Program-made: the position numbers and the translations under genes
Virus record (IMG/VR): IMGVR_UViG_3300009514_000374
Location: 1-64,000 of that record
Origin: a virus
Reading direction: 5' to 3' (one strand)
DNA length: 64,000 nucleotides
Notes under the pieces: generated by a model
Database searches by the model: none
What the model saw: the letters and a program-made list of their open reading frames with translations, nothing else
What the model was told of the DNA's origin: nothing
Shown here: piece after piece, positions 1 through 64,000 of the stretch
Layout: each line of letters starts with the position of its first letter
Position numbering within the stretch: the stretch's first letter is position 1

Positions 1-229
1 CCCATTCAGCGGGCTCCGAATTGTCCTCGTCCCAATCAGCGTCGATCCATCCCCACGTTCGACCAGTGCGGACGTTGGAGATGCACGCCGGGGAAACTCC
101 AAGCTCGCGCGCCAAGGCTCCGTTGCTTCGGGACGACCCGAGGATATAGCGGACCTTGGCGAGCGTGAGCTTGCCGTTGTGGTTTGCCTGGCCCTTGCGG
201 GCGCAGGGTGGGTCGGGTTGCGTGGACAT
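1..229 (-). CDS. Small HTH protein resembling the C-terminal DNA-binding domain of phage HNH endonucleases (runs off window start)
   Basis: Manual translation from ATG at 229 with AAGGAG RBS: MSTQPDPPCARKGQANHNGKLTLAKVRYILGSSRSNGALARELGVSPACISNVRTGRTW; not in ORF track. Confidence 0.65.
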   Translation of the reverse strand, partial: MSTQPDPPCARKGQANHNGKLTLAKVRYILGSSRSNGALARELGVSPACISNVRTGRTWGWIDADWDEDNSEPAEW

Positions 230-257
230 GACGGGCTCCTTGGGTGTTGGGGAACCT

Positions 258-334
258 TGGCTCCGAGGGACGGGATCGAACCGCCGACCTGATGGTTAAC
301 AGCCATCTGCATCTACCAACTGAGCTACCTCGGA
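258..334 (-). tRNA. tRNA-Asn(GTT)
   Basis: Cloverleaf: TCCGAGG/CCTCGGA acceptor, GATGG-CTGTTAA-CCATC anticodon arm, GTTCGA T-loop, encoded CCA. Confidence 0.95.
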
Positions 335-698
335 ATGTCTGCTGAAAAATGATCGAGGATCGATGGGCCAAGGTCGCTGGCGCGAGTAGCCCTCTCAAAT
401 TCTTCGGGTGTTAGGTGATTGGAAAGGTCGATCAGGCCCGCGTGAATTTCTGCGTGACAGTTGGAGCAGACGAGGATGCACTTGTCTAGTTGCCACTGCT
501 GATCTGGAAATCCTTTTTGCTCGGATCGAGATGGTGAAACTGGAGCGCACCATCACAGCGGTCGTACCCGCAGATGCGGCACTTGCCGCCCTTGTATTCG
601 ATCGAGTCTGCTTTGATTCTCCTTCTGGCTGCTTTCACCGCGTCTTTAAGACGCTGTTTTTCTTCTACGGTCAACGAGTGGTACGGCTTGGAAGGCAC
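326..698 (-). pseudogene. HNH endonuclease, frameshifted by an apparent internal deletion
   Basis: ORF 698-486 has CRICGY..LQFHHLDP; the C-terminal part LDKCILVCSNCHAEIH continues immediately in another frame. Confidence 0.75.
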
Positions 699-711
699 GC
701 ACCGACTATAT

Positions 712-787
712 TGGAGGGCCGGGTGGGAGTCGAACCCACGACACCTTGGTTAACGGCCAAGTGCTCTGACCACTGAGCTACCAACCC
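712..787 (-). tRNA. tRNA with GTT anticodon (Asn), atypical C33 and U73
   Basis: GGGTTGG/CCGGCCC acceptor, CTTGG-CCGTTAA-CCAAG anticodon arm, CCA. Confidence 0.85.
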
Positions 788-808
788 AAATTGGATCAGC
801 GACCAGCG

Positions 809-884
809 TGGTGTCCCGTGCCGGATTTGAACCGGCGTCTTGAGCTTGAGAGGCTCAGATCCTAGGCCACTAGACGAACGGGAC
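809..884 (-). tRNA. tRNA-Glu(CTC)
   Basis: TGAGC-CTCTCAA-GCTCA anticodon arm, GTTCAA T-loop, CCA. Confidence 0.95.
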
Positions 885-887
885 GTG

Positions 888-964
888 TGGTGTCGGAGAC
901 GGGATTTGAACCCGTGACCTCTCGGGTGAAAACCGAGGATCCTAAACCGCTAGACCACTCCGAC
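888..964 (-). tRNA. tRNA-Glu(TTC)
   Basis: CTCGG-TTTTCAC-CCGAG anticodon arm, CCA. Confidence 0.95.
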
Positions 965-1200
965 GCATGAAGGGCGAACCGTTCCTGCGCGGGGGACGAC
1001 CTGTCCGTTTTCGGTCGCTTACTCGATACCCCCGCGCAGGCACAATTCACCCTCGCGCTCTCGTTCACCGAGAGCGGGCCGCGCGGGGTAGGTATTGAGT
1101 CGAAGCGACATCGCTAGAGGTTGTACTCGGTGGCTCAGGCGTCGTCAAGGCCGAATGCGAGAAACCCGTTACACTGGCCGATCGGTAGGGTAAGGCCATC

Positions 1201-1674
1201 GTGAAATACTTTTTCGATTGGGAATTCCACGACGACGGCAAAACCATCGAGCCTATCTCGATCGGCATCGTCGCCGAGGACGGGTCGGCCCTGTACCTGG
1301 AGCTTCCCTACAACATCCCCCGCATCGAAGCGGATCCTTGGATCATGGAGAACGTGGTGCCCCATCTTGAGGGCGTGACGGTTCCGCGTGAACAAGCGTG
1401 CGAGTCGATCAACAAGTGGGTGGGCGACGACCCGGAATTCTGGGCCTACTACGCCGACTACGATTGGGTCGTGCTGTGCCAGTTGTTCGGAGGGATGCTC
1501 AAGCTCCCCAAGCGATTCCCGAAGCTGTGCCTCGACCTCCAACAATGGTGGATCCAGCTTGGTCGTCCCGAGGGTGTGAAGCCGCCCGCCCATTTTGGTG
1601 AGCATCACGCCCTCGCCGATGCCCGATGGAACCGCGACCTACATGCGGCTCTCGCCGAGTATGCGAAGCGGTAG
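1201..1674 (+). CDS. DEDDh 3'-5' exoribonuclease, Rv2179c/RNase AS-like
   Basis: YFFDWEF..ISIGIVAEDG..WAYYADYDWV..HHALADA motifs. Confidence 0.9.
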   Translation: MKYFFDWEFHDDGKTIEPISIGIVAEDGSALYLELPYNIPRIEADPWIMENVVPHLEGVTVPREQACESINKWVGDDPEFWAYYADYDWVVLCQLFGGMLKLPKRFPKLCLDLQQWWIQLGRPEGVKPPAHFGEHHALADARWNRDLHAALAEYAKR

Positions 1675-1750
1675 AATTACGGGCACGCCCGGTGCAAAGC
1701 CGCGCACGCCCGGCTGCGCCGCGAGCGACCCTATATTCGGATCTTAGTGA

Positions 1751-3010
1751 ATGGCAAAGCACTTTTGTCTCGACACCAACGTACTGGTTGACGACCCCGA
1801 TGCCATCTTCCGTTTTGACGAACACACCGTAGTCATCCCCTTTGAGGTTCTGACCGAGCTAGACCGCCACAAGGTCCGGCAGGACATCGTAGGTGCAAAT
1901 ACGCGGAAGGTAATCCGATCTCTTGACGAGCTTCGGGCGAAGGGTTGGCTCACCGAGGGCGTTCCTCTCAACGATGTCGGTGGCACTCTGATCGTTCCTG
2001 AACGGGTCAGAGGGGCAGTCACAAACGACGACGCGATTCTCTCGGTTGCACAGTCGCACGACGCCACGCTGATCACGAACGACATTAACATGCGCGTGCT
2101 TGCGGGGGCAGCCCGAATCGAGGCGCAGCACTACGAGTGGAACGGCAAGCGCGAGGACGCACTCTACTCGGGGGCGCAGCGCATCTCGATCGGGTCCGAC
2201 CTGATCGACACGTTCTACGATCGCGGTCACGTTGACCTTCCGGTCGAGCTTCGCGGCGACCTTCACCCGCACCAATTCACGATCGCCAAGAACGGTGTCG
2301 AGAACCACTCGGCCATCGGCCGGTACCTCGACGGGCAGATGCACGCGCTCAAGGTGACGGGCGAAACGGACATCGCGGGGATCCGGCCCAAAAACAAGGA
2401 GCAGCAGTTTGCGCTCGACCTCTTGACGAACCCCGACATCCCGCTCGTGTCATTGATCGGCAAGGCGGGTTGTGGCAAGAGCTTGCTCGCCACGGCGGCG
2501 GGGCTTCACCAGACCGTCGAGCGTGACGGGCGGTACACAAAGCTGATCGTCACCCGTCCCGTCACTCCGATGGGCCGCGACCTTGGCTACCTACCAGGGA
2601 CGTTGGAGGAAAAGATGTCGCCGTGGATCCAACCGATCAGGGACAGTCTCTCGATGTTGCTCGGCGGAGACAAGCGCACGATCGACATGAAATTTGAGGA
2701 CGGCTCGATCGAGATCGAGGCCCTGACCTACATCCGTGGACGGTCGATCCCCAAGGCATACATGATTGTGGACGAGTGCCAGAACCTCTCGGTCCCCGAG
2801 ATCAAGGCGGTCGTCACTCGCATCGGTGAGGGCTCCAAGATCGTCCTGACCGGGGACATCGAGCAGATCGACGGCTCGCGCTTCGATGCCCGAACGAACG
2901 GGCTGGCGTATCTGATCGAGAAATTCAAGGACCAGGCGGTCGCCGGGCACATCACGCTGCTCAAGGGTGAACGATCGGATCTGGCGACCCTGGCGGCCGA
3001 CCTGCTCTAA
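1751..3010 (+). CDS. phoH: PIN-PhoH (PhoH2/YlaK-like) protein
   Basis: N-terminal PIN (LDTNVL, ELD, NDD, TND); Walker A GKAGCGKS, LGYLPG, YIRGRS, DECQN, GDIEQID. Confidence 0.95.
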   Translation: MAKHFCLDTNVLVDDPDAIFRFDEHTVVIPFEVLTELDRHKVRQDIVGANTRKVIRSLDELRAKGWLTEGVPLNDVGGTLIVPERVRGAVTNDDAILSVAQSHDATLITNDINMRVLAGAARIEAQHYEWNGKREDALYSGAQRISIGSDLIDTFYDRGHVDLPVELRGDLHPHQFTIAKNGVENHSAIGRYLDGQMHALKVTGETDIAGIRPKNKEQQFALDLLTNPDIPLVSLIGKAGCGKSLLATAAGLHQTVERDGRYTKLIVTRPVTPMGRDLGYLPGTLEEKMSPWIQPIRDSLSMLLGGDKRTIDMKFEDGSIEIEALTYIRGRSIPKAYMIVDECQNLSVPEIKAVVTRIGEGSKIVLTGDIEQIDGSRFDARTNGLAYLIEKFKDQAVAGHITLLKGERSDLATLAADLL

Positions 3011-3035
3011 TTCGTCTATGGGAAGCCATCGTTAG

Positions 3036-4085
3036 ATGGCGCGCTCGTCGCATATCCGCGTGGCGGGTCGGTTCCGGCTCCGTACCGCCCGTGGGACCGT
3101 GATCCTCCCGGCAGGGTCCAAGTTGTTCCATGGCACGATTGAGCCGTTCTCGACGGCCCTGCGGCCTGGAGGGTACGACGCCGTGGCTTGGTTCGCTGAC
3201 GACCCCACGATCGCGCAGCTTTACATCCCTCGGGCGGGTGCTTCTACGATTGTGTCGAGCACCCACATCGCTCAACCAAGCCAAGACTCGACCATTCAGG
3301 CCATACAAAAGATGGTCGGGCTCCACTACTCCAAGGTCGAGTGGGATTCCGGGGGGCGGGTGAGAAGCTACCAGACGCCCGATGTCCCTCCGTGGAATCG
3401 GATCGGAGGCGTAGCGCGCTCACGGGTGCTCCGGGCTTTGATCGATGCGGAAAACGAGGTCAAGGCTTTCAGTCAGCGACGACTGGAAATCTCCCAAGCT
3501 CGGAAGCGGGGCGAGATAGACGCTGACGAGCGTATTGCCCTGACGACGGAAACTTTCAACGAGCAGGGCAAGGTTGAGGCACGGATCAAAGAGCTTGAGG
3601 TCGAGTACAACGCTCTCAACAACGGGTACGAAAAGGAAATCGAGAAGCGGCTGGAGGCGATGGGTTACGAGCCCTACCTGAAAGGCCGCCCCGGAGATCA
3701 GTCGTATCGCTTCTATTTGGAAGGTCGCCGCGTGCTCCCACCCGGAGGGAGTGCGGATGGGCGGCTATTCATCGGAACGACCACCCGCGACATGACCTTG
3801 TGGCTCAAGGCGCGTGGTGAGGGCGACCTGATGAATGTCCAATACCACGATGTTCGTGGTTTCCGTGACGCCCGCGACGAAGGGCTCGACGGCGTGATGA
3901 TCGATGATTTCGCGCAGAGCGAGGCACACGGGAACCTCGGACACTTGAGCGTCGGGTTGTTCTCCCCCGCCCTCAAGGACGTGCGGTTCAAACAGGTGCC
4001 TGCGACCTACGAGGAATACGACCGCAGCGGCAAGACCAAGGCGTATCCTCGCGGCGGCAACGTCGATTTCCACCGGCTGTTCTAG
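3036..4085 (+). CDS. Putative ADP-ribosyltransferase-like protein with N-terminal RVAGRF tag
   Basis: LPAGSKLFHGT, WFADD..AQLY, GLDGVMIDD pattern typical of polyvalent-protein ART folds; leader HIRVAGRFRLRTA. Confidence 0.5.
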   Translation: MARSSHIRVAGRFRLRTARGTVILPAGSKLFHGTIEPFSTALRPGGYDAVAWFADDPTIAQLYIPRAGASTIVSSTHIAQPSQDSTIQAIQKMVGLHYSKVEWDSGGRVRSYQTPDVPPWNRIGGVARSRVLRALIDAENEVKAFSQRRLEISQARKRGEIDADERIALTTETFNEQGKVEARIKELEVEYNALNNGYEKEIEKRLEAMGYEPYLKGRPGDQSYRFYLEGRRVLPPGGSADGRLFIGTTTRDMTLWLKARGEGDLMNVQYHDVRGFRDARDEGLDGVMIDDFAQSEAHGNLGHLSVGLFSPALKDVRFKQVPATYEEYDRSGKTKAYPRGGNVDFHRLF

Positions 4086-6115
4086 GACTCGTCGGTACGA
4101 CTCGCCAGCCAGGTCTGTACGTCGGACGTGGGCATGGGCTTGGCGATGTAGTAGCCCTGAGCGAAATCCACCCCGAGGGCCTTGAGGGTGTTCCAATGCG
4201 CCTTGGTTTCGACGCCCTCGGCGACCACGTAGATCCCAAGGTTGTGGGCAAGCTGCACGATGGTCTGGATGATCGATTTGGCGTGCTCACGCTCGCCGAG
4301 GCTGCGCACGAACGACTGATCGATCTTGAGCCCGTCGAGCGGAAATTTCATAATCGAGTGCAAGGCACTGTAGCCGGTTCCGAAATCGTCCAGATGGACA
4401 AAGAAATTCGCACGCCGCATCGCCTTCATCGTGGCGATGCTCGCCTGCTCGTCCTCCATGAGCGCCGACTCCGTGACCTCGACACCAATGGTGCCCGCTG
4501 GTAGGTCACGCGAGGTTACGGCCTTCTTGAATCGGCCGACGAGGTTCTTGTTCGTGAATTGTTTGGGCGACACGTTGACGCTCACCGAGACAGGTTCGGT
4601 GTATTTCCATTGGCTCACGTCGATGCACGATTGGTCGAGCACGAATTCCCCGATCTCGTGGATCAGGCCCGTGTCCTCTGCGACCGGGATGAAATCGACG
4701 GGGGACACCCACCCGCGCGTCGCGTGGTACCAGCGGGCCAGGGCCTCAAACGAAATGGGCTTGCCTGTCGCCATCGAGACGATGGGCTGGTAGTGAACGC
4801 TCAGGTCGTCCCGGTATAGCGCCGTTCGGAGATCGCGCTCGATGCCGAATTGCTTGGCAAGATCCGCACGCATCGGCTCGTCAAACACGACGTAGCGGTT
4901 CCGGCCCAACGCCTTGGCCCGGTGCATCGCAATATCTGCGTCACGGATCACATCCTCGGGCGCCTCGTAGGAGTCCGCAGAGGCCGTCGTGATGCCGATG
5001 GAGATGCTGTGCCTGTACTCCCGCTTCTCGATGCGAAACGGCTCCCTGAACGCCTCCACGACGCCCTGAGCGTAGGTCGAGGCGACGTGGGCCGGGACAC
5101 CCCGCACGAGGGCCACGAATTCGTCCCCTCCGTAGCGGCCTACCACGTCCTGACCGCGCAGATTCGCGGTGATCCGTTGGCCCACGGCCAGGAGAATTTG
5201 ATCGCCGACCGCGTGCCCTTGCGAGTCGTTAATGAATTTGAACCGATCAAGGTCGAGCAGCATGACCGCGAATCGGTATTCGGGGTTGGCCCGAGCCTTG
5301 TCGAATTCACGGCTAAGCTCGTCCAAGAAATGAAAGCGGTTCACGAGGCCCGTGACGCGATCAAACTGAGCGTCGTAGAGGATGCGCGCCTCGGTGAGCT
5401 TTTGCTTGTCCACGTCAGTCTGCGAACCGGCGATGCGGATGGCTCGACCTACCGAGTCCCGTTCCACGATGCCGCGCACGAGCATCCACTTGAACAAGCC
5501 AGCCTTGGTAGCGATGCGGTACTCGTGCTTGAACACGGGGGTCGCCCCGTTCACATGAGCGTCGAAGCGTTCCTTGAACCGGGGGAAATCGTCGGGGTGG
5601 ATCATCGAGAACCACTGCTCCGTGGACGTGACCTCCCCGCCTTGGTAGCCGACGAGGTTGCACCATCGCGGCGAAAAGTAGGCCATGCCGGTTTGGAGGT
5701 CCCAATCCCAGACGCCATCGCGGACGCCGTGGACCGTTCGCTGAAAACGCATCTCCATCGTTTGCAACGCTTGCAGATGTGAAGCTCTGTCGAGCGCGTA
5801 CAAGACGGCCCTCTCCAACAAGGCGGTCGTCAGGTTGTCGCGCGCGAGGTAGTCGGCCGCACCAGCAGCGACGGCATCGAGCCCTTCTTGTTCGTCGCCT
5901 GACGTGAGTGCAACGACGGGTTGTGTGCGTGCCAGATCACGGATGCCGTCAGCACCCGCGAGCGCGTAGTCGTACACGATCACACCACTCGTTGCGGGGG
6001 TGACAGGGGGGAGGGTGACGTTGAACTGCGACCGCACCGAATCGGCAAGGTACGATCGGATCAGGTCGGCCATTTGGTCGTCCCCCGAAATTACAAGCAC
6101 GCTTACCGGATCCAT
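4082..6115 (-). CDS. REC-PAS-GGDEF-EAL diguanylate cyclase/phosphodiesterase
   Basis: GAADYL receiver, DGVWDW..IHPDD PAS, DLDRFKFIND..RYGGDEF, YQPIV..FEALARW..EVTES..DDFGTGYS..KIDQSFV..EGVET..QGY. Confidence 0.95.
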   Translation of the reverse strand: MDPVSVLVISGDDQMADLIRSYLADSVRSQFNVTLPPVTPATSGVIVYDYALAGADGIRDLARTQPVVALTSGDEQEGLDAVAAGAADYLARDNLTTALLERAVLYALDRASHLQALQTMEMRFQRTVHGVRDGVWDWDLQTGMAYFSPRWCNLVGYQGGEVTSTEQWFSMIHPDDFPRFKERFDAHVNGATPVFKHEYRIATKAGLFKWMLVRGIVERDSVGRAIRIAGSQTDVDKQKLTEARILYDAQFDRVTGLVNRFHFLDELSREFDKARANPEYRFAVMLLDLDRFKFINDSQGHAVGDQILLAVGQRITANLRGQDVVGRYGGDEFVALVRGVPAHVASTYAQGVVEAFREPFRIEKREYRHSISIGITTASADSYEAPEDVIRDADIAMHRAKALGRNRYVVFDEPMRADLAKQFGIERDLRTALYRDDLSVHYQPIVSMATGKPISFEALARWYHATRGWVSPVDFIPVAEDTGLIHEIGEFVLDQSCIDVSQWKYTEPVSVSVNVSPKQFTNKNLVGRFKKAVTSRDLPAGTIGVEVTESALMEDEQASIATMKAMRRANFFVHLDDFGTGYSALHSIMKFPLDGLKIDQSFVRSLGEREHAKSIIQTIVQLAHNLGIYVVAEGVETKAHWNTLKALGVDFAQGYYIAKPMPTSDVQTWLASRTDES

Positions 6116-6164
6116 CCTAACAACGTCGCACCTATAGCCCGAATACGGGTGGGCGGCGCGCCCG

Positions 6165-6192
6165 CGTTTCGCTTTTTCGCCGATGGCGTAAG
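6165..6192 (+). promoter_or_regulatory. Variant copy of GGTTTC-N17-CGT motif (16-nt spacer)
   Basis: CGTTTC-gctttttcgccgatgg-CGTAAG upstream of ORF 6240. Confidence 0.4.
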
Positions 6193-6239
6193 CTGTGGTG
6201 AGGGTTCGTCACAACGTCGAGCCAACAAAGGACAGGAAC

Positions 6240-6647
6240 ATGACTACGAGAAAAGGCGTCATTGAAGGGGACGATCGTGTGCTCGCGGGCACGGGCTATG
6301 GGAGTAAGGACGACCCAAACGCCGTGCATGTAATCGATCGATCGCGTGACCTTCCGATCGAATTCACCGGACGAAAGATCGGGTACGGAAAGGTCGGCTC
6401 AGATCTTGGGTCCACGGAGGTCACGATCTACGTGACGGCAGGGGAGCAGATCGTGTGCCACGTCAGCCAAGTTCAGAGCCGCGACCGTCGCTTCTCCAAG
6501 GCCGAGGTATTCAAGGACGGCAAAGAAGCCCTGGAGTGGTTGCGTGACGGCAAGGGGGAGCTTGGAAAGGCCAGCAAGGATGCGTGGACCCAAGCCTGTG
6601 CCACCCACGAACCGATTGAACATCTGGCGCGTATCTCCGTCGAATAG
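6240..6647 (+). CDS. Hypothetical protein
   Basis: ORF with AGGA RBS, coding-like codon usage. Confidence 0.7.
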   Translation: MTTRKGVIEGDDRVLAGTGYGSKDDPNAVHVIDRSRDLPIEFTGRKIGYGKVGSDLGSTEVTIYVTAGEQIVCHVSQVQSRDRRFSKAEVFKDGKEALEWLRDGKGELGKASKDAWTQACATHEPIEHLARISVE

Positions 6648-6661
6648 GGTACGATCCCACC

Positions 6662-7006
6662 ATGCGTGACCTGAAATTCTGGCAACATCGGATCTTTGCG
6701 GCTGCCGCCCTCTTGATCTTCATGTACGGGATCAGCGAGCACGCCCGTCAGCGCGCGCACGAACGGACTCGTCACGATCACTTGATCGAGATCCGGCATG
6801 AGCTTGCCGACCTCAAAGAGAAGCTCGACAAGACGGCTCAGGAGCAGACGGCCGAGCGCATCGAGTACAAGATGGAGTCCTTGGCCGAGCGCGTGGACGA
6901 CCTGCGCAAGACGGCCAAGGATCTGTGCGAGGTCGAGTACGATCGTGGGTTTGACGAGGCGATGGATGTTGTGGACGAGGCGAGCTACGACGAGCCGGGC
7001 TGCTAG
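6662..7006 (+). CDS. Membrane-anchored coiled-coil protein
   Basis: Hydrophobic IFAAAALLIFMYGI followed by heptad-rich region. Confidence 0.65.
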   Translation: MRDLKFWQHRIFAAAALLIFMYGISEHARQRAHERTRHDHLIEIRHELADLKEKLDKTAQEQTAERIEYKMESLAERVDDLRKTAKDLCEVEYDRGFDEAMDVVDEASYDEPGC

Positions 7007-7033
7007 CCCGCGAAAATAAATTCGCCACGGCAC

Positions 7034-7062
7034 TTGACTCGCGCTGCGAGCAAGCGTAAACC
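7034..7062 (+). promoter_or_regulatory. Sigma70-like promoter upstream of tRNA array
   Basis: TTGACT-17nt-TAAACC with A-rich upstream tract. Confidence 0.55.
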
Positions 7063-7241
7063 TCCATCTGACGAGGTATTCCCATGTTTTCCGCGATCCA
7101 GATCACCGTCGAAGCACCACCGCAAGCCCCCGCCCATCTGGCGTCGGCCGTCGCGGGATCGTGTGCCTCCGGCTGGTCAGGTCGAGGTATGGGGTCCAGT
7201 AGTGGGCGCTCGTTCGGTTACAGACGCTCCGTCTAGCACAC

Positions 7242-7315
7242 GGGGCACTAGCTCAACCGGATAGAGCGCGGAGCTTCTAACTCCGAGGTCGCAGGTTCGA
7301 TCCCTGCGTGCCCTG
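7242..7315 (+). tRNA. tRNA-Arg(TCT)
   Basis: CGGAG-CTTCTAA-CTCCG; CCA not encoded. Confidence 0.93.
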
Positions 7316-7356
7316 CCGCTACTGGACGAAAAAGGCCGTACTCGGCTCGTCCTTTT

Positions 7357-7449
7357 GGAAGGTCTAGCCGATGGCTGGCGACGGCACTCCCCTGCTAAGG
7401 GAGCGAGGTGTAAAAGCCCTTGCGGGTTCGATCCCCGCACCTTCCGCCA
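7357..7449 (+). tRNA. tRNA-Ser(GCT)
   Basis: CTCCC-CTGCTAA-GGGAG, long variable arm, GCCA end. Confidence 0.93.
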
Positions 7450-7462
7450 ACACACAACCCTT

Positions 7463-7555
7463 GGAGAGTCTAGCCGATGGCTGGCGACGGCACTCGGTTG
7501 GAAGCCGAGCGAGGTGTAAAAGCCCTTGCGGGTTCGATCCCCGCACTCTCCGCCA
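7463..7555 (+). tRNA. tRNA-Ser(GGA)
   Basis: CTCGG-TTGGAAG-CCGAG, long variable arm, GCCA end. Confidence 0.93.
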
Positions 7556-7618
7556 AATCACTCAAATATGATTGGTAATTCGCCGAAATGGCACCAAATC
7601 ACTCAAATATGATTGGTA
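7553..7618. repeat. 25-nt AT-rich direct repeat, two copies
   Basis: CCAAATCACTCAAATATGATTGGTA at 7553-7577 and 7594-7618. Confidence 0.9.
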
Positions 7619-7626
7619 CGAAACTT

Positions 7627-7717
7627 GGAAGGTCAAGCCGAAAGCAGGCGACGGCACCGGCTTTGAACCCCGGCGAGGCGCAAGCCCTTACGAGTTCGAC
7701 CCTCGTACCTTCCGCCA
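7627..7717 (+). tRNA. tRNA-Ser(TGA)
   Basis: CCGGC-TTTGAAC-CCCGG, long variable arm, GCCA end. Confidence 0.9.
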
Positions 7718-7794
7718 ACAACATCTGACGTTTTAACCCTGGAGAAGACCAACAACACATCAGAAATGACATCCACCGACATCACCGCAACTTT

Positions 7795-7884
7795 GGAGGG
7801 TCAAGCCGATAGCTGGCGACGGCACTGGTTTCGAGTACCAGCGAGGTTTAACCGCCCTTGAGGGTTCGACCCCCTCACCCTCCG
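7795..7884 (+). tRNA. tRNA-Ser(CGA)
   Basis: CTGGT-TTCGAGT-ACCAG, long variable arm. Confidence 0.9.
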
Positions 7885-7977
7885 CCCTCGTAGACACCGC
7901 GCTCGCGGGTCTACCGTTAGAAGCGCGGTGTGAGGTGCCAGGTTGGACGGCACCTGGCGAGGTCAAGCCGTCCATTT

Positions 7978-8054
7978 GTGGATGTAGCTCAGTTTGGTAG
8001 AGCGTCTGGTTGCCAATCAGAAGGTCGCGGGTTCGACCCCCGCTATCCACTCCA
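7978..8054 (+). tRNA. tRNA-Gly(GCC)
   Basis: TCTGG-TTGCCAA-TCAGA, TCCA end. Confidence 0.95.
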
Positions 8055-8055
8055 A

Positions 8056-8131
8056 GTGTGTGTAGCTCAGTCGGCAGAGCGTCTGCTTCCCAAGCAGAAG
8101 GCCAAGGGTTCGATTCCCTTCACATGCTCCA
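8056..8131 (+). tRNA. tRNA-Gly(CCC)
   Basis: TCTGC-TTCCCAA-GCAGA, TCCA end. Confidence 0.93.
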
Positions 8132-8187
8132 ACGGCGACCTGGATCACAGTAACGGAGGACAAGAAATTGAAGGACTAAACACAAAC

Positions 8188-8265
8188 GCGGCTGTAGCTC
8201 ACGTTGGCTAGAGCACCTGCCTTCCAAGCAGGGGGTAGAGGGTTCGACTCCCTCCAGCCGCTCCA
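8188..8265 (+). tRNA. tRNA-Gly(TCC)
   Basis: CCTGC-CTTCCAA-GCAGG, TCCA end. Confidence 0.95.
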
Positions 8266-8266
8266 A

Positions 8267-8342
8267 GGGGTCTTAGCTCAGTCGGGAGAGCATCTGCTTT
8301 GCAAGCAGAGGGTCGTCGGTTCGATTCCGACAGGCTCCACCA
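8267..8342 (+). tRNA. tRNA-Ala(TGC)
   Basis: TCTGC-TTTGCAA-GCAGA, G3:U70, ACCA end. Confidence 0.95.
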
Positions 8343-8343
8343 T

Positions 8344-8419
8344 GGGGACATAGCTCAGTTGGGAGAGCGTTGCCTTCGCACGGCAAAGGTCAGGGGTTCG
8401 ACTCCCCTTGTCTCCACCA
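8344..8419 (+). tRNA. tRNA-Ala(CGC)
   Basis: TTGCC-TTCGCAC-GGCAA, G3:U70, ACCA end. Confidence 0.95.
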
Positions 8420-8449
8420 CAAGGAACACACAGATCAACATGCAAATTC

Positions 8450-8525
8450 GGGGATGTAGCTCAGTTGGGAGAGCGCTAGCGTGGCACGCTAGAGGTCGAG
8501 GGTTCGATCCCCTTCGTCTCCACCA
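8450..8525 (+). tRNA. tRNA-Ala(GGC)
   Basis: CTAGC-GTGGCAC-GCTAG, G3:U70, ACCA end. Confidence 0.95.
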
Positions 8526-8580
8526 CCCGTACAACCATCAGGAAACCAAGGACCAGAATGTAGAACAAGGAGTCATTGTC

Positions 8581-8787
8581 ATGCGCACTCTCAACGCCGA
8601 TTTCAACGCCCGTACCTCAGACCGCGCCGCCATCGTGCTTGGGCACGATGCGGAGCGCAAGATGATCCGGGTTGGCATGAAGGTGCGACTGACTGACGAC
8701 TCGATTGAGGTCGAGGCCGTGGTCGTGCAGCGCGACGGCTTGCTCGTCGCCATCCCCGAGTGGGGCACCCTCGACTACCTCAACTGA
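8581..8787 (+). CDS. Small hypothetical protein
   Basis: AAGGAG RBS; MRTLNADFNART..; the longer ORF-track call overlaps tRNAs. Confidence 0.6.
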   Translation: MRTLNADFNARTSDRAAIVLGHDAERKMIRVGMKVRLTDDSIEVEAVVVQRDGLLVAIPEWGTLDYLN

Positions 8788-8896
8788 CACGACCGCGCTC
8801 GATAGCGGAGGAAAGCCATGAAGCAGTACAAGCAAATCTTGAACACACAAGACAGTCGATGGCGAGGATGGATCTGTTCTCTCAACTGATCCATCC

Positions 8897-8967
8897 AGGT
8901 CGCGGTCTGGGACCAGCGCGGACTCCAAATCTGCGCCTGCGGGGTTCGATTCCCCGGCGGCCTGCCA
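8897..8967 (+). tRNA. Non-canonical tRNA-Trp(CCA): minimal D-arm, 7-bp anticodon stem
   Basis: AGGTCGC|GGTC-TGG-GACC|A|GCGCGGA-CTCCAAA-TCTGCGC|CTG|CGGGG-TTCGATT-CCCCG|GCGGCCT-GCCA. Confidence 0.75.
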
Positions 8968-8972
8968 CTCGT

Positions 8973-9041
8973 CCAGGCTTGGGGGATGAGCGCTCATGGC
9001 CCCATCTTTAGCGAGATCCGGTTCGATTCCGGTAAGCCTGG
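8973..9041 (+). ncRNA. tRNA-like element with acceptor-like stem and T-arm but no recognisable anticodon arm
   Basis: CCAGGCTT/AAGCCTGG closing stem, CCGG-TTCGATT-CCGG T-arm, two internal hairpins. Confidence 0.45.
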
Positions 9042-9046
9042 TCCCT

Positions 9047-9123
9047 GGTCGGATAGCCAAGTCCGGTAAGGCGTCGGATTGCAACTCCGAAGATCGTCGG
9101 TTCGATTCCGACTCCGACCTCCA
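9047..9123 (+). tRNA. tRNA-Cys(GCA)
   Basis: TCGGA-TTGCAAC-TCCGA, TCCA end. Confidence 0.95.
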
Positions 9124-9133
9124 AGAAAGAGCC

Positions 9134-9439
9134 ATGAACCAAGACAACATCGTAGCGATGGACCGAGGCGAGCATCCGCCCGTTTTGTACGACGGGTGTA
9201 CGGTGTGGGCTTGCTATTGGGTCGATCGAGACGGGCGCACGCTTGAGATTTTCAACACAAGCCAGCAAGGCAAAGAGTCCTGCCTCGCGGTGGGGAATAG
9301 CGATCAGCACCTTGCCAATCTGCCCTATCGCTTTCCCATTAACGATGTGATCGATACCCTTCGGGCCGCCGGGTACGACGTGACCCGGCGCAAGCCCGGA
9401 AGCCAGGAGCCAATGCTCTCGCCGTTCAACGAACCATAA
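9134..9439 (+). CDS. Hypothetical protein
   Basis: ORF directly after tRNA-Cys. Confidence 0.55.
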   Translation: MNQDNIVAMDRGEHPPVLYDGCTVWACYWVDRDGRTLEIFNTSQQGKESCLAVGNSDQHLANLPYRFPINDVIDTLRAAGYDVTRRKPGSQEPMLSPFNEP

Positions 9440-9477
9440 CCTTGGGTGCCCACGGTGCCCGTCAAACGGAGGACACC

Positions 9478-9930
9478 ATGCAAGCACACAAGACCGTATT
9501 CGACACTCTCTCTACTGACACGCTCCCGAACAGAGATCGGGAGTGGTACCTGGCGAAGCGTGCTCGCAAGCTCGGACTGAGCAACGGCAAGGGACGCATC
9601 GCCAAGTTTCGGGAGATCGCCAAGCACAAGCCGGTGTCCACCGAGGACGTGATCAATGACCAGATGCCTCGTGTCTACGAGTCGGAATTCTGGTTCCACG
9701 TCTGGAACGTGCAGCCGGTTCTGTGTGTGTACTGCAACGTCTCGCTCAACCGGGACAACAAGACGCAGGACCACGTAATCCCGCGTGCGAGGGGTGGGTC
9801 GAAGCTCGGCAGGGAGAACCTGATGCCTGCGTGCCAATACTGCAATTGGGCCAAGGCCGATCTGAGTTTGTTGGAGTACCTGCTCCTGTCTGGGCCTAAC
9901 AGCCCGTGTGGGAGGAAATCCACGACCTGA
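9478..9930 (+). CDS. HNH endonuclease
   Basis: CVYC..TQDHVIPRARGG..NLMPACQYCNWAK. Confidence 0.9.
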   Translation: MQAHKTVFDTLSTDTLPNRDREWYLAKRARKLGLSNGKGRIAKFREIAKHKPVSTEDVINDQMPRVYESEFWFHVWNVQPVLCVYCNVSLNRDNKTQDHVIPRARGGSKLGRENLMPACQYCNWAKADLSLLEYLLLSGPNSPCGRKSTT

Positions 9931-9975
9931 CTCATTCACGACCCTCGATGGCGTAAGGCTGTCGAGGGTCGTTTT

Positions 9976-10308
9976 ATGCGGGATCGGGATACCGGCTCAG
10001 AATTGGATCAAATGCTCGCGGACCTGGAGGGCCAAAGCACCCTCCGGCCCGAAGGCTCACCGCCCTTGGCTGTGATCCGCGAAACCGTGTACTCGCTACC
10101 CTACGAGTACCATTTCGCCTTTGCCGAGGAACCTCGCGCTGCCGATGCCGAAATGATCCTCGTGTGGGCGGAGGGGGCCATGCTCGACAAGACCCTGATC
10201 GACGTTGTGGAGGACGGGATGCGGGTCAAAGCCGTCGTGATCCGATCGCTCCCCCGAACGCGGCCGACCAGCATCGTGATCCTGGCTCCGCTCCGACGCG
10301 AACTTTAG
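9976..10308 (+). CDS. Hypothetical protein
   Basis: ORF, coding-like. Confidence 0.55.
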   Translation: MRDRDTGSELDQMLADLEGQSTLRPEGSPPLAVIRETVYSLPYEYHFAFAEEPRAADAEMILVWAEGAMLDKTLIDVVEDGMRVKAVVIRSLPRTRPTSIVILAPLRREL

Positions 10309-10700
10309 TTCAGCTTGTCGTCGTCTTTGCGCTTGAGCAGGGCCAGCATCAGATCGAGGGTGCTCACTCGCTCGTCGGCCCACAAGGTTTCGTCGTGAAC
10401 GACCTTCGCGTGTGCGGGGTTGTTGTCGTCGTAGCTTTCGTCCTCGATCATCAACAACCGCTCAAGGTCCATGCGCCGTTCCTCGTACCAGTCCAACATG
10501 CGCTCTTGCTTTTGCGTGAACGGGACGCCGAACGCATCCATCGTTTCCTTCGCGTCACGGAGCGCCGAGATAGCAGCGGTGAGGCGTAGAATTTCTGCCT
10601 CAATGTCACTAACGTCACCCATCGAACGATCCAATTCTGACTCAGGATCGTAGACGGTGCTCGTTTGCGGATCATTTACGGCGCGTCGGGCGGCATCCAT
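10305..10700 (-). CDS. Hypothetical helical protein
   Basis: ORF, coding-like; start uncertain. Confidence 0.6.
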   Translation of the reverse strand: MDAARRAVNDPQTSTVYDPESELDRSMGDVSDIEAEILRLTAAISALRDAKETMDAFGVPFTQKQERMLDWYEERRMDLERLLMIEDESYDDNNPAHAKVVHDETLWADERVSTLDLMLALLKRKDDDKLN

Positions 10701-10933
10701 GAAAGGCGTTTGAGCCCACGTAGTTTCTTGACCGCGTACTCAATCCGTTGAGCTTCCCCACGCGACGTGTAAGGGCCATAGCGTGTGCCGACGTTCCAGG
10801 GTCTACCCCGGCGCGTTGCCTTGGCCCCGCCCTTGAGATGTCCGTTGTGCTGGCGGGTGCGGCGGCTTGTGTCTTTCGTGATGCCGACGTAGGTACGGCC
10901 CGTTTCGTTGACCAGGACGTAGACCCACCACAT
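10676..10933 (-). CDS. GIY-YIG nuclease (SLX1/UPF0213-like)
   Basis: VYVL..TYVGIT..RRTRQHNG..GGAKATR..RPW..EAQRIE. Confidence 0.92.
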   Translation of the reverse strand: MWWVYVLVNETGRTYVGITKDTSRRTRQHNGHLKGGAKATRRGRPWNVGTRYGPYTSRGEAQRIEYAVKKLRGLKRLSWMPPDAP

Positions 10934-11127
10934 GCGGAAACTTTACCCGAGGGGTTGCAAGGCCCGAGGGTGTCTGGTAGCTTCACGTCTCAATGTTTCT
11001 CCAACGACAACAGATTTGAGCGTCTAGGGTCCGCGCCCCCTAGATGCCGTACTACATGCGCATCGGGGAGCCGGAGGGAGAAGCTGTAGTCAACCCGCAC
11101 GGAGCCCCGTAGCGGGTTTTCTCGTAT

Positions 11128-11203
11128 TGGGGTGTAGCTCAACTGGCAGAGCGGTGGGTTCTGGTCCCGCAGGTTGAGGGTTCGATCCCTTCCACCCCAT
11201 CCA
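11128..11203 (+). tRNA. tRNA-Gln(CTG)
   Basis: GTGGG-TTCTGGT-CCCGC, U1:A72, CCA. Confidence 0.93.
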
Positions 11204-11344
11204 AGCAACGGTGAAGCTCCCGGCTAGCAGGGAGTCGAGTCGTACCACGGCGGGCAACCACCCGACCGAATGGGAGAGCAGCGTCATGGGGTTAACACCG
11301 TGGCGGATGTGGCCGGACCCACTACCTCGCAGGTCCGGGCTTTT

Positions 11345-11419
11345 TGGGGAGTAGGCAAGTGGTAAGCCAGCGGTTTTTGGTACCGCCATGCGTGGGTTCG
11401 ATCCCCACCTCCCCATCCA
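11345..11419 (+). tRNA. tRNA-Gln(TTG)
   Basis: GCGGT-TTTTGGT-ACCGC, U1:A72, CCA. Confidence 0.93.
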
Positions 11420-11433
11420 AACTCGCTACACCT

Positions 11434-11501
11434 TGGGGTGTTGCTGGTGCTGGCGTTGGGCTTTGAACCCGACAGGAAGGGTTCGATCCCCTTCACCCCA
11501 T
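11434..11501 (+). tRNA. Non-canonical tRNA with TTG anticodon (Gln): short D-arm, 6-bp anticodon stem
   Basis: TGGGGTG|TT|GCTG-GTGC-TGGC|GTTGGG-CTTTGAA-CCCGAC|AGG|AAGGG-TTCGATC-CCCTT|CACCCCA-T; no CCA. Confidence 0.7.
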
Positions 11502-11729
11502 CTGAATGTCAGCCGGAGCGCGGTGCGGCCATCGTGCTGGATCCGAGTCCGGTATCGGCTCGCGCTGCGTTGTCCCATAGCCCCGGCAGTACGGGCACGG
11601 GAGTCGTATGTAGCCCGCCTCCAGGTAGAGCCACCAGAACGGAAAGGGCTGTGGAGGCGGCTTTTTGGCCCACGCGAATCGCTGGCCGCTCCCGCGACAG
11701 TGGATGCAGCGTTTGGGGATCGTGACCAC
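11493..11729 (-). CDS. Small CxxCxGxG zinc-finger protein
   Basis: CIHCRGSG and CPYCRGYG (DnaJ-type repeats); start uncertain. Confidence 0.55.
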   Translation of the reverse strand: MVTIPKRCIHCRGSGQRFAWAKKPPPQPFPFWWLYLEAGYIRLPCPYCRGYGTTQREPIPDSDPARWPHRAPADIQMG

Positions 11730-11731
11730 GC

Positions 11732-12115
11732 TCAGACATCTTCGACGCTCTCGGCGCCTGGGTTGATCGACCTGATCGACACTCCACGTTCGGAGAACGC
11801 TTCGTAGAAGCCTGCGTACTCGGCCTCCCACACGTCGTCGTGCTCGTGGTCAGGCCCCACGGCAACGTGGGCAAGCTCGTGGGCGAGGATGTCCACCGTG
11901 CCCTGCACACCACGGTCGAGCGTGCCATCGACGGTGATGATCGCAGGAGAGCCCTTCTCGTCCTCGGGGCCAGGGAAACTCGTGCAGCCGAGCCCACCGC
12001 TGATGCTCAACGGTTCCTCGTCGGGCGTGCCGAATTGGATCCGCACGTTGATCTTAGGATGCTTCTCGATGAAGATCTGGAGCAGCGTGTCGAACGGGTC
12101 GGCGAATTCAATCAC
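11732..12115 (-). CDS. Zinc metallopeptidase-like (HExxH) protein
   Basis: ILAHELAHVAVG..HDDVW; start uncertain. Confidence 0.7.
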   Translation of the reverse strand: MIEFADPFDTLLQIFIEKHPKINVRIQFGTPDEEPLSISGGLGCTSFPGPEDEKGSPAIITVDGTLDRGVQGTVDILAHELAHVAVGPDHEHDDVWEAEYAGFYEAFSERGVSIRSINPGAESVEDV

Positions 12116-12147
12116 GTCCGATTGTACCCCTATAGCCCGTCCTCGAT

Positions 12148-12918
12148 GTGAGAACGGCTGCACAGCGCGTGGCGAGACGGTATCGCGCCCGGAGAGAGCC
12201 GCACCTTGATTATTGGGGCCTGGACAAGCTCGTAGAGGGGGAGCCCACGGTCCTGTACCACGGCACCACCCGAATGTTCCGCAGGTTCGACCTCGGCGAA
12301 TCCCGAACGAGCCTGGTCGATCAATTCTACGGTGCGGGGATTTTCCTGACGCCGAAGAAAGAGGTCGCGGGGCGCTACGCCGACGCCAATCGGAACATCG
12401 GCTTCCCTCCCGAAATTCTCGATGATCTGAAACGGGCTAACCCGGATGCCGGGGCTTTCGCTCAAGCCCTCTATCGAAAAGGCCCCGCCGCGTGGGATGA
12501 ATTCGCGGTCGAGCAAGACGACGGAGGAATACGAGTGGACGAGGCTCAGGTTGACGGACTCGATCCTAATGAGATCGGCGACATGGTTGACTACGTGATC
12601 GGAAGCAAGACCAAGCCGGTCGGTTCGGACTCTGGCCCGCTCGCGCTGTTCAGCCAACAAACGGGCCTGCCATCGTACCTGTACGACTTGCTCGACACGC
12701 TCGGGCTCAACTCGTTCAAGTACCGTCCGAAGGTCTACAAGGTCAGGGTGAAGGTGGAGCGGCCGTTGGTAACAGACTCACGAACCGAGGCGAAGCAGGC
12801 TCGCTCCAAGGGTTACGACAGCGTAGTCTACTACGGCCGTGGGCTCGTGAACGACGTGCCGGAGGTCGCCGTGTTCGACCCCCGGAAGGTGTCCATCCTC
12901 GGCGTCGAGGCGTGGTAG
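12148..12918 (+). CDS. ADP-ribosyltransferase-like (ART-PolyVal-like) protein with N-terminal RVARRY tag
   Basis: LYHGT..FRRFD..YGAGIFLT..A..YA..GYDSVVY..EVAVFDP. Confidence 0.75.
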   Translation: MRTAAQRVARRYRARREPHLDYWGLDKLVEGEPTVLYHGTTRMFRRFDLGESRTSLVDQFYGAGIFLTPKKEVAGRYADANRNIGFPPEILDDLKRANPDAGAFAQALYRKGPAAWDEFAVEQDDGGIRVDEAQVDGLDPNEIGDMVDYVIGSKTKPVGSDSGPLALFSQQTGLPSYLYDLLDTLGLNSFKYRPKVYKVRVKVERPLVTDSRTEAKQARSKGYDSVVYYGRGLVNDVPEVAVFDPRKVSILGVEAW

Positions 12919-13260
12919 TCAGAACTTGACGGTGTACTCGCCGCGCGTCGTGGGCGGAGAGTCCTGGCCGCCCATTTCGCCAAACGAGCCCGCGTGGTAC
13001 TCACCGCCGAATTCGATCACACAAGGCGCGCCGGGACCTGCGGAGGCGAACACCCGTCGCAGGAAATCGAAATCCTTGGACGAGCACACGTTGGCACGGG
13101 GCTGCTCGCAAACCACCGTGGTGTGGACCTCGACGCGGGCGCCCTTCTCGTCGTCCACGAGTCGGACAGTCACCTTGGTCGTGTTGTTCTTGGACGCCAG
13201 CTTCTCTCCAAAATACTGGCGAATTTCGGCTTTGATTTTCTCGGGAATTCCGTAGCTCAT
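12919..13260 (-). CDS. Hypothetical protein
   Basis: ORF in overlapping minus-strand run. Confidence 0.6.
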   Translation of the reverse strand: MSYGIPEKIKAEIRQYFGEKLASKNNTTKVTVRLVDDEKGARVEVHTTVVCEQPRANVCSSKDFDFLRRVFASAGPGAPCVIEFGGEYHAGSFGEMGGQDSPPTTRGEYTVKF

Positions 13261-13691
13261 GCCTGACTAACGACGGGCTCGGCCTTGGCGAAACCACCAT
13301 CGAGGTCGAAGCCGACGTAGGGCACCCCGCCAGGGAACACAGCCCACATCTCGCGTGGCATGAGCCACTTGCCCTGCTTGGTCGCAATCGCCAGGACGCA
13401 CAGAAGCTCCATGATCCTGTGCAGCCCGGTCCACTGGTTCCCGTGCTTGTCGTTGCACAGGTTCAGGAACGACCAGCCGCCACCCTTGCTCATGTGGAAT
13501 TCGTCTCCGATCTCGCGGAGCCATTCGGTGATCTCGGCTTTGTGCTCGGTGACACGGCCGGGGTGCAGGCCCCACTTGCTCGTGATGCCGTCGATCACCA
13601 TCGCGTCGCCGGGTAGTTGATCCCCGACAAGCTCGTGGTCCTCGTAGAGACAGGTCTTGAAAACGGCTTCGACGTGGTTGGGGTCAATCAT
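13257..13691 (-). CDS. Hypothetical phage protein
   Basis: GGGWSFLNLCND..GNQWTG..PGGVPY, aromatic/Gly-rich conserved-looking motif. Confidence 0.75.
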   Translation of the reverse strand: MIDPNHVEAVFKTCLYEDHELVGDQLPGDAMVIDGITSKWGLHPGRVTEHKAEITEWLREIGDEFHMSKGGGWSFLNLCNDKHGNQWTGLHRIMELLCVLAIATKQGKWLMPREMWAVFPGGVPYVGFDLDGGFAKAEPVVSQA

Positions 13692-13699
13692 GGGTGCCC

Positions 13700-14347
13700 T
13701 CAGAATGCGTAGTTTTTGTGAGGCTTGCGGACGCGGATCAGCCACGCCTCGTTGTTGTTCTCGGTGACGCCAGGCACGAGCTTGCCTCCCGGATCCTTGA
13801 GGACCAGGCCCTCGATCTCGTCCAGATCCAGTAGCTCCTGAAAGTGACCGCTGAAATTCTCGCGGAACGTCTCGGCGAACCAGACATTCTCGTTCACCCG
13901 AAACGCGAGCTTGCGGCCTGTTTCCTGCTCGTACTCGTTCGGTTCACTCAACGTGAAATCGAGCATGTCGAGCCGGTTGCCGTAGGTGGTCCCAACGAGA
14001 TACTTGCTGTCGTGAACGAGCAGGTCAAACAGCACGAGCCGGTCTTTCACGCCGCGCGTCTTGTTGTTCAGAAGCTCGCCGTCGAGGACGTGCCAGGAGC
14101 CACGATCCAGCGGCAGAGCTTGTAGGGACGCGCGCATATCCGCCGTGATCTTGTACGCCTTGTGTTCGGCCCTGTGGCGCGTGCGAAGGTGAACGGCGCC
14201 CTCGGGATCGATCAAGACGACCGTGCGGGTGCCGTTGAATTTCCGCTGCGCAACCCAACCAGGGTAGTCCCCAACTTGCTCGGGCTGGATCGAGCCCGAG
14301 GGGCGAGGCGGGAACATGACGAACATTTTGTTGTAGGGGATGGGCAT
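13700..14347 (-). CDS. ATP-dependent ligase-type nucleotidyltransferase, adenylation domain only
   Basis: Motif I QRKFNGTR, III LDGEL, IIIa LFDLL, IV EGLVLK; ends without OB domain. Confidence 0.85.
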   Translation of the reverse strand: MPIPYNKMFVMFPPRPSGSIQPEQVGDYPGWVAQRKFNGTRTVVLIDPEGAVHLRTRHRAEHKAYKITADMRASLQALPLDRGSWHVLDGELLNNKTRGVKDRLVLFDLLVHDSKYLVGTTYGNRLDMLDFTLSEPNEYEQETGRKLAFRVNENVWFAETFRENFSGHFQELLDLDEIEGLVLKDPGGKLVPGVTENNNEAWLIRVRKPHKNYAF

Positions 14348-14357
14348 GGCGGGCTGC

Positions 14358-15719
14358 TTACTGTGCTCGGAAGGCTACCTTCCAACCGTTGCGGGTGAGA
14401 AGGTTCAGGAGCGCACTTACGTCGCCCTCAATCTGATCGAGGTCGAGAGTGACGTGGCCGCCCATGGATGGTGCGGCAGCCGGCACTGTTGGCGTGGACT
14501 GTGGGGGAGGCGAAGCGGCCGGAGCGGGAGCCGGACGGGGTACGGGAGCCGGACGGGGTACGGGAGCCGGACGTGATACGGGAGCCGGAGAGGTTGTCCT
14601 GTGGCGCCACACCGTTCGCCGCCCGCCACCGTCCATGGTGACCCGATGATCGTGGAACCCGTTGTCTTTCAGCAAGCCTGTCACACTGGAGAGCCAGTGC
14701 CGACTCAACGCGCCCCAATTGACCTTGCCATCGGCGCGGTATGGGACCTCCATGCCGAGATCAGAGAGCATCTGCTCCAATGCGAATTCAGCGTGGGTTT
14801 GGAGGTACCCAAGGATCGCTTCGGGGGACGGTCGCTGGTCACGGAGGCGTGATGCGGCCGGAGTTGCGGTTGGGGTAGCGGCCGGAACCCCGGCGCTCGG
14901 CTCGGGGGTGGGGTCGAACAGGTAGCTCACGTCCACCTGGAGCGCGTGCGCCACCTTGCACAAGATCGGGAAACCGATCTGGCCCCGCTTGCTTGGGTCG
15001 TCGCGGACGCTTCGCATCGAGCTTGAGCCCTTTACGAGCGTGGAGATCCGGGCCTGCGAACAACCGGCGGCATCGGCAAGATCTGAATGGGTCCAACCTC
15101 GCTCGGAGCGTAGCCGATCGATCGTGCTCGCCATGTATGGCGTGATCTCGATCAGGCGGCCTCGCGTGGTGCGAGCGGTCGGGGCAGGAATGGGTGTGAT
15201 GGGCATGGCGACCTCGGGCTTGGGCTCAGGGGTCACAGCAGCGTCGAGCATGGCAATCACGGGCGGCTCAGGCGGCTGTGGGGGAGGCGGAGCGTAAGCG
15301 GGGGGCGTTGGAGCCTTGGGCACTTGTATGGGCTCAGGTTCGGGCTCAGGCGGCGTGGCGTTGAGGTCCAGGCCGAGCGTCTGTTGGAGGGCGATGGCAC
15401 AGGCGGTTGGGCGTCCCTTGATCGCCCGAATGTAGGGGATGCCTGCGGCCTTGGCCGCATCGCGGAGATCGGTGTCCACGTCACGGCTCAGGAAATGGTT
15501 GGCGGCGATCACAAGGTCGTATTTGTCGGCCTTGACGCGCACCGTGGTTTTGCCTTTCAGCACCGTGTACCAAGAGATCCGCAGACCAAGCTGCTTCTCG
15601 ACCTTACGCTTCACAGCATGGTCGTCCCGGTTGCACACGTACAAGGCCGACATCCCTTCGACCCAAGGCTTCACGCGCTCGATAATGTCTGCGGGGATGT
15701 CGGTCATGCTGTCCACCAT
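14358..15719 (-). CDS. XRE-type HTH protein with Pro-rich linkers
   Basis: LRSERGWTHSDLADAAGCSQARISTL..KVAHALQVDVSYLF; N-terminal DUF2325-like region. Confidence 0.75.
   Translation of the reverse strand: MVDSMTDIPADIIERVKPWVEGMSALYVCNRDDHAVKRKVEKQLGLRISWYTVLKGKTTVRVKADKYDLVIAANHFLSRDVDTDLRDAAKAAGIPYIRAIKGRPTACAIALQQTLGLDLNATPPEPEPEPIQVPKAPTPPAYAPPPPQPPEPPVIAMLDAAVTPEPKPEVAMPITPIPAPTARTTRGRLIEITPYMASTIDRLRSERGWTHSDLADAAGCSQARISTLVKGSSSMRSVRDDPSKRGQIGFPILCKVAHALQVDVSYLFDPTPEPSAGVPAATPTATPAASRLRDQRPSPEAILGYLQTHAEFALEQMLSDLGMEVPYRADGKVNWGALSRHWLSSVTGLLKDNGFHDHRVTMDGGGRRTVWRHRTTSPAPVSRPAPVPRPAPVPRPAPAPAASPPPQSTPTVPAAAPSMGGHVTLDLDQIEGDVSALLNLLTRNGWKVAFRAQ
14518..14590. repeat. 18-nt tandem repeat encoding PAPVPR
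   Basis: GGGAGCCGGACGGGGTAC units. Confidence 0.85.
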
Positions 15720-15922
15720 TCGCTATCGACGGCCTCGCACAGTTTCCCGATCGCTTCGCCGTCGCTGTAGCCGATTGCGGTTTCGTAGAGCGTGCCGCCG
15801 TCACCGAGATCGGCTTGAGCCTTGATCTCCACTACACCACGGCCCGTGTCAGTTTCGACCAGATCGAACCATCGAAGGTCGAGGCTGATTTCGTTCCAGG
15901 TGAATGTAGCGGGACGTGGCAT
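15704..15922 (-). CDS. Hypothetical protein
   Basis: ORF in minus-strand run. Confidence 0.55.
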   Translation of the reverse strand: MPRPATFTWNEISLDLRWFDLVETDTGRGVVEIKAQADLGDGGTLYETAIGYSDGEAIGKLCEAVDSEWWTA

Positions 15923-15933
15923 GGCAAGGTGAG

Positions 15934-15961
15934 AGCCGAGCCGGGCTTCCCCGGCTCGGCT
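15934..15961. terminator. Perfect 12-bp intergenic hairpin
   Basis: AGCCGAGCCGGG-CTTC-CCCGGCTCGGCT; no U-tract. Confidence 0.55.
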
Positions 15962-15969
15962 GGTGAGGG

Positions 15970-16788
15970 CTACTTGGCGTCGAGCTTCGCCTGCATGACA
16001 AGCTCAAAGCACTCGGTCGAGGTCTTGTCGATCTCCGGTCCCTTGATCTGATCGACGGCGCCGAGCGTGTCGATCACGGTGACGAGCTTCGCCACCAGAT
16101 CCTCGCCGTCTTGCAGCGAGTCGTTGACCATGTTCGGCAGGGCCTCCAAGATGCCATCCTTGACCGAAACCTCCGGCTTGAAAATCTGACCGACGTGCTC
16201 GGGGTGAGCCGAGGACACGTCCACCTTCTCGATTTTCTTGCCACAGTCGGCGCAGAAATTGGCGCTGGCGGCTTGCGTCGCGTTGCACTTGGGGCAGACC
16301 TTTTCGCCGGCCACCATGCCCTTGATCGCACCCGTCAGCTTCTCCATGTAGCCGAGGGCCGCGATGGCGGACATATCGATCTTGATCCCGCTCGTCTCCA
16401 CGAACGAGGCAATATCGACGCCGAGCATCGACAGCGCCTCTTGCTTCTCGGCGCTCAGGTGGATGCGCTTGGTCTGGATGTATCCAAACCTGCCGTCGTT
16501 TCCGGTGATGTGGAACATCGACGGCTTGGTGCCGGTCGAGGTGAATCGCTCCGCCCACGTCTCACGGGCGAACCGCTTGACGCGGCCCTCGGCGGTCTTG
16601 ATCTTTTTCTCGATCGTCTTTTGGAAGGTCCGGCCGGCGACCATGACATCGACGGCGGCTTTGAGATCATCCGGGGCTTCGACCTCGGGACGGATCTTGG
16701 TGCTGCCTTTGGCCTTGGCCTTGGGGGCTGCGTTCCCGCCGAAAAGAGCATCGACGGCTTGATCTGAGCTTCTAGGATCGTGAGGCAT
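15970..16788 (-). CDS. Hypothetical protein with inserted zinc ribbon
   Basis: CPKC..FCADCG; AGGAG RBS. Confidence 0.75.
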   Translation of the reverse strand: MPHDPRSSDQAVDALFGGNAAPKAKAKGSTKIRPEVEAPDDLKAAVDVMVAGRTFQKTIEKKIKTAEGRVKRFARETWAERFTSTGTKPSMFHITGNDGRFGYIQTKRIHLSAEKQEALSMLGVDIASFVETSGIKIDMSAIAALGYMEKLTGAIKGMVAGEKVCPKCNATQAASANFCADCGKKIEKVDVSSAHPEHVGQIFKPEVSVKDGILEALPNMVNDSLQDGEDLVAKLVTVIDTLGAVDQIKGPEIDKTSTECFELVMQAKLDAK

Positions 16789-16816
16789 TTCTGTTCTCCT
16801 GGTTGGTCTGTCTCGT

Positions 16817-16845
16817 CTAACGACGACGGATCGGGGACCGAAACC
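16817..16845 (-). promoter_or_regulatory. GGTTTC-N17-CGT motif (putative alternative-sigma promoter)
   Basis: GGTTTC-ggtccccgatccgtcgt-CGTTAG upstream of 16788. Confidence 0.75.
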
Positions 16846-16889
16846 GGCCCAAGTGTCTTACGCCAAATGGCGATGGTTTTGAGGTACGC

Positions 16890-16919
16890 AAAAGCCCGCC
16901 CTGCGGAGCAGGACGGGCG
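16890..16919 (-). terminator. Rho-independent terminator
   Basis: GCCCGTCCTGC-TCC-GCAGGGCGGGC followed by TTTT on minus strand. Confidence 0.6.
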
Positions 16920-16927
16920 GGAAGGGT

Positions 16928-17209
16928 CTAGCCCGCGATGGGGGTGACGGCCGCCTCGATGGCGAGGTAGCTCTCGCCGCGAACCGCAAGGCCGAGGCTG
17001 GTCAGGTGCTTGCAGGTCTTGCCGCGAGCGGAGTCCTTCTTGCCGTAGATGTAGCCACGGCAGGAGCAGCCCCAATACCGGCCCGACTTGTGCTGAGCGA
17101 TGCGGTACACGCTGTTGCTGGACGAGGACCGAATCTCAAATCGGTTGGTCCACTGAGCGTTGTCGGGCAGGAGAGCGGAAGCGGGGATGGAAAGGGTCTT
17201 GGTTGCCAT
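16928..17209 (-). CDS. SWIM zinc-finger protein
   Basis: WGCSCRGY..TCKH. Confidence 0.8.
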   Translation of the reverse strand: MATKTLSIPASALLPDNAQWTNRFEIRSSSSNSVYRIAQHKSGRYWGCSCRGYIYGKKDSARGKTCKHLTSLGLAVRGESYLAIEAAVTPIAG

Positions 17210-17229
17210 GTGTTTGTTCCTCCATGCCC

Positions 17230-17258
17230 CTAACGATGCCCTGATCGGATCCGAAACC
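17230..17258 (-). promoter_or_regulatory. GGTTTC-N17-CGT motif
   Basis: GGTTTC-ggatccgatcagggcat-CGTTAG upstream of 17209. Confidence 0.75.
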
Positions 17259-17400
17259 TACAGGATCGAATTCCTCGATCCAAGGTTCTGGAATCGCGGG
17301 CTATGCGCGTCCCTCAGAGGCCACAGGCCGGCTCTCAGAGGCTCGGGCTCGACAAGGCCCGCCTGGAGCCCGAGAGCCTGACAAGGGCTCCAGGTCGCCG

Positions 17401-17598
17401 CTATGGGCGACGAGGGTGAGGTTCCCCAAGGTGGCGCCGGAGCACTACCCGAGCCTCGTGTCGAGCGGAGATCAAATCGGGGTCACTGATCCCGTAGGGG
17501 TCGGAGGCGACCAGGAGATCGACCAGGGCATCGACCAGGCGACGGGTTGTCAGGTCCACAGGCTGAGAGTCGGGGGCGGGGTTGGGTACGGCTTGCAT
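17401..17598 (-). CDS. Hypothetical protein
   Basis: Short ORF in operon-like run. Confidence 0.45.
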   Translation of the reverse strand: MQAVPNPAPDSQPVDLTTRRLVDALVDLLVASDPYGISDPDLISARHEARVVLRRHLGEPHPRRP

Positions 17599-17600
17599 GA

Positions 17601-17882
17601 TCACCACGTTTGGATCGGAGGGATGTAGTCTTGGAGGCCGTCGTCTTTCGGCGGCTTCTCGTCCGTACCTTGGGGTTTGGGGTCCGATCCAGTTTTCGGC
17701 TTTTTCTGCTTCTCGTCTTTGTGACGCTCGCGGTCGTCGTCGGTCGCAGCACCGAGATGTTCCTCGACCAAGGATTCCACGAACGACGACGAGGACTCGT
17801 CGCGTTCGTCGGCGTACCGCTTGATCCGAGTACCCGTCGTGTCTTTTACCGAGATGCTTTTGCGATCCGTACCTTTACCCAT
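17601..17882 (-). CDS. Hypothetical protein, possibly ribbon-helix-helix
   Basis: RKSISVK..RIKRYAD..SSFVESLVEEHL. Confidence 0.55.
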   Translation of the reverse strand: MGKGTDRKSISVKDTTGTRIKRYADERDESSSSFVESLVEEHLGAATDDDRERHKDEKQKKPKTGSDPKPQGTDEKPPKDDGLQDYIPPIQTW

Positions 17883-17891
17883 CGATCGATC

Positions 17892-18398
17892 TTACCCCGT
17901 TGGATCCTTTCGTCGGAAAGAAATTCGGGGCGTGTTTTCCTGCCGATCGATGGCGGCAAGTAGCTCGTCGCGGAGGGCAGGATCTACGTCAGCGGCCCGT
18001 TCCTCAAAGTCGGAGGTCGTCTTGTACGACACAGTGCGAACGAAAAGGTCGGAGAATGTCTCACCGAGCTTGGCTCGGAGCGCAGAGAGATCCGCATCCT
18101 TGCGGACGACGACGGACGCATTCGGGATCTTGATCGTCGCCCAAGCATCTTCGGATCGGATCGTGATTTCGTGTTCCCCGGTTTTCTCATAGCGCTTCAC
18201 TCCCTCGGCACGGAGCTTGGTCTTGAACGCCTCCAAGGTCTTGTTGGCGGCGTGTTGCACTTGCCAGAGAATTGCCCCGGCCTCGACCATCTGATTGAGG
18301 TCGGAGGCCGAGGCGAGCAAGTCCAGGTCGGACAGAATGTCGGCCATGATCTCGGCGGGCGTGTACTCCCCGTCGTTTTTGTTCTTGGCGCCGAGCAT
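17892..18398 (-). CDS. Hypothetical protein
   Basis: ATG overlaps upstream TGA. Confidence 0.7.
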   Translation of the reverse strand: MLGAKNKNDGEYTPAEIMADILSDLDLLASASDLNQMVEAGAILWQVQHAANKTLEAFKTKLRAEGVKRYEKTGEHEITIRSEDAWATIKIPNASVVVRKDADLSALRAKLGETFSDLFVRTVSYKTTSDFEERAADVDPALRDELLAAIDRQENTPRISFRRKDPTG

Positions 18399-19366
18399 CA
18401 CAGGCAATCCTTGTGGAAGGTGCCGCCGTTTTCGATCCACAGGCATTGGTCGCCGTTCGGGATCGTCTTGCTGCACGAGGCACACGTCGGGTTGTTCCGC
18501 GCCTTGATCGGCATAGCCTTGGTCTTGTCCCACTTGGCCTTGCTCTTGCGCTTGGTCGTGCTTTTCTTGGTCGTGCGCCGGTTTCCCGTCACCGCGCCCA
18601 CAGCCTCGTCAAGCTCGTCCAACAGGTCGTCCGTGCGCACGCCTTCCGACGCCGCCTGCTTCACCCGCGCTTTGGCGCGAGCCGAGCGCTCCGCCTTGAC
18701 GCGCTCCGCCTCGATCTCCTGTGAGATCCGAGCGTACTCGGCACGAACCGCTTGCACGCACTCGGCAGCGAGCGGACACGTCTTACACGCGCGGGCTCGG
18801 CTGGAGTGATAGCCGAAGCACTTGGTCGCACCGATCGCTTGCGAGCGAATGAACCCATCCTCGTGATAAGCCCGAGCGTCGGGTCGGCGAAGCTCCACGA
18901 GATTGTCGGGCGCAGCCTCGGTTTCGGTTGTCTCCACCGTCAGCGTCGCGGGAGCTTCGGTCGGCGCAACCGATGCCTCGGCAGCGGCCGTGACCTCGGC
19001 GAGCAGATTGTCAGCGGTGGGCGTGACGGGTGCTTTGACAGCGGTAGGTGCGTCGCCGCCCTCCGCTGCTACAAGCTCCCGAGCTTCGGCGATCCCCTCG
19101 GCTGTGATCGTCCAGTTGCCTCGGCCTTTCTGATCGGTTACGCCTCGCAGCTTGAGCTTGCGAAATGCGATGCCGATCCATTGGTGAGTCTGGAGTCTCC
19201 CGGTGCTGATCGTGCCATACTGTTCCTCGGTGATCCCCATGCGAGAGAAGATCGTCGGGAACACATCGCGCATCGCTACCGCCTTGTTGGGTGTCCAGTC
19301 GGCCGCCAGCGCGAGCGCGACGAGAACGTGCGGGGAGAACGTCTTGGGTGTTGGTTTCGTGGTCAT
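18398..19366 (-). CDS. Winged-helix (Mrr N-terminal-like) protein with Cys-rich domains
   Basis: RGNWTITAEG; CFG..CKTCPLAAEC; CASC..HKDC. Confidence 0.65.
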   Translation of the reverse strand: MTTKPTPKTFSPHVLVALALAADWTPNKAVAMRDVFPTIFSRMGITEEQYGTISTGRLQTHQWIGIAFRKLKLRGVTDQKGRGNWTITAEGIAEARELVAAEGGDAPTAVKAPVTPTADNLLAEVTAAAEASVAPTEAPATLTVETTETEAAPDNLVELRRPDARAYHEDGFIRSQAIGATKCFGYHSSRARACKTCPLAAECVQAVRAEYARISQEIEAERVKAERSARAKARVKQAASEGVRTDDLLDELDEAVGAVTGNRRTTKKSTTKRKSKAKWDKTKAMPIKARNNPTCASCSKTIPNGDQCLWIENGGTFHKDCL

Positions 19367-19389
19367 GGTTGCGTTCCTTCGGGCTCAAA

Positions 19390-20610
19390 CTACGAGCCAA
19401 AAAAGTCACTGCTCTTGTTCTCCCCGGAGCGGTCGCCTTCATCGAGGATACCTCCGGGGATATGGGGGGACATCAGACGAGCCGCCTCCAGGCGAGTCTC
19501 GCTGTCGGGCATTCCGTCGAGCACCATCCGTGCTGCGCGGCGCATGAGATCGCGGGGCACTTTGCCCGTGGGGTCGAGGGAAAGAATGTCGTCCGCGTGC
19601 CCCACAAAGTTGCACAAGTCGCGGTGGCTGAATTCCGCCGCAAGCTCGTCGTCCATGATCTTTTGACGCAGAGCTTGGGTAGCCTTGCCGATGCCTTCCA
19701 AAGCTGCCCCGCATCGTTCGGAGAACAGCGGGAATTTGGAGCGAATGACCTTTTCCTCGTCCTCCCACTCCATGAAATGAAACTCCAGCTTCCGCTCAAA
19801 GCGCCCCATCAGAGAAGCGTCCAACACGTTCGCCGACGTGTAGCGCATACGCTCGTCTCCGCCACCGGCCGTGTTCGCGGTCATTACGATCACGGTGCCG
19901 GGAAGCACCTTGAACGTCTCGCCGCTCGGGCCAGGGATGCGTCCCTCGATCGAGTCGAGGATCAGCCGCAGAATCTCTGCTTGCGATTTGGTCGCTCGGT
20001 CGCCATCCGTGATCAGGATCAGGTATGGAACCCGCTCGCCATCCTCTGTCACGTAGCCATCGCGGGCTGCGAGCAACAGATCGCCGTACTCCCACGACGT
20101 TCCGTTTTGGTCGAAGCTCTGCGAGTACAGCCACGGCTCGATGTCTGCGCCGGGGATGATCTGGAATTTCTTGGCAGGCCAACGGGTCGCGGCCGAGATA
20201 GCGTGAATGAAACCATCCTTGCCGGTGCCGCTCAGACCCCAAATGTACAGGTGCCGCCGCTTCTTGAGCGCGATGGCAGCCTCTTGGCAATCGAGCGCCA
20301 GGTCACCTTGGGTCGGGAACCTGTACTCGTGCGGCATCTTGAGGCACGCCATTTCGGGCACGCCAGCGTTGAGCCTGAGCGGCACGCTGCACACGTTCAC
20401 CATAAGCTCGTTGACGGCCGGGGGGTGCTCACGCTTGATCCGCTTTGCCTCCAGCCGATCCACTACCTCACTGCTCACGACGGCGTGCGCCGGAAACTGG
20501 TCGAGGTAGTCGTCCAGGGAGAGGTCGTGTGCGGCCTCGATGTGGTCGCCGAGCCAGTGATCGGTGTGGCCGCAAATCTGGCACTTGGGGAGAGCTTGTG
20601 TGGTGCTCAT
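19390..20610 (-). CDS. MoxR/CbbQ/CobS-like AAA+ ATPase with N-terminal C2H2 finger
   Basis: CQIC..H...H; GLSGTGK; TANTAGGGD..Y..NVLDASLMGRF. Confidence 0.85.
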   Translation of the reverse strand: MSTTQALPKCQICGHTDHWLGDHIEAAHDLSLDDYLDQFPAHAVVSSEVVDRLEAKRIKREHPPAVNELMVNVCSVPLRLNAGVPEMACLKMPHEYRFPTQGDLALDCQEAAIALKKRRHLYIWGLSGTGKDGFIHAISAATRWPAKKFQIIPGADIEPWLYSQSFDQNGTSWEYGDLLLAARDGYVTEDGERVPYLILITDGDRATKSQAEILRLILDSIEGRIPGPSGETFKVLPGTVIVMTANTAGGGDERMRYTSANVLDASLMGRFERKLEFHFMEWEDEEKVIRSKFPLFSERCGAALEGIGKATQALRQKIMDDELAAEFSHRDLCNFVGHADDILSLDPTGKVPRDLMRRAARMVLDGMPDSETRLEAARLMSPHIPGGILDEGDRSGENKSSDFFGS

Positions 20611-20659
20611 TGGGATACTCCAGTCGGCTCAAAGTAAGAGCCGTTCGTTGGCAGTCTCC

Positions 20660-20687
20660 TTACGCCATCCGCCCCGGAACCGAAACC
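20660..20687 (-). promoter_or_regulatory. GGTTTC-N17-CGT motif
   Basis: GGTTTC-ggttccggggcggatgg-CGTAA upstream of AAA gene. Confidence 0.75.
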
Positions 20688-20806
20688 TCGGGGGAACGTC
20701 GGAAGGCATGAACGAGGGCCTGCATGGTCCTACAACGCCACACGGGGCGAAAAGGAAACTGCTCAACGGAGGGTCGATTTGGCGTATAGAGGATGGAGCC
20801 CCGCGA

Positions 20807-20835
20807 GGTTTCGGTTCGGGGCCGGTTGCCGTTCA
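20807..20835 (+). promoter_or_regulatory. GGTTTC-N17-CGT motif
   Basis: GGTTTC-ggttcggggccggttgc-CGTTCA, 8 nt before ATG 20844. Confidence 0.75.
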
Positions 20836-20843
20836 AGGTACGC

Positions 20844-23567
20844 ATGACCGCCAAAGCCAAATTGCCCGAGGCTCCTGCGACCTTCGATGGCGCCCGTTGG
20901 GCGGCGACTCACCAAGCGTCGGTGGACACCATTCTCGCGGGCACTCGTGACCGCCGAACGGTCGTCAGCCGAGGCTCCCGCTTCTACAATCGGGATGCCT
21001 GGACGAGCCGATCCTTGGTCGGCGCCATGATTGAGTGGGCGCAGCGAAACCCCGGCTCCAAGCCGACGTGGGAGACTGTTGAGGCGTGGGTCAACCAGGC
21101 GAATCGCATGACCGTCGATAGCACGGGCATCGTGATCGCGGCAACCCCGAGGCGTCTGTCTCGGCGGGTTGCTTTGGCGCTTGCGGGTGGCGGACACCAC
21201 GAGGCATTCCATACGCTGTACTCGTGCCGTCGTCGGATCACGGTTCACGAGTTCTGGCAGATCATCGAGCCCCGGTGGGAAAAAGCCGACTGGTCGAAGC
21301 TCGGGAAGCTGCTCCAAGAATTCTGCGACATTATCGAGGATGTTCGGATCGAGCGTCGCGGCTGCGAGGAATTTCCCGGCGTCGCTACGCCGATGGCAGA
21401 CCTCCAAGATTTCGTGTTGGGCCAAGAGGCTGAGTCTCGCCGGGTTGCCTACGAACAGGGCGCTCAGGTTACGGATGTGATCACGCCGCTCACCACGATC
21501 ACTTGCACCTTCCGTGACATTGCCCTCGGGTACAACACACGCATGGTCCGCGCGGCCATTGAGGAACGCCAGAGTGCGCACCCGGAGGCCCACGAGGTCG
21601 TGGTCAAAGGCCCGCTTCGATCTGTGCTTGAGGATGCGGTTGCGCTCGGGCGTGACGACGATCTTGGCTACATTCGCGTCTCGATGGACGCGGTGATCGT
21701 GCTCCGCGATTTGGCGGACTCGATGCCCGAGCAAGCGCAGCAACAGGCGGGCGAAATGGCCTGTCCCTCGTGTGGTGCCCCGCCGACCAAGCTCCGCCTC
21801 CGCCCGAAACGGGTCGATGGCAAGCGGGTCAAAGGCAAGGGCATCGTGCGCTGCACTGTCTGCGGCCACGAGGAAGAGATCGAATTCAACGACGAGCCCG
21901 AGCAGTCTGATTCCGACTCCGATTCCGACTCCACGCCGATTCAGGTTGAGGATTGGGACGACGAGGATCAGGACGAGGATCAGGACGGCCAAGGTGGTTC
22001 TCAGGATCAAGATCAGGACGCGGATTCCGAGGGCGACGAGGATCAGGACGCGGGCGAGGGCAAGGGTTCGGAGAGCGGTGACGGCTCCGAGGGCGACGAG
22101 GATCAGGACGGTGATGGAGAGGGCGACGATTCCGAGGGCGACGAGGGTGACGAGGACGCCGACGATCAAGACGGTGGGGGCGGAGGCTCCGAGGATGGCT
22201 CCGAGGATGGCTCCGAGGATGGTTCCGAGGATGGTTCCGAGGATGGCTCCGAGGATGGTTCCGAGGATGGCGACGGCGAGGATGGCGACGGCGAGGATGG
22301 CTCCGAGGATGGCTCCGAGGATGGCGACGGCGAGGATGGTTCCGAGGATGGTTCCGAGGATGGCGACGGCGAGGATGGTTCCGAGGATGGCGACGGCGAG
22401 GATGGCGACGGCGAGGATGGCGACGGCGAGGATGGTTCCGAGGATGGCTCCGAGGCGGGCGACTCCGAAGGTGGGACAACCGGAGGCGAGGCGGCGCCCA
22501 CGGACAACCAGGAGCCTTGGAGCGACGCCGCCAATGACCTGCTCGATCTGGCCGAGGCTGGCGAAGAATCCGGCCGACTCGATCAAGCTGACGCTCTCGG
22601 CGAGGCGTTTGAGGATGCCCGTGACGACGAGCGTGACGTGAAGCAAGGTGAGCGCGAGTGGCGTCCGTATGACCCCTCGATGGACTCGGTGAATTTCCCC
22701 CCGACCACACAACGCGACAACCAAGCGGCGCGACAATTCATCGACTCGGTGAAGCGCCAGGTTTCGTACATGCGTGCTCGGCTTCGCAACATGGTCCGCG
22801 CGGCGGAGATGAATGAGACGGAGCACGGCGTCAAGAAAGGACGCAAGCTCTCACGTCGCACGCTCGTACACTCGCGCGGATGCCTGCAAGCAGGGCGGAT
22901 GCCAAACCGGGCCTACCAGGAAACCGAGATCGGGATCGATACCAGCGTTGCCGCTGCGATCAGCTTGGATCAGTCGGGAAGCACAAGCCGCATCCGTAAC
23001 CAGTTGATCCAAGGGATGTTCGCCATCGCTGAGCCCATCGACCAGATTGGCGGGGCCTGTATGGCGTTCGGTTGGCGCAACGGCTCGGGCCGGGGCATCC
23101 CCCGCGAGGAACAGAACGACCCCATGATTCGGGGTTGTCACCGCACGAGCGGGATCAACTTTGACGTGTTCAAGACCTTTGACGAGAAATTCTCGACCGC
23201 CAAGGCGCGCTTCACCAAGGCCGTTTCGCAGGGTGGCACGCCGATGGCTGATGGTATCGAGTTTGGTCTGCGGGCGTTGAGCGAGCGCAACGAGGGCCAC
23301 AGAATTCTGTTCGTACTCACGGACGGGATGCCTGCCCCGAATCACGCGCAAATCATCCCGAGCCAGCTTCGCCGCGCGGCGAAAGCAGGGATCCTCGTGA
23401 TCGGTGTTGGTGTCGGCGAGGGGACCGAGTACGTCAAAGACGTGTTCCCTGAGTCGGTGTACGCGCCTCGCATCGAGGAATTGCCTCGGCTGCTTATCGC
23501 CAAGATCAATCGTCTGCTCGATTTCTCCGAGCGTAACCGGGGCCGTCGTCTGAGCGAGGCGGGCTAA
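20844..23567 (+). CDS. CobT-like vWA protein with HExxH region, zinc ribbon and acidic linker
   Basis: HHEAFH..IEDVRIE; CPSC..CTVC; MIDAS DQSGS..GGT..LTDG. Confidence 0.85.
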   Translation: MTAKAKLPEAPATFDGARWAATHQASVDTILAGTRDRRTVVSRGSRFYNRDAWTSRSLVGAMIEWAQRNPGSKPTWETVEAWVNQANRMTVDSTGIVIAATPRRLSRRVALALAGGGHHEAFHTLYSCRRRITVHEFWQIIEPRWEKADWSKLGKLLQEFCDIIEDVRIERRGCEEFPGVATPMADLQDFVLGQEAESRRVAYEQGAQVTDVITPLTTITCTFRDIALGYNTRMVRAAIEERQSAHPEAHEVVVKGPLRSVLEDAVALGRDDDLGYIRVSMDAVIVLRDLADSMPEQAQQQAGEMACPSCGAPPTKLRLRPKRVDGKRVKGKGIVRCTVCGHEEEIEFNDEPEQSDSDSDSDSTPIQVEDWDDEDQDEDQDGQGGSQDQDQDADSEGDEDQDAGEGKGSESGDGSEGDEDQDGDGEGDDSEGDEGDEDADDQDGGGGGSEDGSEDGSEDGSEDGSEDGSEDGSEDGDGEDGDGEDGSEDGSEDGDGEDGSEDGSEDGDGEDGSEDGDGEDGDGEDGDGEDGSEDGSEAGDSEGGTTGGEAAPTDNQEPWSDAANDLLDLAEAGEESGRLDQADALGEAFEDARDDERDVKQGEREWRPYDPSMDSVNFPPTTQRDNQAARQFIDSVKRQVSYMRARLRNMVRAAEMNETEHGVKKGRKLSRRTLVHSRGCLQAGRMPNRAYQETEIGIDTSVAAAISLDQSGSTSRIRNQLIQGMFAIAEPIDQIGGACMAFGWRNGSGRGIPREEQNDPMIRGCHRTSGINFDVFKTFDEKFSTAKARFTKAVSQGGTPMADGIEFGLRALSERNEGHRILFVLTDGMPAPNHAQIIPSQLRRAAKAGILVIGVGVGEGTEYVKDVFPESVYAPRIEELPRLLIAKINRLLDFSERNRGRRLSEAG
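22186..22456. repeat. 12/15-nt tandem repeats encoding GSED / GDGED
   Basis: GG(C/T)TCCGAGGAT and GGCGACGGCGAGGAT arrays inside the vWA gene. Confidence 0.9.
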
Positions 23568-23581
23568 CGGAGGTACTGACC

Positions 23582-24253
23582 ATGCCCAAAAAGGCGACCA
23601 AGAAACGACCGAAAAAGCGGTGGGTCTGTCCCGAGTGCGAGGTAGGGCTCCTTGCACCGGCCAAGATGCAGCCGCTCGACGTGCGTAGGTTCTGTTTGGA
23701 CTGCTCGGCTGAGTCGGGGCGTCGCACGATGGTCGAGCGCGTCTGCCCAACCATCGAACGCCAGCGTGCAGCCAAGGCCGAGCGCGCTGCCGAGAAGCGG
23801 GCCAAGCGATCCCGGAAGCGCAAGGTGCAGGAGATCCAGACGTACCTCTACGCCGGGATCCACATGAAGCAGGAGCTTCACCGGGTCGCGCGCCTGAGCG
23901 TGTTCAAGGGGTCGTTCAAGGGCAAGATGCCTGACCTCCGTCTGACGGACAAGGGCGCCTGGTCGTCCAACCCCAACTACGTCCGTGGATCGAATTTCCG
24001 ACGAGGGCTCGGCGTCGAGCACAAGACCGTTGTCGAGATCGAGCACCACGTCGATGCTGACCCGGCCGCGATCAAAGCGGCCATGCTCGTGCAGCTTGTG
24101 CTCATGGCGAAGGGGCACGACGACCTCACCACGGATCGTATCGGCGCGGTGGCGAAGGCCGCGTACCAGTTGGACGAGTACAACATCGCTGGCTGCGCCG
24201 ACTGGTGGGATGCCGAGAACATGGTGGCGGATCAACTGCGGGCGAAGGGCTGA
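23582..24253 (+). CDS. Zinc-finger hypothetical protein
   Basis: CPEC..FCLDC; GGAGG RBS. Confidence 0.7.
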   Translation: MPKKATKKRPKKRWVCPECEVGLLAPAKMQPLDVRRFCLDCSAESGRRTMVERVCPTIERQRAAKAERAAEKRAKRSRKRKVQEIQTYLYAGIHMKQELHRVARLSVFKGSFKGKMPDLRLTDKGAWSSNPNYVRGSNFRRGLGVEHKTVVEIEHHVDADPAAIKAAMLVQLVLMAKGHDDLTTDRIGAVAKAAYQLDEYNIAGCADWWDAENMVADQLRAKG

Positions 24254-24618
24254 TGGAGTACCGCACCCTGTTTGTTCAATGGCTGCACGAGGCGGGGGAG
24301 CTTTCCCTGTCCGAAGCTCAGGAGCGCATGAAGGCGTGGCAAGCTGAGATCGGTTTGCGGCTCTTTCCGCGCGACGCGAGTTTGCGTCACGTCGATCCGA
24401 TGATCGGCTACCACATGGAAAAGGCGGTGCTCGATCTTAGTGACGGTGAAGATGCGGTGGTAGAGTGCGACATCGCCAGCCTCGACCCGACACAACGAGC
24501 AGTCCTGTTGGAATGGTGGGAGGGAGACGACGGGGAATGGGGCGAGGGCGAGTACGCCGTGCTCGATTCGATCGTGTGGAAATCCGTTGGTCAAGCCCAA
24601 GAAAAAGCCTCCGCCTGA
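24253..24618 (+). CDS. Hypothetical protein
   Basis: TGATG coupling to upstream gene. Confidence 0.6.
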   Translation: MEYRTLFVQWLHEAGELSLSEAQERMKAWQAEIGLRLFPRDASLRHVDPMIGYHMEKAVLDLSDGEDAVVECDIASLDPTQRAVLLEWWEGDDGEWGEGEYAVLDSIVWKSVGQAQEKASA

Positions 24619-24910
24619 TACCCCCGCCAACCTGGCCGGGCGTGCCCGGCTCCGGCGCGAGCAGGCGTGGCAGAATGCCTGCGGTGGCATCTGGATCATC
24701 GTGGGCAAAGAGGGGGAGTCGCCGGGGCGCCCGGCCAAGCGAGAGATACCCGAGGACGTTCAGGAGCGCTACAAGCAGGAGCTAGCTCGCCTGGAGCGGG
24801 AATGGAAAGCCAAGCGTAAGAAGGCCGTAGAGGCGCCCTCAGAGCGTCCCAAGGCGGACACACCCCCCGACAAAGACGGGGCTGATCTGATCGATTTCCT
24901 GCTCTCGTAG
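24587..24910 (+). CDS. Hypothetical protein
   Basis: ORF in operon-like run. Confidence 0.5.
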   Translation: MVKPKKKPPPDTPANLAGRARLRREQAWQNACGGIWIIVGKEGESPGRPAKREIPEDVQERYKQELARLEREWKAKRKKAVEAPSERPKADTPPDKDGADLIDFLLS

Positions 24911-24938
24911 GTTTCGGATCGGAGTCGAGCATCGTCTT
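24910..24938 (+). promoter_or_regulatory. GGTTTC-N17-CGT motif
   Basis: GGTTTC-ggatcggagtcgagcat-CGTCTT upstream of 24959. Confidence 0.75.
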
Positions 24939-24958
24939 AGGGGTGGAGGTAACGGACC

Positions 24959-25411
24959 ATGACCGAATTCACGTTTTCGGGCGAAACCTACAAGGTTTCC
25001 GGCAAAAACAAGACCCGCGCGGATGTTGACCGGGAGGGCGCGGCTCGACTCGCGCGGACGGCTCAGGTCCCGCACGACACGGGCATAACCCCTCGGGCGT
25101 TCGTCAAGGCTCAGGTCGCCATGTTCCTGTTGGATGGGATGCCCGTAAGGATCGGGCGGCACGTCATCGAGGTCGTCTACGGTTCCTTCCGACTTTGGGT
25201 CACCCCGAAGGCTCACTGTGACGACGTTCACTACGATGCGTTCGCATTCGCGGCAGGTGGCCGCTGCGCACGAACCGTCTCGTGTTGGGCGCTTCCGCTG
25301 GAGCGGGTTGAGGCCGATTTCCTGCACATTGCCGATGCGTTTCTCGCAACGGTCGAGGCCGATGCCGACGACCTCCCGATCGAGATCATCGAGGGAACGA
25401 GGGCTGCATGA
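24959..25411 (+). CDS. Hypothetical protein
   Basis: GGAGGT RBS. Confidence 0.7.
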   Translation: MTEFTFSGETYKVSGKNKTRADVDREGAARLARTAQVPHDTGITPRAFVKAQVAMFLLDGMPVRIGRHVIEVVYGSFRLWVTPKAHCDDVHYDAFAFAAGGRCARTVSCWALPLERVEADFLHIADAFLATVEADADDLPIEIIEGTRAA

Positions 25412-26478
25412 AGCACCCCGACCTGCATTTCGACGTACTCACGCGGAACGACAACCCCCTCCGCTCGCTGTACTACGGCCTGCGGGCGGCGGGCAGGGAC
25501 ATTATCGACCGGGCCAAGGGTGGAGCTTCACTCGACCCCTACATCCAATTGAACAACGGACTGCGTGAGCTTCTGGGCGTTCAGCCGAGCGCCGCAACGG
25601 CCTTGGAGTCGATGTTCTGGTACGAGACGTTCGGCCAGCAGGCGTTCATGCTCGGCAAGCGCCTCCAGGCGATGTTCTCGATCACGTCGCTCAAGAATCT
25701 ACCGCGCGATGCGATCCGCCTGCCCTACCCGTGCATCTATGTCGCCACGCCGGACAGCGAGGTTCAGGTGTGGGGTGGCAATCGGACACAGTGGCACCGG
25801 ATGCGAGGGTTCTACATGCTCCAAGTGGGGTCGAAGGTGCTGCTTCTGATGTGGGGCGGCCCGAACAAGCACTCGCACAACGAGCTTGACGATGCGACCG
25901 CGTGGGTGACGATCGATCTGGACGAGGCCGAGAAATTCTCGGACCTGGAAACGTACCTCGCCGACATGACCTCCAACCCGCTTCGCGCCGACCACGACGA
26001 GGGCATGGGTCTGATGGCTGAGCACGCCGAGGATCCGATGCGCGAGTCGTACCACACCGTTCTGCGACTCGGGCTCAACATGCTCCTGTACCTCCAGAGC
26101 GACGCACGCGAGGCCGAGGTAAGCACGCGCCAGGAGCGCGAAAATGAGATCCGATCCCGCCTGCGGGGTAAGAAGAATCTGAAAAAGGGCAAGGCCAAGT
26201 ACGCGATGCGCGAGCTTGAGAATTTGTCCGACGCCATCGTGACGAGGATCGCGCCGACCATCGAGGCCCAAACGGGCACGCTCCCGACGCGGAGCACGGC
26301 CCGGCGCCATTGGGTGCAGGGCCATTGGAAGCGCGTATGGGTGGGCTCAGCCGACGAACGCCGCAAGGAGCCCCGGTGGGTCATGCCCTACGAGCGGAAC
26401 AGGGACATGGCAGCGGCGATAAACCGTCGATACTACGAGTTTTCCGGCGATCTCCCCGATCCCGGCGAAGATCGTTGA
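25408..26478 (+). CDS. Phage protein with C-terminal HxxxGHW motif
   Basis: RRHWVQGHWKRVWVG..WVMPY. Confidence 0.75.
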   Translation: MKHPDLHFDVLTRNDNPLRSLYYGLRAAGRDIIDRAKGGASLDPYIQLNNGLRELLGVQPSAATALESMFWYETFGQQAFMLGKRLQAMFSITSLKNLPRDAIRLPYPCIYVATPDSEVQVWGGNRTQWHRMRGFYMLQVGSKVLLLMWGGPNKHSHNELDDATAWVTIDLDEAEKFSDLETYLADMTSNPLRADHDEGMGLMAEHAEDPMRESYHTVLRLGLNMLLYLQSDAREAEVSTRQERENEIRSRLRGKKNLKKGKAKYAMRELENLSDAIVTRIAPTIEAQTGTLPTRSTARRHWVQGHWKRVWVGSADERRKEPRWVMPYERNRDMAAAINRRYYEFSGDLPDPGEDR

Positions 26479-26541
26479 TCCGGTTATAGGCCAGCCTGGT
26501 TACGGAGGGCGACTATCGCGCCCGTTCCCAGGAGAATTCCC

Positions 26542-26889
26542 ATGACCGATCATCTCCGAGCCGCAACCATTCGACTGGCTCACGAAAACCCGGAGCTTCG
26601 GCCCCTTCTCCTGCCCCTCTTGACCGCCTCGGACGACGAGGACGAAAAAGAAGGCAGGTTTGAGGAAGGCGAGGACGTTCCCCTGGACGAGCTTCCCAAG
26701 GAGCTACAAAAGAACGTCACCGATCCTCCGCCCTCCGTCGAGAAGGTCAAGGAGAAGATCAAGAGCAAGGGGCAGAGCACGAACAAGCCGCCCGGCAAAC
26801 AAGCATCGCTCCGCGAGCAGACGATCCGTCTTGCGCACGCGAAGCCCCATCTCCGCGAGCACCTTCTCCCATTGCTCAAGGGCGAGTAG
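26542..26889 (+). CDS. Tagged protein, IRLAH tag at both termini
   Basis: LRAATIRLAHENPELRPLLLPLL ... LREQTIRLAHAKPHLREHLLPLL. Confidence 0.8.
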   Translation: MTDHLRAATIRLAHENPELRPLLLPLLTASDDEDEKEGRFEEGEDVPLDELPKELQKNVTDPPPSVEKVKEKIKSKGQSTNKPPGKQASLREQTIRLAHAKPHLREHLLPLLKGE

Positions 26890-26901
26890 TCGGAGGTAGT
26901 C

Positions 26902-27630
26902 ATGGCCTTGCGGAATGACCTGATCCGATTGGCCCACGCCAATCCTGAGCTTCGCGCGAAGCTGTTGCCCTTGTTGTCCGAGCCTCGGACTGCACGGATT
27001 GCTCCGCGCGACCCCATGAGCCCGGTGACGGAGCCCAACGAGTTGAGCATGGCCGAGTCGCGGCTCCGCCTCAACGTGCTCTACGACATCGCCAACAAAG
27101 GGGACAAGCGGACCAAGCGCTTCATGGACTCGCTTGCCGAGGTTTTGCGGCAGGGAGAGCGTTTCACTGTCAAGCAGTTGGACACGCTCAACAAGGTGAT
27201 CAGGGAGAGTCGCGCCCCTTGGTTTGACATGCACAACAACCGGCAAGAGGCGTTGGCTCTGTTCAACCCTCGTGATCCGTTGATCAAGGCCAAGCTGCTC
27301 CGGCAAAAGGCGATGTGGTGGATGCGGAACGCGACGATCCGCCTGGCCTACGAGAACCCGGAGCTTCGCTCCCACCTTTTGCCGCTGCTCAAGCAGGCGG
27401 ATGGTGACCTCGACAAGCTGAAAGAAGCGGTCAAGGCCGCAGGCTCCTACATGAACGTCGGGCGTGAGCTAAAGAAGCTCGGGATCAAGTTTACCTCGAC
27501 GCTCGGTGAAGGGCCGATTCCGGCGCACTACGTTGCCACTCTTGGCGGCAAAAAGTACGGGATCATTAACAAGAAATACGCCGACGACCCTGATTTCGTC
27601 ATCGGCGAAATCGCCGTGGGAAAGCTGTGA
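26902..27630 (+). CDS. Tagged modular protein, two IRLAH tags
   Basis: LRNDLIRLAHANPELRAKLLPLL; MRNATIRLAYENPELRSHLLPLL. Confidence 0.8.
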   Translation: MALRNDLIRLAHANPELRAKLLPLLSEPRTARIAPRDPMSPVTEPNELSMAESRLRLNVLYDIANKGDKRTKRFMDSLAEVLRQGERFTVKQLDTLNKVIRESRAPWFDMHNNRQEALALFNPRDPLIKAKLLRQKAMWWMRNATIRLAYENPELRSHLLPLLKQADGDLDKLKEAVKAAGSYMNVGRELKKLGIKFTSTLGEGPIPAHYVATLGGKKYGIINKKYADDPDFVIGEIAVGKL

Positions 27631-28274
27631 ACCTCCGATCCAAATTGATCCGGCTGGCCCACGCCAACCCCGAGCTTCGGCCACACTTGTTGCCGATCGT
27701 AGCTCGATCCGCTTCCGTCGAGTTGAGTGACCTGGCGGCTCACTACCTCGACCAAGCTGCCTTCACGGGCAAGCTGCCCTTTGGGGCCAAGGAGAACGCC
27801 GTCGCGGAATTGGTCGAAGCCGGGTACGTGAAGGAGAACCCACGCCAGCATTGGGCTGGCCGTGATTTCCTGATCACCCCTGCCGGGCGCAGCGCCGCAA
27901 GGGCCAATCGCTCGATGGGCAGGACCGCGATCGGTTGGAAGAGTCTGCCGAAAGGGTGGACACAGGACTCGGTGGAGAAATTCTGGTCCTCGTTGACCGG
28001 CGACGTGAAGCACAAGGTTACCAAGTGCATCAAACGCATGGAGGACAAGATGGACGACCCAGGGGCCTTCTGTGCGAGTCTCGCCGATCAGGTCGAGGGC
28101 TCAACCGACTGGCGCAAGGGGCCTCGCAAAAAGAAGCAGGCTGACGACGGCTCGTGGATGTCCATTGAACAGGTCAAGGCTGTGTGTCCGTCGTGTGCTG
28201 TTCGCATGGCCTCGTTGGGCATGAAACGGATCAAGACAGCCGTGTTCGTGGCGGCGATGGAGCGCGCGGGATGA
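27627..28274 (+). CDS. Tagged modular protein
   Basis: LRSKLIRLAHANPELRPHLLPIV; small modules incl. DPGAFCASL and CPSC. Confidence 0.8.
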   Translation: MNLRSKLIRLAHANPELRPHLLPIVARSASVELSDLAAHYLDQAAFTGKLPFGAKENAVAELVEAGYVKENPRQHWAGRDFLITPAGRSAARANRSMGRTAIGWKSLPKGWTQDSVEKFWSSLTGDVKHKVTKCIKRMEDKMDDPGAFCASLADQVEGSTDWRKGPRKKKQADDGSWMSIEQVKAVCPSCAVRMASLGMKRIKTAVFVAAMERAG

Positions 28275-31200
28275 AGCGGGGCGGGTCGAAGCCCGGTCTT
28301 TCGGGCATAGGTGGTTTGGAGCTTGGCCTTGCCGGGATGGCGGGCGAGGGCGAGAGATTCATGCGCGAGCAGGCTGACGAGGCCATGTACGCAGAGCTAC
28401 AGACCCGCGAGGCTAAGGAATTCACGCCCGAGCAGTGGAAGCGCCACAAGGAGCAACACCCCGGCGCCAAGCGTGAGGACCACACGATCAAGCGCCCGGA
28501 GGGCAAGGGTACAAAGGACAAGCCGAAGCCGAAGCCTTCGCGGTCCAAGAGTGACGAGAAGGCGCAGAGCCGGCTCAAGAAGCGCAAGGAAAAAGAGCCG
28601 CCTCCCGCGAAGGTCGAGGATCTTCCCGAGGACGACGCCAAGAAACTCAAAGAACGCTACAGGCTTGAGATCGTCGGCGACGACGCACACAAGGCCGCTG
28701 AGATTCGCAAGAAGGTGGTCGAGGGGATCCAGATGGCGGCCGACCTGTGTAAGCAAAAGCCGCCCGTGTGCGAAGGGAACAAGGGAATCCCTCGGCACGA
28801 AATGCCGCAGATTGAGAACAAGACGATTGCGGAGATGCTCAAGGGACATCCCGGCGACCAGGCAAAGGCCAAGGCTGCCATCGCAGCGGGGGCCGACCCG
28901 GACGACGATCGGTCTATCCTCGATCAATTCGTGGACCGTCTGAAAAAGGCCGGCATCGACCACCACGACACGGAAATTCCAGTCGGAAAGCTGATGGCGA
29001 CGCAGCGGGAGTTGATCACGGACACTGTGTACGGGATCGCGGACGTGCATCTCCGGGGCAAATTCGACGCCTCCAAGGGCATCGTCGTTTCACGGGACGG
29101 CTACATTCTCGACGGACACCATCGGTGGGCTGCACTGCTCACCATCGATCCTGATCGCAAAATGGAAGCGACGGTGATCGACATGGACATGGACGACCTT
29201 TTGGCAGAGGCGCACGCACAGCCGGGCTCGTTCCTGCAAGGCATGGACGACAAGCCGCTGCCCGCCGAGAAGCAAAAGGAACACAAGAAAAAGCGCAAAA
29301 GCAAGCTCCCGAGCAAAGCCAACCCCAAGGGCAAGCCCGGCAAGCCGGAGAAAAAGGCTCACATGGACTCCCTTCGATCACAGGTCATTCGTCTCGCTCA
29401 CGCTAAGCCTGAGCTTCGTTCCAAGTTGCTGCCGCTGCTCAAAGAGGGGAAGGAGTGGCCCTCGGAGGAAGCTCGCAAAAAGTACCTCCAAGAGCATCCC
29501 AAGGCCGACCCCAAGCGCCACACGGTTCGGAGCGAGCAGCCTGGCAAGCCCAAAAAGGATGACGAGGCCGAAGCAAAGCCCAAGGTTGAGGACGAGGCGA
29601 AGGCCAAGCCTTCCAAGGGCAAGCCCGCGCCTTCCAAGGGTGACGCGGACGCGGAGAAGCGCCTCAAGCAGCGCGAGGAAGGCCATAAGCCACAAGACCC
29701 TGACCTCAAGGACTACGAGCCTCCGAGCGAGAACCCTCCCACAAAGCTCAAACCAGAGCACCTGGCCGAGATCAAGGAGTACAAACTCGACATCGTTGGC
29801 GACGACGCGGTGGCGGCTGTCGAGATCAAGCGGCGCGCCAAGGAATTCGCTGAAAAGCTCAAAAAGGGAATCAAGGAGTCGGCGGACATCTGCAAGGTGA
29901 ACCCGCCTGTGTGCGAGGGGAACATGGGCCTCACGCGCGACAAGATGCCCCAGATCACCGACGACTCCGTGCAAGACATGCTCGGAGCGATGGGCGACGA
30001 CGAGTACAAAGCCCTGGCGAAGCAGGTCGAGAAAAGTGGCCTGAAATCGATCGAGGACGCGGGGGCGCGCAAGCGGTTCCTCAAGCGGGCCAAGGGCGAG
30101 GCAGCCCTCCAGGCAGGAGCGGACCCCGACGATAAGCGCCCCGTGTTCGATCAATTTCTGGACGGGCTTGGCAAATCGGGAGTCAAGACAAAAGAGGAAA
30201 CGATCCCGGTCGGCAAGCTCAAGGCCACACAGTCGGAGATCGAAGCCGAGAAGGCGATCGGCATGGCTGATTCACACCTGGCAGGGAAATTCCCGACCAT
30301 CGACGCCTCTGTTGTTGTGTCTCGTGATGGACACATTCTCGACGGACACCATCGTTGGGCCGCCATTATGACCATCGACCCTGCTCGGGAGATGAAGGTC
30401 AAAGTGATCGACATGGACATGAAGGATCTGCTTCACGAGGCAGCATCCTTCCCTGGCGTGTTCCAGGCCGCTCTCGACTCGATGCCGCTGCCCGAGGGCA
30501 AGCAGAAGGAGTACAAGGGCAAGCACACGTCGAAGGTGATGGGGGGCGGCAAGGGTAAGAAGGCGGACGAACAAATCATCCGAGCCCACCTTGTACGGGT
30601 CGCCTACGAGAACCCTGAGCTTCGTCCGAAGCTACTCCCGCTTCTTAGGGAAGCCTTGGAGCATCCAAACGAGCAAGCCCGAAAAGAGTATCTCCGGCAA
30701 CACGAAAATGCTGACCCGAAGAACCATACGGTTCGGCGACCAAAAGGCTTGGGAAAAGTTAAGGAGTTGTTCAAGGGCGACAAAAAGCGTCGGCAGGAGC
30801 ACGAGCACTACGATCTTGAGAAGCGTAAGGAGGGTTGGCGGGACCGCAGGAAAAAAATGGACAAGATCTGGAGTACCCAGGTCGATTCCCTGCCCGCAGC
30901 GGCGCGGGCTGTGGTTGAAAGCTACCGGATGAAAGAGTGGCCGCTCATGCCTGGCTTGGGTTCGGATCCCGATCTCAGGAAACACCAGGACGAGATTGTG
31001 AGCAAGGAGCAGCATGAAAAGATCCGTAACCGGCAAGAAAAAGCCGAGGCGGAAGCCAAAAAGCTGTCTCCCGAAGCGCGTTTGAAAACGCTCCAAGAAG
31101 CATTGAGCGAAGCCAAAAAGGAACACGAAAAGCGTCGGAAGGAGAATTCCTCGTCGTTGGCGACGGCCTCTGCTTCCAAAATTCAGTGGATCCTGGCAAG

Positions 31201-31900
31201 GGAAATCAAGGCGCTTGAAGGCAAGGGTAAGAAGGCCGACAATCAGATCATCCGAGCCCACCTTGTTCGGGTCGCCTACGAGAACCCTGAGCTTCGCCCG
31301 AAGCTACTCCCGCTTCTCAAAGAGAGCTACGGCGGATTGCCGCGCTCGGCTTACTTGCCGCGCCATTTGGAAGGGGTGGACCCTGACGTGCCCACAGGTA
31401 CCGATCTGGCGATCTGGCAGTGGGAGGAAAACGGCAAGCTCTACGCGATTGCATTCCAAGGCCGAGCCAAGAAGCCCTTGTGGAATTACAGGTTCCGTAA
31501 CGAGGGAGATCGTCAGCGGCGGATCCAAGAAACGATCGAGGTTCGTCGGAAATGGATCAAAGCCAAAGCCGAGGAACGACGCAAGCGCAAGGAATACAAG
31601 CACGACTACGTGGTGGGCGACGTGTTGTACTCGTCATGGGGCTACGACCAGACCAACATCAATTTCTACGAGGTCGTCGCAACAAAGGGCAAGCAGGTTG
31701 TGGTCCGCGAGATCGGTAAGAAGGTCGTCCGTGAGGAACGTGGGGCGGACTACGTGGCAGCGGTGCCCGGCCGCTACACCGGGCCTGAGCTTCGCCGTCG
31801 TCCGTCGATGGGTGGCAGTATCAAGATCAACACCGTACAGCGGGCCTCCAAGTGGGACGGCAAGCCCAAGTACCAGACTGCATTTGGGTGGGGCCACTAG
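28271..31900 (+). CDS. Large polyvalent-type protein: two ParB/Srx-like domains, three IRLAH tags, C-terminal SWGYDQTN domain
   Basis: IPVGKL.ATQ..VVSRDG.ILDGHHRWAA twice; SSWGYDQTNINFYEV; start placed at ATGA overlap. Confidence 0.85.
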   Translation: MKRGGSKPGLSGIGGLELGLAGMAGEGERFMREQADEAMYAELQTREAKEFTPEQWKRHKEQHPGAKREDHTIKRPEGKGTKDKPKPKPSRSKSDEKAQSRLKKRKEKEPPPAKVEDLPEDDAKKLKERYRLEIVGDDAHKAAEIRKKVVEGIQMAADLCKQKPPVCEGNKGIPRHEMPQIENKTIAEMLKGHPGDQAKAKAAIAAGADPDDDRSILDQFVDRLKKAGIDHHDTEIPVGKLMATQRELITDTVYGIADVHLRGKFDASKGIVVSRDGYILDGHHRWAALLTIDPDRKMEATVIDMDMDDLLAEAHAQPGSFLQGMDDKPLPAEKQKEHKKKRKSKLPSKANPKGKPGKPEKKAHMDSLRSQVIRLAHAKPELRSKLLPLLKEGKEWPSEEARKKYLQEHPKADPKRHTVRSEQPGKPKKDDEAEAKPKVEDEAKAKPSKGKPAPSKGDADAEKRLKQREEGHKPQDPDLKDYEPPSENPPTKLKPEHLAEIKEYKLDIVGDDAVAAVEIKRRAKEFAEKLKKGIKESADICKVNPPVCEGNMGLTRDKMPQITDDSVQDMLGAMGDDEYKALAKQVEKSGLKSIEDAGARKRFLKRAKGEAALQAGADPDDKRPVFDQFLDGLGKSGVKTKEETIPVGKLKATQSEIEAEKAIGMADSHLAGKFPTIDASVVVSRDGHILDGHHRWAAIMTIDPAREMKVKVIDMDMKDLLHEAASFPGVFQAALDSMPLPEGKQKEYKGKHTSKVMGGGKGKKADEQIIRAHLVRVAYENPELRPKLLPLLREALEHPNEQARKEYLRQHENADPKNHTVRRPKGLGKVKELFKGDKKRRQEHEHYDLEKRKEGWRDRRKKMDKIWSTQVDSLPAAARAVVESYRMKEWPLMPGLGSDPDLRKHQDEIVSKEQHEKIRNRQEKAEAEAKKLSPEARLKTLQEALSEAKKEHEKRRKENSSSLATASASKIQWILAREIKALEGKGKKADNQIIRAHLVRVAYENPELRPKLLPLLKESYGGLPRSAYLPRHLEGVDPDVPTGTDLAIWQWEENGKLYAIAFQGRAKKPLWNYRFRNEGDRQRRIQETIEVRRKWIKAKAEERRKRKEYKHDYVVGDVLYSSWGYDQTNINFYEVVATKGKQVVVREIGKKVVREERGADYVAAVPGRYTGPELRRRPSMGGSIKINTVQRASKWDGKPKYQTAFGWGH
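30548..31317 (+). repeat. 98-nt direct repeat (30548-30645, 31220-31317) encoding the tag
   Basis: 92 of 98 nt identical by manual alignment. Confidence 0.9.
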
Positions 31901-31909
31901 GACAGTGCT

Positions 31910-32884
31910 GTGCGCCTCTACCATTTCACGAGCACGTTCCATCTCCAGTCGATCCTAGATCGCGGGATTTCCCGAGGGGATGTGCCCACGTCCCCTGGCG
32001 GTGGTTTCAACGCGCCGTGGCTCACGAAAAACAAGAACCCGCGAGGTCAAGCATGGGCCGGGGGCTCGTTCAAGACAGCGGTGCGTATCACCGTTGAGAT
32101 CCCCAACAGCGACCCCAAGCTCAAGCACTGGCCTGAGCTTGCAGCCGAAAAGAACGTCTCGGACTCGTGGTTCCTGGCGCTCGACAAGGCGGGTGGCGGT
32201 GGCTCGGACGACTGGTACATCTACATGGGCTCGATCCCCGTGAGCCGGATCAAAGAGGTCGAGGTCAACGGAAAGACGGTGAAGGTCGGGAAAGCGGTGG
32301 GCTTCCATGGATGGAAGATGTCACCAGAGTCGATGCGCTTGCCCGGCCCACAATTCACCGACAAGAAACCGATCCCGGCCGAGGACATCGAGGAAGCCGT
32401 TGAGTATCTGGACGAGGTAAAGCCCGGTGTGCTCGTCGGCTACAGTCGCGGCGGTGCCATCACCATGCTCGCGCTACGCAAGCACCGGGGCGCCAAACCC
32501 AAGGTGATCTACGTGGCGCCGGCTTGGCTCCGAGGGTGGGCTCATGCTCAGCCACCGCACACCCAAGGCGTGATCCTCCACGGGGACAAGGACAAGCACG
32601 TTCCCCTGGAGCACTCCTGTGAGCTTGCCAAGGACACGGGGATGCCGCTTCGCGTCGTGGAGGACAGGAACCACATCACGATCCTCAAGGACAAGCTCAA
32701 CCCGAATGCAGGCAAGCCCGTGCCGCGCTCGATGTTGGACGACTGTGTGAACAAGTTGCCTGATTGGGGCACGAGCGGCGTGGGCACCCCTGAGCAGGTG
32801 AAGCAGCAACAGGAATTCGCAGACCGCCTTGGGATGGCGGTCAAAGTAGCCGCCCGCTATCTCAACGGGGGCTCTCGCCGGTAG
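31910..32884 (+). CDS. ART-like N-terminal domain fused to alpha/beta hydrolase, C-terminal KVAARYL tag
   Basis: LYHFTS..SILDRGI..WLT; GYSRGG, HGDKDKHVP, NH triad. Confidence 0.7.
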   Translation: MRLYHFTSTFHLQSILDRGISRGDVPTSPGGGFNAPWLTKNKNPRGQAWAGGSFKTAVRITVEIPNSDPKLKHWPELAAEKNVSDSWFLALDKAGGGGSDDWYIYMGSIPVSRIKEVEVNGKTVKVGKAVGFHGWKMSPESMRLPGPQFTDKKPIPAEDIEEAVEYLDEVKPGVLVGYSRGGAITMLALRKHRGAKPKVIYVAPAWLRGWAHAQPPHTQGVILHGDKDKHVPLEHSCELAKDTGMPLRVVEDRNHITILKDKLNPNAGKPVPRSMLDDCVNKLPDWGTSGVGTPEQVKQQQEFADRLGMAVKVAARYLNGGSRR

Positions 32885-32939
32885 GTACCGATTGGCGGGT
32901 CGATGGCGATACTCCGAACCTTCCCCGTGAACGCGGAGC

Positions 32940-33431
32940 GTGCGGGTGAAAGGCCCGCCCATCTCGGTACAGTGGTGCATGGGCATTGTGGCTCCCCGAA
33001 AGCCGTGGGCGAAAGGCGCTCACGGGAATTACTCGTGCTTCACCATCGAGGTAATGGTCGTCCGCGACGCCCAAGGCGACGTGTGGAGCCAACACGACTT
33101 ACAATCGGATCAGGATCGGGAGGTTGCTGGAGCGATGCCAAGCGGAGGCATCGAACAGGCGGCACATGCGCTATTGTGCGAGTCGATCAAGCGCGAGGCG
33201 CTGCTCGACATCCTGATCAAGATGTCCAACGATCCTGTATTCCGCGAGGAAATTCGGGACGAGAGCCCGGAAACGGTGAAACGCCTCTCGGATGGCGTAG
33301 TAAATGCTATCCTCGGGACATTCCAGCAAGCGGTGGTGAAATTGGGGCCGGAAGCGGCGCGAGGGGCGCTCGACCTAATTCGCCAGGAGATGAATGAGCA
33401 AGAAACGAAACCCGGACCCGACGATGTTTGA
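32940..33431 (+). CDS. Hypothetical protein
   Basis: ORF; start uncertain. Confidence 0.55.
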   Translation: MRVKGPPISVQWCMGIVAPRKPWAKGAHGNYSCFTIEVMVVRDAQGDVWSQHDLQSDQDREVAGAMPSGGIEQAAHALLCESIKREALLDILIKMSNDPVFREEIRDESPETVKRLSDGVVNAILGTFQQAVVKLGPEAARGALDLIRQEMNEQETKPGPDDV

Positions 33432-33630
33432 GCGGAACGCACAGGCCATGAAGCCCGTTCTGGAGCGTCGGCACGCCGCGAGCCAGCGAGCTATCCTACT
33501 GCGGCTCCAAGCCGCTCTGGAGGCCGGTGAGGACGTTGAGGCGGCTGTCACGGAGGCTGCGTCGGACGTGTACTGGCAAGGCGTGAAGGACGGGCTCGAT
33601 TTGACCCTCCCGAACCCCGACGCGGCCTGA
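33394..33630 (+). CDS. Hypothetical protein
   Basis: AGGAG RBS. Confidence 0.55.
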   Translation: MSKKRNPDPTMFERNAQAMKPVLERRHAASQRAILLRLQAALEAGEDVEAAVTEAASDVYWQGVKDGLDLTLPNPDAA

Positions 33631-33686
33631 TTCGCCCACGTTTTTCGGCCTATGCGCCCCCTAGGAATAGGGAGTCCTACGCGCGC

Positions 33687-34544
33687 GTGCCGATTGATTG
33701 GGATACTCAGCCCCTCGGGCAAATGACCGACGCTTCTTTGGCGGACAGGATTGGTGTGTCCTCTGGAGTGGTTCAGTACCAGCGCGCGAAACGCAAGATC
33801 CGACCTTTTCATCCGAATCGATCGATCAAAGGGATCCAATGGGACGACCAACCGCTAGGGCAGGTTAGCGATTCGGATCTTGCCCGCCAACTTGGAGTCG
33901 CCCCTGCCGTGGTGTGTAACGCCCGAAAAAGAAGAGGGATTGTAGCACTCACTCCCCGTTGTGCAGAGGTCGATTGGCGTACCCTTCCCCTCGGTGATTT
34001 TCCCGATCAAGCGATTGCGTCTTTGATCGGTGTGTCGCAGCCGACCGTCACCCGCCATCGTAATCGGCTTGGAATTGCTCCTTGTAAGCATCCGTTTCTG
34101 ACAAAAGAAGGGCGCGCTGCCAATTACCCCGAAGCCCTAATTGATCTGTACTGGCACGAGAGGAATATCGAGCACGAATTCCAGGTCCCGATCGGCCAGT
34201 ACATCGCTGATTGGGTTTTGGAAGGCAGACAAGTCGTAGAGTATGCTGGATTTTCGGCGAGCCCTCGATGGGGCAAGGCTTATCGGGCTCGTTTGCGTGA
34301 AAAGGTTGGCTTTTATACCTCAGAGGGGTGGGAGGTCCGTGTGATCTGGCCCCAAGATCTCAAAGAATACGATCTCGGTTTTCGACCCAAACCTTGTCGG
34401 GATCTGAGGTCCAATGGGGTTGTCTGGTCGGAGCAGCCTTTGGGGCAGATGCTTGACACCGCCCTGGCAAAACACCTTGGCGTGACTCAATCCACGGTTA
34501 CACGATGGCGGCAAAAGCTCGGCATCCCAAGATACCATGCGTAA
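33687..34544 (+). CDS. Homing-endonuclease-like protein: four HTH repeats plus PD-(D/E)xK/Vsr-like domain
   Basis: W..QPLG..D..LA..LGV repeat x4; YIADW..VVEYAG..GWEVRVIW; visibly lower GC than neighbours. Confidence 0.7.
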   Translation: MPIDWDTQPLGQMTDASLADRIGVSSGVVQYQRAKRKIRPFHPNRSIKGIQWDDQPLGQVSDSDLARQLGVAPAVVCNARKRRGIVALTPRCAEVDWRTLPLGDFPDQAIASLIGVSQPTVTRHRNRLGIAPCKHPFLTKEGRAANYPEALIDLYWHERNIEHEFQVPIGQYIADWVLEGRQVVEYAGFSASPRWGKAYRARLREKVGFYTSEGWEVRVIWPQDLKEYDLGFRPKPCRDLRSNGVVWSEQPLGQMLDTALAKHLGVTQSTVTRWRQKLGIPRYHA

Positions 34545-35139
34545 AGCAGCTAAAGCCGATTTGGTGCCACAGAGGCAACCTTCCCAATTTTCGTGCATGA
34601 CAACATCCATGCAGATGTGTCTGCTCGCGCTCGGAATTCCTGCCGCAGAAGCGACGTATGAATTGGTCAACAAGGTCATGGGCGCCAAGCCGATGAATGG
34701 CGCGACGTGGGAGGATGCCGCCGCATGTGCTCAGCACTACGGGTGCCGTGCCACGTTGGTCGTACCCTCGACCATTCGTCAGATGAAGGAGTGGACTGAC
34801 GCCGGGACGCCCGTGATGATCGCGTGGAACCCCGAGGGCCGCGACTGGTCGCACGCCTCCGTCGTGTTCCACGTTGACGACGACCTCACCGTTCACGTCG
34901 CCGACCCGAATATCCCAGACCCCGACGAGACCGTGCGGGTCGTACCCAAAAGCGAATTCTATTCCAAGTGGTCCGAAAAATGGCCTCGCTACCTTGTGCG
35001 TCGCCCGGCGATGGCGATCGAGCGCGAGATCAGTGATGGCAAACAGGTCATGGCAAGCATGGCCCGTACCGCTTCGACCCGTTCCGTGGGGGCCACGATC
35101 GTAGCTGCCCGCTTCCGAGCCAGACAGGAGAAACCATGA
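34537..35139 (+). CDS. C39-like papain-fold peptidase with C-terminal VAARF tag
   Basis: Q...FSC, WSHASVV, VADPN, EFYSKW. Confidence 0.75.
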   Translation: MRKAAKADLVPQRQPSQFSCMTTSMQMCLLALGIPAAEATYELVNKVMGAKPMNGATWEDAAACAQHYGCRATLVVPSTIRQMKEWTDAGTPVMIAWNPEGRDWSHASVVFHVDDDLTVHVADPNIPDPDETVRVVPKSEFYSKWSEKWPRYLVRRPAMAIEREISDGKQVMASMARTASTRSVGATIVAARFRARQEKP

Positions 35140-36545
35140 GCCGTTCCCGCCTTACCGATCCTAGCCGCATCGAGAACAAGTGGGGTCAGACCCTTGGCAA
35201 GAAGGCCGCCAGGGCTCCCTCGGGACTCTACGGGTATCCCAAATCGATCCAAGCCTCGTGCGAGGCCAGCGTTCGCAAGCTGCGGAAGGCCGCACTCAAG
35301 ATCGTCAAGGCCGCGTACCAGAAGGACGCCAAGGTCGCCGATTTCCTTGAGGTCCACGCCAAGCGAAACAAGAGCGTCCCGGCCAAGGTGCTGCTCGCCA
35401 CGCTCAACGAGGCTCGTCCTGTGTTCGGCAAGTTTGGCGTCGAGGGTGGCAAGACAGCGGCCCGAGGACGGTACGGGCTCTATGGCTACCCGGCCCGCAC
35501 CGCCAGCCTCGGTGTCCAGGCGTGTGCCCAATTCCGTGAGGCGGCGGGGCACATCGCTTCGGATCTTCACCGACGCAAGGCGGCTAAGTACGAGCGCATC
35601 ACCGGGTTTCTCCAGTCACACTGGAAACAAGGCAAGTGCGGCTACTCCCGCTTGCTCCACGCGAGCTACCCCGATGCCTCGATGCGGCTTGCATCTGGCG
35701 CCGAGAAACAATCGGGCCGTAAGCAAGCTGGCCCTGGCGCTGGCGTGGATGTGATCCTCTCGGGCGATAAGCGAGGGTATCGCTTGCCTGACCGCATTGA
35801 CTACGACGGCGACCTCAAGGTCACAGAGAAGGGGAAAGTGACGGGAAAAGCAACCTGTACGAACCTTTACATCGCCTCGTACTACGACAGCGCCTTCATT
35901 CGTAACCCCGGCACGATCGAGGTTGACGATTTGGGGGATGCTTTCACCGACGAGATGGAATACGTGTTCGGCCCGGAGGGGAAGCAAGGTAAGGTCAAGC
36001 TCACCGCTCAGGTCAGTGGCGTGGAGAATGCCATGCTGAGCGGTGGGTACGTCCGCAGCAATGCCCCCTCGCATTTCGATGTCAAAGGCGTCTTGCTGGT
36101 CGAGGTTGAGGATGAAGGCGGCTACGTCGGATCCTTTGAGGTACCTTTCGACGGCACCATGAACACAACGCCTGCGTTCAAAGAGGCGTGGGAAAGCCTG
36201 GACGACCCGGATTGGGACGAGCGTGACGAGGACGGGAACTTCATCGAGGAAGGCCCCGAAAAGCGCTTTGCTTCGGGACCACCTACGACGGTTGCTGGCT
36301 GGCTCGGAGAATCCAAGACGGCGGGGTCCTACCTCACCGTCGTCCCGGCCCACGGACGCGACTACAGCAGCAAGGCGGCCGTGATGAAGGATTGGGCCGA
36401 CAACATGGATTTCCTCGTCATGGATATGTCGTCCCCTTGGGACGGCAAGCCGATCAACAAGCAGGATGCCGACAACGCTGGCAACTTGCGCGCGATCAAC
36501 ATCCGCTACAACAAGCTGCGCAAGGTCGTAGTGATCAACCTCTAG
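35136..36545 (+). CDS. Modular phage protein with duplicated GLYGYP domain
   Basis: GLYGYP twice; modules separated by KTA/KQA/RFA; C-terminal PAHGRDYSSK module. Confidence 0.75.
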   Translation: MSRSRLTDPSRIENKWGQTLGKKAARAPSGLYGYPKSIQASCEASVRKLRKAALKIVKAAYQKDAKVADFLEVHAKRNKSVPAKVLLATLNEARPVFGKFGVEGGKTAARGRYGLYGYPARTASLGVQACAQFREAAGHIASDLHRRKAAKYERITGFLQSHWKQGKCGYSRLLHASYPDASMRLASGAEKQSGRKQAGPGAGVDVILSGDKRGYRLPDRIDYDGDLKVTEKGKVTGKATCTNLYIASYYDSAFIRNPGTIEVDDLGDAFTDEMEYVFGPEGKQGKVKLTAQVSGVENAMLSGGYVRSNAPSHFDVKGVLLVEVEDEGGYVGSFEVPFDGTMNTTPAFKEAWESLDDPDWDERDEDGNFIEEGPEKRFASGPPTTVAGWLGESKTAGSYLTVVPAHGRDYSSKAAVMKDWADNMDFLVMDMSSPWDGKPINKQDADNAGNLRAINIRYNKLRKVVVINL

Positions 36546-36549
36546 TCCG

Positions 36550-37137
36550 ATGTCAATTTCTCTCCGCGAAGGCGTCCAAGCGGACGTAGAACTGATGAAA
36601 GGCGGGGACCGCTTCCCGGTCGCCGCAGGTCCAATTCTACGCAGCACGGGTTGGCGCGGGGGCCTTTGGGTTCGTTACGTTCCACCCACGGGCGCCGATG
36701 ATTTCGTGGTCGAGGCAAGTGACGGCATCGACGGCACGGGGTTCTTGTTGTTCCCGAGCGAGAACTACAGCACGCCAGGCGGTTTCGCCTCCGGCGTGGC
36801 ACAAACTACCAACGAGCAAAATTGGACCTCGTACCAATTCACGACTGAGCCTGCGGTCGCCACGAACGTCGTGACGATGGTGAACGGAGGCACCCGAGTC
36901 CTGTTCCGCGTGTTTGAGACGGTGAGCCTGACGGGCGCTGGCGTCCGCTCGGGTCCACCGATCACGTACAGCCTCAACGACCCGCTCAAAATCAGCGAGA
37001 ATGGCTTGCTGTGCAACGACCCCGACGCAGCCTTGCTGGCCGCAACCGGGGGCGTGGTGACTCTCGTCGTGGGGTTCTGTTGCTCGGTGCCGTCACCCCG
37101 CAACGACAACCGACTCGGGCTCGACCTCAAATTCTAG
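36550..37137 (+). CDS. Hypothetical beta-rich protein, possibly head decoration
   Basis: Gly/Thr/Val-rich; YSLNDPLKISENGLL..LGLDLKF. Confidence 0.5.
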   Translation: MSISLREGVQADVELMKGGDRFPVAAGPILRSTGWRGGLWVRYVPPTGADDFVVEASDGIDGTGFLLFPSENYSTPGGFASGVAQTTNEQNWTSYQFTTEPAVATNVVTMVNGGTRVLFRVFETVSLTGAGVRSGPPITYSLNDPLKISENGLLCNDPDAALLAATGGVVTLVVGFCCSVPSPRNDNRLGLDLKF

Positions 37138-37139
37138 CC

Positions 37140-37454
37140 ATGTCCGACGCAAGTGCCAAACGAATCGCCGCTGCGTACCGGAGGACCAAACCCACCCCTC
37201 CGGGGTTTCGGCATGGGTACGTTGCTACGGTGACCGTCGAGCTATACGCTACCTCGGAAGCGCAAGCTCGGCGTCAACTAGATCGGTTTCTGGCCGGTGG
37301 CGACAAAACCGTGGCGCGGCATGTGATCGACACCCTTCACACGGGCTCGATCGGCGGTCGGAACCCCCCGGAGCCACGATGGACCCCTTCCGAGTGGGAG
37401 GGGTGGGATCCATGGGAGGGGTACGGCGACAAGCAGGCGGCCCCCGACGATTGA
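37140..37454 (+). CDS. Small protein with RIAAAY tag
   Basis: MSDASAKRIAAAYRR. Confidence 0.6.
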   Translation: MSDASAKRIAAAYRRTKPTPPGFRHGYVATVTVELYATSEAQARRQLDRFLAGGDKTVARHVIDTLHTGSIGGRNPPEPRWTPSEWEGWDPWEGYGDKQAAPDD

Positions 37455-37663
37455 CGAGTGGTGGGAGCGAGCCATGACCACGGGCATCCCATACCGGAAG
37501 CCGTTTGACCCACCCCCGCCGCACCGAGAGGCCGTATCACAGCGACGCCCCCGGCCTGCCCACCGACCGCGACTGATGCTGGTCGCGCTGCTCGTGTTCG
37601 CGGCGCCGGGGTTCGCTATGTCCGCCGCAGCCACGTCATGTGGGAGCGAGCCATGACCACGGG

Positions 37664-38770
37664 CTAGCGGTCGAAAGCCTCGTCCAGACGGCCGCGACCA
37701 GCCTCGCGCTCACGCTGGATGATATTCTTGGCCGTCCGCAGCAAGCTCGCGGCCTGGTTGCGGGTGATCTTCATGTGCTCGCTGATCTCCCGCACGGTCA
37801 TTTCCAGCACGATCCGGTTGTAGAGCACTTGCTTGTACTGCTCGGCGTTTTGCGGAGCACGGCGACGCAAGATGTCCTCGACGGCCGCGAAACCAGCATC
37901 GAAGGCGAGCTTCTGCTCGACCATCGAGACGGTCGTTTCATCCTCAACCGCTTCCATGGGGACAGTCGCACCCTCGTTCAGCCCATCGCTGTTCGCCGCC
38001 CAAGTGAAATTGGGGTTCTCGTGCGCCTTGGAAGGCTGCGTGGAACGAACGGTGAGTGGTTTACGGACGCGGTATTCCTTGACCTCTTTGGGCGTGAGCG
38101 CGCCGTGGATGGCGCGGCAAACAGGGTTGCGGGAGGCGTCCCGCGTGTCCGTCCGGCCCTGGTTGTGGGCGTAGCCCTTGACCTTGGCAAAGCTGATCTT
38201 GTCCCCGGTGAGCAAAGCCTCGCGCAACGAGTCACGCTTGATCATGTTCAACAAGAATTGCTGGACGTGATCCTCTACCTGCCCGAGTACCTGCGACCGA
38301 CGCATCTTTCCGCCGAGCCACACGCGGAGTTGATCGATCAAGGGTTGGCCTTGCTTCTCGATCCACTTGGCCGTGAGGTTCACGTTGGGGTCGTCGGTCA
38401 GATCGACAACCTTCATGCGAGTACGCTGACGACGGCGCGTGGGAGTTTCGTTCACGACGGAAGGCAAACCGTCGTACACGAGATTCTTGGCGTGTTCCGT
38501 GCCAGCGATGGTGAGAGCCCAACCGTCGTCGCTGCTACCATCGACGTTGATCCTGCCGATTAGCTTGGGCTGGCGAAGCGCCTGTAGGACGATGCCGTGT
38601 AGTTCCGAGTCGGAACCCAAGACGCCCGCGAGATGGATGACCCGATCGATGATCGAGCGTTCCGACACCACGTTGTAGGGTCGGAAATCGGAAAGTTCGC
38701 CAATAGCGAGTATGGCATGATCCGAAAATTGTTCGGCATACCAGTGCGGTTTGGATGCAGCGCGATTCAT
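37664..38770 (-). CDS. Sigma70/ECF-like factor with N-terminal winged helix
   Basis: Region 2-like VEDHVQQFLL..FAKVKGYAHNQGRTDTR; region 4-like KQVLYNRIVLEMTVREISEHMKITRNQAASLL. Confidence 0.65.
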   Translation of the reverse strand: MNRAASKPHWYAEQFSDHAILAIGELSDFRPYNVVSERSIIDRVIHLAGVLGSDSELHGIVLQALRQPKLIGRINVDGSSDDGWALTIAGTEHAKNLVYDGLPSVVNETPTRRRQRTRMKVVDLTDDPNVNLTAKWIEKQGQPLIDQLRVWLGGKMRRSQVLGQVEDHVQQFLLNMIKRDSLREALLTGDKISFAKVKGYAHNQGRTDTRDASRNPVCRAIHGALTPKEVKEYRVRKPLTVRSTQPSKAHENPNFTWAANSDGLNEGATVPMEAVEDETTVSMVEQKLAFDAGFAAVEDILRRRAPQNAEQYKQVLYNRIVLEMTVREISEHMKITRNQAASLLRTAKNIIQREREAGRGRLDEAFDR

Positions 38771-38872
38771 GTTGTCCTCCCGCTCGGTCTTGGGAGGGAC
38801 CGAGCTTTGTCAGTTGGCGTCGCCAAAGTGACTAGGGCTCGCAGTGAGCACGGGGTCGGCGGCGACGACCTC

Positions 38873-38902
38873 TTGATACCCCCGCGCGGCGCCCGCTGTC
38901 AA
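38873..38902 (-). promoter_or_regulatory. Sigma70-like promoter for the minus-strand sigma-like gene
   Basis: TTGACA-18nt-TATCAA. Confidence 0.5.
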
Positions 38903-39076
38903 GAAAACAGCGGATCCGTAGGTCCACAAGTCCAAGCTGGAAAGAGCCGAGAAATTCTGCGCATTTGGGCGGCGGTTTTCCACCCTTTCCCCAAGCTCCG
39001 GCCGCGAGGAATTTGGGGGCGATCTCCTTGCTCGGTGGCTGGAATACTCGGGCTATAGCTACCCCTGTGCGAGAGC

Positions 39077-40372
39077 ATGAGCGCCTACCTCACAAGCCTT
39101 TTTCGCCGGGCCTCCAAGACCCCTGTGACGGAGCCCTCCCACCTACGGGTGGCAGGACGCTACCTACGGGCCTATCTGAGCCCGAAAACAGACCTCTTGG
39201 CCCGCGTCCAGATGCTTGAGGGTGCGGCAGACGTGCCCCGAGGGGCTTGGACACGGCGGCTCGTACCGGCCGAGGCCAAGGACTATTTCGGGGAGGGCCT
39301 GGCCCCGGAGTGGACGCTTCGATCCGATTCAGGGCTCGCCAATGCAGCCGTCGAGGCAGTCAAAAAGAACATCGGTGAGCACGGCACTCCGGGTGTGATC
39401 CGATCCAAGCTCCGCGATATGTCGGCCGACGAGATGGTGAATTCGTTTATTGGGGGGTTGTGGCCTTGGCCCGCCCCCTCGTACTACGAGTGCCTCCAGT
39501 GTGGCAAGCGGTCCAAGAAGGACATTTCTAAGTGCCCCAAGTGCGGGGGAGAGGTTGAGCCGAGGGGTGCTGAGCACTCGATTATGAAGGCACCGCCCTT
39601 CTACGCCATCGGACAGAAGATGGACGAGCCGACCATCGAGGGTTTGCGTGACGGCTCGATCAAACCTGACCGCTTCACCCCCATTGTGTACTCGTGGGTG
39701 CAGCAACGTGCTCGTGACGAGCTACGCAAGTGGATGCGCGCTGTGGGCCGGGGCAGGGGACATGAGACTGAGTGGCTCCCCTCGGGAACCTCGCGCTTTG
39801 ACGTGATGGAAACCGACGCTGAACCCACCAGCGTTCTGTCTCGGATTCTCGGGATGAAGCACAACCCCAAGGCGAAGCGCCTGCGCAAGCTCTTGCGGGC
39901 CATCTCGGACGAGAACCCCCGCCGCGCCGATGCCGAGGTATTCAAGGAATTCCTGTCGATCATCGAGGGGATGTCGGCCGGGGAAACCTCCGTGGAATTC
40001 GGCCGGGTGGATGAACGCGGTATCCCGCGTGGGATTTCTGGAGTCATCGCCGAGCGCATGGGCAAGTCCCGGCAATTTGCTGGTCAGGCTCTCAAGCGGT
40101 CCTTTGAATTCTTGGCCGAGCGAGCCCAACGCAAACCGCAGCTAAAGCGTCTGTGGGAGGAAATCAGGGATGCCGAATTTGGAGCCGGGGAAATGGGTCG
40201 TTCCGCTTCGGCTACCGAGGAATTCCTGGCGGACCTCCAAGCATGTGGCGACGAGGTAATGGCTGCGTGCGACGCTGACGAGCACGAGGCTGATCGCACC
40301 GTCACTGTTGGACCTCTGGAGCTTACGATCGGGAAATTCCCCGGAGCGGGGTCGGGTGCCTACAGCAAGTAA
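39077..40372 (+). CDS. Divergent sigma-factor-like protein with RVAGRYL tag and zinc ribbon
   Basis: FTPIVYSWVQQRARDELRK (region 2.3-2.4-like); VIAERMGKSRQFAGQALKRS (region 4.2 HTH-like); CLQC..CPKC. Confidence 0.5.
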   Translation: MSAYLTSLFRRASKTPVTEPSHLRVAGRYLRAYLSPKTDLLARVQMLEGAADVPRGAWTRRLVPAEAKDYFGEGLAPEWTLRSDSGLANAAVEAVKKNIGEHGTPGVIRSKLRDMSADEMVNSFIGGLWPWPAPSYYECLQCGKRSKKDISKCPKCGGEVEPRGAEHSIMKAPPFYAIGQKMDEPTIEGLRDGSIKPDRFTPIVYSWVQQRARDELRKWMRAVGRGRGHETEWLPSGTSRFDVMETDAEPTSVLSRILGMKHNPKAKRLRKLLRAISDENPRRADAEVFKEFLSIIEGMSAGETSVEFGRVDERGIPRGISGVIAERMGKSRQFAGQALKRSFEFLAERAQRKPQLKRLWEEIRDAEFGAGEMGRSASATEEFLADLQACGDEVMAACDADEHEADRTVTVGPLELTIGKFPGAGSGAYSK

Positions 40373-40769
40373 ACCTTCGGCGCTTCGGGTTGCTCGGCTT
40401 TTCACAGCCCGTGCTGCCGAGGGCGACTGCTACGAGGCCGCCGCGAATTACATCGTGGAGCGCGGCCTTGGGCTATGGGGCGGCAAGGGCAAGCCCAAAT
40501 CAGGCTTGATTCTCGTCCATGGCGAGGTAGCGGGCCAAGGTCCGTTGGAGGGTGTCAATTTTGGGCACGCGTGGGTGCTCGACGGCAACACCGTGATCGA
40601 CAACTCCAATGGTCGGAACCTGCGGATGCCGAAATCCGCTTACTACGCGCTCGGCAAGATTGACGAGATCAACAATTTCCACGAGTACGATGTCGAGACG
40701 GCCCGACACATGCTGCTTCGGTTCAAGACCTACGGGCCGTGGGATCTGGAAACCTCGACAGGTCTGTGA
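40356..40769 (+). CDS. Transglutaminase/papain-fold protein with RVARLF tag
   Basis: GDCYEAA..LVHG..GHAWVLDG..VID (C-H-D); GTG start inferred. Confidence 0.65.
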   Translation: MPTASKPSALRVARLFTARAAEGDCYEAAANYIVERGLGLWGGKGKPKSGLILVHGEVAGQGPLEGVNFGHAWVLDGNTVIDNSNGRNLRMPKSAYYALGKIDEINNFHEYDVETARHMLLRFKTYGPWDLETSTGL

Positions 40770-41551
40770 TGCCGAAGATTCTTTTCACTGGACCCTCGCG
40801 TAAGCGGAAGCGGATCAAGCGGAAGCTGATCGAGGAAATGGAGCACCCGGAACTGCGGGTCGCGTCTCGATACCTCCAAGCGCGTGGGATGTACGACGAG
40901 GCGGAGCGGGAGCTTCGCAAGAAAGACCCGGATGGCTTCTGCATGGCGTTGCCGGGGACGGTCGTGTTTCAGCACTTGAATCTGAGCCCGCGCGGCAAGG
41001 TGATGAAGTGGTTTTCGATCCACGATCCCCCAACAGCCAGCGCCAAGGTCGTTGGGCACATCGCGGGGCTCGTGCAGACGAATGCCACGTTTGTCGTCGG
41101 GGAAGCCGGCTACAAGCAGGTGTCCGTGCTCGACAAGCCCAAGTTTGTGTTCGCCGGGGCGGTCGGAAAGCTCGTCGCCGTGGACGGTGCCGGCGGGGAT
41201 GAATTCGGAACCGTGCCCTCACGGGACCAGGAATGGATCCGATACAACCCCAAAAAGCGCGACGAAGGTCTGATCGCCCGATGGTTCTGCCGCCAGAATC
41301 CTGAGACTGGCGAATGGGACATCCCCGTGATCAAGGCACGTCGCGTGGTCGCACGAGGGCACAGGATCTACGCGAGCGGCATCACGGACATGCCCCGCAA
41401 ACACTACGAGCCGCTGCTTGAGCAGTTGGGGCTTGGCGCCTACCAGGCGGCCTCGATCAAACTGGCACACGAGGACAGCGAGCACGGGCCGCACATCCTC
41501 GCCATTCACCGAGAAGCCTTGCGTGCTCTCGATGGGGAACCAAACACATGA
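40769..41551 (+). CDS. Tagged hypothetical protein
   Basis: PELRVASRYL near N-terminus; degenerate IKLAHED..HGPHILAI at C-terminus. Confidence 0.65.
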   Translation: MPKILFTGPSRKRKRIKRKLIEEMEHPELRVASRYLQARGMYDEAERELRKKDPDGFCMALPGTVVFQHLNLSPRGKVMKWFSIHDPPTASAKVVGHIAGLVQTNATFVVGEAGYKQVSVLDKPKFVFAGAVGKLVAVDGAGGDEFGTVPSRDQEWIRYNPKKRDEGLIARWFCRQNPETGEWDIPVIKARRVVARGHRIYASGITDMPRKHYEPLLEQLGLGAYQAASIKLAHEDSEHGPHILAIHREALRALDGEPNT

Positions 41552-42600
41552 GTCTCCGCAACAAAGCGATTAAGCTCGCCTACGAAAACCCCGAACTACG
41601 TGATGCGATCCTGCCGATCGTCACGGCCAAGGAGCACGCGACTGAGGACGCCCGCCGCAAGTACCTCCAAGAGCACCCCAAGGCTGATCCGGCGAAGCAC
41701 ACGATCAGGACCAAAAAGCCTCGCAAGAAAAAGGGGCCGTCTGAGAAGGACAAGGAAATCCTCAAGATCTTGGACGAGCACGACAAGGAGCAAGCCTTGC
41801 TCGCAGAAAAAGCCATCGCCGAAAGGGTGAAGGCTGAGCAGGCCAAATCGGACGAACGAGCCAAGGCTCGTGCGGAACGAGCCAAGGGGAAGGCGCCTCC
41901 GCATTTGGAGGGGCTGTCAAAGCACCTCCAAGACGCCGTGGGCAAGATGCCTACCAAGGGCATGGACAAGGAAGAAGCCTACAGCCACCCGAAGATCAAG
42001 GCGATGGCAAAGGCGCTGATGAAGCTCCCACGCGGAACCGTCGCTCGTATGTACGAGCAGCTACAAACTCGGATGCTTGAGCTTGGGCAGCCTGAGAAGC
42101 GCGGAGAACCGGGACGTGATGACGCCTTGAATCAGATTCATGCCGCGTGGCGTGCAACCAACGATGCCCTGTTCACGATGGGAGACGCACACAAGGAACG
42201 CGAAAAGGGCGAGGGCATGGGCAAATACCTTCCACGCGCTGAGTTGAAAAAGCGCCGCAAGGTTGAGCTAGATCTCGACCCCTTGAAAGACCTCCAGGGG
42301 CACAAGAAATCCGATCCGGTCTACAAGGTGCTCAAGGAGTACCGGAACGACGGAAAATACGTTCGGCTCAAGACGTTGGAGAAGGCGATCACGCATCTCG
42401 ACAAGATGCTCGACAACCCGGCTCACGACGGCGACGAGGACAAGATCGAGAAGGCCAAGAAGCTGCTTGAAAGGATCAATCGCGGAGGCCCCGAGTCTCG
42501 TCCGTCGAAAAAGGGCAGCCTTCGCAGCGGTCTGATCCGTCTGGCCCACGCTCGCCCTGACCTCCGTGATCGGCTGCTGCCTCTGCTCGCAAAGGACTAG
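41548..42600 (+). CDS. Tagged basic protein, IRLAH-type tags at both termini
   Basis: LRNKAIKLAYENPELRDAILPIV; KYLQEHPKADP; LRSGLIRLAHARPDLRDRLLPLL. Confidence 0.8.
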   Translation: MSLRNKAIKLAYENPELRDAILPIVTAKEHATEDARRKYLQEHPKADPAKHTIRTKKPRKKKGPSEKDKEILKILDEHDKEQALLAEKAIAERVKAEQAKSDERAKARAERAKGKAPPHLEGLSKHLQDAVGKMPTKGMDKEEAYSHPKIKAMAKALMKLPRGTVARMYEQLQTRMLELGQPEKRGEPGRDDALNQIHAAWRATNDALFTMGDAHKEREKGEGMGKYLPRAELKKRRKVELDLDPLKDLQGHKKSDPVYKVLKEYRNDGKYVRLKTLEKAITHLDKMLDNPAHDGDEDKIEKAKKLLERINRGGPESRPSKKGSLRSGLIRLAHARPDLRDRLLPLLAKD

Positions 42601-42603
42601 TTT

Positions 42604-44988
42604 GTGCCGACGATGCGAAAGATGGCCGCCCGTGTTGCGCGGCGGCACTTTCGCCGCGTAGCGGGCATCTTTGAGGCGCCTCCAAAGCTCGTCAAGGACG
42701 TAACCGAGCAGGTCACGCAGGTCTACGCGGAGCACATTTGGGCGAAGGCTGAGTATGAGATCCAAGAGCGCAACTCGGCCTATCATTGGGGTCAAAAACA
42801 GATCCGTGCGGCGATCAAGCAAGGGGAGGCCGAGGCGAAGGTCTTTTTGCAGGAAAACGACGCACAAGTGTTTATCGACGCCGGGTGGCACGAGATCGAT
42901 GAAAACAACGGCGAGTACACCACCCTTGCAGTGACCGCTGTCCCCATCGTTGAACGCGAGCAGAGTGGTCGCACAACGATCAAATGGGCTGCGGTTTGGG
43001 TGACGGGAAGGCGGACCTTCGGAGAACCTACGCCAGAAATCCCCGAGATGCCGGAGTACCCGAAGCTGCGGGACGAAGATTACGTTTACTACCCGTACCG
43101 AAGCGAGTATTCGACCGACGAAGAGTACGAACGAGCCCTTGCTGAACACCCCGGAAAAGTAAAAAGGTACGAGGAAAAGCAGAAGGCCCAAGAAGCGTGG
43201 CATGACCTCAAGGCACAGAACGATTGGGAATTCGAGCTTACGAGCTATGGCGGCTGGCAAGAGTTTGATACGCCAACTGCGGCCATCGTCGCGGCCAGGA
43301 ACAGTCCTATCAGGGGCGACAGCGAGGATTACAACACGGGCAGTCTGACTCAATCGGATATGTCGGCGGCAAAGGTCTTTGCGGAGATGGTCAAGGTAAC
43401 GCACGCGCGAGCACAGCGATACCTCAAGCGCGCTCGTGAGGCCATGAAGGACAAGCGAGCCGATGAAGCCTGGATGCAACGGATCGTGGATCTTAACCTC
43501 ACGATCAACGAGGCGAAAAAGTACGCCTCCATGCCCGATCGTAAATCTTGGACGATCGAACGCACGATCAAAGTAGACCTGACTGGTTGGAAATACGTCG
43601 ATGAAAAGCTCGGCGAATTGGAGAGCGAGTACGTCGAGGCTGCCGCGCACAACGAACGCGAATTGGAGGCGCTTGATCGTGACGTTCGTGCTCTGCGGGA
43701 AGATCAGATAACGAGAGTCTTTGAGTTCAAAAACGGGCCTCGCCGTAAACCGTGGAGGTTCCGAGTGGAGCGTGTATCGAAGGGCTACATGGAGGCTGAC
43801 AGGCGAAGGGGAGTTTACCTGATCTCGCACAACTACCACGGCTCTTGGACTACTGATGACTCCGCGACTCTTTCGCCCGAGAGGGTGCTCCGCGACATAC
43901 ACCGTGAGGTTCCAGCGCCCCTTTTGGACGAGGCCGCCAAACTACGCGAGTACAAACGTGGCAAGGTCTTGGCGGGGCAATCGATCAAGCTACGCATAGA
44001 CTTTGAAGGGCACCGCCGAGGTTGGGGAGGGTGGTGGAGCCCGCAGTCGAGGGAGATGAAGATCTTTTTCTATGACGAGAAGATCAAGCTCGACCCGGCC
44101 TCCTTCAAAGAAGCGATCTGGGAAATTCGGCGAATTTCTCGGCACGAGTCCCAACACGCTGGACAGACCATGCTCAATCATTGGCTTGAGCTTCACGTTT
44201 CCGGCTACAAGCCGGGTCTCCCGTCGCGTTCAACGTGGACCCCAAGCGTTGATCCGTGGGGGGCGGTTCGTCGTGAACGAGGAAAGCCAATCGTAGACCC
44301 GGAGACCGTTTACGAGGAATTCGGCAAAGACGAGGATTGGGAACAGGTCCACCATCACCACCGCGAGGTTGAGTTCTACACGAACCTTGCCGATGACATT
44401 GACAGGTTTGAGGCTACGCTGCGCAAAGTACCCAAGCCCTATTGGCCTGCTTATGCCCGCGTCGTTGTTGGCCTTGCTGAACCACAGCCCTTGAAGGATG
44501 AAATCGCCGAGCGTTACGGCTCCCAAAAATATCGTTTCCTGCAAGGCCCGACCACGGCTATGCCGGAGATGAACCGTGACTCGTTGGGCTGGCGCTTTCG
44601 CAGGTTCAAGCAAAAGAACAAGCCGAAATGGCGCAAGGCGGTCAAGGAATTCTACAACGAGCTTCGCAGGCGGGGGTATCGACTCCAAGGCGGCATCGTC
44701 CCCATGTCTCTCGACTACGTGAAGATCGAGGACGCGCTCAAAGAATGGCGTGATCGGTTCTATGACAAGACCGGCGTCTGGTATACGTGGCGTGACGTGC
44801 CCGGCGTGAATCTGCCCCCGAAAAAGCGTGTCGAGCAGGGGTGGATTTACGGGATGTTCGATGTGACCAATTTCGATCCTGACGAGTTGCACAGAGGCAA
44901 ACACGTCACACCTGACTCACCGAAGCCGGGGCGACAGCGGATCCGCGTCTTGGTTGGACCTACGGGCAAGGTCCAGAAGATCCGATAG
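42604..44988 (+). CDS. Large tagged protein with HExxH metallopeptidase-like motif
   Basis: AARVARRHFRRVA leader; RHESQHAGQ..EVEFY. Confidence 0.65.
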   Translation: MPTMRKMAARVARRHFRRVAGIFEAPPKLVKDVTEQVTQVYAEHIWAKAEYEIQERNSAYHWGQKQIRAAIKQGEAEAKVFLQENDAQVFIDAGWHEIDENNGEYTTLAVTAVPIVEREQSGRTTIKWAAVWVTGRRTFGEPTPEIPEMPEYPKLRDEDYVYYPYRSEYSTDEEYERALAEHPGKVKRYEEKQKAQEAWHDLKAQNDWEFELTSYGGWQEFDTPTAAIVAARNSPIRGDSEDYNTGSLTQSDMSAAKVFAEMVKVTHARAQRYLKRAREAMKDKRADEAWMQRIVDLNLTINEAKKYASMPDRKSWTIERTIKVDLTGWKYVDEKLGELESEYVEAAAHNERELEALDRDVRALREDQITRVFEFKNGPRRKPWRFRVERVSKGYMEADRRRGVYLISHNYHGSWTTDDSATLSPERVLRDIHREVPAPLLDEAAKLREYKRGKVLAGQSIKLRIDFEGHRRGWGGWWSPQSREMKIFFYDEKIKLDPASFKEAIWEIRRISRHESQHAGQTMLNHWLELHVSGYKPGLPSRSTWTPSVDPWGAVRRERGKPIVDPETVYEEFGKDEDWEQVHHHHREVEFYTNLADDIDRFEATLRKVPKPYWPAYARVVVGLAEPQPLKDEIAERYGSQKYRFLQGPTTAMPEMNRDSLGWRFRRFKQKNKPKWRKAVKEFYNELRRRGYRLQGGIVPMSLDYVKIEDALKEWRDRFYDKTGVWYTWRDVPGVNLPPKKRVEQGWIYGMFDVTNFDPDELHRGKHVTPDSPKPGRQRIRVLVGPTGKVQKIR

Positions 44989-45016
44989 GTTTCGATCCGA
45001 TCTCGCGCGGCGTAAT
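44988..45016 (+). promoter_or_regulatory. GGTTTC-N17-CGT motif
   Basis: GGTTTC-gatccgatctcgcgcgg-CGTAAT. Confidence 0.75.
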
Positions 45017-45036
45017 TGGTACGGAGGCCCGTACCG

Positions 45037-45345
45037 ATGTCCAGCGCATACAACGCACTTTCCGTCCTGACCAAGAGCCCCGTGACTCGCGCGTTCTTGG
45101 AGGCCAACGACCCCAAGGCGCTCGCACAGGCGGACGCTGCCTTGGCTGAGATGGACGCTGAGCGAGACGCCCTGGACGCCCACCTGGACGCCACGGACCC
45201 CGCACGAGCCGAGCACGAGGCGTACATCGCCGATCTGGAGCGGGTCGCCAACCAGGACGCCGAGGATTACATCGAGCAGCTTCACGCGGAGGCCCTGGAG
45301 GCCGACCTGTGGGGCTCGCGGGAGTGGGACAACGCCAACGGCTGA
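45037..45345 (+). CDS. Acidic hypothetical protein
   Basis: GGAGG RBS. Confidence 0.7.
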   Translation: MSSAYNALSVLTKSPVTRAFLEANDPKALAQADAALAEMDAERDALDAHLDATDPARAEHEAYIADLERVANQDAEDYIEQLHAEALEADLWGSREWDNANG

Positions 45346-45373
45346 GTTTCGCTTAGTGCGCGTCTAGCGTTCT
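45345..45373 (+). promoter_or_regulatory. GGTTTC-N17-CGT motif (AGTTTC variant)
   Basis: AGTTTC-gcttagtgcgcgtctag-CGTTCT. Confidence 0.65.
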
Positions 45374-45391
45374 AGGTCTGGAGGCAACGAA

Positions 45392-46477
45392 ATGGGACAT
45401 TTCAGCTACATCTGCAAGCACTGTGACCGTCCGATTCTCGACTCGCAGTCCACCTGGCGCGGGCTCAACGAGTGGATGGCGACGACCGTCGTTCTGATGG
45501 CATCCGGCAGCCGCGTCGTCGGCGAGTACGACGGCTACGGTCGTGTCGGCCGTATAGACGCCAACGAGCAGGCCGACGCCGACGAGGGCGTGTGGACGCA
45601 CAAGGCGTGTTGGGAGCAGGCTGGCAAGCCCGAGCACGAGGCGTACACCGGCCCGAGTGTTGGCTGCCAGCACAGCGGGTACGACGAGAAGGATCTCAGG
45701 CCCGAGCCAGGCAAGCCTTTCGACCAGGCCGCATGGGACGCGGCGTTGCAGGAGCGCGCCGACAAGATCCGAGCCGACCTTGTGCGCAAGGCGTGCGAGA
45801 TGGTGAACGACGGGCACTACAACAACGCGGACAGCGTTCGCCGAACCGAGAAGCCCTGGACCCGTCGCTTCCACGTCTACCATTTCGACGGGCAGTACCA
45901 GATCGACCCGAAGAACCCGGAGCCCGCAGGTTGGGTCTGGTATGACGAGTCGCCTGAGATGGGTGGCTACGCCGATGTTCCAGCGATGCGCGACGACCCC
46001 AAGCATGGGCCTCAGATCCAGTCAGGGGGCACCTGCGAAACCGAGGCGGAAGCCGAGGCCGCGTGCAAGGCCCGGTGGGATGCCTGGATGCAGAGCGACG
46101 AGCTTGCTCAGATGAAGCGCGAGCGTGCGGCCACCTTGCGCAAAAGGAGCCTGGAGCGCGCCAAGGAGTTGCTGATCGAGGGCGAGGATCGCTACGAGGT
46201 GACCGACTACGGCCCCGCTCCGGCACGCTTGGAGGCGCTGCTTGACGAAAAGGAGAAGCTCACCGCCGCCATCGACACCCTGAACGGCGCGCAAGTGGCT
46301 CGCCTCGGTGAGATCAACGACGAGATCGCCAACACCCCGCGTTGGGGTGTCTACGATCGCGCGGATTTCCGTGGCGAGGACGGCGACGAGGACGACCGCT
46401 ACGTCCTCACGGGCGCGACCGAAGACGATGCCAAGGCCCACGCTGCCGATCTGAACCGCATCTGGCGCGGGGCGTGA
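45392..46477 (+). CDS. Hypothetical protein, N-terminal Zn-binding motif
   Basis: MGHFSYICKHC..GEYDGYGRV..HKACW. Confidence 0.75.
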   Translation: MGHFSYICKHCDRPILDSQSTWRGLNEWMATTVVLMASGSRVVGEYDGYGRVGRIDANEQADADEGVWTHKACWEQAGKPEHEAYTGPSVGCQHSGYDEKDLRPEPGKPFDQAAWDAALQERADKIRADLVRKACEMVNDGHYNNADSVRRTEKPWTRRFHVYHFDGQYQIDPKNPEPAGWVWYDESPEMGGYADVPAMRDDPKHGPQIQSGGTCETEAEAEAACKARWDAWMQSDELAQMKRERAATLRKRSLERAKELLIEGEDRYEVTDYGPAPARLEALLDEKEKLTAAIDTLNGAQVARLGEINDEIANTPRWGVYDRADFRGEDGDEDDRYVLTGATEDDAKAHAADLNRIWRGA

Positions 46478-46530
46478 AACGGCGATGTTCCACGGGGAAC
46501 GTCTCGACTCGGCTTGAATGATCCTCACCT

Positions 46531-47208
46531 ATGTCCTTGTTCGCACGAGAGTTTTGGAGGCGCCGCCGCTGGCGGCTCACGAGCCGGTTTCCCTGGCTCG
46601 TGCGGCCGTGGTCGAGCTACAACGGTCGGTACGAGATCGAGCGGGCCGGGAGGGAGTACAGGCTGTGGGATCGCACCGAGCGGGGCCGATGCTTGTGCTC
46701 GGGCTCGTTCGATGCGTGTGCGGCTGCGGCCGAGGCCGATTCGCCGGGGCTGGTGATCTCACCGGACTACCTCGTGTACGACCGGGGGCGCTACGTGTGG
46801 GACAAGGGCAGGAGCAACGTGGCGTGGGCCATCGCGCTCGGGATGCTCAAGATGGTCCTGAGCAGGCCAGAGGTCCATCGTCTCGTGCTTCTCGTGGGTT
46901 TGCCGGGCTCGGGCAAGACGACGTGGCTCGCCGCTCAGGCGGAGTCTGGAGCCGTCTACCTGGACGCCACGAATCTCAGGCGGACCTACCGGACCAAGCT
47001 CGTGAAGCTCGCCCACAAGGCAGGCAAGCCGACCGAGGCCGTCGTGTTCTCCACGCCCTTGGCGGTGTGCGCGGAGCGCAACGCGCTCAGGCCCGTAGAC
47101 AGGCGCATCCCCGACGAGGCCATGGAGAGACTGGCTGGACAGTGGGAGCCCATCGAGGCTGATGAAGCCCTCTCAGGGGTCGTGACGGTCCCCTACGCGG
47201 AAATTTGA
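46531..47208 (+). CDS. P-loop kinase (AAA_33/PNK-like) domain protein
   Basis: LVGLPGSGKTT..LDATN..CAERN..R. Confidence 0.8.
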   Translation: MSLFAREFWRRRRWRLTSRFPWLVRPWSSYNGRYEIERAGREYRLWDRTERGRCLCSGSFDACAAAAEADSPGLVISPDYLVYDRGRYVWDKGRSNVAWAIALGMLKMVLSRPEVHRLVLLVGLPGSGKTTWLAAQAESGAVYLDATNLRRTYRTKLVKLAHKAGKPTEAVVFSTPLAVCAERNALRPVDRRIPDEAMERLAGQWEPIEADEALSGVVTVPYAEI

Positions 47209-47233
47209 CGCCCTTCCGGGCCAGGTGTAGTCC
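47205..47233 (+). promoter_or_regulatory. Sigma70-like promoter facing a non-coding region
   Basis: TTGACG-17nt-TAGTCC. Confidence 0.5.
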
Positions 47234-47587
47234 TCTTGGTCCCCGGTGGGGCGAGTATGTAGGAACGGAAAGCCGAAGCCGGTCACCACAACAAACCAAT
47301 TAGGAGATCCTTAGTAAAAGGATCCTACCTATCACTCACAATCACAATCACTCTGAAAATCACGATCCTCGACCTGATCTTCTACACCTTCATTGTCATC
47401 TATACGGTCCTACTCGTGAAACTCTTGGGAGGCCGGACTCGATCCGACTGTACCCACCCCCTACAACTTGTCGTCTAGCCCCTTGCGGGCTCCGGTTGCT
47501 GGACGGCCAACCGTGAACAACTGAAACCACGCCTGATTGCTGGAATTTCCAGGGATCTGGTAGGGCTCCTATCGCCTGCCTTTAGCG

Positions 47588-48793
47588 ATGGGCTCCCGAC
47601 GATCAGGGTTCGGGGCTAACCGAACCCCTGAGCAAGCCAAGACAGAATTGGCGATCCCCTGCTTCCTCTGCTTGTTGGGAGCGGCTAAGGCTGATTTTGC
47701 CCTGAGTACCATCACCGGCCCTGCACGGGTCGTCACGATTAGGAGAACTGCACTCACCACACGCGCCCTGAGTATCCGGGGACGGCAAGACCTCAATGCT
47801 TTCAAGAAGGTAACGATCAATCGGTTCCAGTGGGACGAGGCTGTACGGCCTGTTCTACAGCAGGAGCAATTCGATCTTCGCTCGCCGATCAACCGCGCCC
47901 TGATGGATCAGGGTTCGGCGAATCAGATCATCGAGTGGATCGGATTGGCCTTGGAGCAGTCGTTCATCGACGCCGGGTACGGACCCACGGCGAGCTTTCC
48001 TGATCCTACCCTGCCATTCGTTCCTACGGACCTGGCGGATTTGGATCTGTGGCTCGATGCCTCGGACTCCGCAACGCTCGTTCTCGATGGAGGGTCCGGG
48101 GTAGAGCGGTGGCTCAACAAGACAACCAACACATTCCATGCCAGCCAGCACGTTCTTGCGGAGCAGCCGACCCTGACAGCGGCGGGCCTCAACGGGCTCG
48201 ACGTGATCGATTTCGATGGGACGGCCGACCATCTCACGTTGCCGCTTCCGGCCGTCAACGACTGGACCCTGTTCGTCGTGGGTAAGTACCTGTTCTCCGG
48301 TCTTTCGGATCGGGGTTCTTGGCTCTCAGCCGCAGGCTTCGATGGCTCGTTCGGCGGTATCGACGCCCGTGTGTTTCAGAACGCGGCAATCACCACTGCG
48401 GGCTTGCTCTACTCGACCGTCGCAGGAGAGGATCGAATCGGAACGTCAGCCCTTGCTGACGATACGTGGGCAATTCTTGAGTACGACGAGAAACTGGATC
48501 ACTCCGGCACGGTTCGCGCGGGTTGGAACGTCGGTTTCGGCGGCAACGATCTGGAAACCATCTACAACGGGAGCACCTTGAACGACGGTTGGGATCCCAC
48601 GCGCCAGCTATTCGGGGAGAGTCCGCCCATCTTGGCGAGCATTGGGCGTTACCTCGGGTCGATCAACGGCGCCACAGACGGCCCCGCCTACCTTCACGGC
48701 TCCGTCGCGGAGCTACTGCTCTACACGCGGGTATTGTCTGAGGACGAGCGCGCCAGCGTGCGTGCGTACCTGCGAGGAAAGTGGGCGCTATGA
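47588..48793 (+). CDS. LamG/concanavalin-like domain protein, probably virion-associated
   Basis: LWLDASD..VERWLNK..QPT..GLNG..IDFDG..GSVAELLLY..LS..YLRGKW. Confidence 0.75.
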   Translation: MGSRRSGFGANRTPEQAKTELAIPCFLCLLGAAKADFALSTITGPARVVTIRRTALTTRALSIRGRQDLNAFKKVTINRFQWDEAVRPVLQQEQFDLRSPINRALMDQGSANQIIEWIGLALEQSFIDAGYGPTASFPDPTLPFVPTDLADLDLWLDASDSATLVLDGGSGVERWLNKTTNTFHASQHVLAEQPTLTAAGLNGLDVIDFDGTADHLTLPLPAVNDWTLFVVGKYLFSGLSDRGSWLSAAGFDGSFGGIDARVFQNAAITTAGLLYSTVAGEDRIGTSALADDTWAILEYDEKLDHSGTVRAGWNVGFGGNDLETIYNGSTLNDGWDPTRQLFGESPPILASIGRYLGSINGATDGPAYLHGSVAELLLYTRVLSEDERASVRAYLRGKWAL

Positions 48794-48993
48794 CCGACGA
48801 GCAAAAAGAGACTCCCCAAAAGGCCGCCGATCCCAAGGATGACCCCGATGTCGTGTGGATGTCCTGTCGCGCGTCCGAGAAATGCCCCGGCAACTACGCC
48901 AAGATCTCGCGCAAGTGGAAAGGCGACAGCGGCGGCGCTGCGGTGCGCTACACCTGCACGACCTGCAAGCGTCCCTTCCACGTTAATTTCTGA
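48790..48993 (+). CDS. Small zinc-finger protein
   Basis: CRASEKC..YTCTTC. Confidence 0.6.
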   Translation: MTDEQKETPQKAADPKDDPDVVWMSCRASEKCPGNYAKISRKWKGDSGGAAVRYTCTTCKRPFHVNF

Positions 48994-49016
48994 CCGCGCT
49001 GGCGTAACGGTCAGAC

Positions 49017-49676
49017 GTGGGAGAGACGCCTTACACGTCCGCGCTTTTGTTCCACGGACCCGGAGCACGCGAAGCTGCGGTCGCCGAGCAACACAACCTC
49101 GGCCGTCCGATCTCGGAGCCCATTGGGGACGAGGGGATCAAGATTGACGATGCGCGTCGGATAATCGACCTGATGGAGATGGCGCCGGTTGGAGATCAAC
49201 CAGGCGTCCTCGTGTTTGGTCCGATCGATCGCGCGCAGCAATCGGCATCCGATGTGTTGCTCAAGGTGGTCGAGGAATTCCATTCGGACGGGGTGCGCCC
49301 GGTTATCTGGGCAACTGACCTCGGCAGCGTCTCCAACACGATCCGTTCTCGATGCTTGCACCGCTGGTGCCCATACGCCGAGCATCCGATCGATGACTCG
49401 GCGGCCCGATCGGCGGCTTCCGTGATCATTAGCGCTGTCTTGCATGGGGATCGGGCGGGCGTGATCAGTGAAACCAAGGATTTCCTCGACGCCTTGCCCG
49501 ACGCAAAGGTTGCGATGTTCGACCTGCTTGCTGGCATCGCCAAGGTGCTTGCGGAACAACCCGACGAATTGAATGGGCCGCGCTACGAGCTTTGGATGCG
49601 AGCCCGCAAGCTGCTGAGCTACAGACACATTTCTCGCCTGGAGTTGACGGCTCGGCTCGTGGAGGCGATCGAGTGA
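49017..49676 (+). CDS. holB: DNA polymerase III delta'-like clamp-loader subunit
   Basis: LLFHGPG..IKIDDAR..LLKVVEE..TIRSRC. Confidence 0.75.
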   Translation: MGETPYTSALLFHGPGAREAAVAEQHNLGRPISEPIGDEGIKIDDARRIIDLMEMAPVGDQPGVLVFGPIDRAQQSASDVLLKVVEEFHSDGVRPVIWATDLGSVSNTIRSRCLHRWCPYAEHPIDDSAARSAASVIISAVLHGDRAGVISETKDFLDALPDAKVAMFDLLAGIAKVLAEQPDELNGPRYELWMRARKLLSYRHISRLELTARLVEAIE

Positions 49677-50668
49677 GCAAATGGCGAAACCCGCCTCCGG
49701 TGACGATCATCGCGGGCACGCAGGATTATCTGCGCAGGAAAGAGCTAGCGGCGGCAAAGGCGGCTGCGGATCAAAGCGGCAGGCGCGTTGAAACGATCGA
49801 CGGAGCGGATCGGGAAGGGCTGCTCAACACCCTGTCGGCCGGTGGCGTGCTGTTTCAGGACAAAGTGCTGCTCGTGATCCGAAACCCTGACAAGCTCGAC
49901 CCCAAGCACATCGTCCCGCACGGGAACGGGACCGACAACGATGTGGCCCTGCTCCTGTACTACGAGGGAGAGATCAAGAAGCGGGGTGCCGTGGCGCGCA
50001 TCTCCGAGCGCATCCCCGACAAATTCTCGATTGATTTCAAAGGGCCAAAGGCGTGGGAGGCCGACGAGTACGCTCAGAAATTCGTCGCCAAAGAAGCCAA
50101 GCGGCTCAAGCTCACGATGCCCGAGACGTTGGCCGCCAATCTCGTGACCATCTGCGGCACGGACCTCGGAGTTTTGGCCTTTGAGATGCAGAAGGTTGCT
50201 GCGCTCGTGCGCTACGAAGGGGAAACGGAGGTCAAAGCCGCGCATCTCCGGCAAACGGTTGCGTCGATCTCGGAGGCCGGCACGATGCCTGTGGTCGAGT
50301 ACCTGGCGCGGCGAAACGCGCCGCGACTCATGCGCGCCCTCGCTTCGATGCGCCGGACCCACGCGAGTGATCCGACGATGAAGGGAATTGCGTTCGTCGG
50401 AAGAAATGTTCTCCAGTGGCTCCAAGCCGCGTCCCTAATTTCTCAGGGAAATTCGGAAGGCGAAATTTCGGCCGGTTTGGGAATTCACCCGTACATCTAC
50501 AAAACTAAAATTGCCCCAACGGCGAAAAAGTGGGGCGAGAAAAATTTGGCGGCCCTACTTTCTTCGCTCGCAGACATTGAAAGAGGGGTTCGGTCTGGTC
50601 ACGTAAATCCTTGGGTGGAATTTGAGTGCGCCCTTTTGAGGGCGTGCAAGCGAGACGGCCGTGGGTAG
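49673..50668 (+). CDS. holA: DNA polymerase III delta-like clamp-loader subunit
   Basis: IIAGTQDYL..LF..GTDLGVLAFEMQK..LGIHPY..LADIERGVRSG. Confidence 0.8.
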   Translation: MSKWRNPPPVTIIAGTQDYLRRKELAAAKAAADQSGRRVETIDGADREGLLNTLSAGGVLFQDKVLLVIRNPDKLDPKHIVPHGNGTDNDVALLLYYEGEIKKRGAVARISERIPDKFSIDFKGPKAWEADEYAQKFVAKEAKRLKLTMPETLAANLVTICGTDLGVLAFEMQKVAALVRYEGETEVKAAHLRQTVASISEAGTMPVVEYLARRNAPRLMRALASMRRTHASDPTMKGIAFVGRNVLQWLQAASLISQGNSEGEISAGLGIHPYIYKTKIAPTAKKWGEKNLAALLSSLADIERGVRSGHVNPWVEFECALLRACKRDGRG

Positions 50669-50786
50669 AGTCCACTCCCCGTCGATAGGCGGCCTATACC
50701 CACGCCTACCATGGCGGCCATCGAGCATCGCTCGACTGCTTCCCCGTCACAACCTGCAACCGTGAAAGACTCGGCCGAGGCTTCCG

Positions 50787-53447
50787 ATGTATCAACCGTC
50801 CGTAGAGGGTTTCAGCGCGAAGGGTTCCCTCCCTTCCACCAGCACCAACCTCCATCCCGAGAAGCCGAAGCTGGCCGCCGTTGACCCTCCGACGTATTCG
50901 TTCGATGAAGCCTCCGAGGCGAGCCTCGCGTATTTCGGTGGTGATCCGTTGGCGGCGAACGTGTGGGTGACCAAGTATGCCTTGCAAGACAAGCAAGGCC
51001 GGTACCTGGAGCGCACACCGACCGATATGCACCATCGCCTCGCCCGTGAATTCGCACGCATCGAGGCTAAGTATCCGAACCCCATGAGCGAGGCGGAGAT
51101 TTTCGATCTACTCGATCGGTTTCGCTACATCGTGCCGCAAGGCTCGCCCATGAGCGGGATCGGAAACACCAACAAGATCCAGTCCATCTCCAATTGCTTT
51201 GTGATCTCGGCGCCGCACGACAGCTACGGCGGCATCCTATGGACCGACCAGGAGCAGGTTCAGATTATGAAGCGCCGTGGCGGCGTGGGAATGGACATCT
51301 CGACCATTCGTCCGCAGGGGCTCCCTACCGCTAACGCCGCGAACACGACCGATGGGATCGGCGTTTTCATGGAGCGGTTTTCCAATTCGTGCCGCGAGGT
51401 TGCACAGGGAGGTCGTCGCGGAGCCCTGATGCTCACGCTGGACGTTCACCACCCCGACATCCGAACCTTCATCACGATCAAAAAGGACAAGATGCGCGTC
51501 ACGGGAGCGAACATCTCTCTGCGCCTGTCCGACGAATTCATGGAGGCGGTCAAAGAGGGTAAGCAAGTTCAGCTTCGCTACCCCGTCGATGCGGCTCCCG
51601 GCGAGTATGACGTGGAGCGGTGGGTCGATGCGAACGAGCTTTGGACCGAAATCATTGAGTCCGCTCACCAGTGCGCCGAGCCCGGCCTTCTGTTTTGGGA
51701 CAACGCCAAAAAGAACACACCCTCGGACCTCTACTCGGCCGAGGGTTTTGGATCGACCAGCACGAATCCGTGCGGTGAGATCATCCTGAGCCCCAACGAT
51801 TCCTGTCGTCTGATGGTCGTTAACCTGTCGAGTTTCGTGCAGGACTCCTTCGGCGAGTCTCCGACATTCGATTGGGCCACCTACGGCGCAGTCGTCCGCA
51901 AAGCCCAACGGCTCATGGACGACATGATCGATCTGGAGATCGAGCAGGTGGACAAGATCCTCGCCAAGATCGCCGACGACCCAGAGCCCGACGAGGTAAA
52001 GCACATCGAGCGTCGCTTGTGGCTCAAGATCCGAGACGCCGCCGAGCGCGGTCGCAGGACGGGTCTCGGCGTAACTGCCGTGGGCGACGCCTGCGCGCAG
52101 ATGAATTTGGTCTACGGGTCAGACGACTCGATCGAATTCATCGAGGACTGTTACCGACACCTTGCCAAGAACAGCTACCAGTCCTCGATCGAGATGGCTG
52201 CTGAGCGCGGCGCCTTCCCCGTGTTTGACATCGCCCGTGAGGCCGACCACCCGTTTCTGGCTCGGGTGTTTGACGAGCTTGACGAAGGCACCCGTGCCGC
52301 CTATCGGCAGTACGGGCGTCGAAACATCGCCAACACGACTACGGCGCCATGCGGTTCCGTGTCGATCCTGACACAGACAACCAGTGGCATTGAGCCTGCC
52401 TACCTGCTCCAATACACCCGTCGCAAGAAGGTCAATCCGAACGACGAGAACGCTCAGGTCGATTTCGTTGACGATCTTGGGGACGAGTGGACGCATTTTC
52501 CTGTGCTTCATCACCAGTTTGCTGAGTGGTGCAAGGTGACGGGCCGTGACGTGGACGAGGTACTCGGCAAGCTCACTCGGACGAAAAAGGTCAACGGCAA
52601 AGATACGCCCGATCCTGATCTCTCAGACGTGGAGCAGAGCCCCTACTGGAAAGCCACGAGCAACGATGTCGATTGGGTTCAAAAGGTGACGCTCCAAGGG
52701 GCGGCACAGCGTTGGATCTGCCACGCCATCTCCAACACGACGAACCTCCCGGCTGACATCGACGTGGAGACGGTCAAGCAGGTCTACGAGAAGGGTCACG
52801 AGGTCGGCTGCAAGGGTGTGACGATCTACGTGCAGGGCTCACGCGACGGCGTGCTCGTGTCTGAGGAAGCCAAGCCCGAGGAATTCGACTACAACAAAGC
52901 ACCGAAGCGCCCCGACAAGCTGGCTTGCGACATTCACCGTTCTCGCGTCAAGGGTGACGACGGCGAGTACGTCGAGTGGATGATTTTCGTGGGTCTGATG
53001 AACGGCAAGCCGTTTGAGGTATTCGGAGGCATCCAGCCCGCCAAGCTCCGCATCCCCAAGAAGGTCAAATCCGGGTGGATTGTGAAGCGGTCGTTCAAGG
53101 ACGGCGGCAAATACGATCTGCACTTTGGCGACGAGGATGACCCGATGGTGATCGAGGATCTACCGGAGACCTTCGACAACCCGACGCAAGGCTCGTTCAC
53201 CCGGATCCTGAGCTACGGGCTTCGCCATGGCGGAGCGCCGCAGTACGCCCACGAGCAGCTTCTCCGTGAGCGAGACAGCGATATGTTCCACTTTGCGAAG
53301 GTGCTCGGTCGCGTGCTCAAGAACTACATCGAGGACGGGACCAAGGCGAGCACGCGGATCTGCAAAGGGTGTGGCGCCGAGGACAGCTTGATCTACCAAG
53401 AGGGCTGTCCAAAGTGCTCCGTCTGCGGCGCGCAAAAGTGCGGCTAG
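50787..53447 (+). CDS. nrdJ: Class II (B12-dependent) ribonucleotide reductase
   Basis: SNCFV, GGGVG, QGGRRGA, TNPCGE, RRTGLG, APCGSVS..TTSGIEP, KGVTIY, C-terminal CxxC pairs; no small subunit nearby. Confidence 0.92.
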   Translation: MYQPSVEGFSAKGSLPSTSTNLHPEKPKLAAVDPPTYSFDEASEASLAYFGGDPLAANVWVTKYALQDKQGRYLERTPTDMHHRLAREFARIEAKYPNPMSEAEIFDLLDRFRYIVPQGSPMSGIGNTNKIQSISNCFVISAPHDSYGGILWTDQEQVQIMKRRGGVGMDISTIRPQGLPTANAANTTDGIGVFMERFSNSCREVAQGGRRGALMLTLDVHHPDIRTFITIKKDKMRVTGANISLRLSDEFMEAVKEGKQVQLRYPVDAAPGEYDVERWVDANELWTEIIESAHQCAEPGLLFWDNAKKNTPSDLYSAEGFGSTSTNPCGEIILSPNDSCRLMVVNLSSFVQDSFGESPTFDWATYGAVVRKAQRLMDDMIDLEIEQVDKILAKIADDPEPDEVKHIERRLWLKIRDAAERGRRTGLGVTAVGDACAQMNLVYGSDDSIEFIEDCYRHLAKNSYQSSIEMAAERGAFPVFDIAREADHPFLARVFDELDEGTRAAYRQYGRRNIANTTTAPCGSVSILTQTTSGIEPAYLLQYTRRKKVNPNDENAQVDFVDDLGDEWTHFPVLHHQFAEWCKVTGRDVDEVLGKLTRTKKVNGKDTPDPDLSDVEQSPYWKATSNDVDWVQKVTLQGAAQRWICHAISNTTNLPADIDVETVKQVYEKGHEVGCKGVTIYVQGSRDGVLVSEEAKPEEFDYNKAPKRPDKLACDIHRSRVKGDDGEYVEWMIFVGLMNGKPFEVFGGIQPAKLRIPKKVKSGWIVKRSFKDGGKYDLHFGDEDDPMVIEDLPETFDNPTQGSFTRILSYGLRHGGAPQYAHEQLLRERDSDMFHFAKVLGRVLKNYIEDGTKASTRICKGCGAEDSLIYQEGCPKCSVCGAQKCG

Positions 53448-53463
53448 GCGGTAGGGTAGTCGC

Positions 53464-53997
53464 ATGGCCGACTACCCTGTGAAATGGAAGCACGGCGACC
53501 CTCCTACCAAGGCGCTCGTTCGATCTGAGGCCCCTTCGATCCGTGACTACATGGATCAGGGGGTTGCTGGCGACACGACGATCGCTCGGATTATCGGGCA
53601 GTTGTACCGGGCCACGCTGGACGGGAAGATCAGTTGGTTCCGTGACGCCGAGTATTTCGCCGTCACCTACTTTCCGATGCTCGCCGTGACGTTCCGGCTC
53701 CAGGTGTCGGGGTCCATTTCGTCTTTCGGGAATGTGATCGCATCCACTCCGAGCGGGAAGGGCACGGATCCAACACGGGCGCAGCATCTCACCATCGCCT
53801 TCATGGACAACAAGGAGTACAAGTGCCTCCCGGCGAGCTACCCGACGCTCCACCAGCTTACTGAGCTTGTGTGGAGCACGTTTGAGCGCCCCTATGTCCG
53901 TGACCGCAACGAGCGTCTGGAATGGCTCGACAAGGCGCTCAGGGTGTTCCTGCCGCACGTTGTTTCGTCCAGCGTCGAGCCCGAAGATCAGACGTAG
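53464..53997 (+). CDS. Hypothetical protein
   Basis: ORF. Confidence 0.6.
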   Translation: MADYPVKWKHGDPPTKALVRSEAPSIRDYMDQGVAGDTTIARIIGQLYRATLDGKISWFRDAEYFAVTYFPMLAVTFRLQVSGSISSFGNVIASTPSGKGTDPTRAQHLTIAFMDNKEYKCLPASYPTLHQLTELVWSTFERPYVRDRNERLEWLDKALRVFLPHVVSSSVEPEDQT

Positions 53998-54140
53998 AGA
54001 TCGATCTTGAAATCGACGTTGGGATCGTGCTCGGGCTTTGGCTCAGCAGGCTTCTTGACCGGCACCGGCTGCCGCACCAGCGGCAGGGGCAGAACGGGCT
54101 GCTCCTGCTTGCGTGGCGGGGGGTGGCGGAAGATCACCAT
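53988..54140 (-). CDS. 50-aa Pro-rich hypothetical protein
   Basis: Manual translation MVIFRHPPPRKQEQPVLPLPLVRQPVPVKKPAEPKPEHDPNVDFKIDLYV. Confidence 0.45.
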   Translation of the reverse strand: MVIFRHPPPRKQEQPVLPLPLVRQPVPVKKPAEPKPEHDPNVDFKIDLYV

Positions 54141-54176
54141 AAGCTAAGCGTAGGTCGTGCGTCGAGCGCGTCAACC

Positions 54177-54443
54177 TTAGCGGTCGTCGTTGGGATCGCG
54201 GCCCTCGGCGATGGCGATCCAGTAGTCGTTGGGGACATCCTCACCGTTGATCACTTCGCCGCCCCACTGGAGCAGCAGGTCCATTTCCACGGCGTCTCCG
54301 CCGTGATAGTCGTGGTTTGGGTCTTGGGCCGCCGCGACCATCGCCTCACCGGCCGCTTCGTACACGGCCTCCATGCAGGCGATACGATCTTGCTCGGCTT
54401 CGTAGCGATTGAGGGCGGCCAGGTTTCCGTCGAGGGCTTTCAT
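54177..54443 (-). CDS. Acidic hypothetical protein
   Basis: ORF directly downstream of motif copy. Confidence 0.65.
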   Translation of the reverse strand: MKALDGNLAALNRYEAEQDRIACMEAVYEAAGEAMVAAAQDPNHDYHGGDAVEMDLLLQWGGEVINGEDVPNDYWIAIAEGRDPNDDR

Positions 54444-54450
54444 GTACCGT

Positions 54451-54478
54451 TAACGACGCGACCGCGCACAACGAAACC
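54451..54478 (-). promoter_or_regulatory. GGTTTC-N17-CGT motif
   Basis: GGTTTC-gttgtgcgcggtcgcgt-CGTTA. Confidence 0.75.
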
Positions 54479-54531
54479 TGCGAGGTCGCGGCATTTCGGC
54501 CACGACCTCGCAGGATGTCTTGGAACTCGGC

Positions 54532-54858
54532 TTACGCCAGGATCTCAACGCCGTCTTGGTCGCCGCCGATAAGGCCAGGCGTGCCGTTGAGCGGCGGGAA
54601 AAACAGCGTGTCGTCGGCAAAGTCGCGCTCGGCCCCACCCGCGATTCGGCGCGTCGGGCGGATCACGTAGCGGTCGCAATCCCAACCTTCGCGGGAGACG
54701 CCTTCGACCACGCCCTCGATGAAGCACGCTCGCTCGCCCTCCAGGTCGCGGTTGTACGGAGCAAAATCGAAGGATCGGACGCGAGCGCCGACCTCGATGA
54801 CGTTGCCGTGGCGGTCGTGGGTGATGGGCAGGTCGTTCAGGATTTCGGGCTGGTTCAC
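54532..54858 (-). CDS. Hypothetical protein
   Basis: GGAGG RBS, GTG start. Confidence 0.65.
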   Translation of the reverse strand: MNQPEILNDLPITHDRHGNVIEVGARVRSFDFAPYNRDLEGERACFIEGVVEGVSREGWDCDRYVIRPTRRIAGGAERDFADDTLFFPPLNGTPGLIGGDQDGVEILA

Positions 54859-54879
54859 GGTTCGTTTCCTCCACACTCT

Positions 54880-54907
54880 TAACGACACGACGGCGTTCCG
54901 CGAAACC
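54880..54907 (-). promoter_or_regulatory. GGTTTC-N17-CGT motif
   Basis: GGTTTC-gcggaacgccgtcgtgt-CGTTA. Confidence 0.75.
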
Positions 54908-54928
54908 CTCCGGGGGGTACTGTAATTC

Positions 54929-55453
54929 GTGGACGAGAAGCCCACTGTGATGCTCCTAGAGGGCGTTTTCTACGAGGGTGACGACGGAACCCTGATGGTG
55001 GCCGATCACAAGCTCGGGGCCGTGAGCGTGGACGACGCGCTTACACCGCTGATTGGGCGCAAGGTGGTCCTGGTCGTTCACCACAAGCCCCCTGAGCCTG
55101 CCGACGAGGGAAGGTGGGCTGGTGGGGCCTGCATGTACGAACCCTCTGGTGAGTGTCCCTGCGGCCATCACGAGCGAAAAGGTTGGCTCTACACCTACCA
55201 CCACGCGGGTACTTTGGATTGGGACGGATCGAAATGGGCCGTCACAACTGACCAGGGGAGACAAGAGCCGTGGCTCGCGTCACTTGTCGGACATCGATCG
55301 CAGATCGTGATTTCCGCACTCCCCGACGTTGAGAAGCTGAAAGAGGATCTGAACCTCGGCGAACAGCCGACGAAGATCGAGGATCTTGAGGAACGAATTA
55401 CCAAACTGCGTGACCTGTTCGTGGCAGTCGATGAAATGAAGGACAAGCTGTAG
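54929..55453 (+). CDS. Hypothetical protein
   Basis: ORF heading the recombination operon. Confidence 0.65.
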   Translation: MDEKPTVMLLEGVFYEGDDGTLMVADHKLGAVSVDDALTPLIGRKVVLVVHHKPPEPADEGRWAGGACMYEPSGECPCGHHERKGWLYTYHHAGTLDWDGSKWAVTTDQGRQEPWLASLVGHRSQIVISALPDVEKLKEDLNLGEQPTKIEDLEERITKLRDLFVAVDEMKDKL

Positions 55454-57832
55454 GTGGCCGAGCATTTTTCAGGGCGGGTTACGTCCGTTGTTTTCGCTAA
55501 CGAGGCGCAGTCGTTCTACGTGCTCCGCGTCAAGTTGGATGCGGCCGACGACGGCGGTTGGATCGACACGAGCAGATTCGTGGCGAGCACGGTTGTCGTG
55601 AAAGGGACGATTCCTGGCCTCACGATGGACAGCGGCTCCTGGTTCGGCTTTGAGGGTAAGTGGATCACGCACCCGGAGTACGGGAGGCAACTGGAGATTG
55701 TGCGAGCCCCCGTGCTCAACGGCCCGTGGACTCCCGAGAATGCGATCAAGATCCTTAGCTCGCATGGCATTGGGCAATTCACCTGTCAACGGATCGCGGA
55801 CCATTTCGGTGACGGTCTGATCGAGGCGTTGTCTGACGATGCCAAGCTGGCCGAGGTCAACGGGCTCACTGAATTCGACGCGCTCCACATCTCGTCACGA
55901 TGGCGGGCTGTGCGAGCAATGTTCCAGACGCTCACGTTCCTGTCGGATCTGAAACTGCCCAAGACCAAGGTGGATCAGGTGTGGGCGAAATTCGGAGACG
56001 ATGCTGAACAGATCCTCGCCGAAAACCCTTGGCGACTCACCGAGATTGACGGGATCACGTTCAAGCAGGCGGACGAGGTTGCCAAGAAGATGGGGCTCGA
56101 CCTCAACAGCCCTTACCGGCTCAAGGGAGCCATGCTCGCCTCGGTCAAGACGCAGCGCGGCATGGGTCATCTCTACATGACCTCGGGGGAGGTCTTGGCG
56201 ACGACGCAGCAGTTGGTCTACGACGCGACCGTTCAGGATGTCGCCGTGGCGATCAAAGAGTGCCATCTGGAGGGCTCGCTCGTGCTCGACCGTGAAACCC
56301 GGCCGGGGACGACTGCGATCTACGAGCCTTGGCTGCACCGGGTCGAGGTCGAGTCAGCGATTGAGCTTGCCGAGCGGCACGAGACCGCCCGGTTGACCGA
56401 GGACCAGATTCTTTCGTACACGAAAATGCTCGGGAGCGTGGGCAAGAAAACCATGGAGGTCGCGGAGGCCCATCCTTCCGACATCGAGGTCGTGGCCCAA
56501 TCCGCCATCGCGGAATGGTCGAGCACGTCGAAGCTCACGTTGTCCGCGTCCCAAATGAAGGGCGGGGTGAACGCCCTGATCCACCCCGTTTCGATCATCA
56601 CCGGCTTGCCGGGCACGGGTAAGACGACCCTGCTCAAGACCGTCGTGAAGGTGCTCCAAGATGCGGAGGTTCCTTTCCTGCTTGTCGCCCCAACCGGGAT
56701 CGCCGCCAAGCGTGTGATGTCCGTGACGGGCGCGGAGGCGTCCACGATCCATCGAGCGTTCCAAGCAAGCGGGATGGATATGGACGATGATCGTGAGGCT
56801 ACCTATGCAGGGATCGTGGGGCATTCGGCCGATGACGTTGGGGCAGATGGCTCTGACGAGGTGTGGGGGTACTCGTCCCACAACCCCCACCCGGCCGAGG
56901 TGGTGATCGTGGACGAGTCCTCGATGGTCGATCAGCACGTTCTGTACCGGCTGCTCTCCTGCACGTCGAAAAAGTGCCGACTCGTGTTCGTAGGCGATGC
57001 GGCGCAGTTGCCTTCCGTGGGGCCGGGGAACGTGCTCCGTGATCTGATCGAGTGCGGGGAGTTTCCCGTCACCGATCTGCGTGAGATTTTCCGTCAAGAG
57101 GATACGAGCGACATCGTGACGGCCGCCCATGCAATTCATGCGGGTGTGGTCCCCGAGGTCGGCAAGAAGGGGTCTGATTTCACCCTGATCGAGATGCGAA
57201 ACGACGCGGACATTCTCGCGGCCATTCTGAAAGCTGTGAGCAAGCTGTATGCTGCTCATGCGAATTTTCAGGTGCTTTCACCCCGCCACGCCGGGACGCT
57301 CGGGGTTACGAACCTGAACAGTCGAATTCGTGAGGTGCTAAATCCCAAATCGCCGGGTGTGCAGGAGATGCGTCTCGGATCAGAAACGATCCGAGAGGGC
57401 GATCGGGTGATGGTGGTCAAGAACAACTACCGCTATGACATTTTCAACGGCGACGTGGGGAAAGTGATGAACCTTGATCGGAAAGAGAAAGAGGTTTCGG
57501 TCAAGATTCACGGGCCGCCGAGCGTAACTGTCCGTCTGCCGTTCAAAGAGGCGCCGTCACACCTTCGCCTGGCCTACACCATGACGGTCCACAAAAGCCA
57601 GGGGCAGGAGTACGACACGATCCTTTTGCCTTGGGTCACGTCGTTTTCCCGACAGCTACAACGAAACCTGATCTACACGGGCATCACCCGTGCCCGGAAA
57701 AAGGTGGTGCTGTTCGGCCAAACCCGTGCGCTCGCCAAGGCCATCGCCAATAACAAGGTGGATGCTCGCAACACCCTGTTCCCAGACCGTCTTGGAGCGC
57801 TGATAGGAGCCCATGGGGAGCCCTCGGAGTAG
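55454..57832 (+). CDS. recD2: RecD2-like SF1B helicase
   Basis: HPEYGRQ, ENPW..GITFKQAD, GLPGTGKT, APTG.AA, DESSM, GDAAQL, FRQ, TVHKSQG, YTGITRA. Confidence 0.93.
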   Translation: MAEHFSGRVTSVVFANEAQSFYVLRVKLDAADDGGWIDTSRFVASTVVVKGTIPGLTMDSGSWFGFEGKWITHPEYGRQLEIVRAPVLNGPWTPENAIKILSSHGIGQFTCQRIADHFGDGLIEALSDDAKLAEVNGLTEFDALHISSRWRAVRAMFQTLTFLSDLKLPKTKVDQVWAKFGDDAEQILAENPWRLTEIDGITFKQADEVAKKMGLDLNSPYRLKGAMLASVKTQRGMGHLYMTSGEVLATTQQLVYDATVQDVAVAIKECHLEGSLVLDRETRPGTTAIYEPWLHRVEVESAIELAERHETARLTEDQILSYTKMLGSVGKKTMEVAEAHPSDIEVVAQSAIAEWSSTSKLTLSASQMKGGVNALIHPVSIITGLPGTGKTTLLKTVVKVLQDAEVPFLLVAPTGIAAKRVMSVTGAEASTIHRAFQASGMDMDDDREATYAGIVGHSADDVGADGSDEVWGYSSHNPHPAEVVIVDESSMVDQHVLYRLLSCTSKKCRLVFVGDAAQLPSVGPGNVLRDLIECGEFPVTDLREIFRQEDTSDIVTAAHAIHAGVVPEVGKKGSDFTLIEMRNDADILAAILKAVSKLYAAHANFQVLSPRHAGTLGVTNLNSRIREVLNPKSPGVQEMRLGSETIREGDRVMVVKNNYRYDIFNGDVGKVMNLDRKEKEVSVKIHGPPSVTVRLPFKEAPSHLRLAYTMTVHKSQGQEYDTILLPWVTSFSRQLQRNLIYTGITRARKKVVLFGQTRALAKAIANNKVDARNTLFPDRLGALIGAHGEPSE

Positions 57833-57895
57833 GCGGAAAAAACTCGTGACGAGGACGCTCACTCTGCCTCGGGTCGGAGTAGGAGTTAGAGAGCG

Positions 57896-58267
57896 ATGAC
57901 CAAGGACGAGATCAAACAACGCCTGGCCTCGATCGAATCGAAGATTCGGGTGACGAAAGTTGTGGCTACCCGTTCGGTCAAGGGGAAGGGGGGCGATGTT
58001 TTCGCTGGTTTTTCTGCCGGGTGGGAGTCGGTTCAGGACGACAGCGCCATGGTGGTCGAGGACAGCGACGTGACGAGCCAGGGCATGACCTTGGACGAGG
58101 CACGGATCGCTCACCTGATCGTTGCGCAAGCTGCCGACATCGCAGCCCACGAACAAGCCCTGGCGACGGGTAGCATCTCGACTGAATTTTTCAGGGACCG
58201 CGTGCGAGGACTCCAAACAAACTACGCGAAACTGATCGCACACGCGATGGGAGTTCCCCATGGCTGA
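57896..58267 (+). CDS. Hypothetical protein
   Basis: ORF in operon. Confidence 0.65.
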   Translation: MTKDEIKQRLASIESKIRVTKVVATRSVKGKGGDVFAGFSAGWESVQDDSAMVVEDSDVTSQGMTLDEARIAHLIVAQAADIAAHEQALATGSISTEFFRDRVRGLQTNYAKLIAHAMGVPHG

Positions 58268-59069
58268 TCTGAACCCGCAAGCGCCTATCGTGGACGAGGC
58301 TCGGATCAAGCGGGTCTACGACGAGTTGAAAAGGCTCAACATGGATCTGGACCCGGATCCCTTGGAGCTTGGTCCGAAACGGATGAACAACAAGCTCGCC
58401 AAGGTCCGTAACATGATCAAGCGGTGCGTGGACATCGAGCTACAGGTTGCAGAGGATCTGCACTGGTTCAAACGCACCCTCAATCGCCAACAGGGCCACT
58501 ACGAGCTTGAATTCCAAGACTTGATCGCCAACGACCCCCATGTTCGTGCGGGTCGGAACATCCAAGACCGTGAGGCCGTGGCGAAGGTCCGCCTGTCTGA
58601 GCGGTACAAGGCGATTCGCCATTTGGAGGAAAGCGTTAGTGACCTGGAGGCGATGCTTGTCGTGGTGCGGACCAAGGCGAAGGATCTGCGGGACACACAG
58701 AGCCGCCTCAAGGACCAATTTAAGATCTGTGAGCACGAGCTTGGTCTCGGGTCCAGGTGGGGCAAGCACAAGCCCACCGTGTTCGATGACGAGCCTCGTG
58801 CGACGGCTGCGGATGCCCACGACATCGACAGCCTGCTCAACGAGGTCGATGCCGCAGTGCCGGAGACACCCAACCACGGCATCGAGCAGAATGTCGAGGC
58901 TGCGGCCGAGGCGCTGCCGGGAACGGCCTCTAGCGACGAGACTGACTCGTTTCTTGACTCGCTCAATGACCTCGGTAAATCCGAGGACGCGGCACAGGAA
59001 ACTCCTGTGCCGCTACACACACAGACAGATGGAGATGGAGTGATCGACAGCCTGCTCGATGACCTTTGA
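58260..59069 (+). CDS. Coiled-coil protein with acidic tail (possible recombination mediator)
   Basis: Long heptad region, ends DSLLDDL; function inferred from context only. Confidence 0.55.
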   Translation: MADLNPQAPIVDEARIKRVYDELKRLNMDLDPDPLELGPKRMNNKLAKVRNMIKRCVDIELQVAEDLHWFKRTLNRQQGHYELEFQDLIANDPHVRAGRNIQDREAVAKVRLSERYKAIRHLEESVSDLEAMLVVVRTKAKDLRDTQSRLKDQFKICEHELGLGSRWGKHKPTVFDDEPRATAADAHDIDSLLNEVDAAVPETPNHGIEQNVEAAAEALPGTASSDETDSFLDSLNDLGKSEDAAQETPVPLHTQTDGDGVIDSLLDDL

Positions 59070-59204
59070 GCAGGCCGGTATTGTCCGAAACCGCGCTGCA
59101 AACACGGAGCGCATAATCCCAAAAAGTGACTGCCCTAGTCCCGTCCTAGCCGACACGAACCCCGTGCAGTCATAGCAACACAGCAAAAAAGGAGCACATT
59201 CGTC

Positions 59205-59942
59205 ATGTCAGACGACAACTTTACCGAATTCAGTTTCGACCAAGGCGACGACGCCGTTCAGACGCGCGCCAAGAAATTCAAGGGCGAGGAAGGGCGGATC
59301 TACCGCTTGTCCTTCGTCTGGTTTGAGGGCCTGGACGACGGCGCCGACGCTCTGCTCAAGAGCATGTCTGCCGGGGACGACGAAAAGGACCCGGCCCCGA
59401 AATTCATCGGGGCCAAGCGCCACTACAAGCCTGGCGCGGGCTACTTTCTCCACAAGGGGCCGGAGTACAGCAAGATCGCTGGCGGCCCCCCCAAGATGCA
59501 GGTGGCGACGATCATCGTGTCCTGGCCTTGCGATTCCAAAGGCAACGTCACGTCCATTGACCAGCCTCCTGCGGTCATGCCGTGGATCTTTTCGGCGGAC
59601 AAGTACGATGCGATCAAGGGCAACCACGGGCAGTTCCCTTTCGGGAAGCATGACCTGATCGCCAAATGCACGCGCGCTCAGTTTCAGAATTTCACGTTCA
59701 CGCCCGCGAAGAACAACGCGGTGCGGAAGCTGATCGAAAGCGGCAAGGCGCCCGCGATCATCGACCATATCATCGACTCCGCGATCGAGATCAAGGGTAA
59801 TATCAAGAACGAGATTGCCCGTGATCTCACCATTGATCAGATCCGCGAGAAGCTCGGGGAGGAAGGCTCGTCCCCGGTTGGCGACGTGGCCCCGGCGACG
59901 AACGCGGACATCGACAACGCCCTGGACGGGATCCTCGACTAG
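59205..59942 (+). CDS. Putative single-stranded DNA-binding protein (gp32-like)
   Basis: Aromatic-rich core, HDL..T..QFQ..F, acidic tail DIDNALDGILD, position before ruvC/recA. Confidence 0.55.
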   Translation: MSDDNFTEFSFDQGDDAVQTRAKKFKGEEGRIYRLSFVWFEGLDDGADALLKSMSAGDDEKDPAPKFIGAKRHYKPGAGYFLHKGPEYSKIAGGPPKMQVATIIVSWPCDSKGNVTSIDQPPAVMPWIFSADKYDAIKGNHGQFPFGKHDLIAKCTRAQFQNFTFTPAKNNAVRKLIESGKAPAIIDHIIDSAIEIKGNIKNEIARDLTIDQIREKLGEEGSSPVGDVAPATNADIDNALDGILD

Positions 59943-59963
59943 CCCCTCTCGGTGGGAGGGGTC

Positions 59964-60611
59964 GTGATCGTTCTCGGTCTGGACCCCTCCCTCACCAACT
60001 TTGGTTGGTGCCTCCACGACACGAACGGCAAAGACAATGCCGCAGTTGTGGATAGGGGGCGCTGGAAAACCCCCGCGAAGATGGAATTCATCGACCGCTA
60101 CATGCAGATGCGGTCGTGGCTCCAAGAGAAGATCAAGGAGTCGAAGCCCGATTTCATGGGCATCGAGTATCCGGTTTTCAACGATCTGTGGTCTGAGGGA
60201 ATGTACGGTCTGTTTCTATACTCGTGTGAGGCGATCAAATCGCAGGGTCAGGACGTGGTGTTCTTTTCGCCCGGCCAGATCAAGGCCCACGCACGACATT
60301 TCATCGCCCGCCCGAAGGGGTGGAAGATGGGCAAGCCCGATATGGTCGAGGCATCCAAAAAGGCCGCTGGCGGTGGGCGGTGGAACCACAACGAGGCTGA
60401 TGCCTTTTGGGTCGCCCGCACGGCAGGTCGGTTTTGGGAATTCCAATTGGGAAACTTGGAGGTTGACGACCTCACCCCTCTTGAGCGCAAACAGTTTACT
60501 GAGATTCACACGTACAAACGAGGAAAGCGTGCCGGAGAAACCGTGAAGCGCGGGATCGTACACCGCGAGGACGAACGGTTTTTCAGGTGGTCGAGGTCCA
60601 ACGATGGCTAA
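59964..60611 (+). CDS. ruvC: RuvC-like Holliday junction resolvase
   Basis: VLGLDPSLTNFGW..GIE..P.QIK..K..NEADA. Confidence 0.88.
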   Translation: MIVLGLDPSLTNFGWCLHDTNGKDNAAVVDRGRWKTPAKMEFIDRYMQMRSWLQEKIKESKPDFMGIEYPVFNDLWSEGMYGLFLYSCEAIKSQGQDVVFFSPGQIKAHARHFIARPKGWKMGKPDMVEASKKAAGGGRWNHNEADAFWVARTAGRFWEFQLGNLEVDDLTPLERKQFTEIHTYKRGKRAGETVKRGIVHREDERFFRWSRSNDG

Positions 60612-61821
60612 GAAAAAGACGACAAAAAAGGCCCCGGCCAAGCAAAAGACCACGAGTACCAAGACGAGTGGTAGCCCGTTGCTGGCTGCTCAAGCGGTGC
60701 TCGACAAGGCCCTGCCGGACAAGGATTGGAGGACCGACCTGGACCCCGCCTCGTTGCGTCAGAGTCTCCCTCACCTTCCCACGGGCAGTCTTACGGTGGA
60801 CTACCTGATCGGAGGCAAGCCTAACGATTTCGGGGTCGCCCCGTGTCCAGGGATGCCGCGTGGTCGGATCATGCAGCTTTACGGGCACGAGGGTTCGGGC
60901 AAGACCACCCTGGCGCTCACGTTGGCTGCGACCACCTGCGACAACGGGGGCACCGTCTGCTTCATTGATTGGGAGAACGAGATTGTCCCGTACTACGCGA
61001 AGGCGCTCGGTGTTCCGATCGAGGACAAGACCAAGTTCACGCTTGCCGTTCCTGAAACGCTGGAGCAGGGCATCGTGATCGCGTACACGATGGCGAAGCA
61101 CGGCGTCGATCTGATCGTGTTCGACTCGGTGGGCGCAGGCATCCCCAAGAAGCAGTTGGAGGGCAAGCTGGAGGAAATGGCCGACCTTGGCCGCATTGGG
61201 CTCAACGCGGCCATCTGGTCGAACACCCTGCCCAAGCTGAAATCCGTCGCCATGCGCACGGGCACCTCGATCATCGGCATCTCGCAGCTACGCGAGAACA
61301 TCAACACGTCGGGCTACGGCGAAACCTCCAACGCGCAGGGAGGCAAGGCGTGGCGCTTTTACTCGGCCCTACGAGTCAAGCTCGCGCGGATCAAGACCGA
61401 AAAGGCAACGCACACCAATTCTCTGACCAACAAGAAAGAGGACAAGGTGGTCGGGGCGGTGATCAAGGTCAAGCTCGACAAGTGCAAGGTGTCGCCGCAA
61501 CAGGGCAACGAAGAGGTCATGTACATCCGTCAGGGCGAGGGTATTGACGACTACCGCACGATCATCGAGGTGGGTATCGCCTATGGCATCGTCAAGAAGG
61601 GCGGCGCCTGGATCGAGTGGGCTTCGCCGGATGGAGCGCACCATGTCAAGCGGCAGGGCATGGATCGGTTCCGCAAGACCATGCTGGAAACGGAAGGGGC
61701 CTTTCAAGCCCTGTACGGTCAGATCCTCCCTTACCTCGGTGCGACGACGACTCCGATCGAGGACGACGACGAGGACGAGCCACCGGGCATTGACGCCGAC
61801 ATTGAGGATCTGCTGGCGTGA
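60604..61821 (+). CDS. recA: RecA/UvsX recombinase
   Basis: PTGS, GMPRGRI, GHEGSGKTT, FIDWE, DSV, SQLRE, GGKAWRFYS. Confidence 0.95.
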   Translation: MAKKKTTKKAPAKQKTTSTKTSGSPLLAAQAVLDKALPDKDWRTDLDPASLRQSLPHLPTGSLTVDYLIGGKPNDFGVAPCPGMPRGRIMQLYGHEGSGKTTLALTLAATTCDNGGTVCFIDWENEIVPYYAKALGVPIEDKTKFTLAVPETLEQGIVIAYTMAKHGVDLIVFDSVGAGIPKKQLEGKLEEMADLGRIGLNAAIWSNTLPKLKSVAMRTGTSIIGISQLRENINTSGYGETSNAQGGKAWRFYSALRVKLARIKTEKATHTNSLTNKKEDKVVGAVIKVKLDKCKVSPQQGNEEVMYIRQGEGIDDYRTIIEVGIAYGIVKKGGAWIEWASPDGAHHVKRQGMDRFRKTMLETEGAFQALYGQILPYLGATTTPIEDDDEDEPPGIDADIEDLLA

Positions 61822-62921
61822 TCAGGGTTCACGTCAAGAATTTCCAGAGCATCGCAGATGCCACGGTCGAGATTGACGGGTTCACCGTCATTACCGGCAC
61901 GAACAACACTGGCAAATCTGCGCTCATGCGGGCAATTCATGGCGTGTTCACGAACCCGGCTCCGGGGTCCATCGTCCGTACCGGCGCGGATTTCTGCTCG
62001 GTCAAACTTGAGTTCCCTGATGGGAATACGGTCAAGTGGGAGAAGGGCCACAAGGGGGTCAACCGCTACTGGCTCAACGACAGGTTCTTCGACAAGGTGG
62101 GCGCGGGCGTCCCTGACGAGATCCAAAAGCTCGGCTACTCGGCCATCGAGGTTGGAGGCAACCGCCTGTGGCCGCAGTTTGCCAAGCAAAAGAAGGGAGA
62201 CGTGTTCCTGCTCGACCTCCCCGGCTCGGCGGTTGCCGATGCGGTGGCGAACGTCGAGCGGATCCGTGTCCTGAACCATGCCTTGAAAGCCTGCGAATCG
62301 GAGCGGCGCACGGTCAACGGCGACCTCAAGCTGCGGCGCAAGGACGGCGAGAAGCTGGACGCGGCGGTTGAGAAATTCGAGGGGCTGGACGATGCAGTGG
62401 CTCTGCTCGATGGCTTGGCGGAGCAACGGGAGAAGGCCGAGAAGATGGTCAAGCTCCAAAAGCTGCTCTCCGGGTTGCAGGCGCAGATCGCCAAGGCCAC
62501 GGCGGGCATCGAGAAGCTGGACGGGTTCGACATCGCTAAGGGCACCTTGCCCGGTCAGGGCGTGCTGGACGAGATCAAGACCGTTCGCGCCGACCGTAAA
62601 GCCCTCACGGCGCTCAAGGGACGCCTGGAGACACGGAGAGAGCGAGTTGAGCACTGGCAAGGCGCTGCCGAGGTCGCCACCTCGGCCTCTCCAGGGGACG
62701 ACCAGACGGTTGTGCAGGCCAACAAGATCCGACAAGGGCGGAAGGTGCTGGTACGTCTGCAAAAAGGGATCGCCGATGGTCGCGCTGGTGTCGAGCGGGA
62801 GGAAAAACTGCTCGCTCAAAAGAAGGACGAGTTGAAACAAGCGGAGGCAGCCGTCGTGTTGATCCTCGGAGACTACGAGGACTGTCCGACCTGCGGAACG
62901 ACGCTACACGGAGCAGCATGA
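61818..62921 (+). CDS. sbcC: SbcC/Rad50-like ATPase, N-terminal half only
   Basis: KNFQS, GTNNTGKS, Q-loop, coiled coil, ends at CPTCG zinc hook. Confidence 0.8.
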   Translation: MIRVHVKNFQSIADATVEIDGFTVITGTNNTGKSALMRAIHGVFTNPAPGSIVRTGADFCSVKLEFPDGNTVKWEKGHKGVNRYWLNDRFFDKVGAGVPDEIQKLGYSAIEVGGNRLWPQFAKQKKGDVFLLDLPGSAVADAVANVERIRVLNHALKACESERRTVNGDLKLRRKDGEKLDAAVEKFEGLDDAVALLDGLAEQREKAEKMVKLQKLLSGLQAQIAKATAGIEKLDGFDIAKGTLPGQGVLDEIKTVRADRKALTALKGRLETRRERVEHWQGAAEVATSASPGDDQTVVQANKIRQGRKVLVRLQKGIADGRAGVEREEKLLAQKKDELKQAEAAVVLILGDYEDCPTCGTTLHGAA

Positions 62922-63280
62922 AGATCAAACTCAAAGCAGGAGACTACGACGCCACCCTCGACATCGGTGTGATGGAGGTTGAGCTTGTGGGGGCCTACAA
63001 CGGCGTCGGGATCCAAACGGACCAGGGCCACTTTGGCATCGCTCAGCGAGACTCCGGCATCGAGGTCTTGCTCGACGGTAAGACGGTGTTTGCCAGCCAC
63101 GACGATGTGGGCAAGCTCAGGACGCTTAATCAGGCCATCCTCGATTTCCGCGACGAGGTTCACGATGACAGTGACCCCGAGTGGGTCGTGGATCGGCTCA
63201 ACAGTTTGCGTGATCTGATCCCTGGCTGGATCAAGGCGGCGGATACGCCGACCGATATTGTCACCGAGGGTGGGGGATGA
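62918..63280 (+). CDS. Hypothetical protein
   Basis: ATGA-coupled on both sides. Confidence 0.65.
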   Translation: MKIKLKAGDYDATLDIGVMEVELVGAYNGVGIQTDQGHFGIAQRDSGIEVLLDGKTVFASHDDVGKLRTLNQAILDFRDEVHDDSDPEWVVDRLNSLRDLIPGWIKAADTPTDIVTEGGG

Positions 63281-64000
63281 TCCGATTCATCACGAGAACC
63301 GACGTTCACATTTCCGATCACACGCCCAAATCGCGGACGGATGATTGGACGGAGACTGTCGTGGGCAAGCTGCGGGAGGTTGGGCGCATCGCTCACCAGA
63401 CCAAGGCCACTGCGGTTCTCGACAACGGCGATTTCTTTGACGTGAAGGCGCCGACTCGGAACAGCCACTCGCTGACACGCGAGGTTGCTGATCTCCACAA
63501 CGAGTATCCCTGCTCCGTTTACGCGAACGTGGGCAACCACGATTGTACGCGACAGGACTACAGGTATCTGCCACAGCAGCCGCTCGGGGTGCTGTTTGCG
63601 ACCGGCGTGTTCAAGCGTTGCTACGACGAGCACGAACACGTTTTCATGGACGATGACGGGCTCACCGTGCGGGTCGTGGGCATCCCCTTCCACGGGGTCA
63701 AATACGACCTGGAGCGGTTCAAAATCGAGAAGGGCAAAGAGGACTACCTGCTCGTCATGGCGCACGTCCTGGCCTCCCCGACCGGGGGCTCGATGTTCGG
63801 GAACGAGGATGTGATCCGGTACACGGACCTGCTTGACCTGGCGCCGGATGTGGACGTGTGGCTGTTCGGCCATTGGCACAAGGACCAGGGCATCACGGAG
63901 GTCGCGGACGGGAAATGGATCATCAATATCGGCAGCCTCACCCGAGGCAGCCTCGCGTGGGACGACGTGGAACGGATCCCCGGCGTTGGGATCGTGACCT
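63277..64000 (+). CDS. sbcD: SbcD/Mre11-like metallophosphoesterase (runs off window end)
   Basis: Manual translation: TDVHIS, DNGDFFD, GNHD, MAH, GHWH, NIGS. Confidence 0.85.
   Translation, partial: MIRFITRTDVHISDHTPKSRTDDWTETVVGKLREVGRIAHQTKATAVLDNGDFFDVKAPTRNSHSLTREVADLHNEYPCSVYANVGNHDCTRQDYRYLPQQPLGVLFATGVFKRCYDEHEHVFMDDDGLTVRVVGIPFHGVKYDLERFKIEKGKEDYLLVMAHVLASPTGGSMFGNEDVIRYTDLLDLAPDVDVWLFGHWHKDQGITEVADGKWIINIGSLTRGSLAWDDVERIPGVGIVT

Follow-up and report, generated by a model that had tools for sequence, protein, structure and literature searches.

Do the short strings that recur near the ends of unrelated enzymes in this DNA belong to one peptide tag, and what would such a tag be for? 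The strings lie in a 64,000-nucleotide stretch (the window) of IMGVR_UViG_3300009514_000374, an uncultured phage of ~470 kb; the record analysed spans 141 kb (~30% of the genome) and encodes 145 called proteins (42,720 aa). The original prediction named nine strings as terminal marks of enzyme cargos, and all nine are present at the expected positions (Table 1). Eight of them represent one and the same peptide. For KRIAAAY, the ninth, in ORF 37140-37454, no support was found: two core residues deviate, ambiguous GC by codon position leaves the ORF doubtful, and the ORF has neither relatives nor a Pfam match. The tag, common to this phage and many uncultured relatives, has the consensus (M/R)(R/K)-P-S-x-x-R-V-A-x-R-[Y/F/W/H]-L-x-A-[R/K]. 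Its carriers are unrelated accessory enzymes, in which it sits at most ~10 residues from the N or C terminus or at the joints of long multidomain proteins.

Table 1. Tag copies and related strings in the window.
String	Coordinates	Strand	Gene	Location in protein	Matrix score	Grading
RVAGRF	3057..3074	+	3036-4085	residues 8-13	21.3	strong
RVARRY	12166..12183	+	12148-12918	residues 7-12	25.0	strong
long LIRLAH-type tag	26542..28274	+	three genes	ends
KVAARY (variant)	32843..32860	+	31910-32884	12 residues from C terminus	6.6 (low)	moderate, with homologue backing
IVAARF (variant)	35098..35115	+	34537-35139	12 residues from C terminus	9.1	moderate, with homologue backing
RIAAAY	37161..37178	+	ORF 37140-37454			not accepted as tag
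RVAGRY	39146..39163	+	39077-40372	residues 24-29, preceded by P-S-H-L	21.7	strong
RVARLF (variant)	40386..40403	+	40356-40769	near start	15.6	strong
RVASRY	40856..40873	+	40769-41551	near start	21.6	strong
RVARRH	42631..42648	+	42604-44988	residues 10-15	9.8	moderate, with homologue backing

The recurrence of the tag is not an artefact of composition. Across the 141-kb record VAxR[YFH] occurs 14 times against 1.47 expected from per-protein shuffles, with none of 300 shuffles reaching 14, and within 45 aa of a protein end the counts are 10 and 0.44. The looser regular expression of the original prediction gives 14 against 1.56 overall and 12 against 0.48 at termini, bearing out the proposed positional enrichment above an Arg/Ala-rich background. 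R[VI]AxR[YFHW] is found nine times in coding frames and only five times in the other five reading frames, which hold ~5-fold more, likewise Arg/Ala-rich, sequence. When the regular expression fixed on this genome was applied to 25 loci of relatives with their ART proteins set aside (126,000 residues; GC 49–63%), it matched 25 times against 0.49 expected (shuffle maximum 3), or ~18 times once near-duplicate loci were removed. With a matrix derived solely from relatives, 18 sites in this genome exceeded the score expected once per proteome, and 9 exceeded that expected 0.05 times per proteome.

Against these figures stand the shortness of the motif and its definition after inspection of the data, and an unbiased, if crude, scan for words in the terminal 40 aa places VA.R no higher than 12th (p = 7e-4 uncorrected, 1985 words). 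It is therefore the longer pattern, together with the cross-validation, that carries the significance. An origin by chance from Arg/Ala-rich proteins in a GC-rich genome is opposed by the 10- to 50-fold excess over shuffles and other frames, seen also in independent relatives, and is already refuted by the cross-validation. Nor is the tag a DNA-level repeat, since the codons at the conserved R, V, A and R vary freely and synonymously between copies, which also places selection at the protein level; the probability of either origin is next to nil. The claim that the tag marks termini holds in that terminal copies are in excess, but it is incomplete, as domain joints are also used. In the relatives, 11 of 25 tags are no more than 45 aa from an end, where 32% would be expected, so that terminal bias alone is not significant there, and the tag is about as frequent inside long proteins as at their ends. 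Wherever domain limits could be checked, internal copies fall at domain joints. The tag is thus a portable, interchangeable short linear motif on unrelated enzymes, selected at the protein level.

The peptide is short and basic (net charge ~+2.8 over 16 residues), and its V, A and aromatic positions are invariant. Alignments that carry enough information predict a helix, and the peptide lies outside the folded enzyme domain. In the 20 residues that follow it no conserved motif was found in 66 unique contexts, only a frequent Pro 6–8 residues on; Gly-Gly follows in only ~5 of them (by eye). Its hydrophobic moment does not exceed that of shuffled sequence, which rejects an amphipathic membrane helix. 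A Tat or Sec signal peptide is likewise rejected because C-terminal and internal copies exist and no hydrophobic core follows the tag (maximum 15-aa mean hydropathy ≤1.2 in 10 proteins).

The cargo classes originally assigned by motif proved largely right for the ART-type, hydrolase, C39-like and HExxH proteins. Gene 3036-4085 (349 aa, with an in-frame stop directly 5′ of its ATG) encodes an ART fold of MbcT/RES type into which a coiled coil is inserted; 139 residues align to MbcT at Z 10.3. In its AF2 model residues 1–17 lie outside the fold with pLDDT <50, and among its homologues the tag is kept only in P0242. Gene 12148-12918 (256 aa) encodes an ART-PolyVal domain (PF18760; Pfam 1.5e-10) with a modelled helix at residues 4–16 (pLDDT ~60) apart from the core; profile–profile comparison of the 3036 and 12148 families gave 10% probability. 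The product of 31910-32884 joins an N-terminal domain to an alpha/beta hydrolase (Pfam Abhydrolase_6), whose homologues show RVASRH, KVASRW or RVAHRY at the corresponding boundary of that domain, and 34537-35139 encodes a C39/C70-like cysteine peptidase. Gene 42604-44988 (794 aa) has HExxH at residue 514; its tag and following linker align to an internal tag-plus-linker of the polyprotein L026:4860-9419 (45% over 42 aa, E 8e-6), and the HExxH region, too, gives a weak alignment with that polyprotein. When viral contigs were scanned with 42604, 31910 and 37140 as single proteins, no close relatives were returned. Gene 40769-41551 is Phage_L5_gp82-like (Pfam PF25735) and ends in a degenerate stretch resembling the long tag. 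The sigma-like and transglutaminase-like assignments are weak leads only: gene 39077-40372 (431 aa) has a zinc ribbon (Pfam DUF7129) and an Atlas lead to Sigma70_r2 below trust level, and the Cys/His/Asp motif domain of 40356-40769 (137 aa) is transglutaminase-like by motif only. The window genes are tightly packed, with no promoter or timing signal evident around them.

Each family keeps the tag at one end. Among 119 ART homologues of 12148 the tag is N-terminal in 43 and C-terminal in none; among 119 homologues of the C39 peptidase 34537 (60–77% identical) it is C-terminal in 51 and N-terminal in none. A median of five residues follows the tag aromatic in the C39 homologues, and the tag stays at the extreme C terminus despite an inserted extra domain. 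Gene 136103, outside the window, has a further extreme C-terminal copy. The N terminus of ART orthologues may bear the short tag or, in its place, the long LIRLAH-type tag or a different leader, or may lack any leader; a Y-x-Y-D-R-R leader was seen only in this family. The long tag had been predicted to be echoed in the short one. The two share an R-[VL]-A core but nothing beyond it, and their real link is instead mutual replacement on orthologues. Since short and long tags coexist within the same genomes, the idea of one tag 'dialect' per genome is rejected.

In relatives, the hydrolase, the 40356 domain and the HExxH protein, all stand-alone genes in the window, are parts of long multidomain proteins. 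Fusions join the hydrolase to a 40356-like domain, to TopoIB and to a 42604-like domain, and the TopoIB of these fusions is 50% identical to that of this phage's head-gene block. Gene 40356-40769 is 60% identical to the C-terminal domain of P0282 and P0284, in which the 40356-like domain is joined directly to the hydrolase by a joint lacking the tag; in this phage the two are separate genes with a tag on each new end. P0282 (927 aa) has no tag anywhere, and the tag is therefore not needed on every such protein. Other long proteins are tagged internally: L026 has five copies, 93967 has copies flanking TopoIB, and 89007, with at least two effector domains, has them at residue 256 before a 2H domain (299–400) and at residue 440 before a nucleotidyltransferase domain with an intein (474–593). 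At least two effector domains also occur in L023 (TopoIB, GNAT and others), P0279 and P0283 of relatives, and L034 contains a PF18823 InPase (3.6e-35). Most window genes have one recognized catalytic domain each, 31910 having its additional N-terminal domain. The proposed link to polyvalent proteins has thus become direct, relatives fusing the same modules into proteins of 700–2,350 aa, several with tags at the joints. Because the stand-alone modules of the window are fused in relatives, the comparison supports a polyvalent protein in pieces, in which the tagged genes would be separated modules of what are single proteins elsewhere.

What, then, is the tag for? Its position outside folded domains in AF2 models argues for a docking peptide, and that it is a real docking tag is very probable. 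That docking serves to load proteins into the capsid is close to an even bet. Which partner is bound, whether the capsid is the destination, and any cleavage or injection are matters of inference. In the likeliest reading the tag would dock to one phage partner in the assembling head (scaffold, capsid interior, portal or protease), and unrelated host-takeover enzymes would thereby travel inside the capsid and reach the host along with the DNA. Among them would be NAD-using ART-fold enzymes, peptidases, the hydrolase and the HExxH protein and, beyond the window, topoisomerase IB and RNA-end repair enzymes. In its full form, to which we assign a probability of roughly 0.45, the tag would be a transferable virion-loading label defined by its sequence, effective at either protein end and used together with the LIRLAH tag by a large clade of uncultured huge phages; a variable set of at least a dozen enzymes per genome would be packed in this way, and nothing would keep polyvalent proteins from breaking up into genes that each have an address of their own.

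A link to the head is suggested by several observations. The most heavily tagged proteins are encoded between the portal (86980-88980) and head protease (98501-99955) genes, window modules are fused in relatives to TopoIB of the head-block type, and the cargo belongs to polyvalent-protein families (PF18760 here, PF18823 in L034). In addition, no protein of the record is more acidic than the one in the scaffold position (99977-101269; 29% Asp+Glu), with a charge of opposite sign to that of the tags. Other observations count against head loading. Most cargo genes of the window lie at least 57 kb from the capsid gene (102138-103010) and adjoin replication genes, no conserved cleavage motif follows the tag, P0282 is tagless and terminal bias in the relatives is not significant. 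Capsid protein similarity points to two cultured relatives, Tunturi_5 (48%) and phage G (38%), the nearest of which infects Acidobacteriota; both lack the tag, their three pattern matches all falling in stop-filled frames, and the tagless Tunturi_5 also has an acidic scaffold.

The proximity of many tagged genes to replication rather than head genes would suit a docking peptide for a partner outside the virion, such as a chaperone, an inhibitor of toxic enzymes or an intracellular assembly hub. All of the evidence for modularity fits such a partner equally well, and several cargos are potentially toxic enzymes. This explanation is nevertheless rather unlikely: it leaves both the heavily tagged proteins between portal and head protease and the fusion of window modules to head-block TopoIB unexplained, and offers no candidate partner. 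The copies at joints of long proteins, as in L026, raise instead the idea of a processing module, with the tag as recognition site for the head protease or the tagged C39-like peptidase, polyproteins cut at their joints and terminal copies left over from gene fission. A highly conserved papain-like peptidase is in the same set, and self-processing has been proposed for polyvalent proteins (PMC5512222). A vestige, however, would not be expected to stay ~5–6 residues from the end across hundreds of homologues or to be swapped for other leaders, and removal of 3–10 residues has no evident purpose. No conserved cut-site motif was seen beside the tag, and GKEA repeats, considered as a protease-site link, were rejected because they are confined to the scaffold-position protein and do not recur in tagged proteins. 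We regard processing as improbable.

The charge and terminal location of the tag might also suggest that it is simply a basic helix with general affinity for nucleic acid or membranes, or that it marks protein ends for degradation by a host protease. The invariant V, A and aromatic positions point rather to a specific protein contact, the unremarkable hydrophobic moment and the lack of a following hydrophobic stretch do not favour membrane binding, and internal copies are unlike a degron; such a role is about as improbable as processing. Loading into the head can be set beside known systems of this kind. The capsid-targeting sequence (CTS) of T4 is a short N-terminal peptide on IPI-III and Alt that can be transferred to foreign proteins (Mullaney and Black 1996, in PMC10052503). 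Like it, the tag is a short peptide that recurs, whatever the cargo fold, on several unrelated proteins of a single phage; the T4 cargo, too, includes an ADP-ribosyltransferase, Alt, and natural tag swapping mimics the transferability that defines the CTS. The CTS, however, is an N-terminal leader of ~10 residues that ends in a gp21 cut site, whereas the tag also occurs at extreme C termini (31910, 34537, 136103 and 51 of 119 C39 proteins) and at joints, and has no evident cut site. The sequences are unlike, and the tag, with its putative loading role, is found on a far larger number of families within a large uncultured clade.

Polyvalent proteins of phages and conjugative elements are multidomain effectors (Iyer et al. 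2017, PMC5512222) with the same repertoire of ART-PolyVal, InPase, peptidases, GNAT, TopoIB and RNA-repair enzymes, and the multidomain forms in relatives are partly encoded in the head-gene block. Here, by contrast, the modules are largely separate genes with tags of their own, and an anchoring MuF domain (PF04233) was not found in the 141 kb, portal neighbourhood included, which represent ~30% of the genome.

Encapsulin cargo-loading peptides are short, lie at either terminus and dock inside an HK97-fold shell. They resemble the tag in being common to unrelated enzymes, but differ in sequence; the shell here would be a DNA-filled phage capsid, to which docking is putative, and encapsulin cargo genes adjoin the shell gene whereas most cargo genes here are distant from it. 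Phage P1 carries large defence-countering Dar enzymes (DarB and partners) in a myovirus head and delivers them with the DNA, as proposed for the tagged enzymes. The Dar system relies on dedicated helper proteins, and we know of no widely shared linear motif in it; Tunturi_5 has a DarB-like gene by annotation, without the RVAxRY tag.

Within the library searched, full-text queries with RVASRY, RVAARY, RVARRF and long-tag strings found no paper, and the comparative jumbo-phage study PMC7824862 is silent on a tag of this kind. A search of 50,697 phage records with the ART and C39 families matched only the uncultured LR745208.1, no cultured phage with the tag came to light, and one genome from each of 185,579 prokaryote species yielded no homologue of the ART. 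Whatever its destination, the tag is a clear natural example of a portable short linear motif swapped between unrelated enzymes. Were it a head-loading label, the proteins that uncultured huge phages inject could be read from sequence alone, the break-up of polyvalent effectors into independent genes would be explained, and a 14-residue handle would be available for packing chosen proteins into phage capsids.

A minor observation concerns gene calling: the database call for gene 12148 begins 42 residues too late, and automatic gene calls can cut off such leaders.

All nine tag-like strings listed in the original prediction are present in the window, each at its listed position. The whole record (GC ~61%), in which codon-usage scoring called 145 genes, contains 14 matches to VAxR[YFH] against 1.47 expected from per-protein shuffles, and 9 to the stricter R[VI]AxR[YFHW] against 0.25. 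Failure of the motif to cluster at protein ends beyond what composition predicts, named at the outset as refuting, was not seen; 10 copies of VAxR[YFH] fall no more than 45 residues from an end, where shuffles give 0.44. The five non-coding frames, with ~5-fold more sequence of the same GC-rich DNA, yielded only 5 strict matches. Since a crude word scan, unbiased and limited to terminal segments, ranks long-tag (LIRLAH-type) words first and VA.R only 12th, the case rests on the longer pattern and on cross-validation.

As the pattern had been derived from this genome, it was tested on independent DNA, namely 25 loci from relatives (465 kb, GC 49–63%, contigs of 8 to 536 kb) retrieved via a 12148-family alignment; genes are named by their start coordinates. 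The unchanged strict expression matched 25 times in proteins other than ADP-ribosyltransferases (ARTs), against 0.49 expected and a shuffle maximum of 3, with ~18 matches left once near-duplicate loci were dropped. A scoring matrix built from relatives only and applied to this genome gave 18 sites above the once-per-shuffled-proteome score and 9 above the 0.05 level. Of the listed sites, five are strong by that matrix and three are backed by homologues; the 37140 site (KRIAAAY) is unsupported.

Tag sites, head-block genes and other features of the record
Feature	Coordinates	Score	Remarks
Tag sites	12148, 39077, 40769, 3036, 40356	15.6–25	strong
Tag site	42604	9.8	tag and linker align to internal tag and linker of L026 polyprotein; HExxH region aligns weakly too
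Tag site	34537	9.1	supported by its family
Tag site	31910	6.6	hydrolase homologues carry RVASRH, KVASRW or RVAHRY at the equivalent domain edge
Tag-like string	37140		unsupported
Large terminase	84344		head block, downstream of window
Portal	86980		head block
Three long proteins	89007, 92876, 93967		between portal and head maturation protease
Uncalled ORF	97936–98500		separates 93967 polyprotein from protease; tag-like L-R-V-A-E-A-F, zinc-ribbon-like Cys pattern
Head maturation protease	98501		head block
Very acidic protein	99977–101269 (L008:15977–17269)		scaffold position
Major capsid protein	102138		head block
tRNA clusters	258–964, 7242–9123, 11128–11502		20 genes
PAS-GGDEF-EAL protein	4082–6115 (−)		677 aa
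Weak ParB-like nuclease match	28184–31900		1,238 aa; internal long tag (~29387) and internal DNA repeats

Across 66 unique contexts the consensus is (M/R)(R/K)-P-S-A-S-R-V-A-[S/A/R]-R-[Y/F/W/H]-L-x-A-[R/K], with Pro frequent 6–8 residues beyond it and a net charge of ~+2.8 over 16 residues. Its hydrophobic moment is no higher than that of shuffled sequence and no hydrophobic core was found after it. AlphaFold models of 12148 and 3036 place the tag outside the fold, as a helix (residues 4–16, pLDDT ~60) in the former and within disordered residues 1–17 in the latter. Every synonymous codon is used for the fixed-position Arg, Val and Ala, so it is the peptide, rather than the DNA, that is under selection. 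In five N-terminally tagged genes (3036, 12148, 39077 and 42604 in the window, and 92876) the nearest in-frame stop precedes the start by 0–6 codons, so that the tag is as near the N terminus as the frame permits.

Within gene families the tag behaves as a swappable cassette. The conserved core of the 12148 family starts ~15 residues past the tag, which falls within the first 40 residues in 43 of 119 homologues and is never C-terminal. A long tag takes the equivalent position in 4/119, and in ~21 (for example, P0008, P0014, P0031 and P0046) the tag is replaced by a leader, M-x-Y-[S/D/T]-Y-D-R-R-(V-A)-x-K, not seen outside this family in the loci examined; a few homologues have no leader. The 34537 peptidase family (60–77% identity across relatives) shows the reverse polarity: the tag terminates 51/119, whose sequences run on for a median of 5 residues past the aromatic; it is never N-terminal, and stays terminal even when an extra domain separates it from the core. 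Untagged homologues are common in the 3036 family, where the tag is retained by the closest homologue alone. Several others (P0243–P0252) end in a basic L-K-R-K-L-M-R tail, which may be another terminal motif. Short and long tags coexist in single genomes.

Domain architectures identify the genes of the window as polyvalent-protein modules. The strict motif recurs within 700–2,350-residue proteins of relatives, with five copies in L026:4860–9419; an L023 protein combines DUF5661, TopoIB and GNAT, and a tagged 728-aa L034 protein carries an InPase domain. In this genome, internal copies directly precede Pfam domains (89007, residues 256 and 440; 93967, residues 5 and 344 around TopoIB). A full-library search found three fusion partners for the 31910 hydrolase domain in relatives: a 40356-like domain (P0282, P0284), TopoIB (P0283, 50% identical to head-block 93967, and the more distant P0279) and a 42604-like domain (P0285, assigned by eye on a short match at the C terminus). 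Tunturi_5 gp321 (L036:2790–6878, 1,362 aa, annotated MutT/NUDIX hydrolase), in the structural-gene block of a cultured, untagged relative, contains two stretches resembling the 12148 ART-PolyVal core.

We conclude with confidence that the tag is a docking peptide under selection. Where the hydrolase and 40356-like domains are fused the joint is untagged; this phage encodes the two separately, with a tag on each new end. This natural comparison, a single case, is more in keeping with an address label than with a cut site. P0282 is wholly untagged, so the rule is not absolute. A Lys/Arg-x-Ala cut site was looked for next to the tags and not found. In SPN3US ~80% of head proteins are uncut by the head protease (PMC10052503), so that loading without cleavage would be unremarkable.

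The address is inferred to be the phage capsid, because the tagged polyproteins lie between the portal and protease genes, relatives fuse window modules to these head-block proteins, the domain repertoire matches that of polyvalent proteins thought to be injected (PMC5512222), and the tag's charge complements the scaffold-position protein, the most acidic of the record (29% Asp+Glu; three G-K-E-A repeats). Against this destination, neither Tunturi_5 nor phage G, the closest phages in culture, has the tag, an acidic scaffold is also present in untagged Tunturi_5 (gp332, at the equivalent position, has three [S/T]-K-E-A-K-V repeats), and the window cargo genes adjoin replication genes. A search of one literature library for the tag strings found no paper.

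The cargo classes predicted by motif largely held. 12148 is an ART-PolyVal protein, its structural model giving only weak PARP-domain matches; 3036 matches the MbcT toxin fold (Z 10.3, r.m.s.d. 3.6, 139/183 residues, both halves of the globular part); 31910 carries an alpha/beta hydrolase and 42604 an HExxH motif, and 34537 is a C39/C70-like peptidase. 40356 shows a Cys/His/Asp pattern. For 39077, a zinc-ribbon protein, the sigma-like assignment is only a weak lead. The N-terminal 120 residues of 31910 (31910–32270) form a separate domain with no Pfam match and >120 stand-alone untagged homologues of 120–260 aa. Public calls for 12148–12918 (P0001, 214 aa) and 34537–35139 (P0121, 180 aa) begin at an internal Met; the one for 12148 drops the tag and truncates the ART domain.

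The window covers the opening 64 kb of a 141,007-bp record with an estimated completeness of 30%, implying a phage of ~470 kb. The PAS-GGDEF-EAL protein, a cyclic-di-GMP turnover enzyme, adjoins tagged 3036 on the opposite strand. The tRNA set comprises Asn, Glu, Arg, Ser (four), Gly (three), Ala (three), Trp, Cys and Gln (three).

Follow-up and report, generated by a model that had tools for sequence, protein, structure and literature searches.

A 25-residue peptide tag reused on unrelated proteins of a clade of uncultured huge phages is a candidate portable docking module

The window, a stretch of 64,000 nucleotides that forms positions 1 to 64,000 of the virus record IMGVR_UViG_3300009514_000374 in IMG/VR and belongs to a 141-kb contig, contains several dissimilar proteins with a short peptide in common, which raises the question of whether this peptide is a module in its own right and what it does for the proteins that carry it. 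The peptide, here called tag A, has 25 residues and the consensus LRxxLIRLA[HY]xNPELRxxLLPLL. A preliminary description had counted ten clear copies in five ORFs, at N-termini, at C-termini or between domains; searches with a regular expression and with a profile HMM derived from the copies give the same ten at those places and no more (four N-terminal, two C-terminal and four internal; Table 1), with independent E-values of 1e-12 to 1e-16 each, and neither search finds a copy in another frame or on the other strand of the window. An additional degenerate copy reported in ORF 40739 lacks statistical support (domain E = 10, and no match at E <= 1 in a second search) and is at most a decayed relic. 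Five further copies lie on the contig outside the window (at 74706, 75009, 80904, 83540 and 115632), for a contig total of 15 copies in nine ORFs (E-values of 1e-9 to 1e-16 each), every one of them read in frame within a + strand ORF. No entry of Pfam, PHROG, NCBIfam or PDB covers tag A, in agreement with the initial view that it matches no named family.

Table 1. Positions of tag A copies, their carrier proteins and associated features in the window
Feature	Position	Strand	Description or evidence
Promoter-like site GGTTTCG-N17-CGTCTTAG	24910..24940	+	heads gene string 24959-37137, including carriers 1-4
Carrier 1	26542..26889	+	115 aa: tag, acidic/basic module D (..FEEG..), tag
Tag A copy 1, N-terminal	26554..26628	+	HMM i-E 2e-13
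Tag A copy 2, C-terminal, preceded by G-K-Q-A-S	26809..26883	+	HMM i-E 3e-14
Carrier 2	26902..27630	+	242 aa: tag, module, tag, module; no known family
Tag A copy 3, N-terminal	26908..26982	+	HMM i-E 1e-13
Tag A copy 4, internal	27322..27396	+	HMM i-E 7e-16
Carrier 3	27627..28274	+	215 aa: tag and ~70-aa module
Tag A copy 5, N-terminal	27633..27707	+	HMM i-E 8e-14
Carrier 4, polyvalent-type	28271..31900	+	1209 aa
First ParB/Srx-like nuclease core (DGHHR) of carrier 4	29093..29317	+	PF08857 E 1.4e-4 (under the curated cutoff), NF053625 (local match), tblastn
Tag A copy 6, internal	29372..29446	+	HMM i-E 6e-14
Motif C (..ARKKYLQEHPKADPxxHTV)	29453..29527	+	directly 3' of tag copy 6
Other motif C copies	28415-28489 (variant), 30659-30733, 41632-41706		
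Second ParB-like module of carrier 4	30146..30541	+	phrog_2859 E 4e-40
Tag A copy 7, internal	30578..30652	+	HMM i-E 1e-12
Tag A copy 8, internal	31250..31324	+	HMM i-E 2e-13; near-duplicate of copy 7
C-terminal domain of carrier 4	31427..31882	+	phrog_37844 (PHROG match)
Carrier 5	41548..42600	+	350 aa: tag, motif C, helical K/E-rich region, tag
Tag A copy 9, N-terminal	41554..41628	+	HMM i-E 2e-13
Tag A copy 10, C-terminal	42520..42594	+	HMM i-E 3e-12

With the tags masked, the only likeness left among the carriers of the window is a second short motif in ORFs 28271 and 41548, which bears out the description of the flanking domains as mostly unrelated. The linker of carrier 1 is a conserved module (D) that is repeated in relatives, and the ~70-aa module of carrier 3, whose ORF 27627 has 4-nt start and stop overlaps with the adjoining ORFs, recurs in seven of the top 150 tagged proteins. 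Carrier 4 consists, in order, of a motif C variant, a ParB-like module, a tag, motif C, the second ParB-like module, a tag, motif C, a spacer, a tag and the phrog_37844 domain; both ParB-like modules match a single L059 protein, and the tblastn matches of the first core are to phage proteins. Motif C in other proteins starts 10-19 aa past the end of the tag in 18 of 22 cases. Most carriers are small, with one or two modules, and small tag-module-tag proteins constitute a conserved class. Recognisable tagged domains elsewhere are ART-PolyVal (twice), RNA ligase, DUF2958, WGR, RelA/SpoT, GNAT and pentapeptide; the recognisable carriers are of conflict type (ParB-like nuclease, ART-PolyVal, RelA/SpoT, pentapeptide). 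No replication or core metabolic enzyme is found among 196 tagged proteins scanned, and the HMM finds no tag in the PhoH, RNR, RecD2-like helicase, TerL, portal, protease or MCP of the contig, so that the reported absence from replication genes holds. In their domains, the recognisable carriers partly coincide with the set of polyvalent proteins that are predicted to be packaged in heads (PMC5512222).

Tag A is under selection at the protein level. Its near-random codon choice shows that the conservation is that of the protein: identical residues of the tag copies have identical codons at a frequency of 0.40, versus 0.34 expected from codon usage. The sole conserved codon choice is GAG-CTT, and it is conserved because the genome avoids GAGCTC and GAGCTG (GAGCTC has zero occurrences genome-wide versus 46 expected, and 97 of the 142 Leu codons after GAG are CTT). 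The nucleotide string GAGCTTCG, present in ten of the 15 copies, might suggest that the tag is a chance similarity or a repeat of the DNA, such as a mobile or recombination sequence that happens to be translated, but this reading has practically no probability and is refuted by the E-values of the copies, all in frame in + strand ORFs, by the randomised synonymous sites, by the genome-wide rule behind GAG-CTT and by the thousands of diverged protein copies elsewhere.

A profile search finds tag A in 3,758 protein-cluster representatives (at E <= 1e-3), nearly all on huge-phage contigs of 100-536 kb with a common 290-aa capsid protein. IMG/VR contains 54 tag A loci, mostly on contigs of 100-536 kb, and three complete or near-complete genomes (437-536 kb) have 9-17 copies each. 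The tag is absent from two cultured relatives, and no cultured phage was found to have it; among 185,579 cellular genomes there are only two matches, both on phage-like MAG contigs. As far as these matches indicate, tag A is restricted to phages, and to one clade of uncultured huge phages.

Among the top 150 tagged proteins, 349 tags are distributed as 112 N-terminal, 54 C-terminal and 183 internal; the N-terminal tags most often begin with MS-LR, 27 of the 54 C-terminal tags finish exactly at residue 25, and K, E, G and D are frequent beside the tags. Carriers often have two to five copies, the commonest architectures being an N-terminal tag plus internal tags (63 'Ni' and 13 'Nii' among the 150 proteins). 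The 285 inter-tag segments fall into 157 families, of which 117 are singletons, and 23 of 199 inter-tag gaps are 20 aa or shorter, with a mode of exactly 7 aa. Gene fusions and splits occur exactly at tag borders: the cassette of a tag and phrog_37844 that is fused in carrier 4 is a stand-alone gene in L049 (L049:4879-5556). A Dps-like protein that has no tag in this genome is tagged in L049 and L051, and the 787-aa protein of this phage that ends with a second tag, tag B (RVAxRF), has an ortholog in L044 that ends with tag A, while none of the 150 tag A proteins carries tag B as well. Tag A is a portable, position-independent module that is interchangeable with tag B.

AlphaFold predicts tag A to be a helix-break-helix, which supports, as a prediction, the helix-Pro-helix shape first proposed for it, and the polar residues R2, R7, H/Y10, N12 and R16 are invariant; Foldseek and sequence searches with the tag return no match. 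Very probably, tag A is a portable docking module. It would be a self-contained alpha-hairpin of ~25 residues, with LRxxLIRLAH as helix 1, an Asn-Pro N-cap and PELRxxLLPLL as helix 2, and would act as a protein-protein docking label that the huge-phage clade attaches via flexible charged linkers to the termini or module joints of accessory proteins. The tagged proteins would be collected in one shared assembly, several tags per protein would give higher binding avidity, and small tag-module-tag proteins would be crosslinkers or adaptors. We infer the docking, what the tag binds (another tag, or some conserved component of the head) and the capsid destination: the prohead interior would be the most likely assembly, with the carriers as cargo entering with the DNA, and docking of the carriers there for delivery is put forward tentatively, at a little less than an even chance.

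The genome encodes a prohead protease, a separate scaffold-like protein of 430 aa that is very acidic, and an HK97-type MCP of 290 aa with no delta domain. No other protein of the tag-bearing clade comes near the MCP in conservation (78-94% identity versus 33-63% for portal, protease and TerL), which makes it a plausible constant partner for a peptide that itself hardly varies. Small tagged genes in relatives are variable inserts directly after portal/MCP or before TerL, and in one complete relative a 30-kb region around MCP and portal holds 13 of the 17 tags, but in three other large relatives only one or two of 9-12 tags are near them. Only 12 of the 54 tag loci are within 10 kb of head genes, and ten of the 15 tags of this contig are 45-60 kb from the head module. 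There are six GGTTTCG-N17-CGTCTTAG sites versus 0.18 expected; apart from the one listed in Table 1, such GGTTTCG...CGTTAG sites lie ahead of small genes within the first 55 kb; none was found in the head module. After the listed site, no + strand terminator-like site occurs before 37053, and the main tagged cluster of the window probably sits behind a GGTTTC-type promoter, the type that the preliminary description took to be non-head. Its claim that the tag is absent behind GGTTTC motifs is correct for the first gene after each site but not for the gene string headed by the site at 24910-24940, which holds the main cluster; likewise, its portable module on unrelated proteins stands, but its capsid address meets an inconsistent gene position.

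The scatter of tagged genes, often distant from head genes, and the probable promoter type of the window cluster would suit a localisation signal that acts in the cell or in a phage-built compartment, apart from packaging, with the host polymerase, the ribosome, the membrane or a replication compartment as the hub; for carriers such as ParB-like nuclease, Dps-like protein, RNA ligase and RelA/SpoT, action in the cytoplasm after ordinary expression would be just as conceivable. Such a role is considered unlikely: a peptide aimed at the host should differ from host to host, but the tag is near-invariant among phages whose other proteins are 30-55% identical; it follows a clade of phages that an ultra-conserved MCP marks out; and the search of cellular genomes found neither a homolog in a host nor a cellular occurrence. 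About as doubtful is a network without a dedicated receptor, inside the head or in a cytoplasmic complex or condensate, in which two hairpins pair as a four-helix bundle, tagged proteins bind each other, multi-tag proteins are hubs and tags A and B are two orthogonal networks. A natural 63-aa protein consisting of a tag, a 7-aa linker and a tag is predicted by AF2 to form a four-helix bundle (mean pLDDT 85, pTM 0.63, and pLDDT 80-85 across all five models), although this is a single-sequence model of a tiny helical protein, a class prone to over-confidence, and intramolecular contact in a tandem does not demonstrate intermolecular contact. Pairing would also be consistent with the recurrent tight tandems, the conserved class of small tag-module-tag proteins, the mutual exclusion of tags A and B and the size of a 25-residue amphipathic hairpin, presumably too small to be stable alone. 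However, the 115-aa carrier 1 is modelled as two helix-break-helix units (pLDDT 80-89, linker 59-67) with a pTM of 0.26 and no sign of the tags packing together, and the invariant polar residues also fit recognition by a separate partner.

Less probable still is a polyprotein junction, in which the tag is not an address but an exosite for a phage protease that cuts beside it and releases the modules. The predominance of (tag-module)n architectures and the fusion and splitting of genes exactly at tags are compatible with such a junction, as is a G-K-x-A-S that recurs upstream of internal tags (K 0.39, A 0.39, S 0.43) and resembles the K-T-A-S/A-L-K/R-P that the scaffold-like protein has in its conserved C-terminal region; a helix N-cap would explain the Ser before the tag equally well. 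The [ASG]xE motif, which is cut by prohead proteases of giant phages (PMC5694885), is ~fivefold enriched at +3 and +4 of the tag, yet occurs in ~10% of tags per position. Every candidate site motif is found in a minority of tags only, and no consistent protease site was found beside the tag; moreover, a cleavage site needs far fewer than 25 conserved residues, about half of the tags are at extreme protein ends with nothing to cut, and stand-alone single-module proteins retain the tag.

A portable docking module of this kind has several partial counterparts. The scaffolding protein of P22 binds the inside of a delta-less HK97-fold coat through a C-terminal helix-loop-helix, which can pull fused cargo into procapsids and in bivalent forms scaffolds; the 80alpha scaffold and CpmB of SaPI1 have a common C-terminal capsid-binding helix. 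Tag A resembles these small amphipathic units in its two predicted helices and conserved basic residues, with the MCP as a candidate partner, but theirs are C-terminal only and limited to one or two proteins per phage, whereas tag A is on many proteins at any position, and the separate acidic scaffold-like protein of this phage has its own, different conserved C-terminus. Cargo-loading peptides of encapsulins and encapsulation peptides of bacterial microcompartments are terminal, joined by flexible linkers, and send diverse enzymes to the lumen of a shell; encapsulin shell proteins have the HK97 fold and about the size of this MCP, and microcompartment peptides are amphipathic helices at either terminus. 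The proposed shell address of tag A is similar in its linkers and diverse carriers; the cellular peptides, however, are shorter (~10-18 residues, a single helix or extended segment) and have no sequence relation to tag A, which the search of cellular genomes found on phage-like contigs only. The D/D domain of PKA RII and the docking domains of polyketide synthases are helix-turn-helix units of ~25-40 residues, portable between carriers, two of which form a four-helix bundle and thereby hold different proteins together; tag A is likewise portable and is predicted to have two helices, with pairing suggested by one single-sequence model, but has no sequence or Foldseek match to them.

The T4 capsid targeting sequence (CTS) of IPI-III and Alt (Mullaney and Black 1996) consists of 10-20 residues, is found only at the N-terminus, attaches to the scaffolding core, is cleaved off by gp21 after Glu and is portable to foreign proteins (PMC5694885). 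Like tag A, it is a short peptide common to otherwise unrelated proteins with a proposed role in prohead entry; unlike it, tag A is longer, occurs at either end or internally, often in two to five copies, and has neither a consistent Glu cleavage site nor sequence similarity, and the parallel drawn initially with the T4 leader does not extend to these points. Polyvalent proteins of phages and conjugative elements (Iyer, Burroughs, Anand, de Souza, Aravind 2017) are single polypeptides that string together unrelated conflict domains (ParB-like nuclease, ART-PolyVal, RelA/SpoT, 2H and others) with predicted co-delivery with DNA, and ParB, ART and RelA/SpoT are assigned to those of phages, which are predicted to be head-packaged; that work invokes MuF and a Zn-peptidase (MPTase) for packaging and processing and describes no short tag between domains (PMC5512222). 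MuF and MPTase domains were not found in the tag A carriers searched, most of which are small rather than giant polypeptides, but the 1209-aa carrier 4, with its two ParB-like modules, fits the domain-string syntax of polyvalent proteins.

The 25-residue peptide LRxxLIRLA[HY]xNPELRxxLLPLL (tag A, hereafter the tag) is a real, unnamed peptide module of the portable targeting or docking kind, widespread in one clade of viruses. The ten copies that the preliminary description had placed in five ORFs of the window (starting at 26542, 26902, 27627, 28271 and 41548) were recovered at the same coordinates by a loose regular expression and by an HMM derived from the copies, each of which gives exactly ten, all in frame on the + strand; the degenerate copy ascribed to ORF 40739 could not be upheld, its domain E value being 10 and a 100-sequence profile giving no match there at E ≤ 1. 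Four of the ten start at residue 3-5, two end no more than two residues from the stop and four are internal. In a six-frame HMM search of the contig (the whole IMG/VR record, a single contig of 141,007 bp that CheckV estimates at ~30% of the genome), individual copies score E = 1e-12 to 1e-16. Five more tags lie beyond the window, at 74706, 75009, 80904, 83540 and 115632, for a contig total of 15 tags in nine ORFs. With the tags masked, one other short motif is all that these nine carriers have in common.

Of the 349 copies in the 150 top-scoring proteins, 112 are at the N-terminus, 54 at the C-terminus and 183 internal. The commonest N-terminal form is Met-Ser with the tag directly after it, and half of the C-terminal tags stop exactly at residue 25; the unit is thus complete in itself. 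Positions L1, R2, L8, A9 (99%), P13, R16 (98%), L20 and P21 are near-invariant, and R2, R7 and R16 are conserved at 74-98%. About 60% of copies are preceded by Ser, Thr, Asn or Asp; Asn12-Pro13-Glu14 reads as a capping box that, with this preceding residue, would fit helix N-caps. In agreement with the helix-Pro-helix form proposed earlier, AlphaFold2 run on the 115-aa product of ORF 26542 with no alignment predicts in each tag two helices, the first of 11-13 and the second of 11-12 residues, separated by a single-residue break at Asn-Pro, with pLDDT of 80-89 in the tags and 59-67 in the stretch between them. Lys, Glu, Gly and Asp abound in the flanks, G-K-x-A-S recurs ahead of internal tags, and [ASG]xE is about fivefold enriched downstream of the tag at +3 and +4 and upstream at -3 (8-10% of tags per position). 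Two other identities were considered and rejected: a classical DNA-binding helix-turn-helix is unlikely, as the hydrophobic/Gly pattern, aligned on the invariant Ala and judged by inspection, does not fit; and a double-glycine leader that would serve the C39-like peptidase encoded nearby would require GG after the tag, which it lacks. As a candidate genome-wide marker of cut sites, K-x-A-[SA]-L-[RK] gave too few matches to be of use (3 in the contig vs 0.75 expected).

No named family had been recognized in the tag from the sequence, and database searches bear this out for Pfam, PHROG, NCBIfam and the PDB: Pfam-A, PHROGs v4 and NCBIfam 20 contain no family over the tag in the nine carriers at E ≤ 0.1, a tag profile gives among PDB sequences a chance match to a designed repeat protein and nothing else, Foldseek of the double-tag model against the PDB and an ESM Atlas look-up return nothing usable, and the motif string was not found in the searchable literature. 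Word-indexed homolog searches with the tag region returned few candidates, and an exhaustive profile search was required; run on 1.84 billion cluster representatives, it recovers 3,758 proteins with E ≤ 1e-3, of which 371 reach E ≤ 1e-10. In IMG/VR, 54 loci match a strict pattern; most are on contigs of 100-536 kb, and together they contain 137 tags, with frequent runs of three to eight adjacent tagged genes; three complete or near-complete relatives (437-536 kb) have 9, 11 and 17 tags. Of the phages in INPHARED just one matches, a metagenomic phage of 485 kb that is unannotated; no tag is present in Tunturi_5 or phage G under the same search that recovers all 15 contig copies; and 185,579 prokaryote species, with one genome each, yield two matches, both on short MAG contigs with viral-locus-like genes, one of which bears a tagged ParB-like protein. 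This viral-only spread indicates that the tag is specific to one clade of huge phages.

Compared in pairs, the tag copies have a mean residue identity of 0.58 and a mean base identity of 0.61, and the same codon is used at identical residues with a frequency of 0.40 vs 0.34 expected from contig codon usage. Codon identity this near expectation implies that the copies are old and have been kept by selection on the peptide, and a DNA-level repeat or mobile element is rejected, nucleotide identity being no higher than the protein demands. The only conserved codon choice in the tags, GAG-CTT for Glu-Leu, agrees with a genome-wide rule: across the contig CTT encodes 97 of the 142 Leu residues that follow a GAG codon, and in 141 kb GAGCTC occurs 0 times vs 46 expected and GAGCTG once vs 50 expected. 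The 6-bp palindromes GAGCTC, CTGCAG, GATATC, GTCGAC and CCCGGG are absent from the contig (each 0 vs 19-110 expected), and GAATTC is in excess (92 vs 19 expected). This pattern looks like restriction-site avoidance, which would account for the choice of GAG-CTT.

The tag behaves as a unit that is fused and exchanged. A cassette of tag plus phrog_37844 domain forms the C-terminus of the 1209-aa carrier (ORF 28271) and is a stand-alone 226-aa gene in L049, a stretch from a tag-bearing relative; the 115-aa ORF reappears as a repeated unit within longer proteins of relatives; and the Dps-like protein encoded before the terminase large subunit (TerL) gene is untagged here, has a C-terminal tag in L051 and is followed by two tags in L049. 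The tag can also be replaced by a second, dissimilar one (tag B): a 787-aa protein (contig 136103-138466) terminates in tag B (..RVARRFL..), and its ortholog in L044, with 29% identity in the N-terminal third and 52% in a Cys/His motif near the end, terminates in tag A. The tag B pattern is found in about a dozen contig proteins and in 0 of the 150 tag A proteins; its bearers in the window region include a C39-like cysteine peptidase, an alpha/beta hydrolase and a 794-aa protein with an HExxH motif. Two small modules accompany the tags. Motif C (..A-x-E-[HFW]-x-[ST]-x-E-A-x-K-x-Y-L-x-x-H-P-x-A-D-P-x-x-H-T-V), a further portable unit besides tags A and B, follows three tag A copies and one tag B copy in the contig and elsewhere begins 10-19 residues past a tag in 18 of 22 cases; its leading A-x-E fits the cut motif of giant-phage prohead proteases. 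Module D (window 26629-26808), which separates the two tags of the 115-aa protein as a conserved linker (..K-E-G-[KR]-F-E-E-G-..), has the same place in small tag-module-tag proteins and is repeated along with tags in relatives, commonly as the variant R-F-E-E-G-x-x-A-D-P-T-x-N-M; since it is conserved, the 115-aa protein is more than its tags alone. The gap between tags is 20 residues or fewer in 23 of 199 cases, with a mode of exactly 7.

The proteins that carry the tag are diverse. Single-linkage clustering lumped 106 of 150 of them through shared motif C and module D, and clustering at the level of segments was used instead: the 285 stretches of 40 residues or more that flank or separate tags form 157 families, of which 117 are singletons. 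The 93 multi-tag proteins include pentapeptide repeats, GNAT, RelA/SpoT, WGR, DUF2958, DUF7717 and other domains, once or twice each, and the 103 tagged ORFs of viral loci include ART-PolyVal (2), DUF2958 (3), WGR (2), RNA ligase, pentapeptide and DUF5710 domains; the PHROG matches of carriers have no function attached. No replication or core metabolic enzyme domain was found among the 196 tagged proteins scanned, and no MuF or Zn-peptidase (MPTase) domain in the carriers scanned. The earlier remark that replication genes lack the tag holds in the window, where PhoH-PIN, PAS-GGDEF-EAL, ribonucleotide reductase and a RecD2-like helicase are all untagged.

The bipartite motif GGTTTCG-N15-17-CGTCGTTAG/A has 6 matches in the contig vs 0.18 expected from shuffles, all directly upstream of gene starts and all in the first 55 kb. 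The preliminary description had set the tagged genes apart from genes behind the GGTTTC motif, a statement that needs qualifying because one of these sites (24910-24940) stands at the head of a + strand gene string (24959-37137) that holds four of the five tagged ORFs of the window (26542 to 28271), with no + strand terminator-like site before 37053. If the GGTTTCG...CGTTAG class is early, it would weigh against late, head-linked expression. Enrichment of k-mers in intergenic DNA gave no late-promoter candidate, and a sigma-70 scan found fewer sites than in shuffles, with only the GGTTTCG...CGTTAG type emerging. Within the string of tagged genes sits a gene for a 285-aa repeat protein, and elsewhere in the window the PAS-GGDEF-EAL protein is predicted to be cyclic-di-GMP turnover machinery encoded by a huge phage.

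Positions of accessory motifs, promoter-like sites and selected genes in the window and the contig
Feature	Coordinates	Strand	Remarks
PIN-PhoH fusion protein	window 1751-3010	+	PhoH E 1e-48, PIN_4 E 3e-21
PAS-GGDEF-EAL protein, 677 aa	window 4082-6115	-	EAL E 4e-71, GGDEF E 2e-43
Bipartite promoter-like motif	window 13267-13295, 16817-16845, 54450-54478, 54879-54907	-	
Bipartite promoter-like motif	window 24910-24940, 44988-45017	+	
Bipartite promoter-like motif	17214-17258	-	spotted by eye
285-aa protein	window 33687-34544	+	about four helix-turn-helix repeats (..QPLGQ..D..LA..LGV....V...R...GI..)
Tag B (R-[VI]-A-x-x-[FYWH])	window 42631-42651		N-terminus of ORF 42604-44988
Tag B	ORFs 31910-32884, 34537-35139		at C-termini
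Tag B	ORFs 39077-40372, 40739-41551		near N-termini
Motif C	window 28415-28489, 29453-29527, 30659-30733, 41632-41706		
Motif C	contig 93155-93230		after a tag B
Dps/ferritin-like N-terminal domain, 431-aa protein	contig 81224-82519 (L001:17224-18519)		upstream of TerL
TerL	contig 84344-86380		
Portal	contig 86980-88980		
Prohead protease, 484 aa	contig 98501-99955		
Acidic scaffold-like protein, 430 aa	contig 99977-101269 (L002:15977-17269)		
HK97-type major capsid protein (MCP), 290 aa	contig 102138-103010 (L002:18138-19010)		phrog_2522, E 2e-49
L001 and L002 are stretches of this contig.

The head module lies 45-60 kb downstream of the ten tags of the window. A 220-aa protein occupies the place of the decoration gene of phage G. 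The scaffold-like protein has a D/E-rich variable body, and its last ~50 residues (..K-T-A-[SA]-L-[KR]-P-Q-P.., ..V-S-K-T-A.., ..L-S-K-L-W-x-S-A-P-D-V-S-x-[IV]-F-G), strongly conserved across relatives, are likely a capsid-binding and processing region. An 830-aa ORF right after the MCP gene (contig 103119-105611) has a LAGLIDADG homing-endonuclease domain (E 1e-21, L002:19119-20000). The MCP family is extensive and highly uniform: of its 2,052 clusters, the top 120 show 90-100% identity throughout, on contigs of up to 527 kb. Among cultured phages, the most similar MCP is that of Tunturiibacter phage Tunturi_5 (48%), ahead of those of Bacillus phage G (38%) and cluster-C mycobacteriophages (28%); the resemblance to the Tunturi_5 protein hints at a host among the Acidobacteriota. 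All five relatives tested share this MCP and portal, and identity within the clade is 78-94% for MCP, an unusually static capsid protein, but only 33-63% for portal, protease and TerL. Small tagged genes in relatives are variable inserts between conserved late genes: after the portal gene in L014, after the MCP gene in L007, L012, L040, L044 and L049, and in the block before TerL in L035, L041, L051 and L052. The link between tags and head genes that the preliminary description proposed to look for with a profile is evident in a complete 437-kb genome, where 13 of 17 tags at 216-247 kb flank MCP (231 kb) and portal (240 kb), but not in three other records, with tags within ~10 kb of the head module numbering 2 of 11 (485 kb), 1 of 9 (536 kb) and 1 of 12 (249 kb); overall, a head gene is present in 12 of 54 tag loci, with no clear excess. 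Co-folding of MCP (25-row alignment) with the tag (100-row alignment), run without controls, scored 0.00, which speaks neither for nor against binding.

The tag is probably an autonomous docking module, because it is a complete, position-independent unit on flexible linkers, with strongly constrained hydrophobic and polar positions and multiple copies in single proteins, interchangeable with another tag and limited to one phage clade. A purely proteolytic junction cassette would account for G-K-x-A-S and for the partial enrichment of [ASG]xE, but does not explain why tags should be terminal or why 25 residues should be conserved. What the tag docks on is less certain. The best single guess, made tentatively, is the capsid interior, the sole phage structure known to admit many unrelated proteins by short signals; besides this precedent, the guess relies on the recognizable carriers, which look like predicted delivered effectors, and on MCP, the one clade protein that matches the tag in invariance. 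Docking of the carriers on a hub outside the virion is possible. Homotypic pairing of tags into a four-helix unit is a live alternative, and one that could also take place in the capsid: a natural 63-aa protein made up of two tags seven residues apart is predicted to fold as a compact four-helix unit (pLDDT 85, pTM 0.63).

A more elaborate scheme, which we consider unlikely, is that the clade uses a two-channel address code in which tags A and B load fused modules into the networks of large capsids for co-delivery with DNA. Tag A (an alpha-hairpin) and tag B (RVAxR[FYWH]) would be unrelated, mutually exclusive and interchangeable; each would pair homotypically or with its own receptor; attachment of a tag to either end of a module would thereby admit that module to a distinct internal protein network; and fusion and fission at tag borders would freely reshuffle the set of cargo.

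Should the tag prove to be an address label, the huge phages known solely from metagenomes would have their first defined general cargo-loading signal, one that marks thousands of proteins and is active at either terminus or between domains; hypothetical accessory genes would become a predictable set of delivered effectors, revealing the weapons brought into the cell ahead of gene expression, and a small position-independent handle would be available to load foreign proteins into very large capsids. Even with a destination other than the capsid, a strongly constrained 25-residue module with an interchangeable second tag would represent an undescribed organizing principle.

Among known systems, the carriers recall the polyvalent proteins of phages, the domains of which include ParB-like DNases, ARTs and RelA/SpoT and which are argued to be packaged in the head, P1 DdrB being the experimental precedent (Iyer et al., PMC5512222); the tag is not described in that study (PMC5512222). 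The 1209-aa carrier, with two ParB/Srx-like nuclease modules (DGHHR) and a C-terminal phrog_37844 domain, is the only one to combine at least two unrelated effector-type domains and qualifies as polyvalent-type, and tagged proteins of relatives include ART-PolyVal, RelA/SpoT, GNAT and RNA ligase. A MuF or MPTase domain, or neighbouring late or virion genes, would be expected of polyvalent proteins; no such domain was found in the carriers scanned, and tagged genes adjoin head genes in some relatives and are distant from them in others. By analogy, the tag would be most like, in its working, the T4 capsid targeting sequence, the coat-binding helix-loop-helix of P22 and the loading peptides of encapsulins and microcompartments, and differs from all three in having no sequence relation to them, in standing at either terminus or internally and in occurring in several copies. 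The parallel with T4 internal proteins drawn in the preliminary description may hold for the working but not for the form: the T4 sequence is a strictly N-terminal propeptide of 10-20 residues (PMC5694885), whereas the tag has 25 residues and just 112 of its 349 copies are N-terminal; and the T4 propeptide is removed by the prohead protease, which cuts after Glu, at (L/I)xE in T4 and (A/S/G)xE in giant phages (PMC5694885); next to the tag the latter motif is enriched yet present at each position in only 8-10% of copies, with no consistent Glu cut site. Encapsulin peptides are shorter than the tag. With the scaffold helix-loop-helix of the P22 type the tag shares two short amphipathic helices, as predicted by AlphaFold2, and conserved basic residues (R2, R7 and R16).
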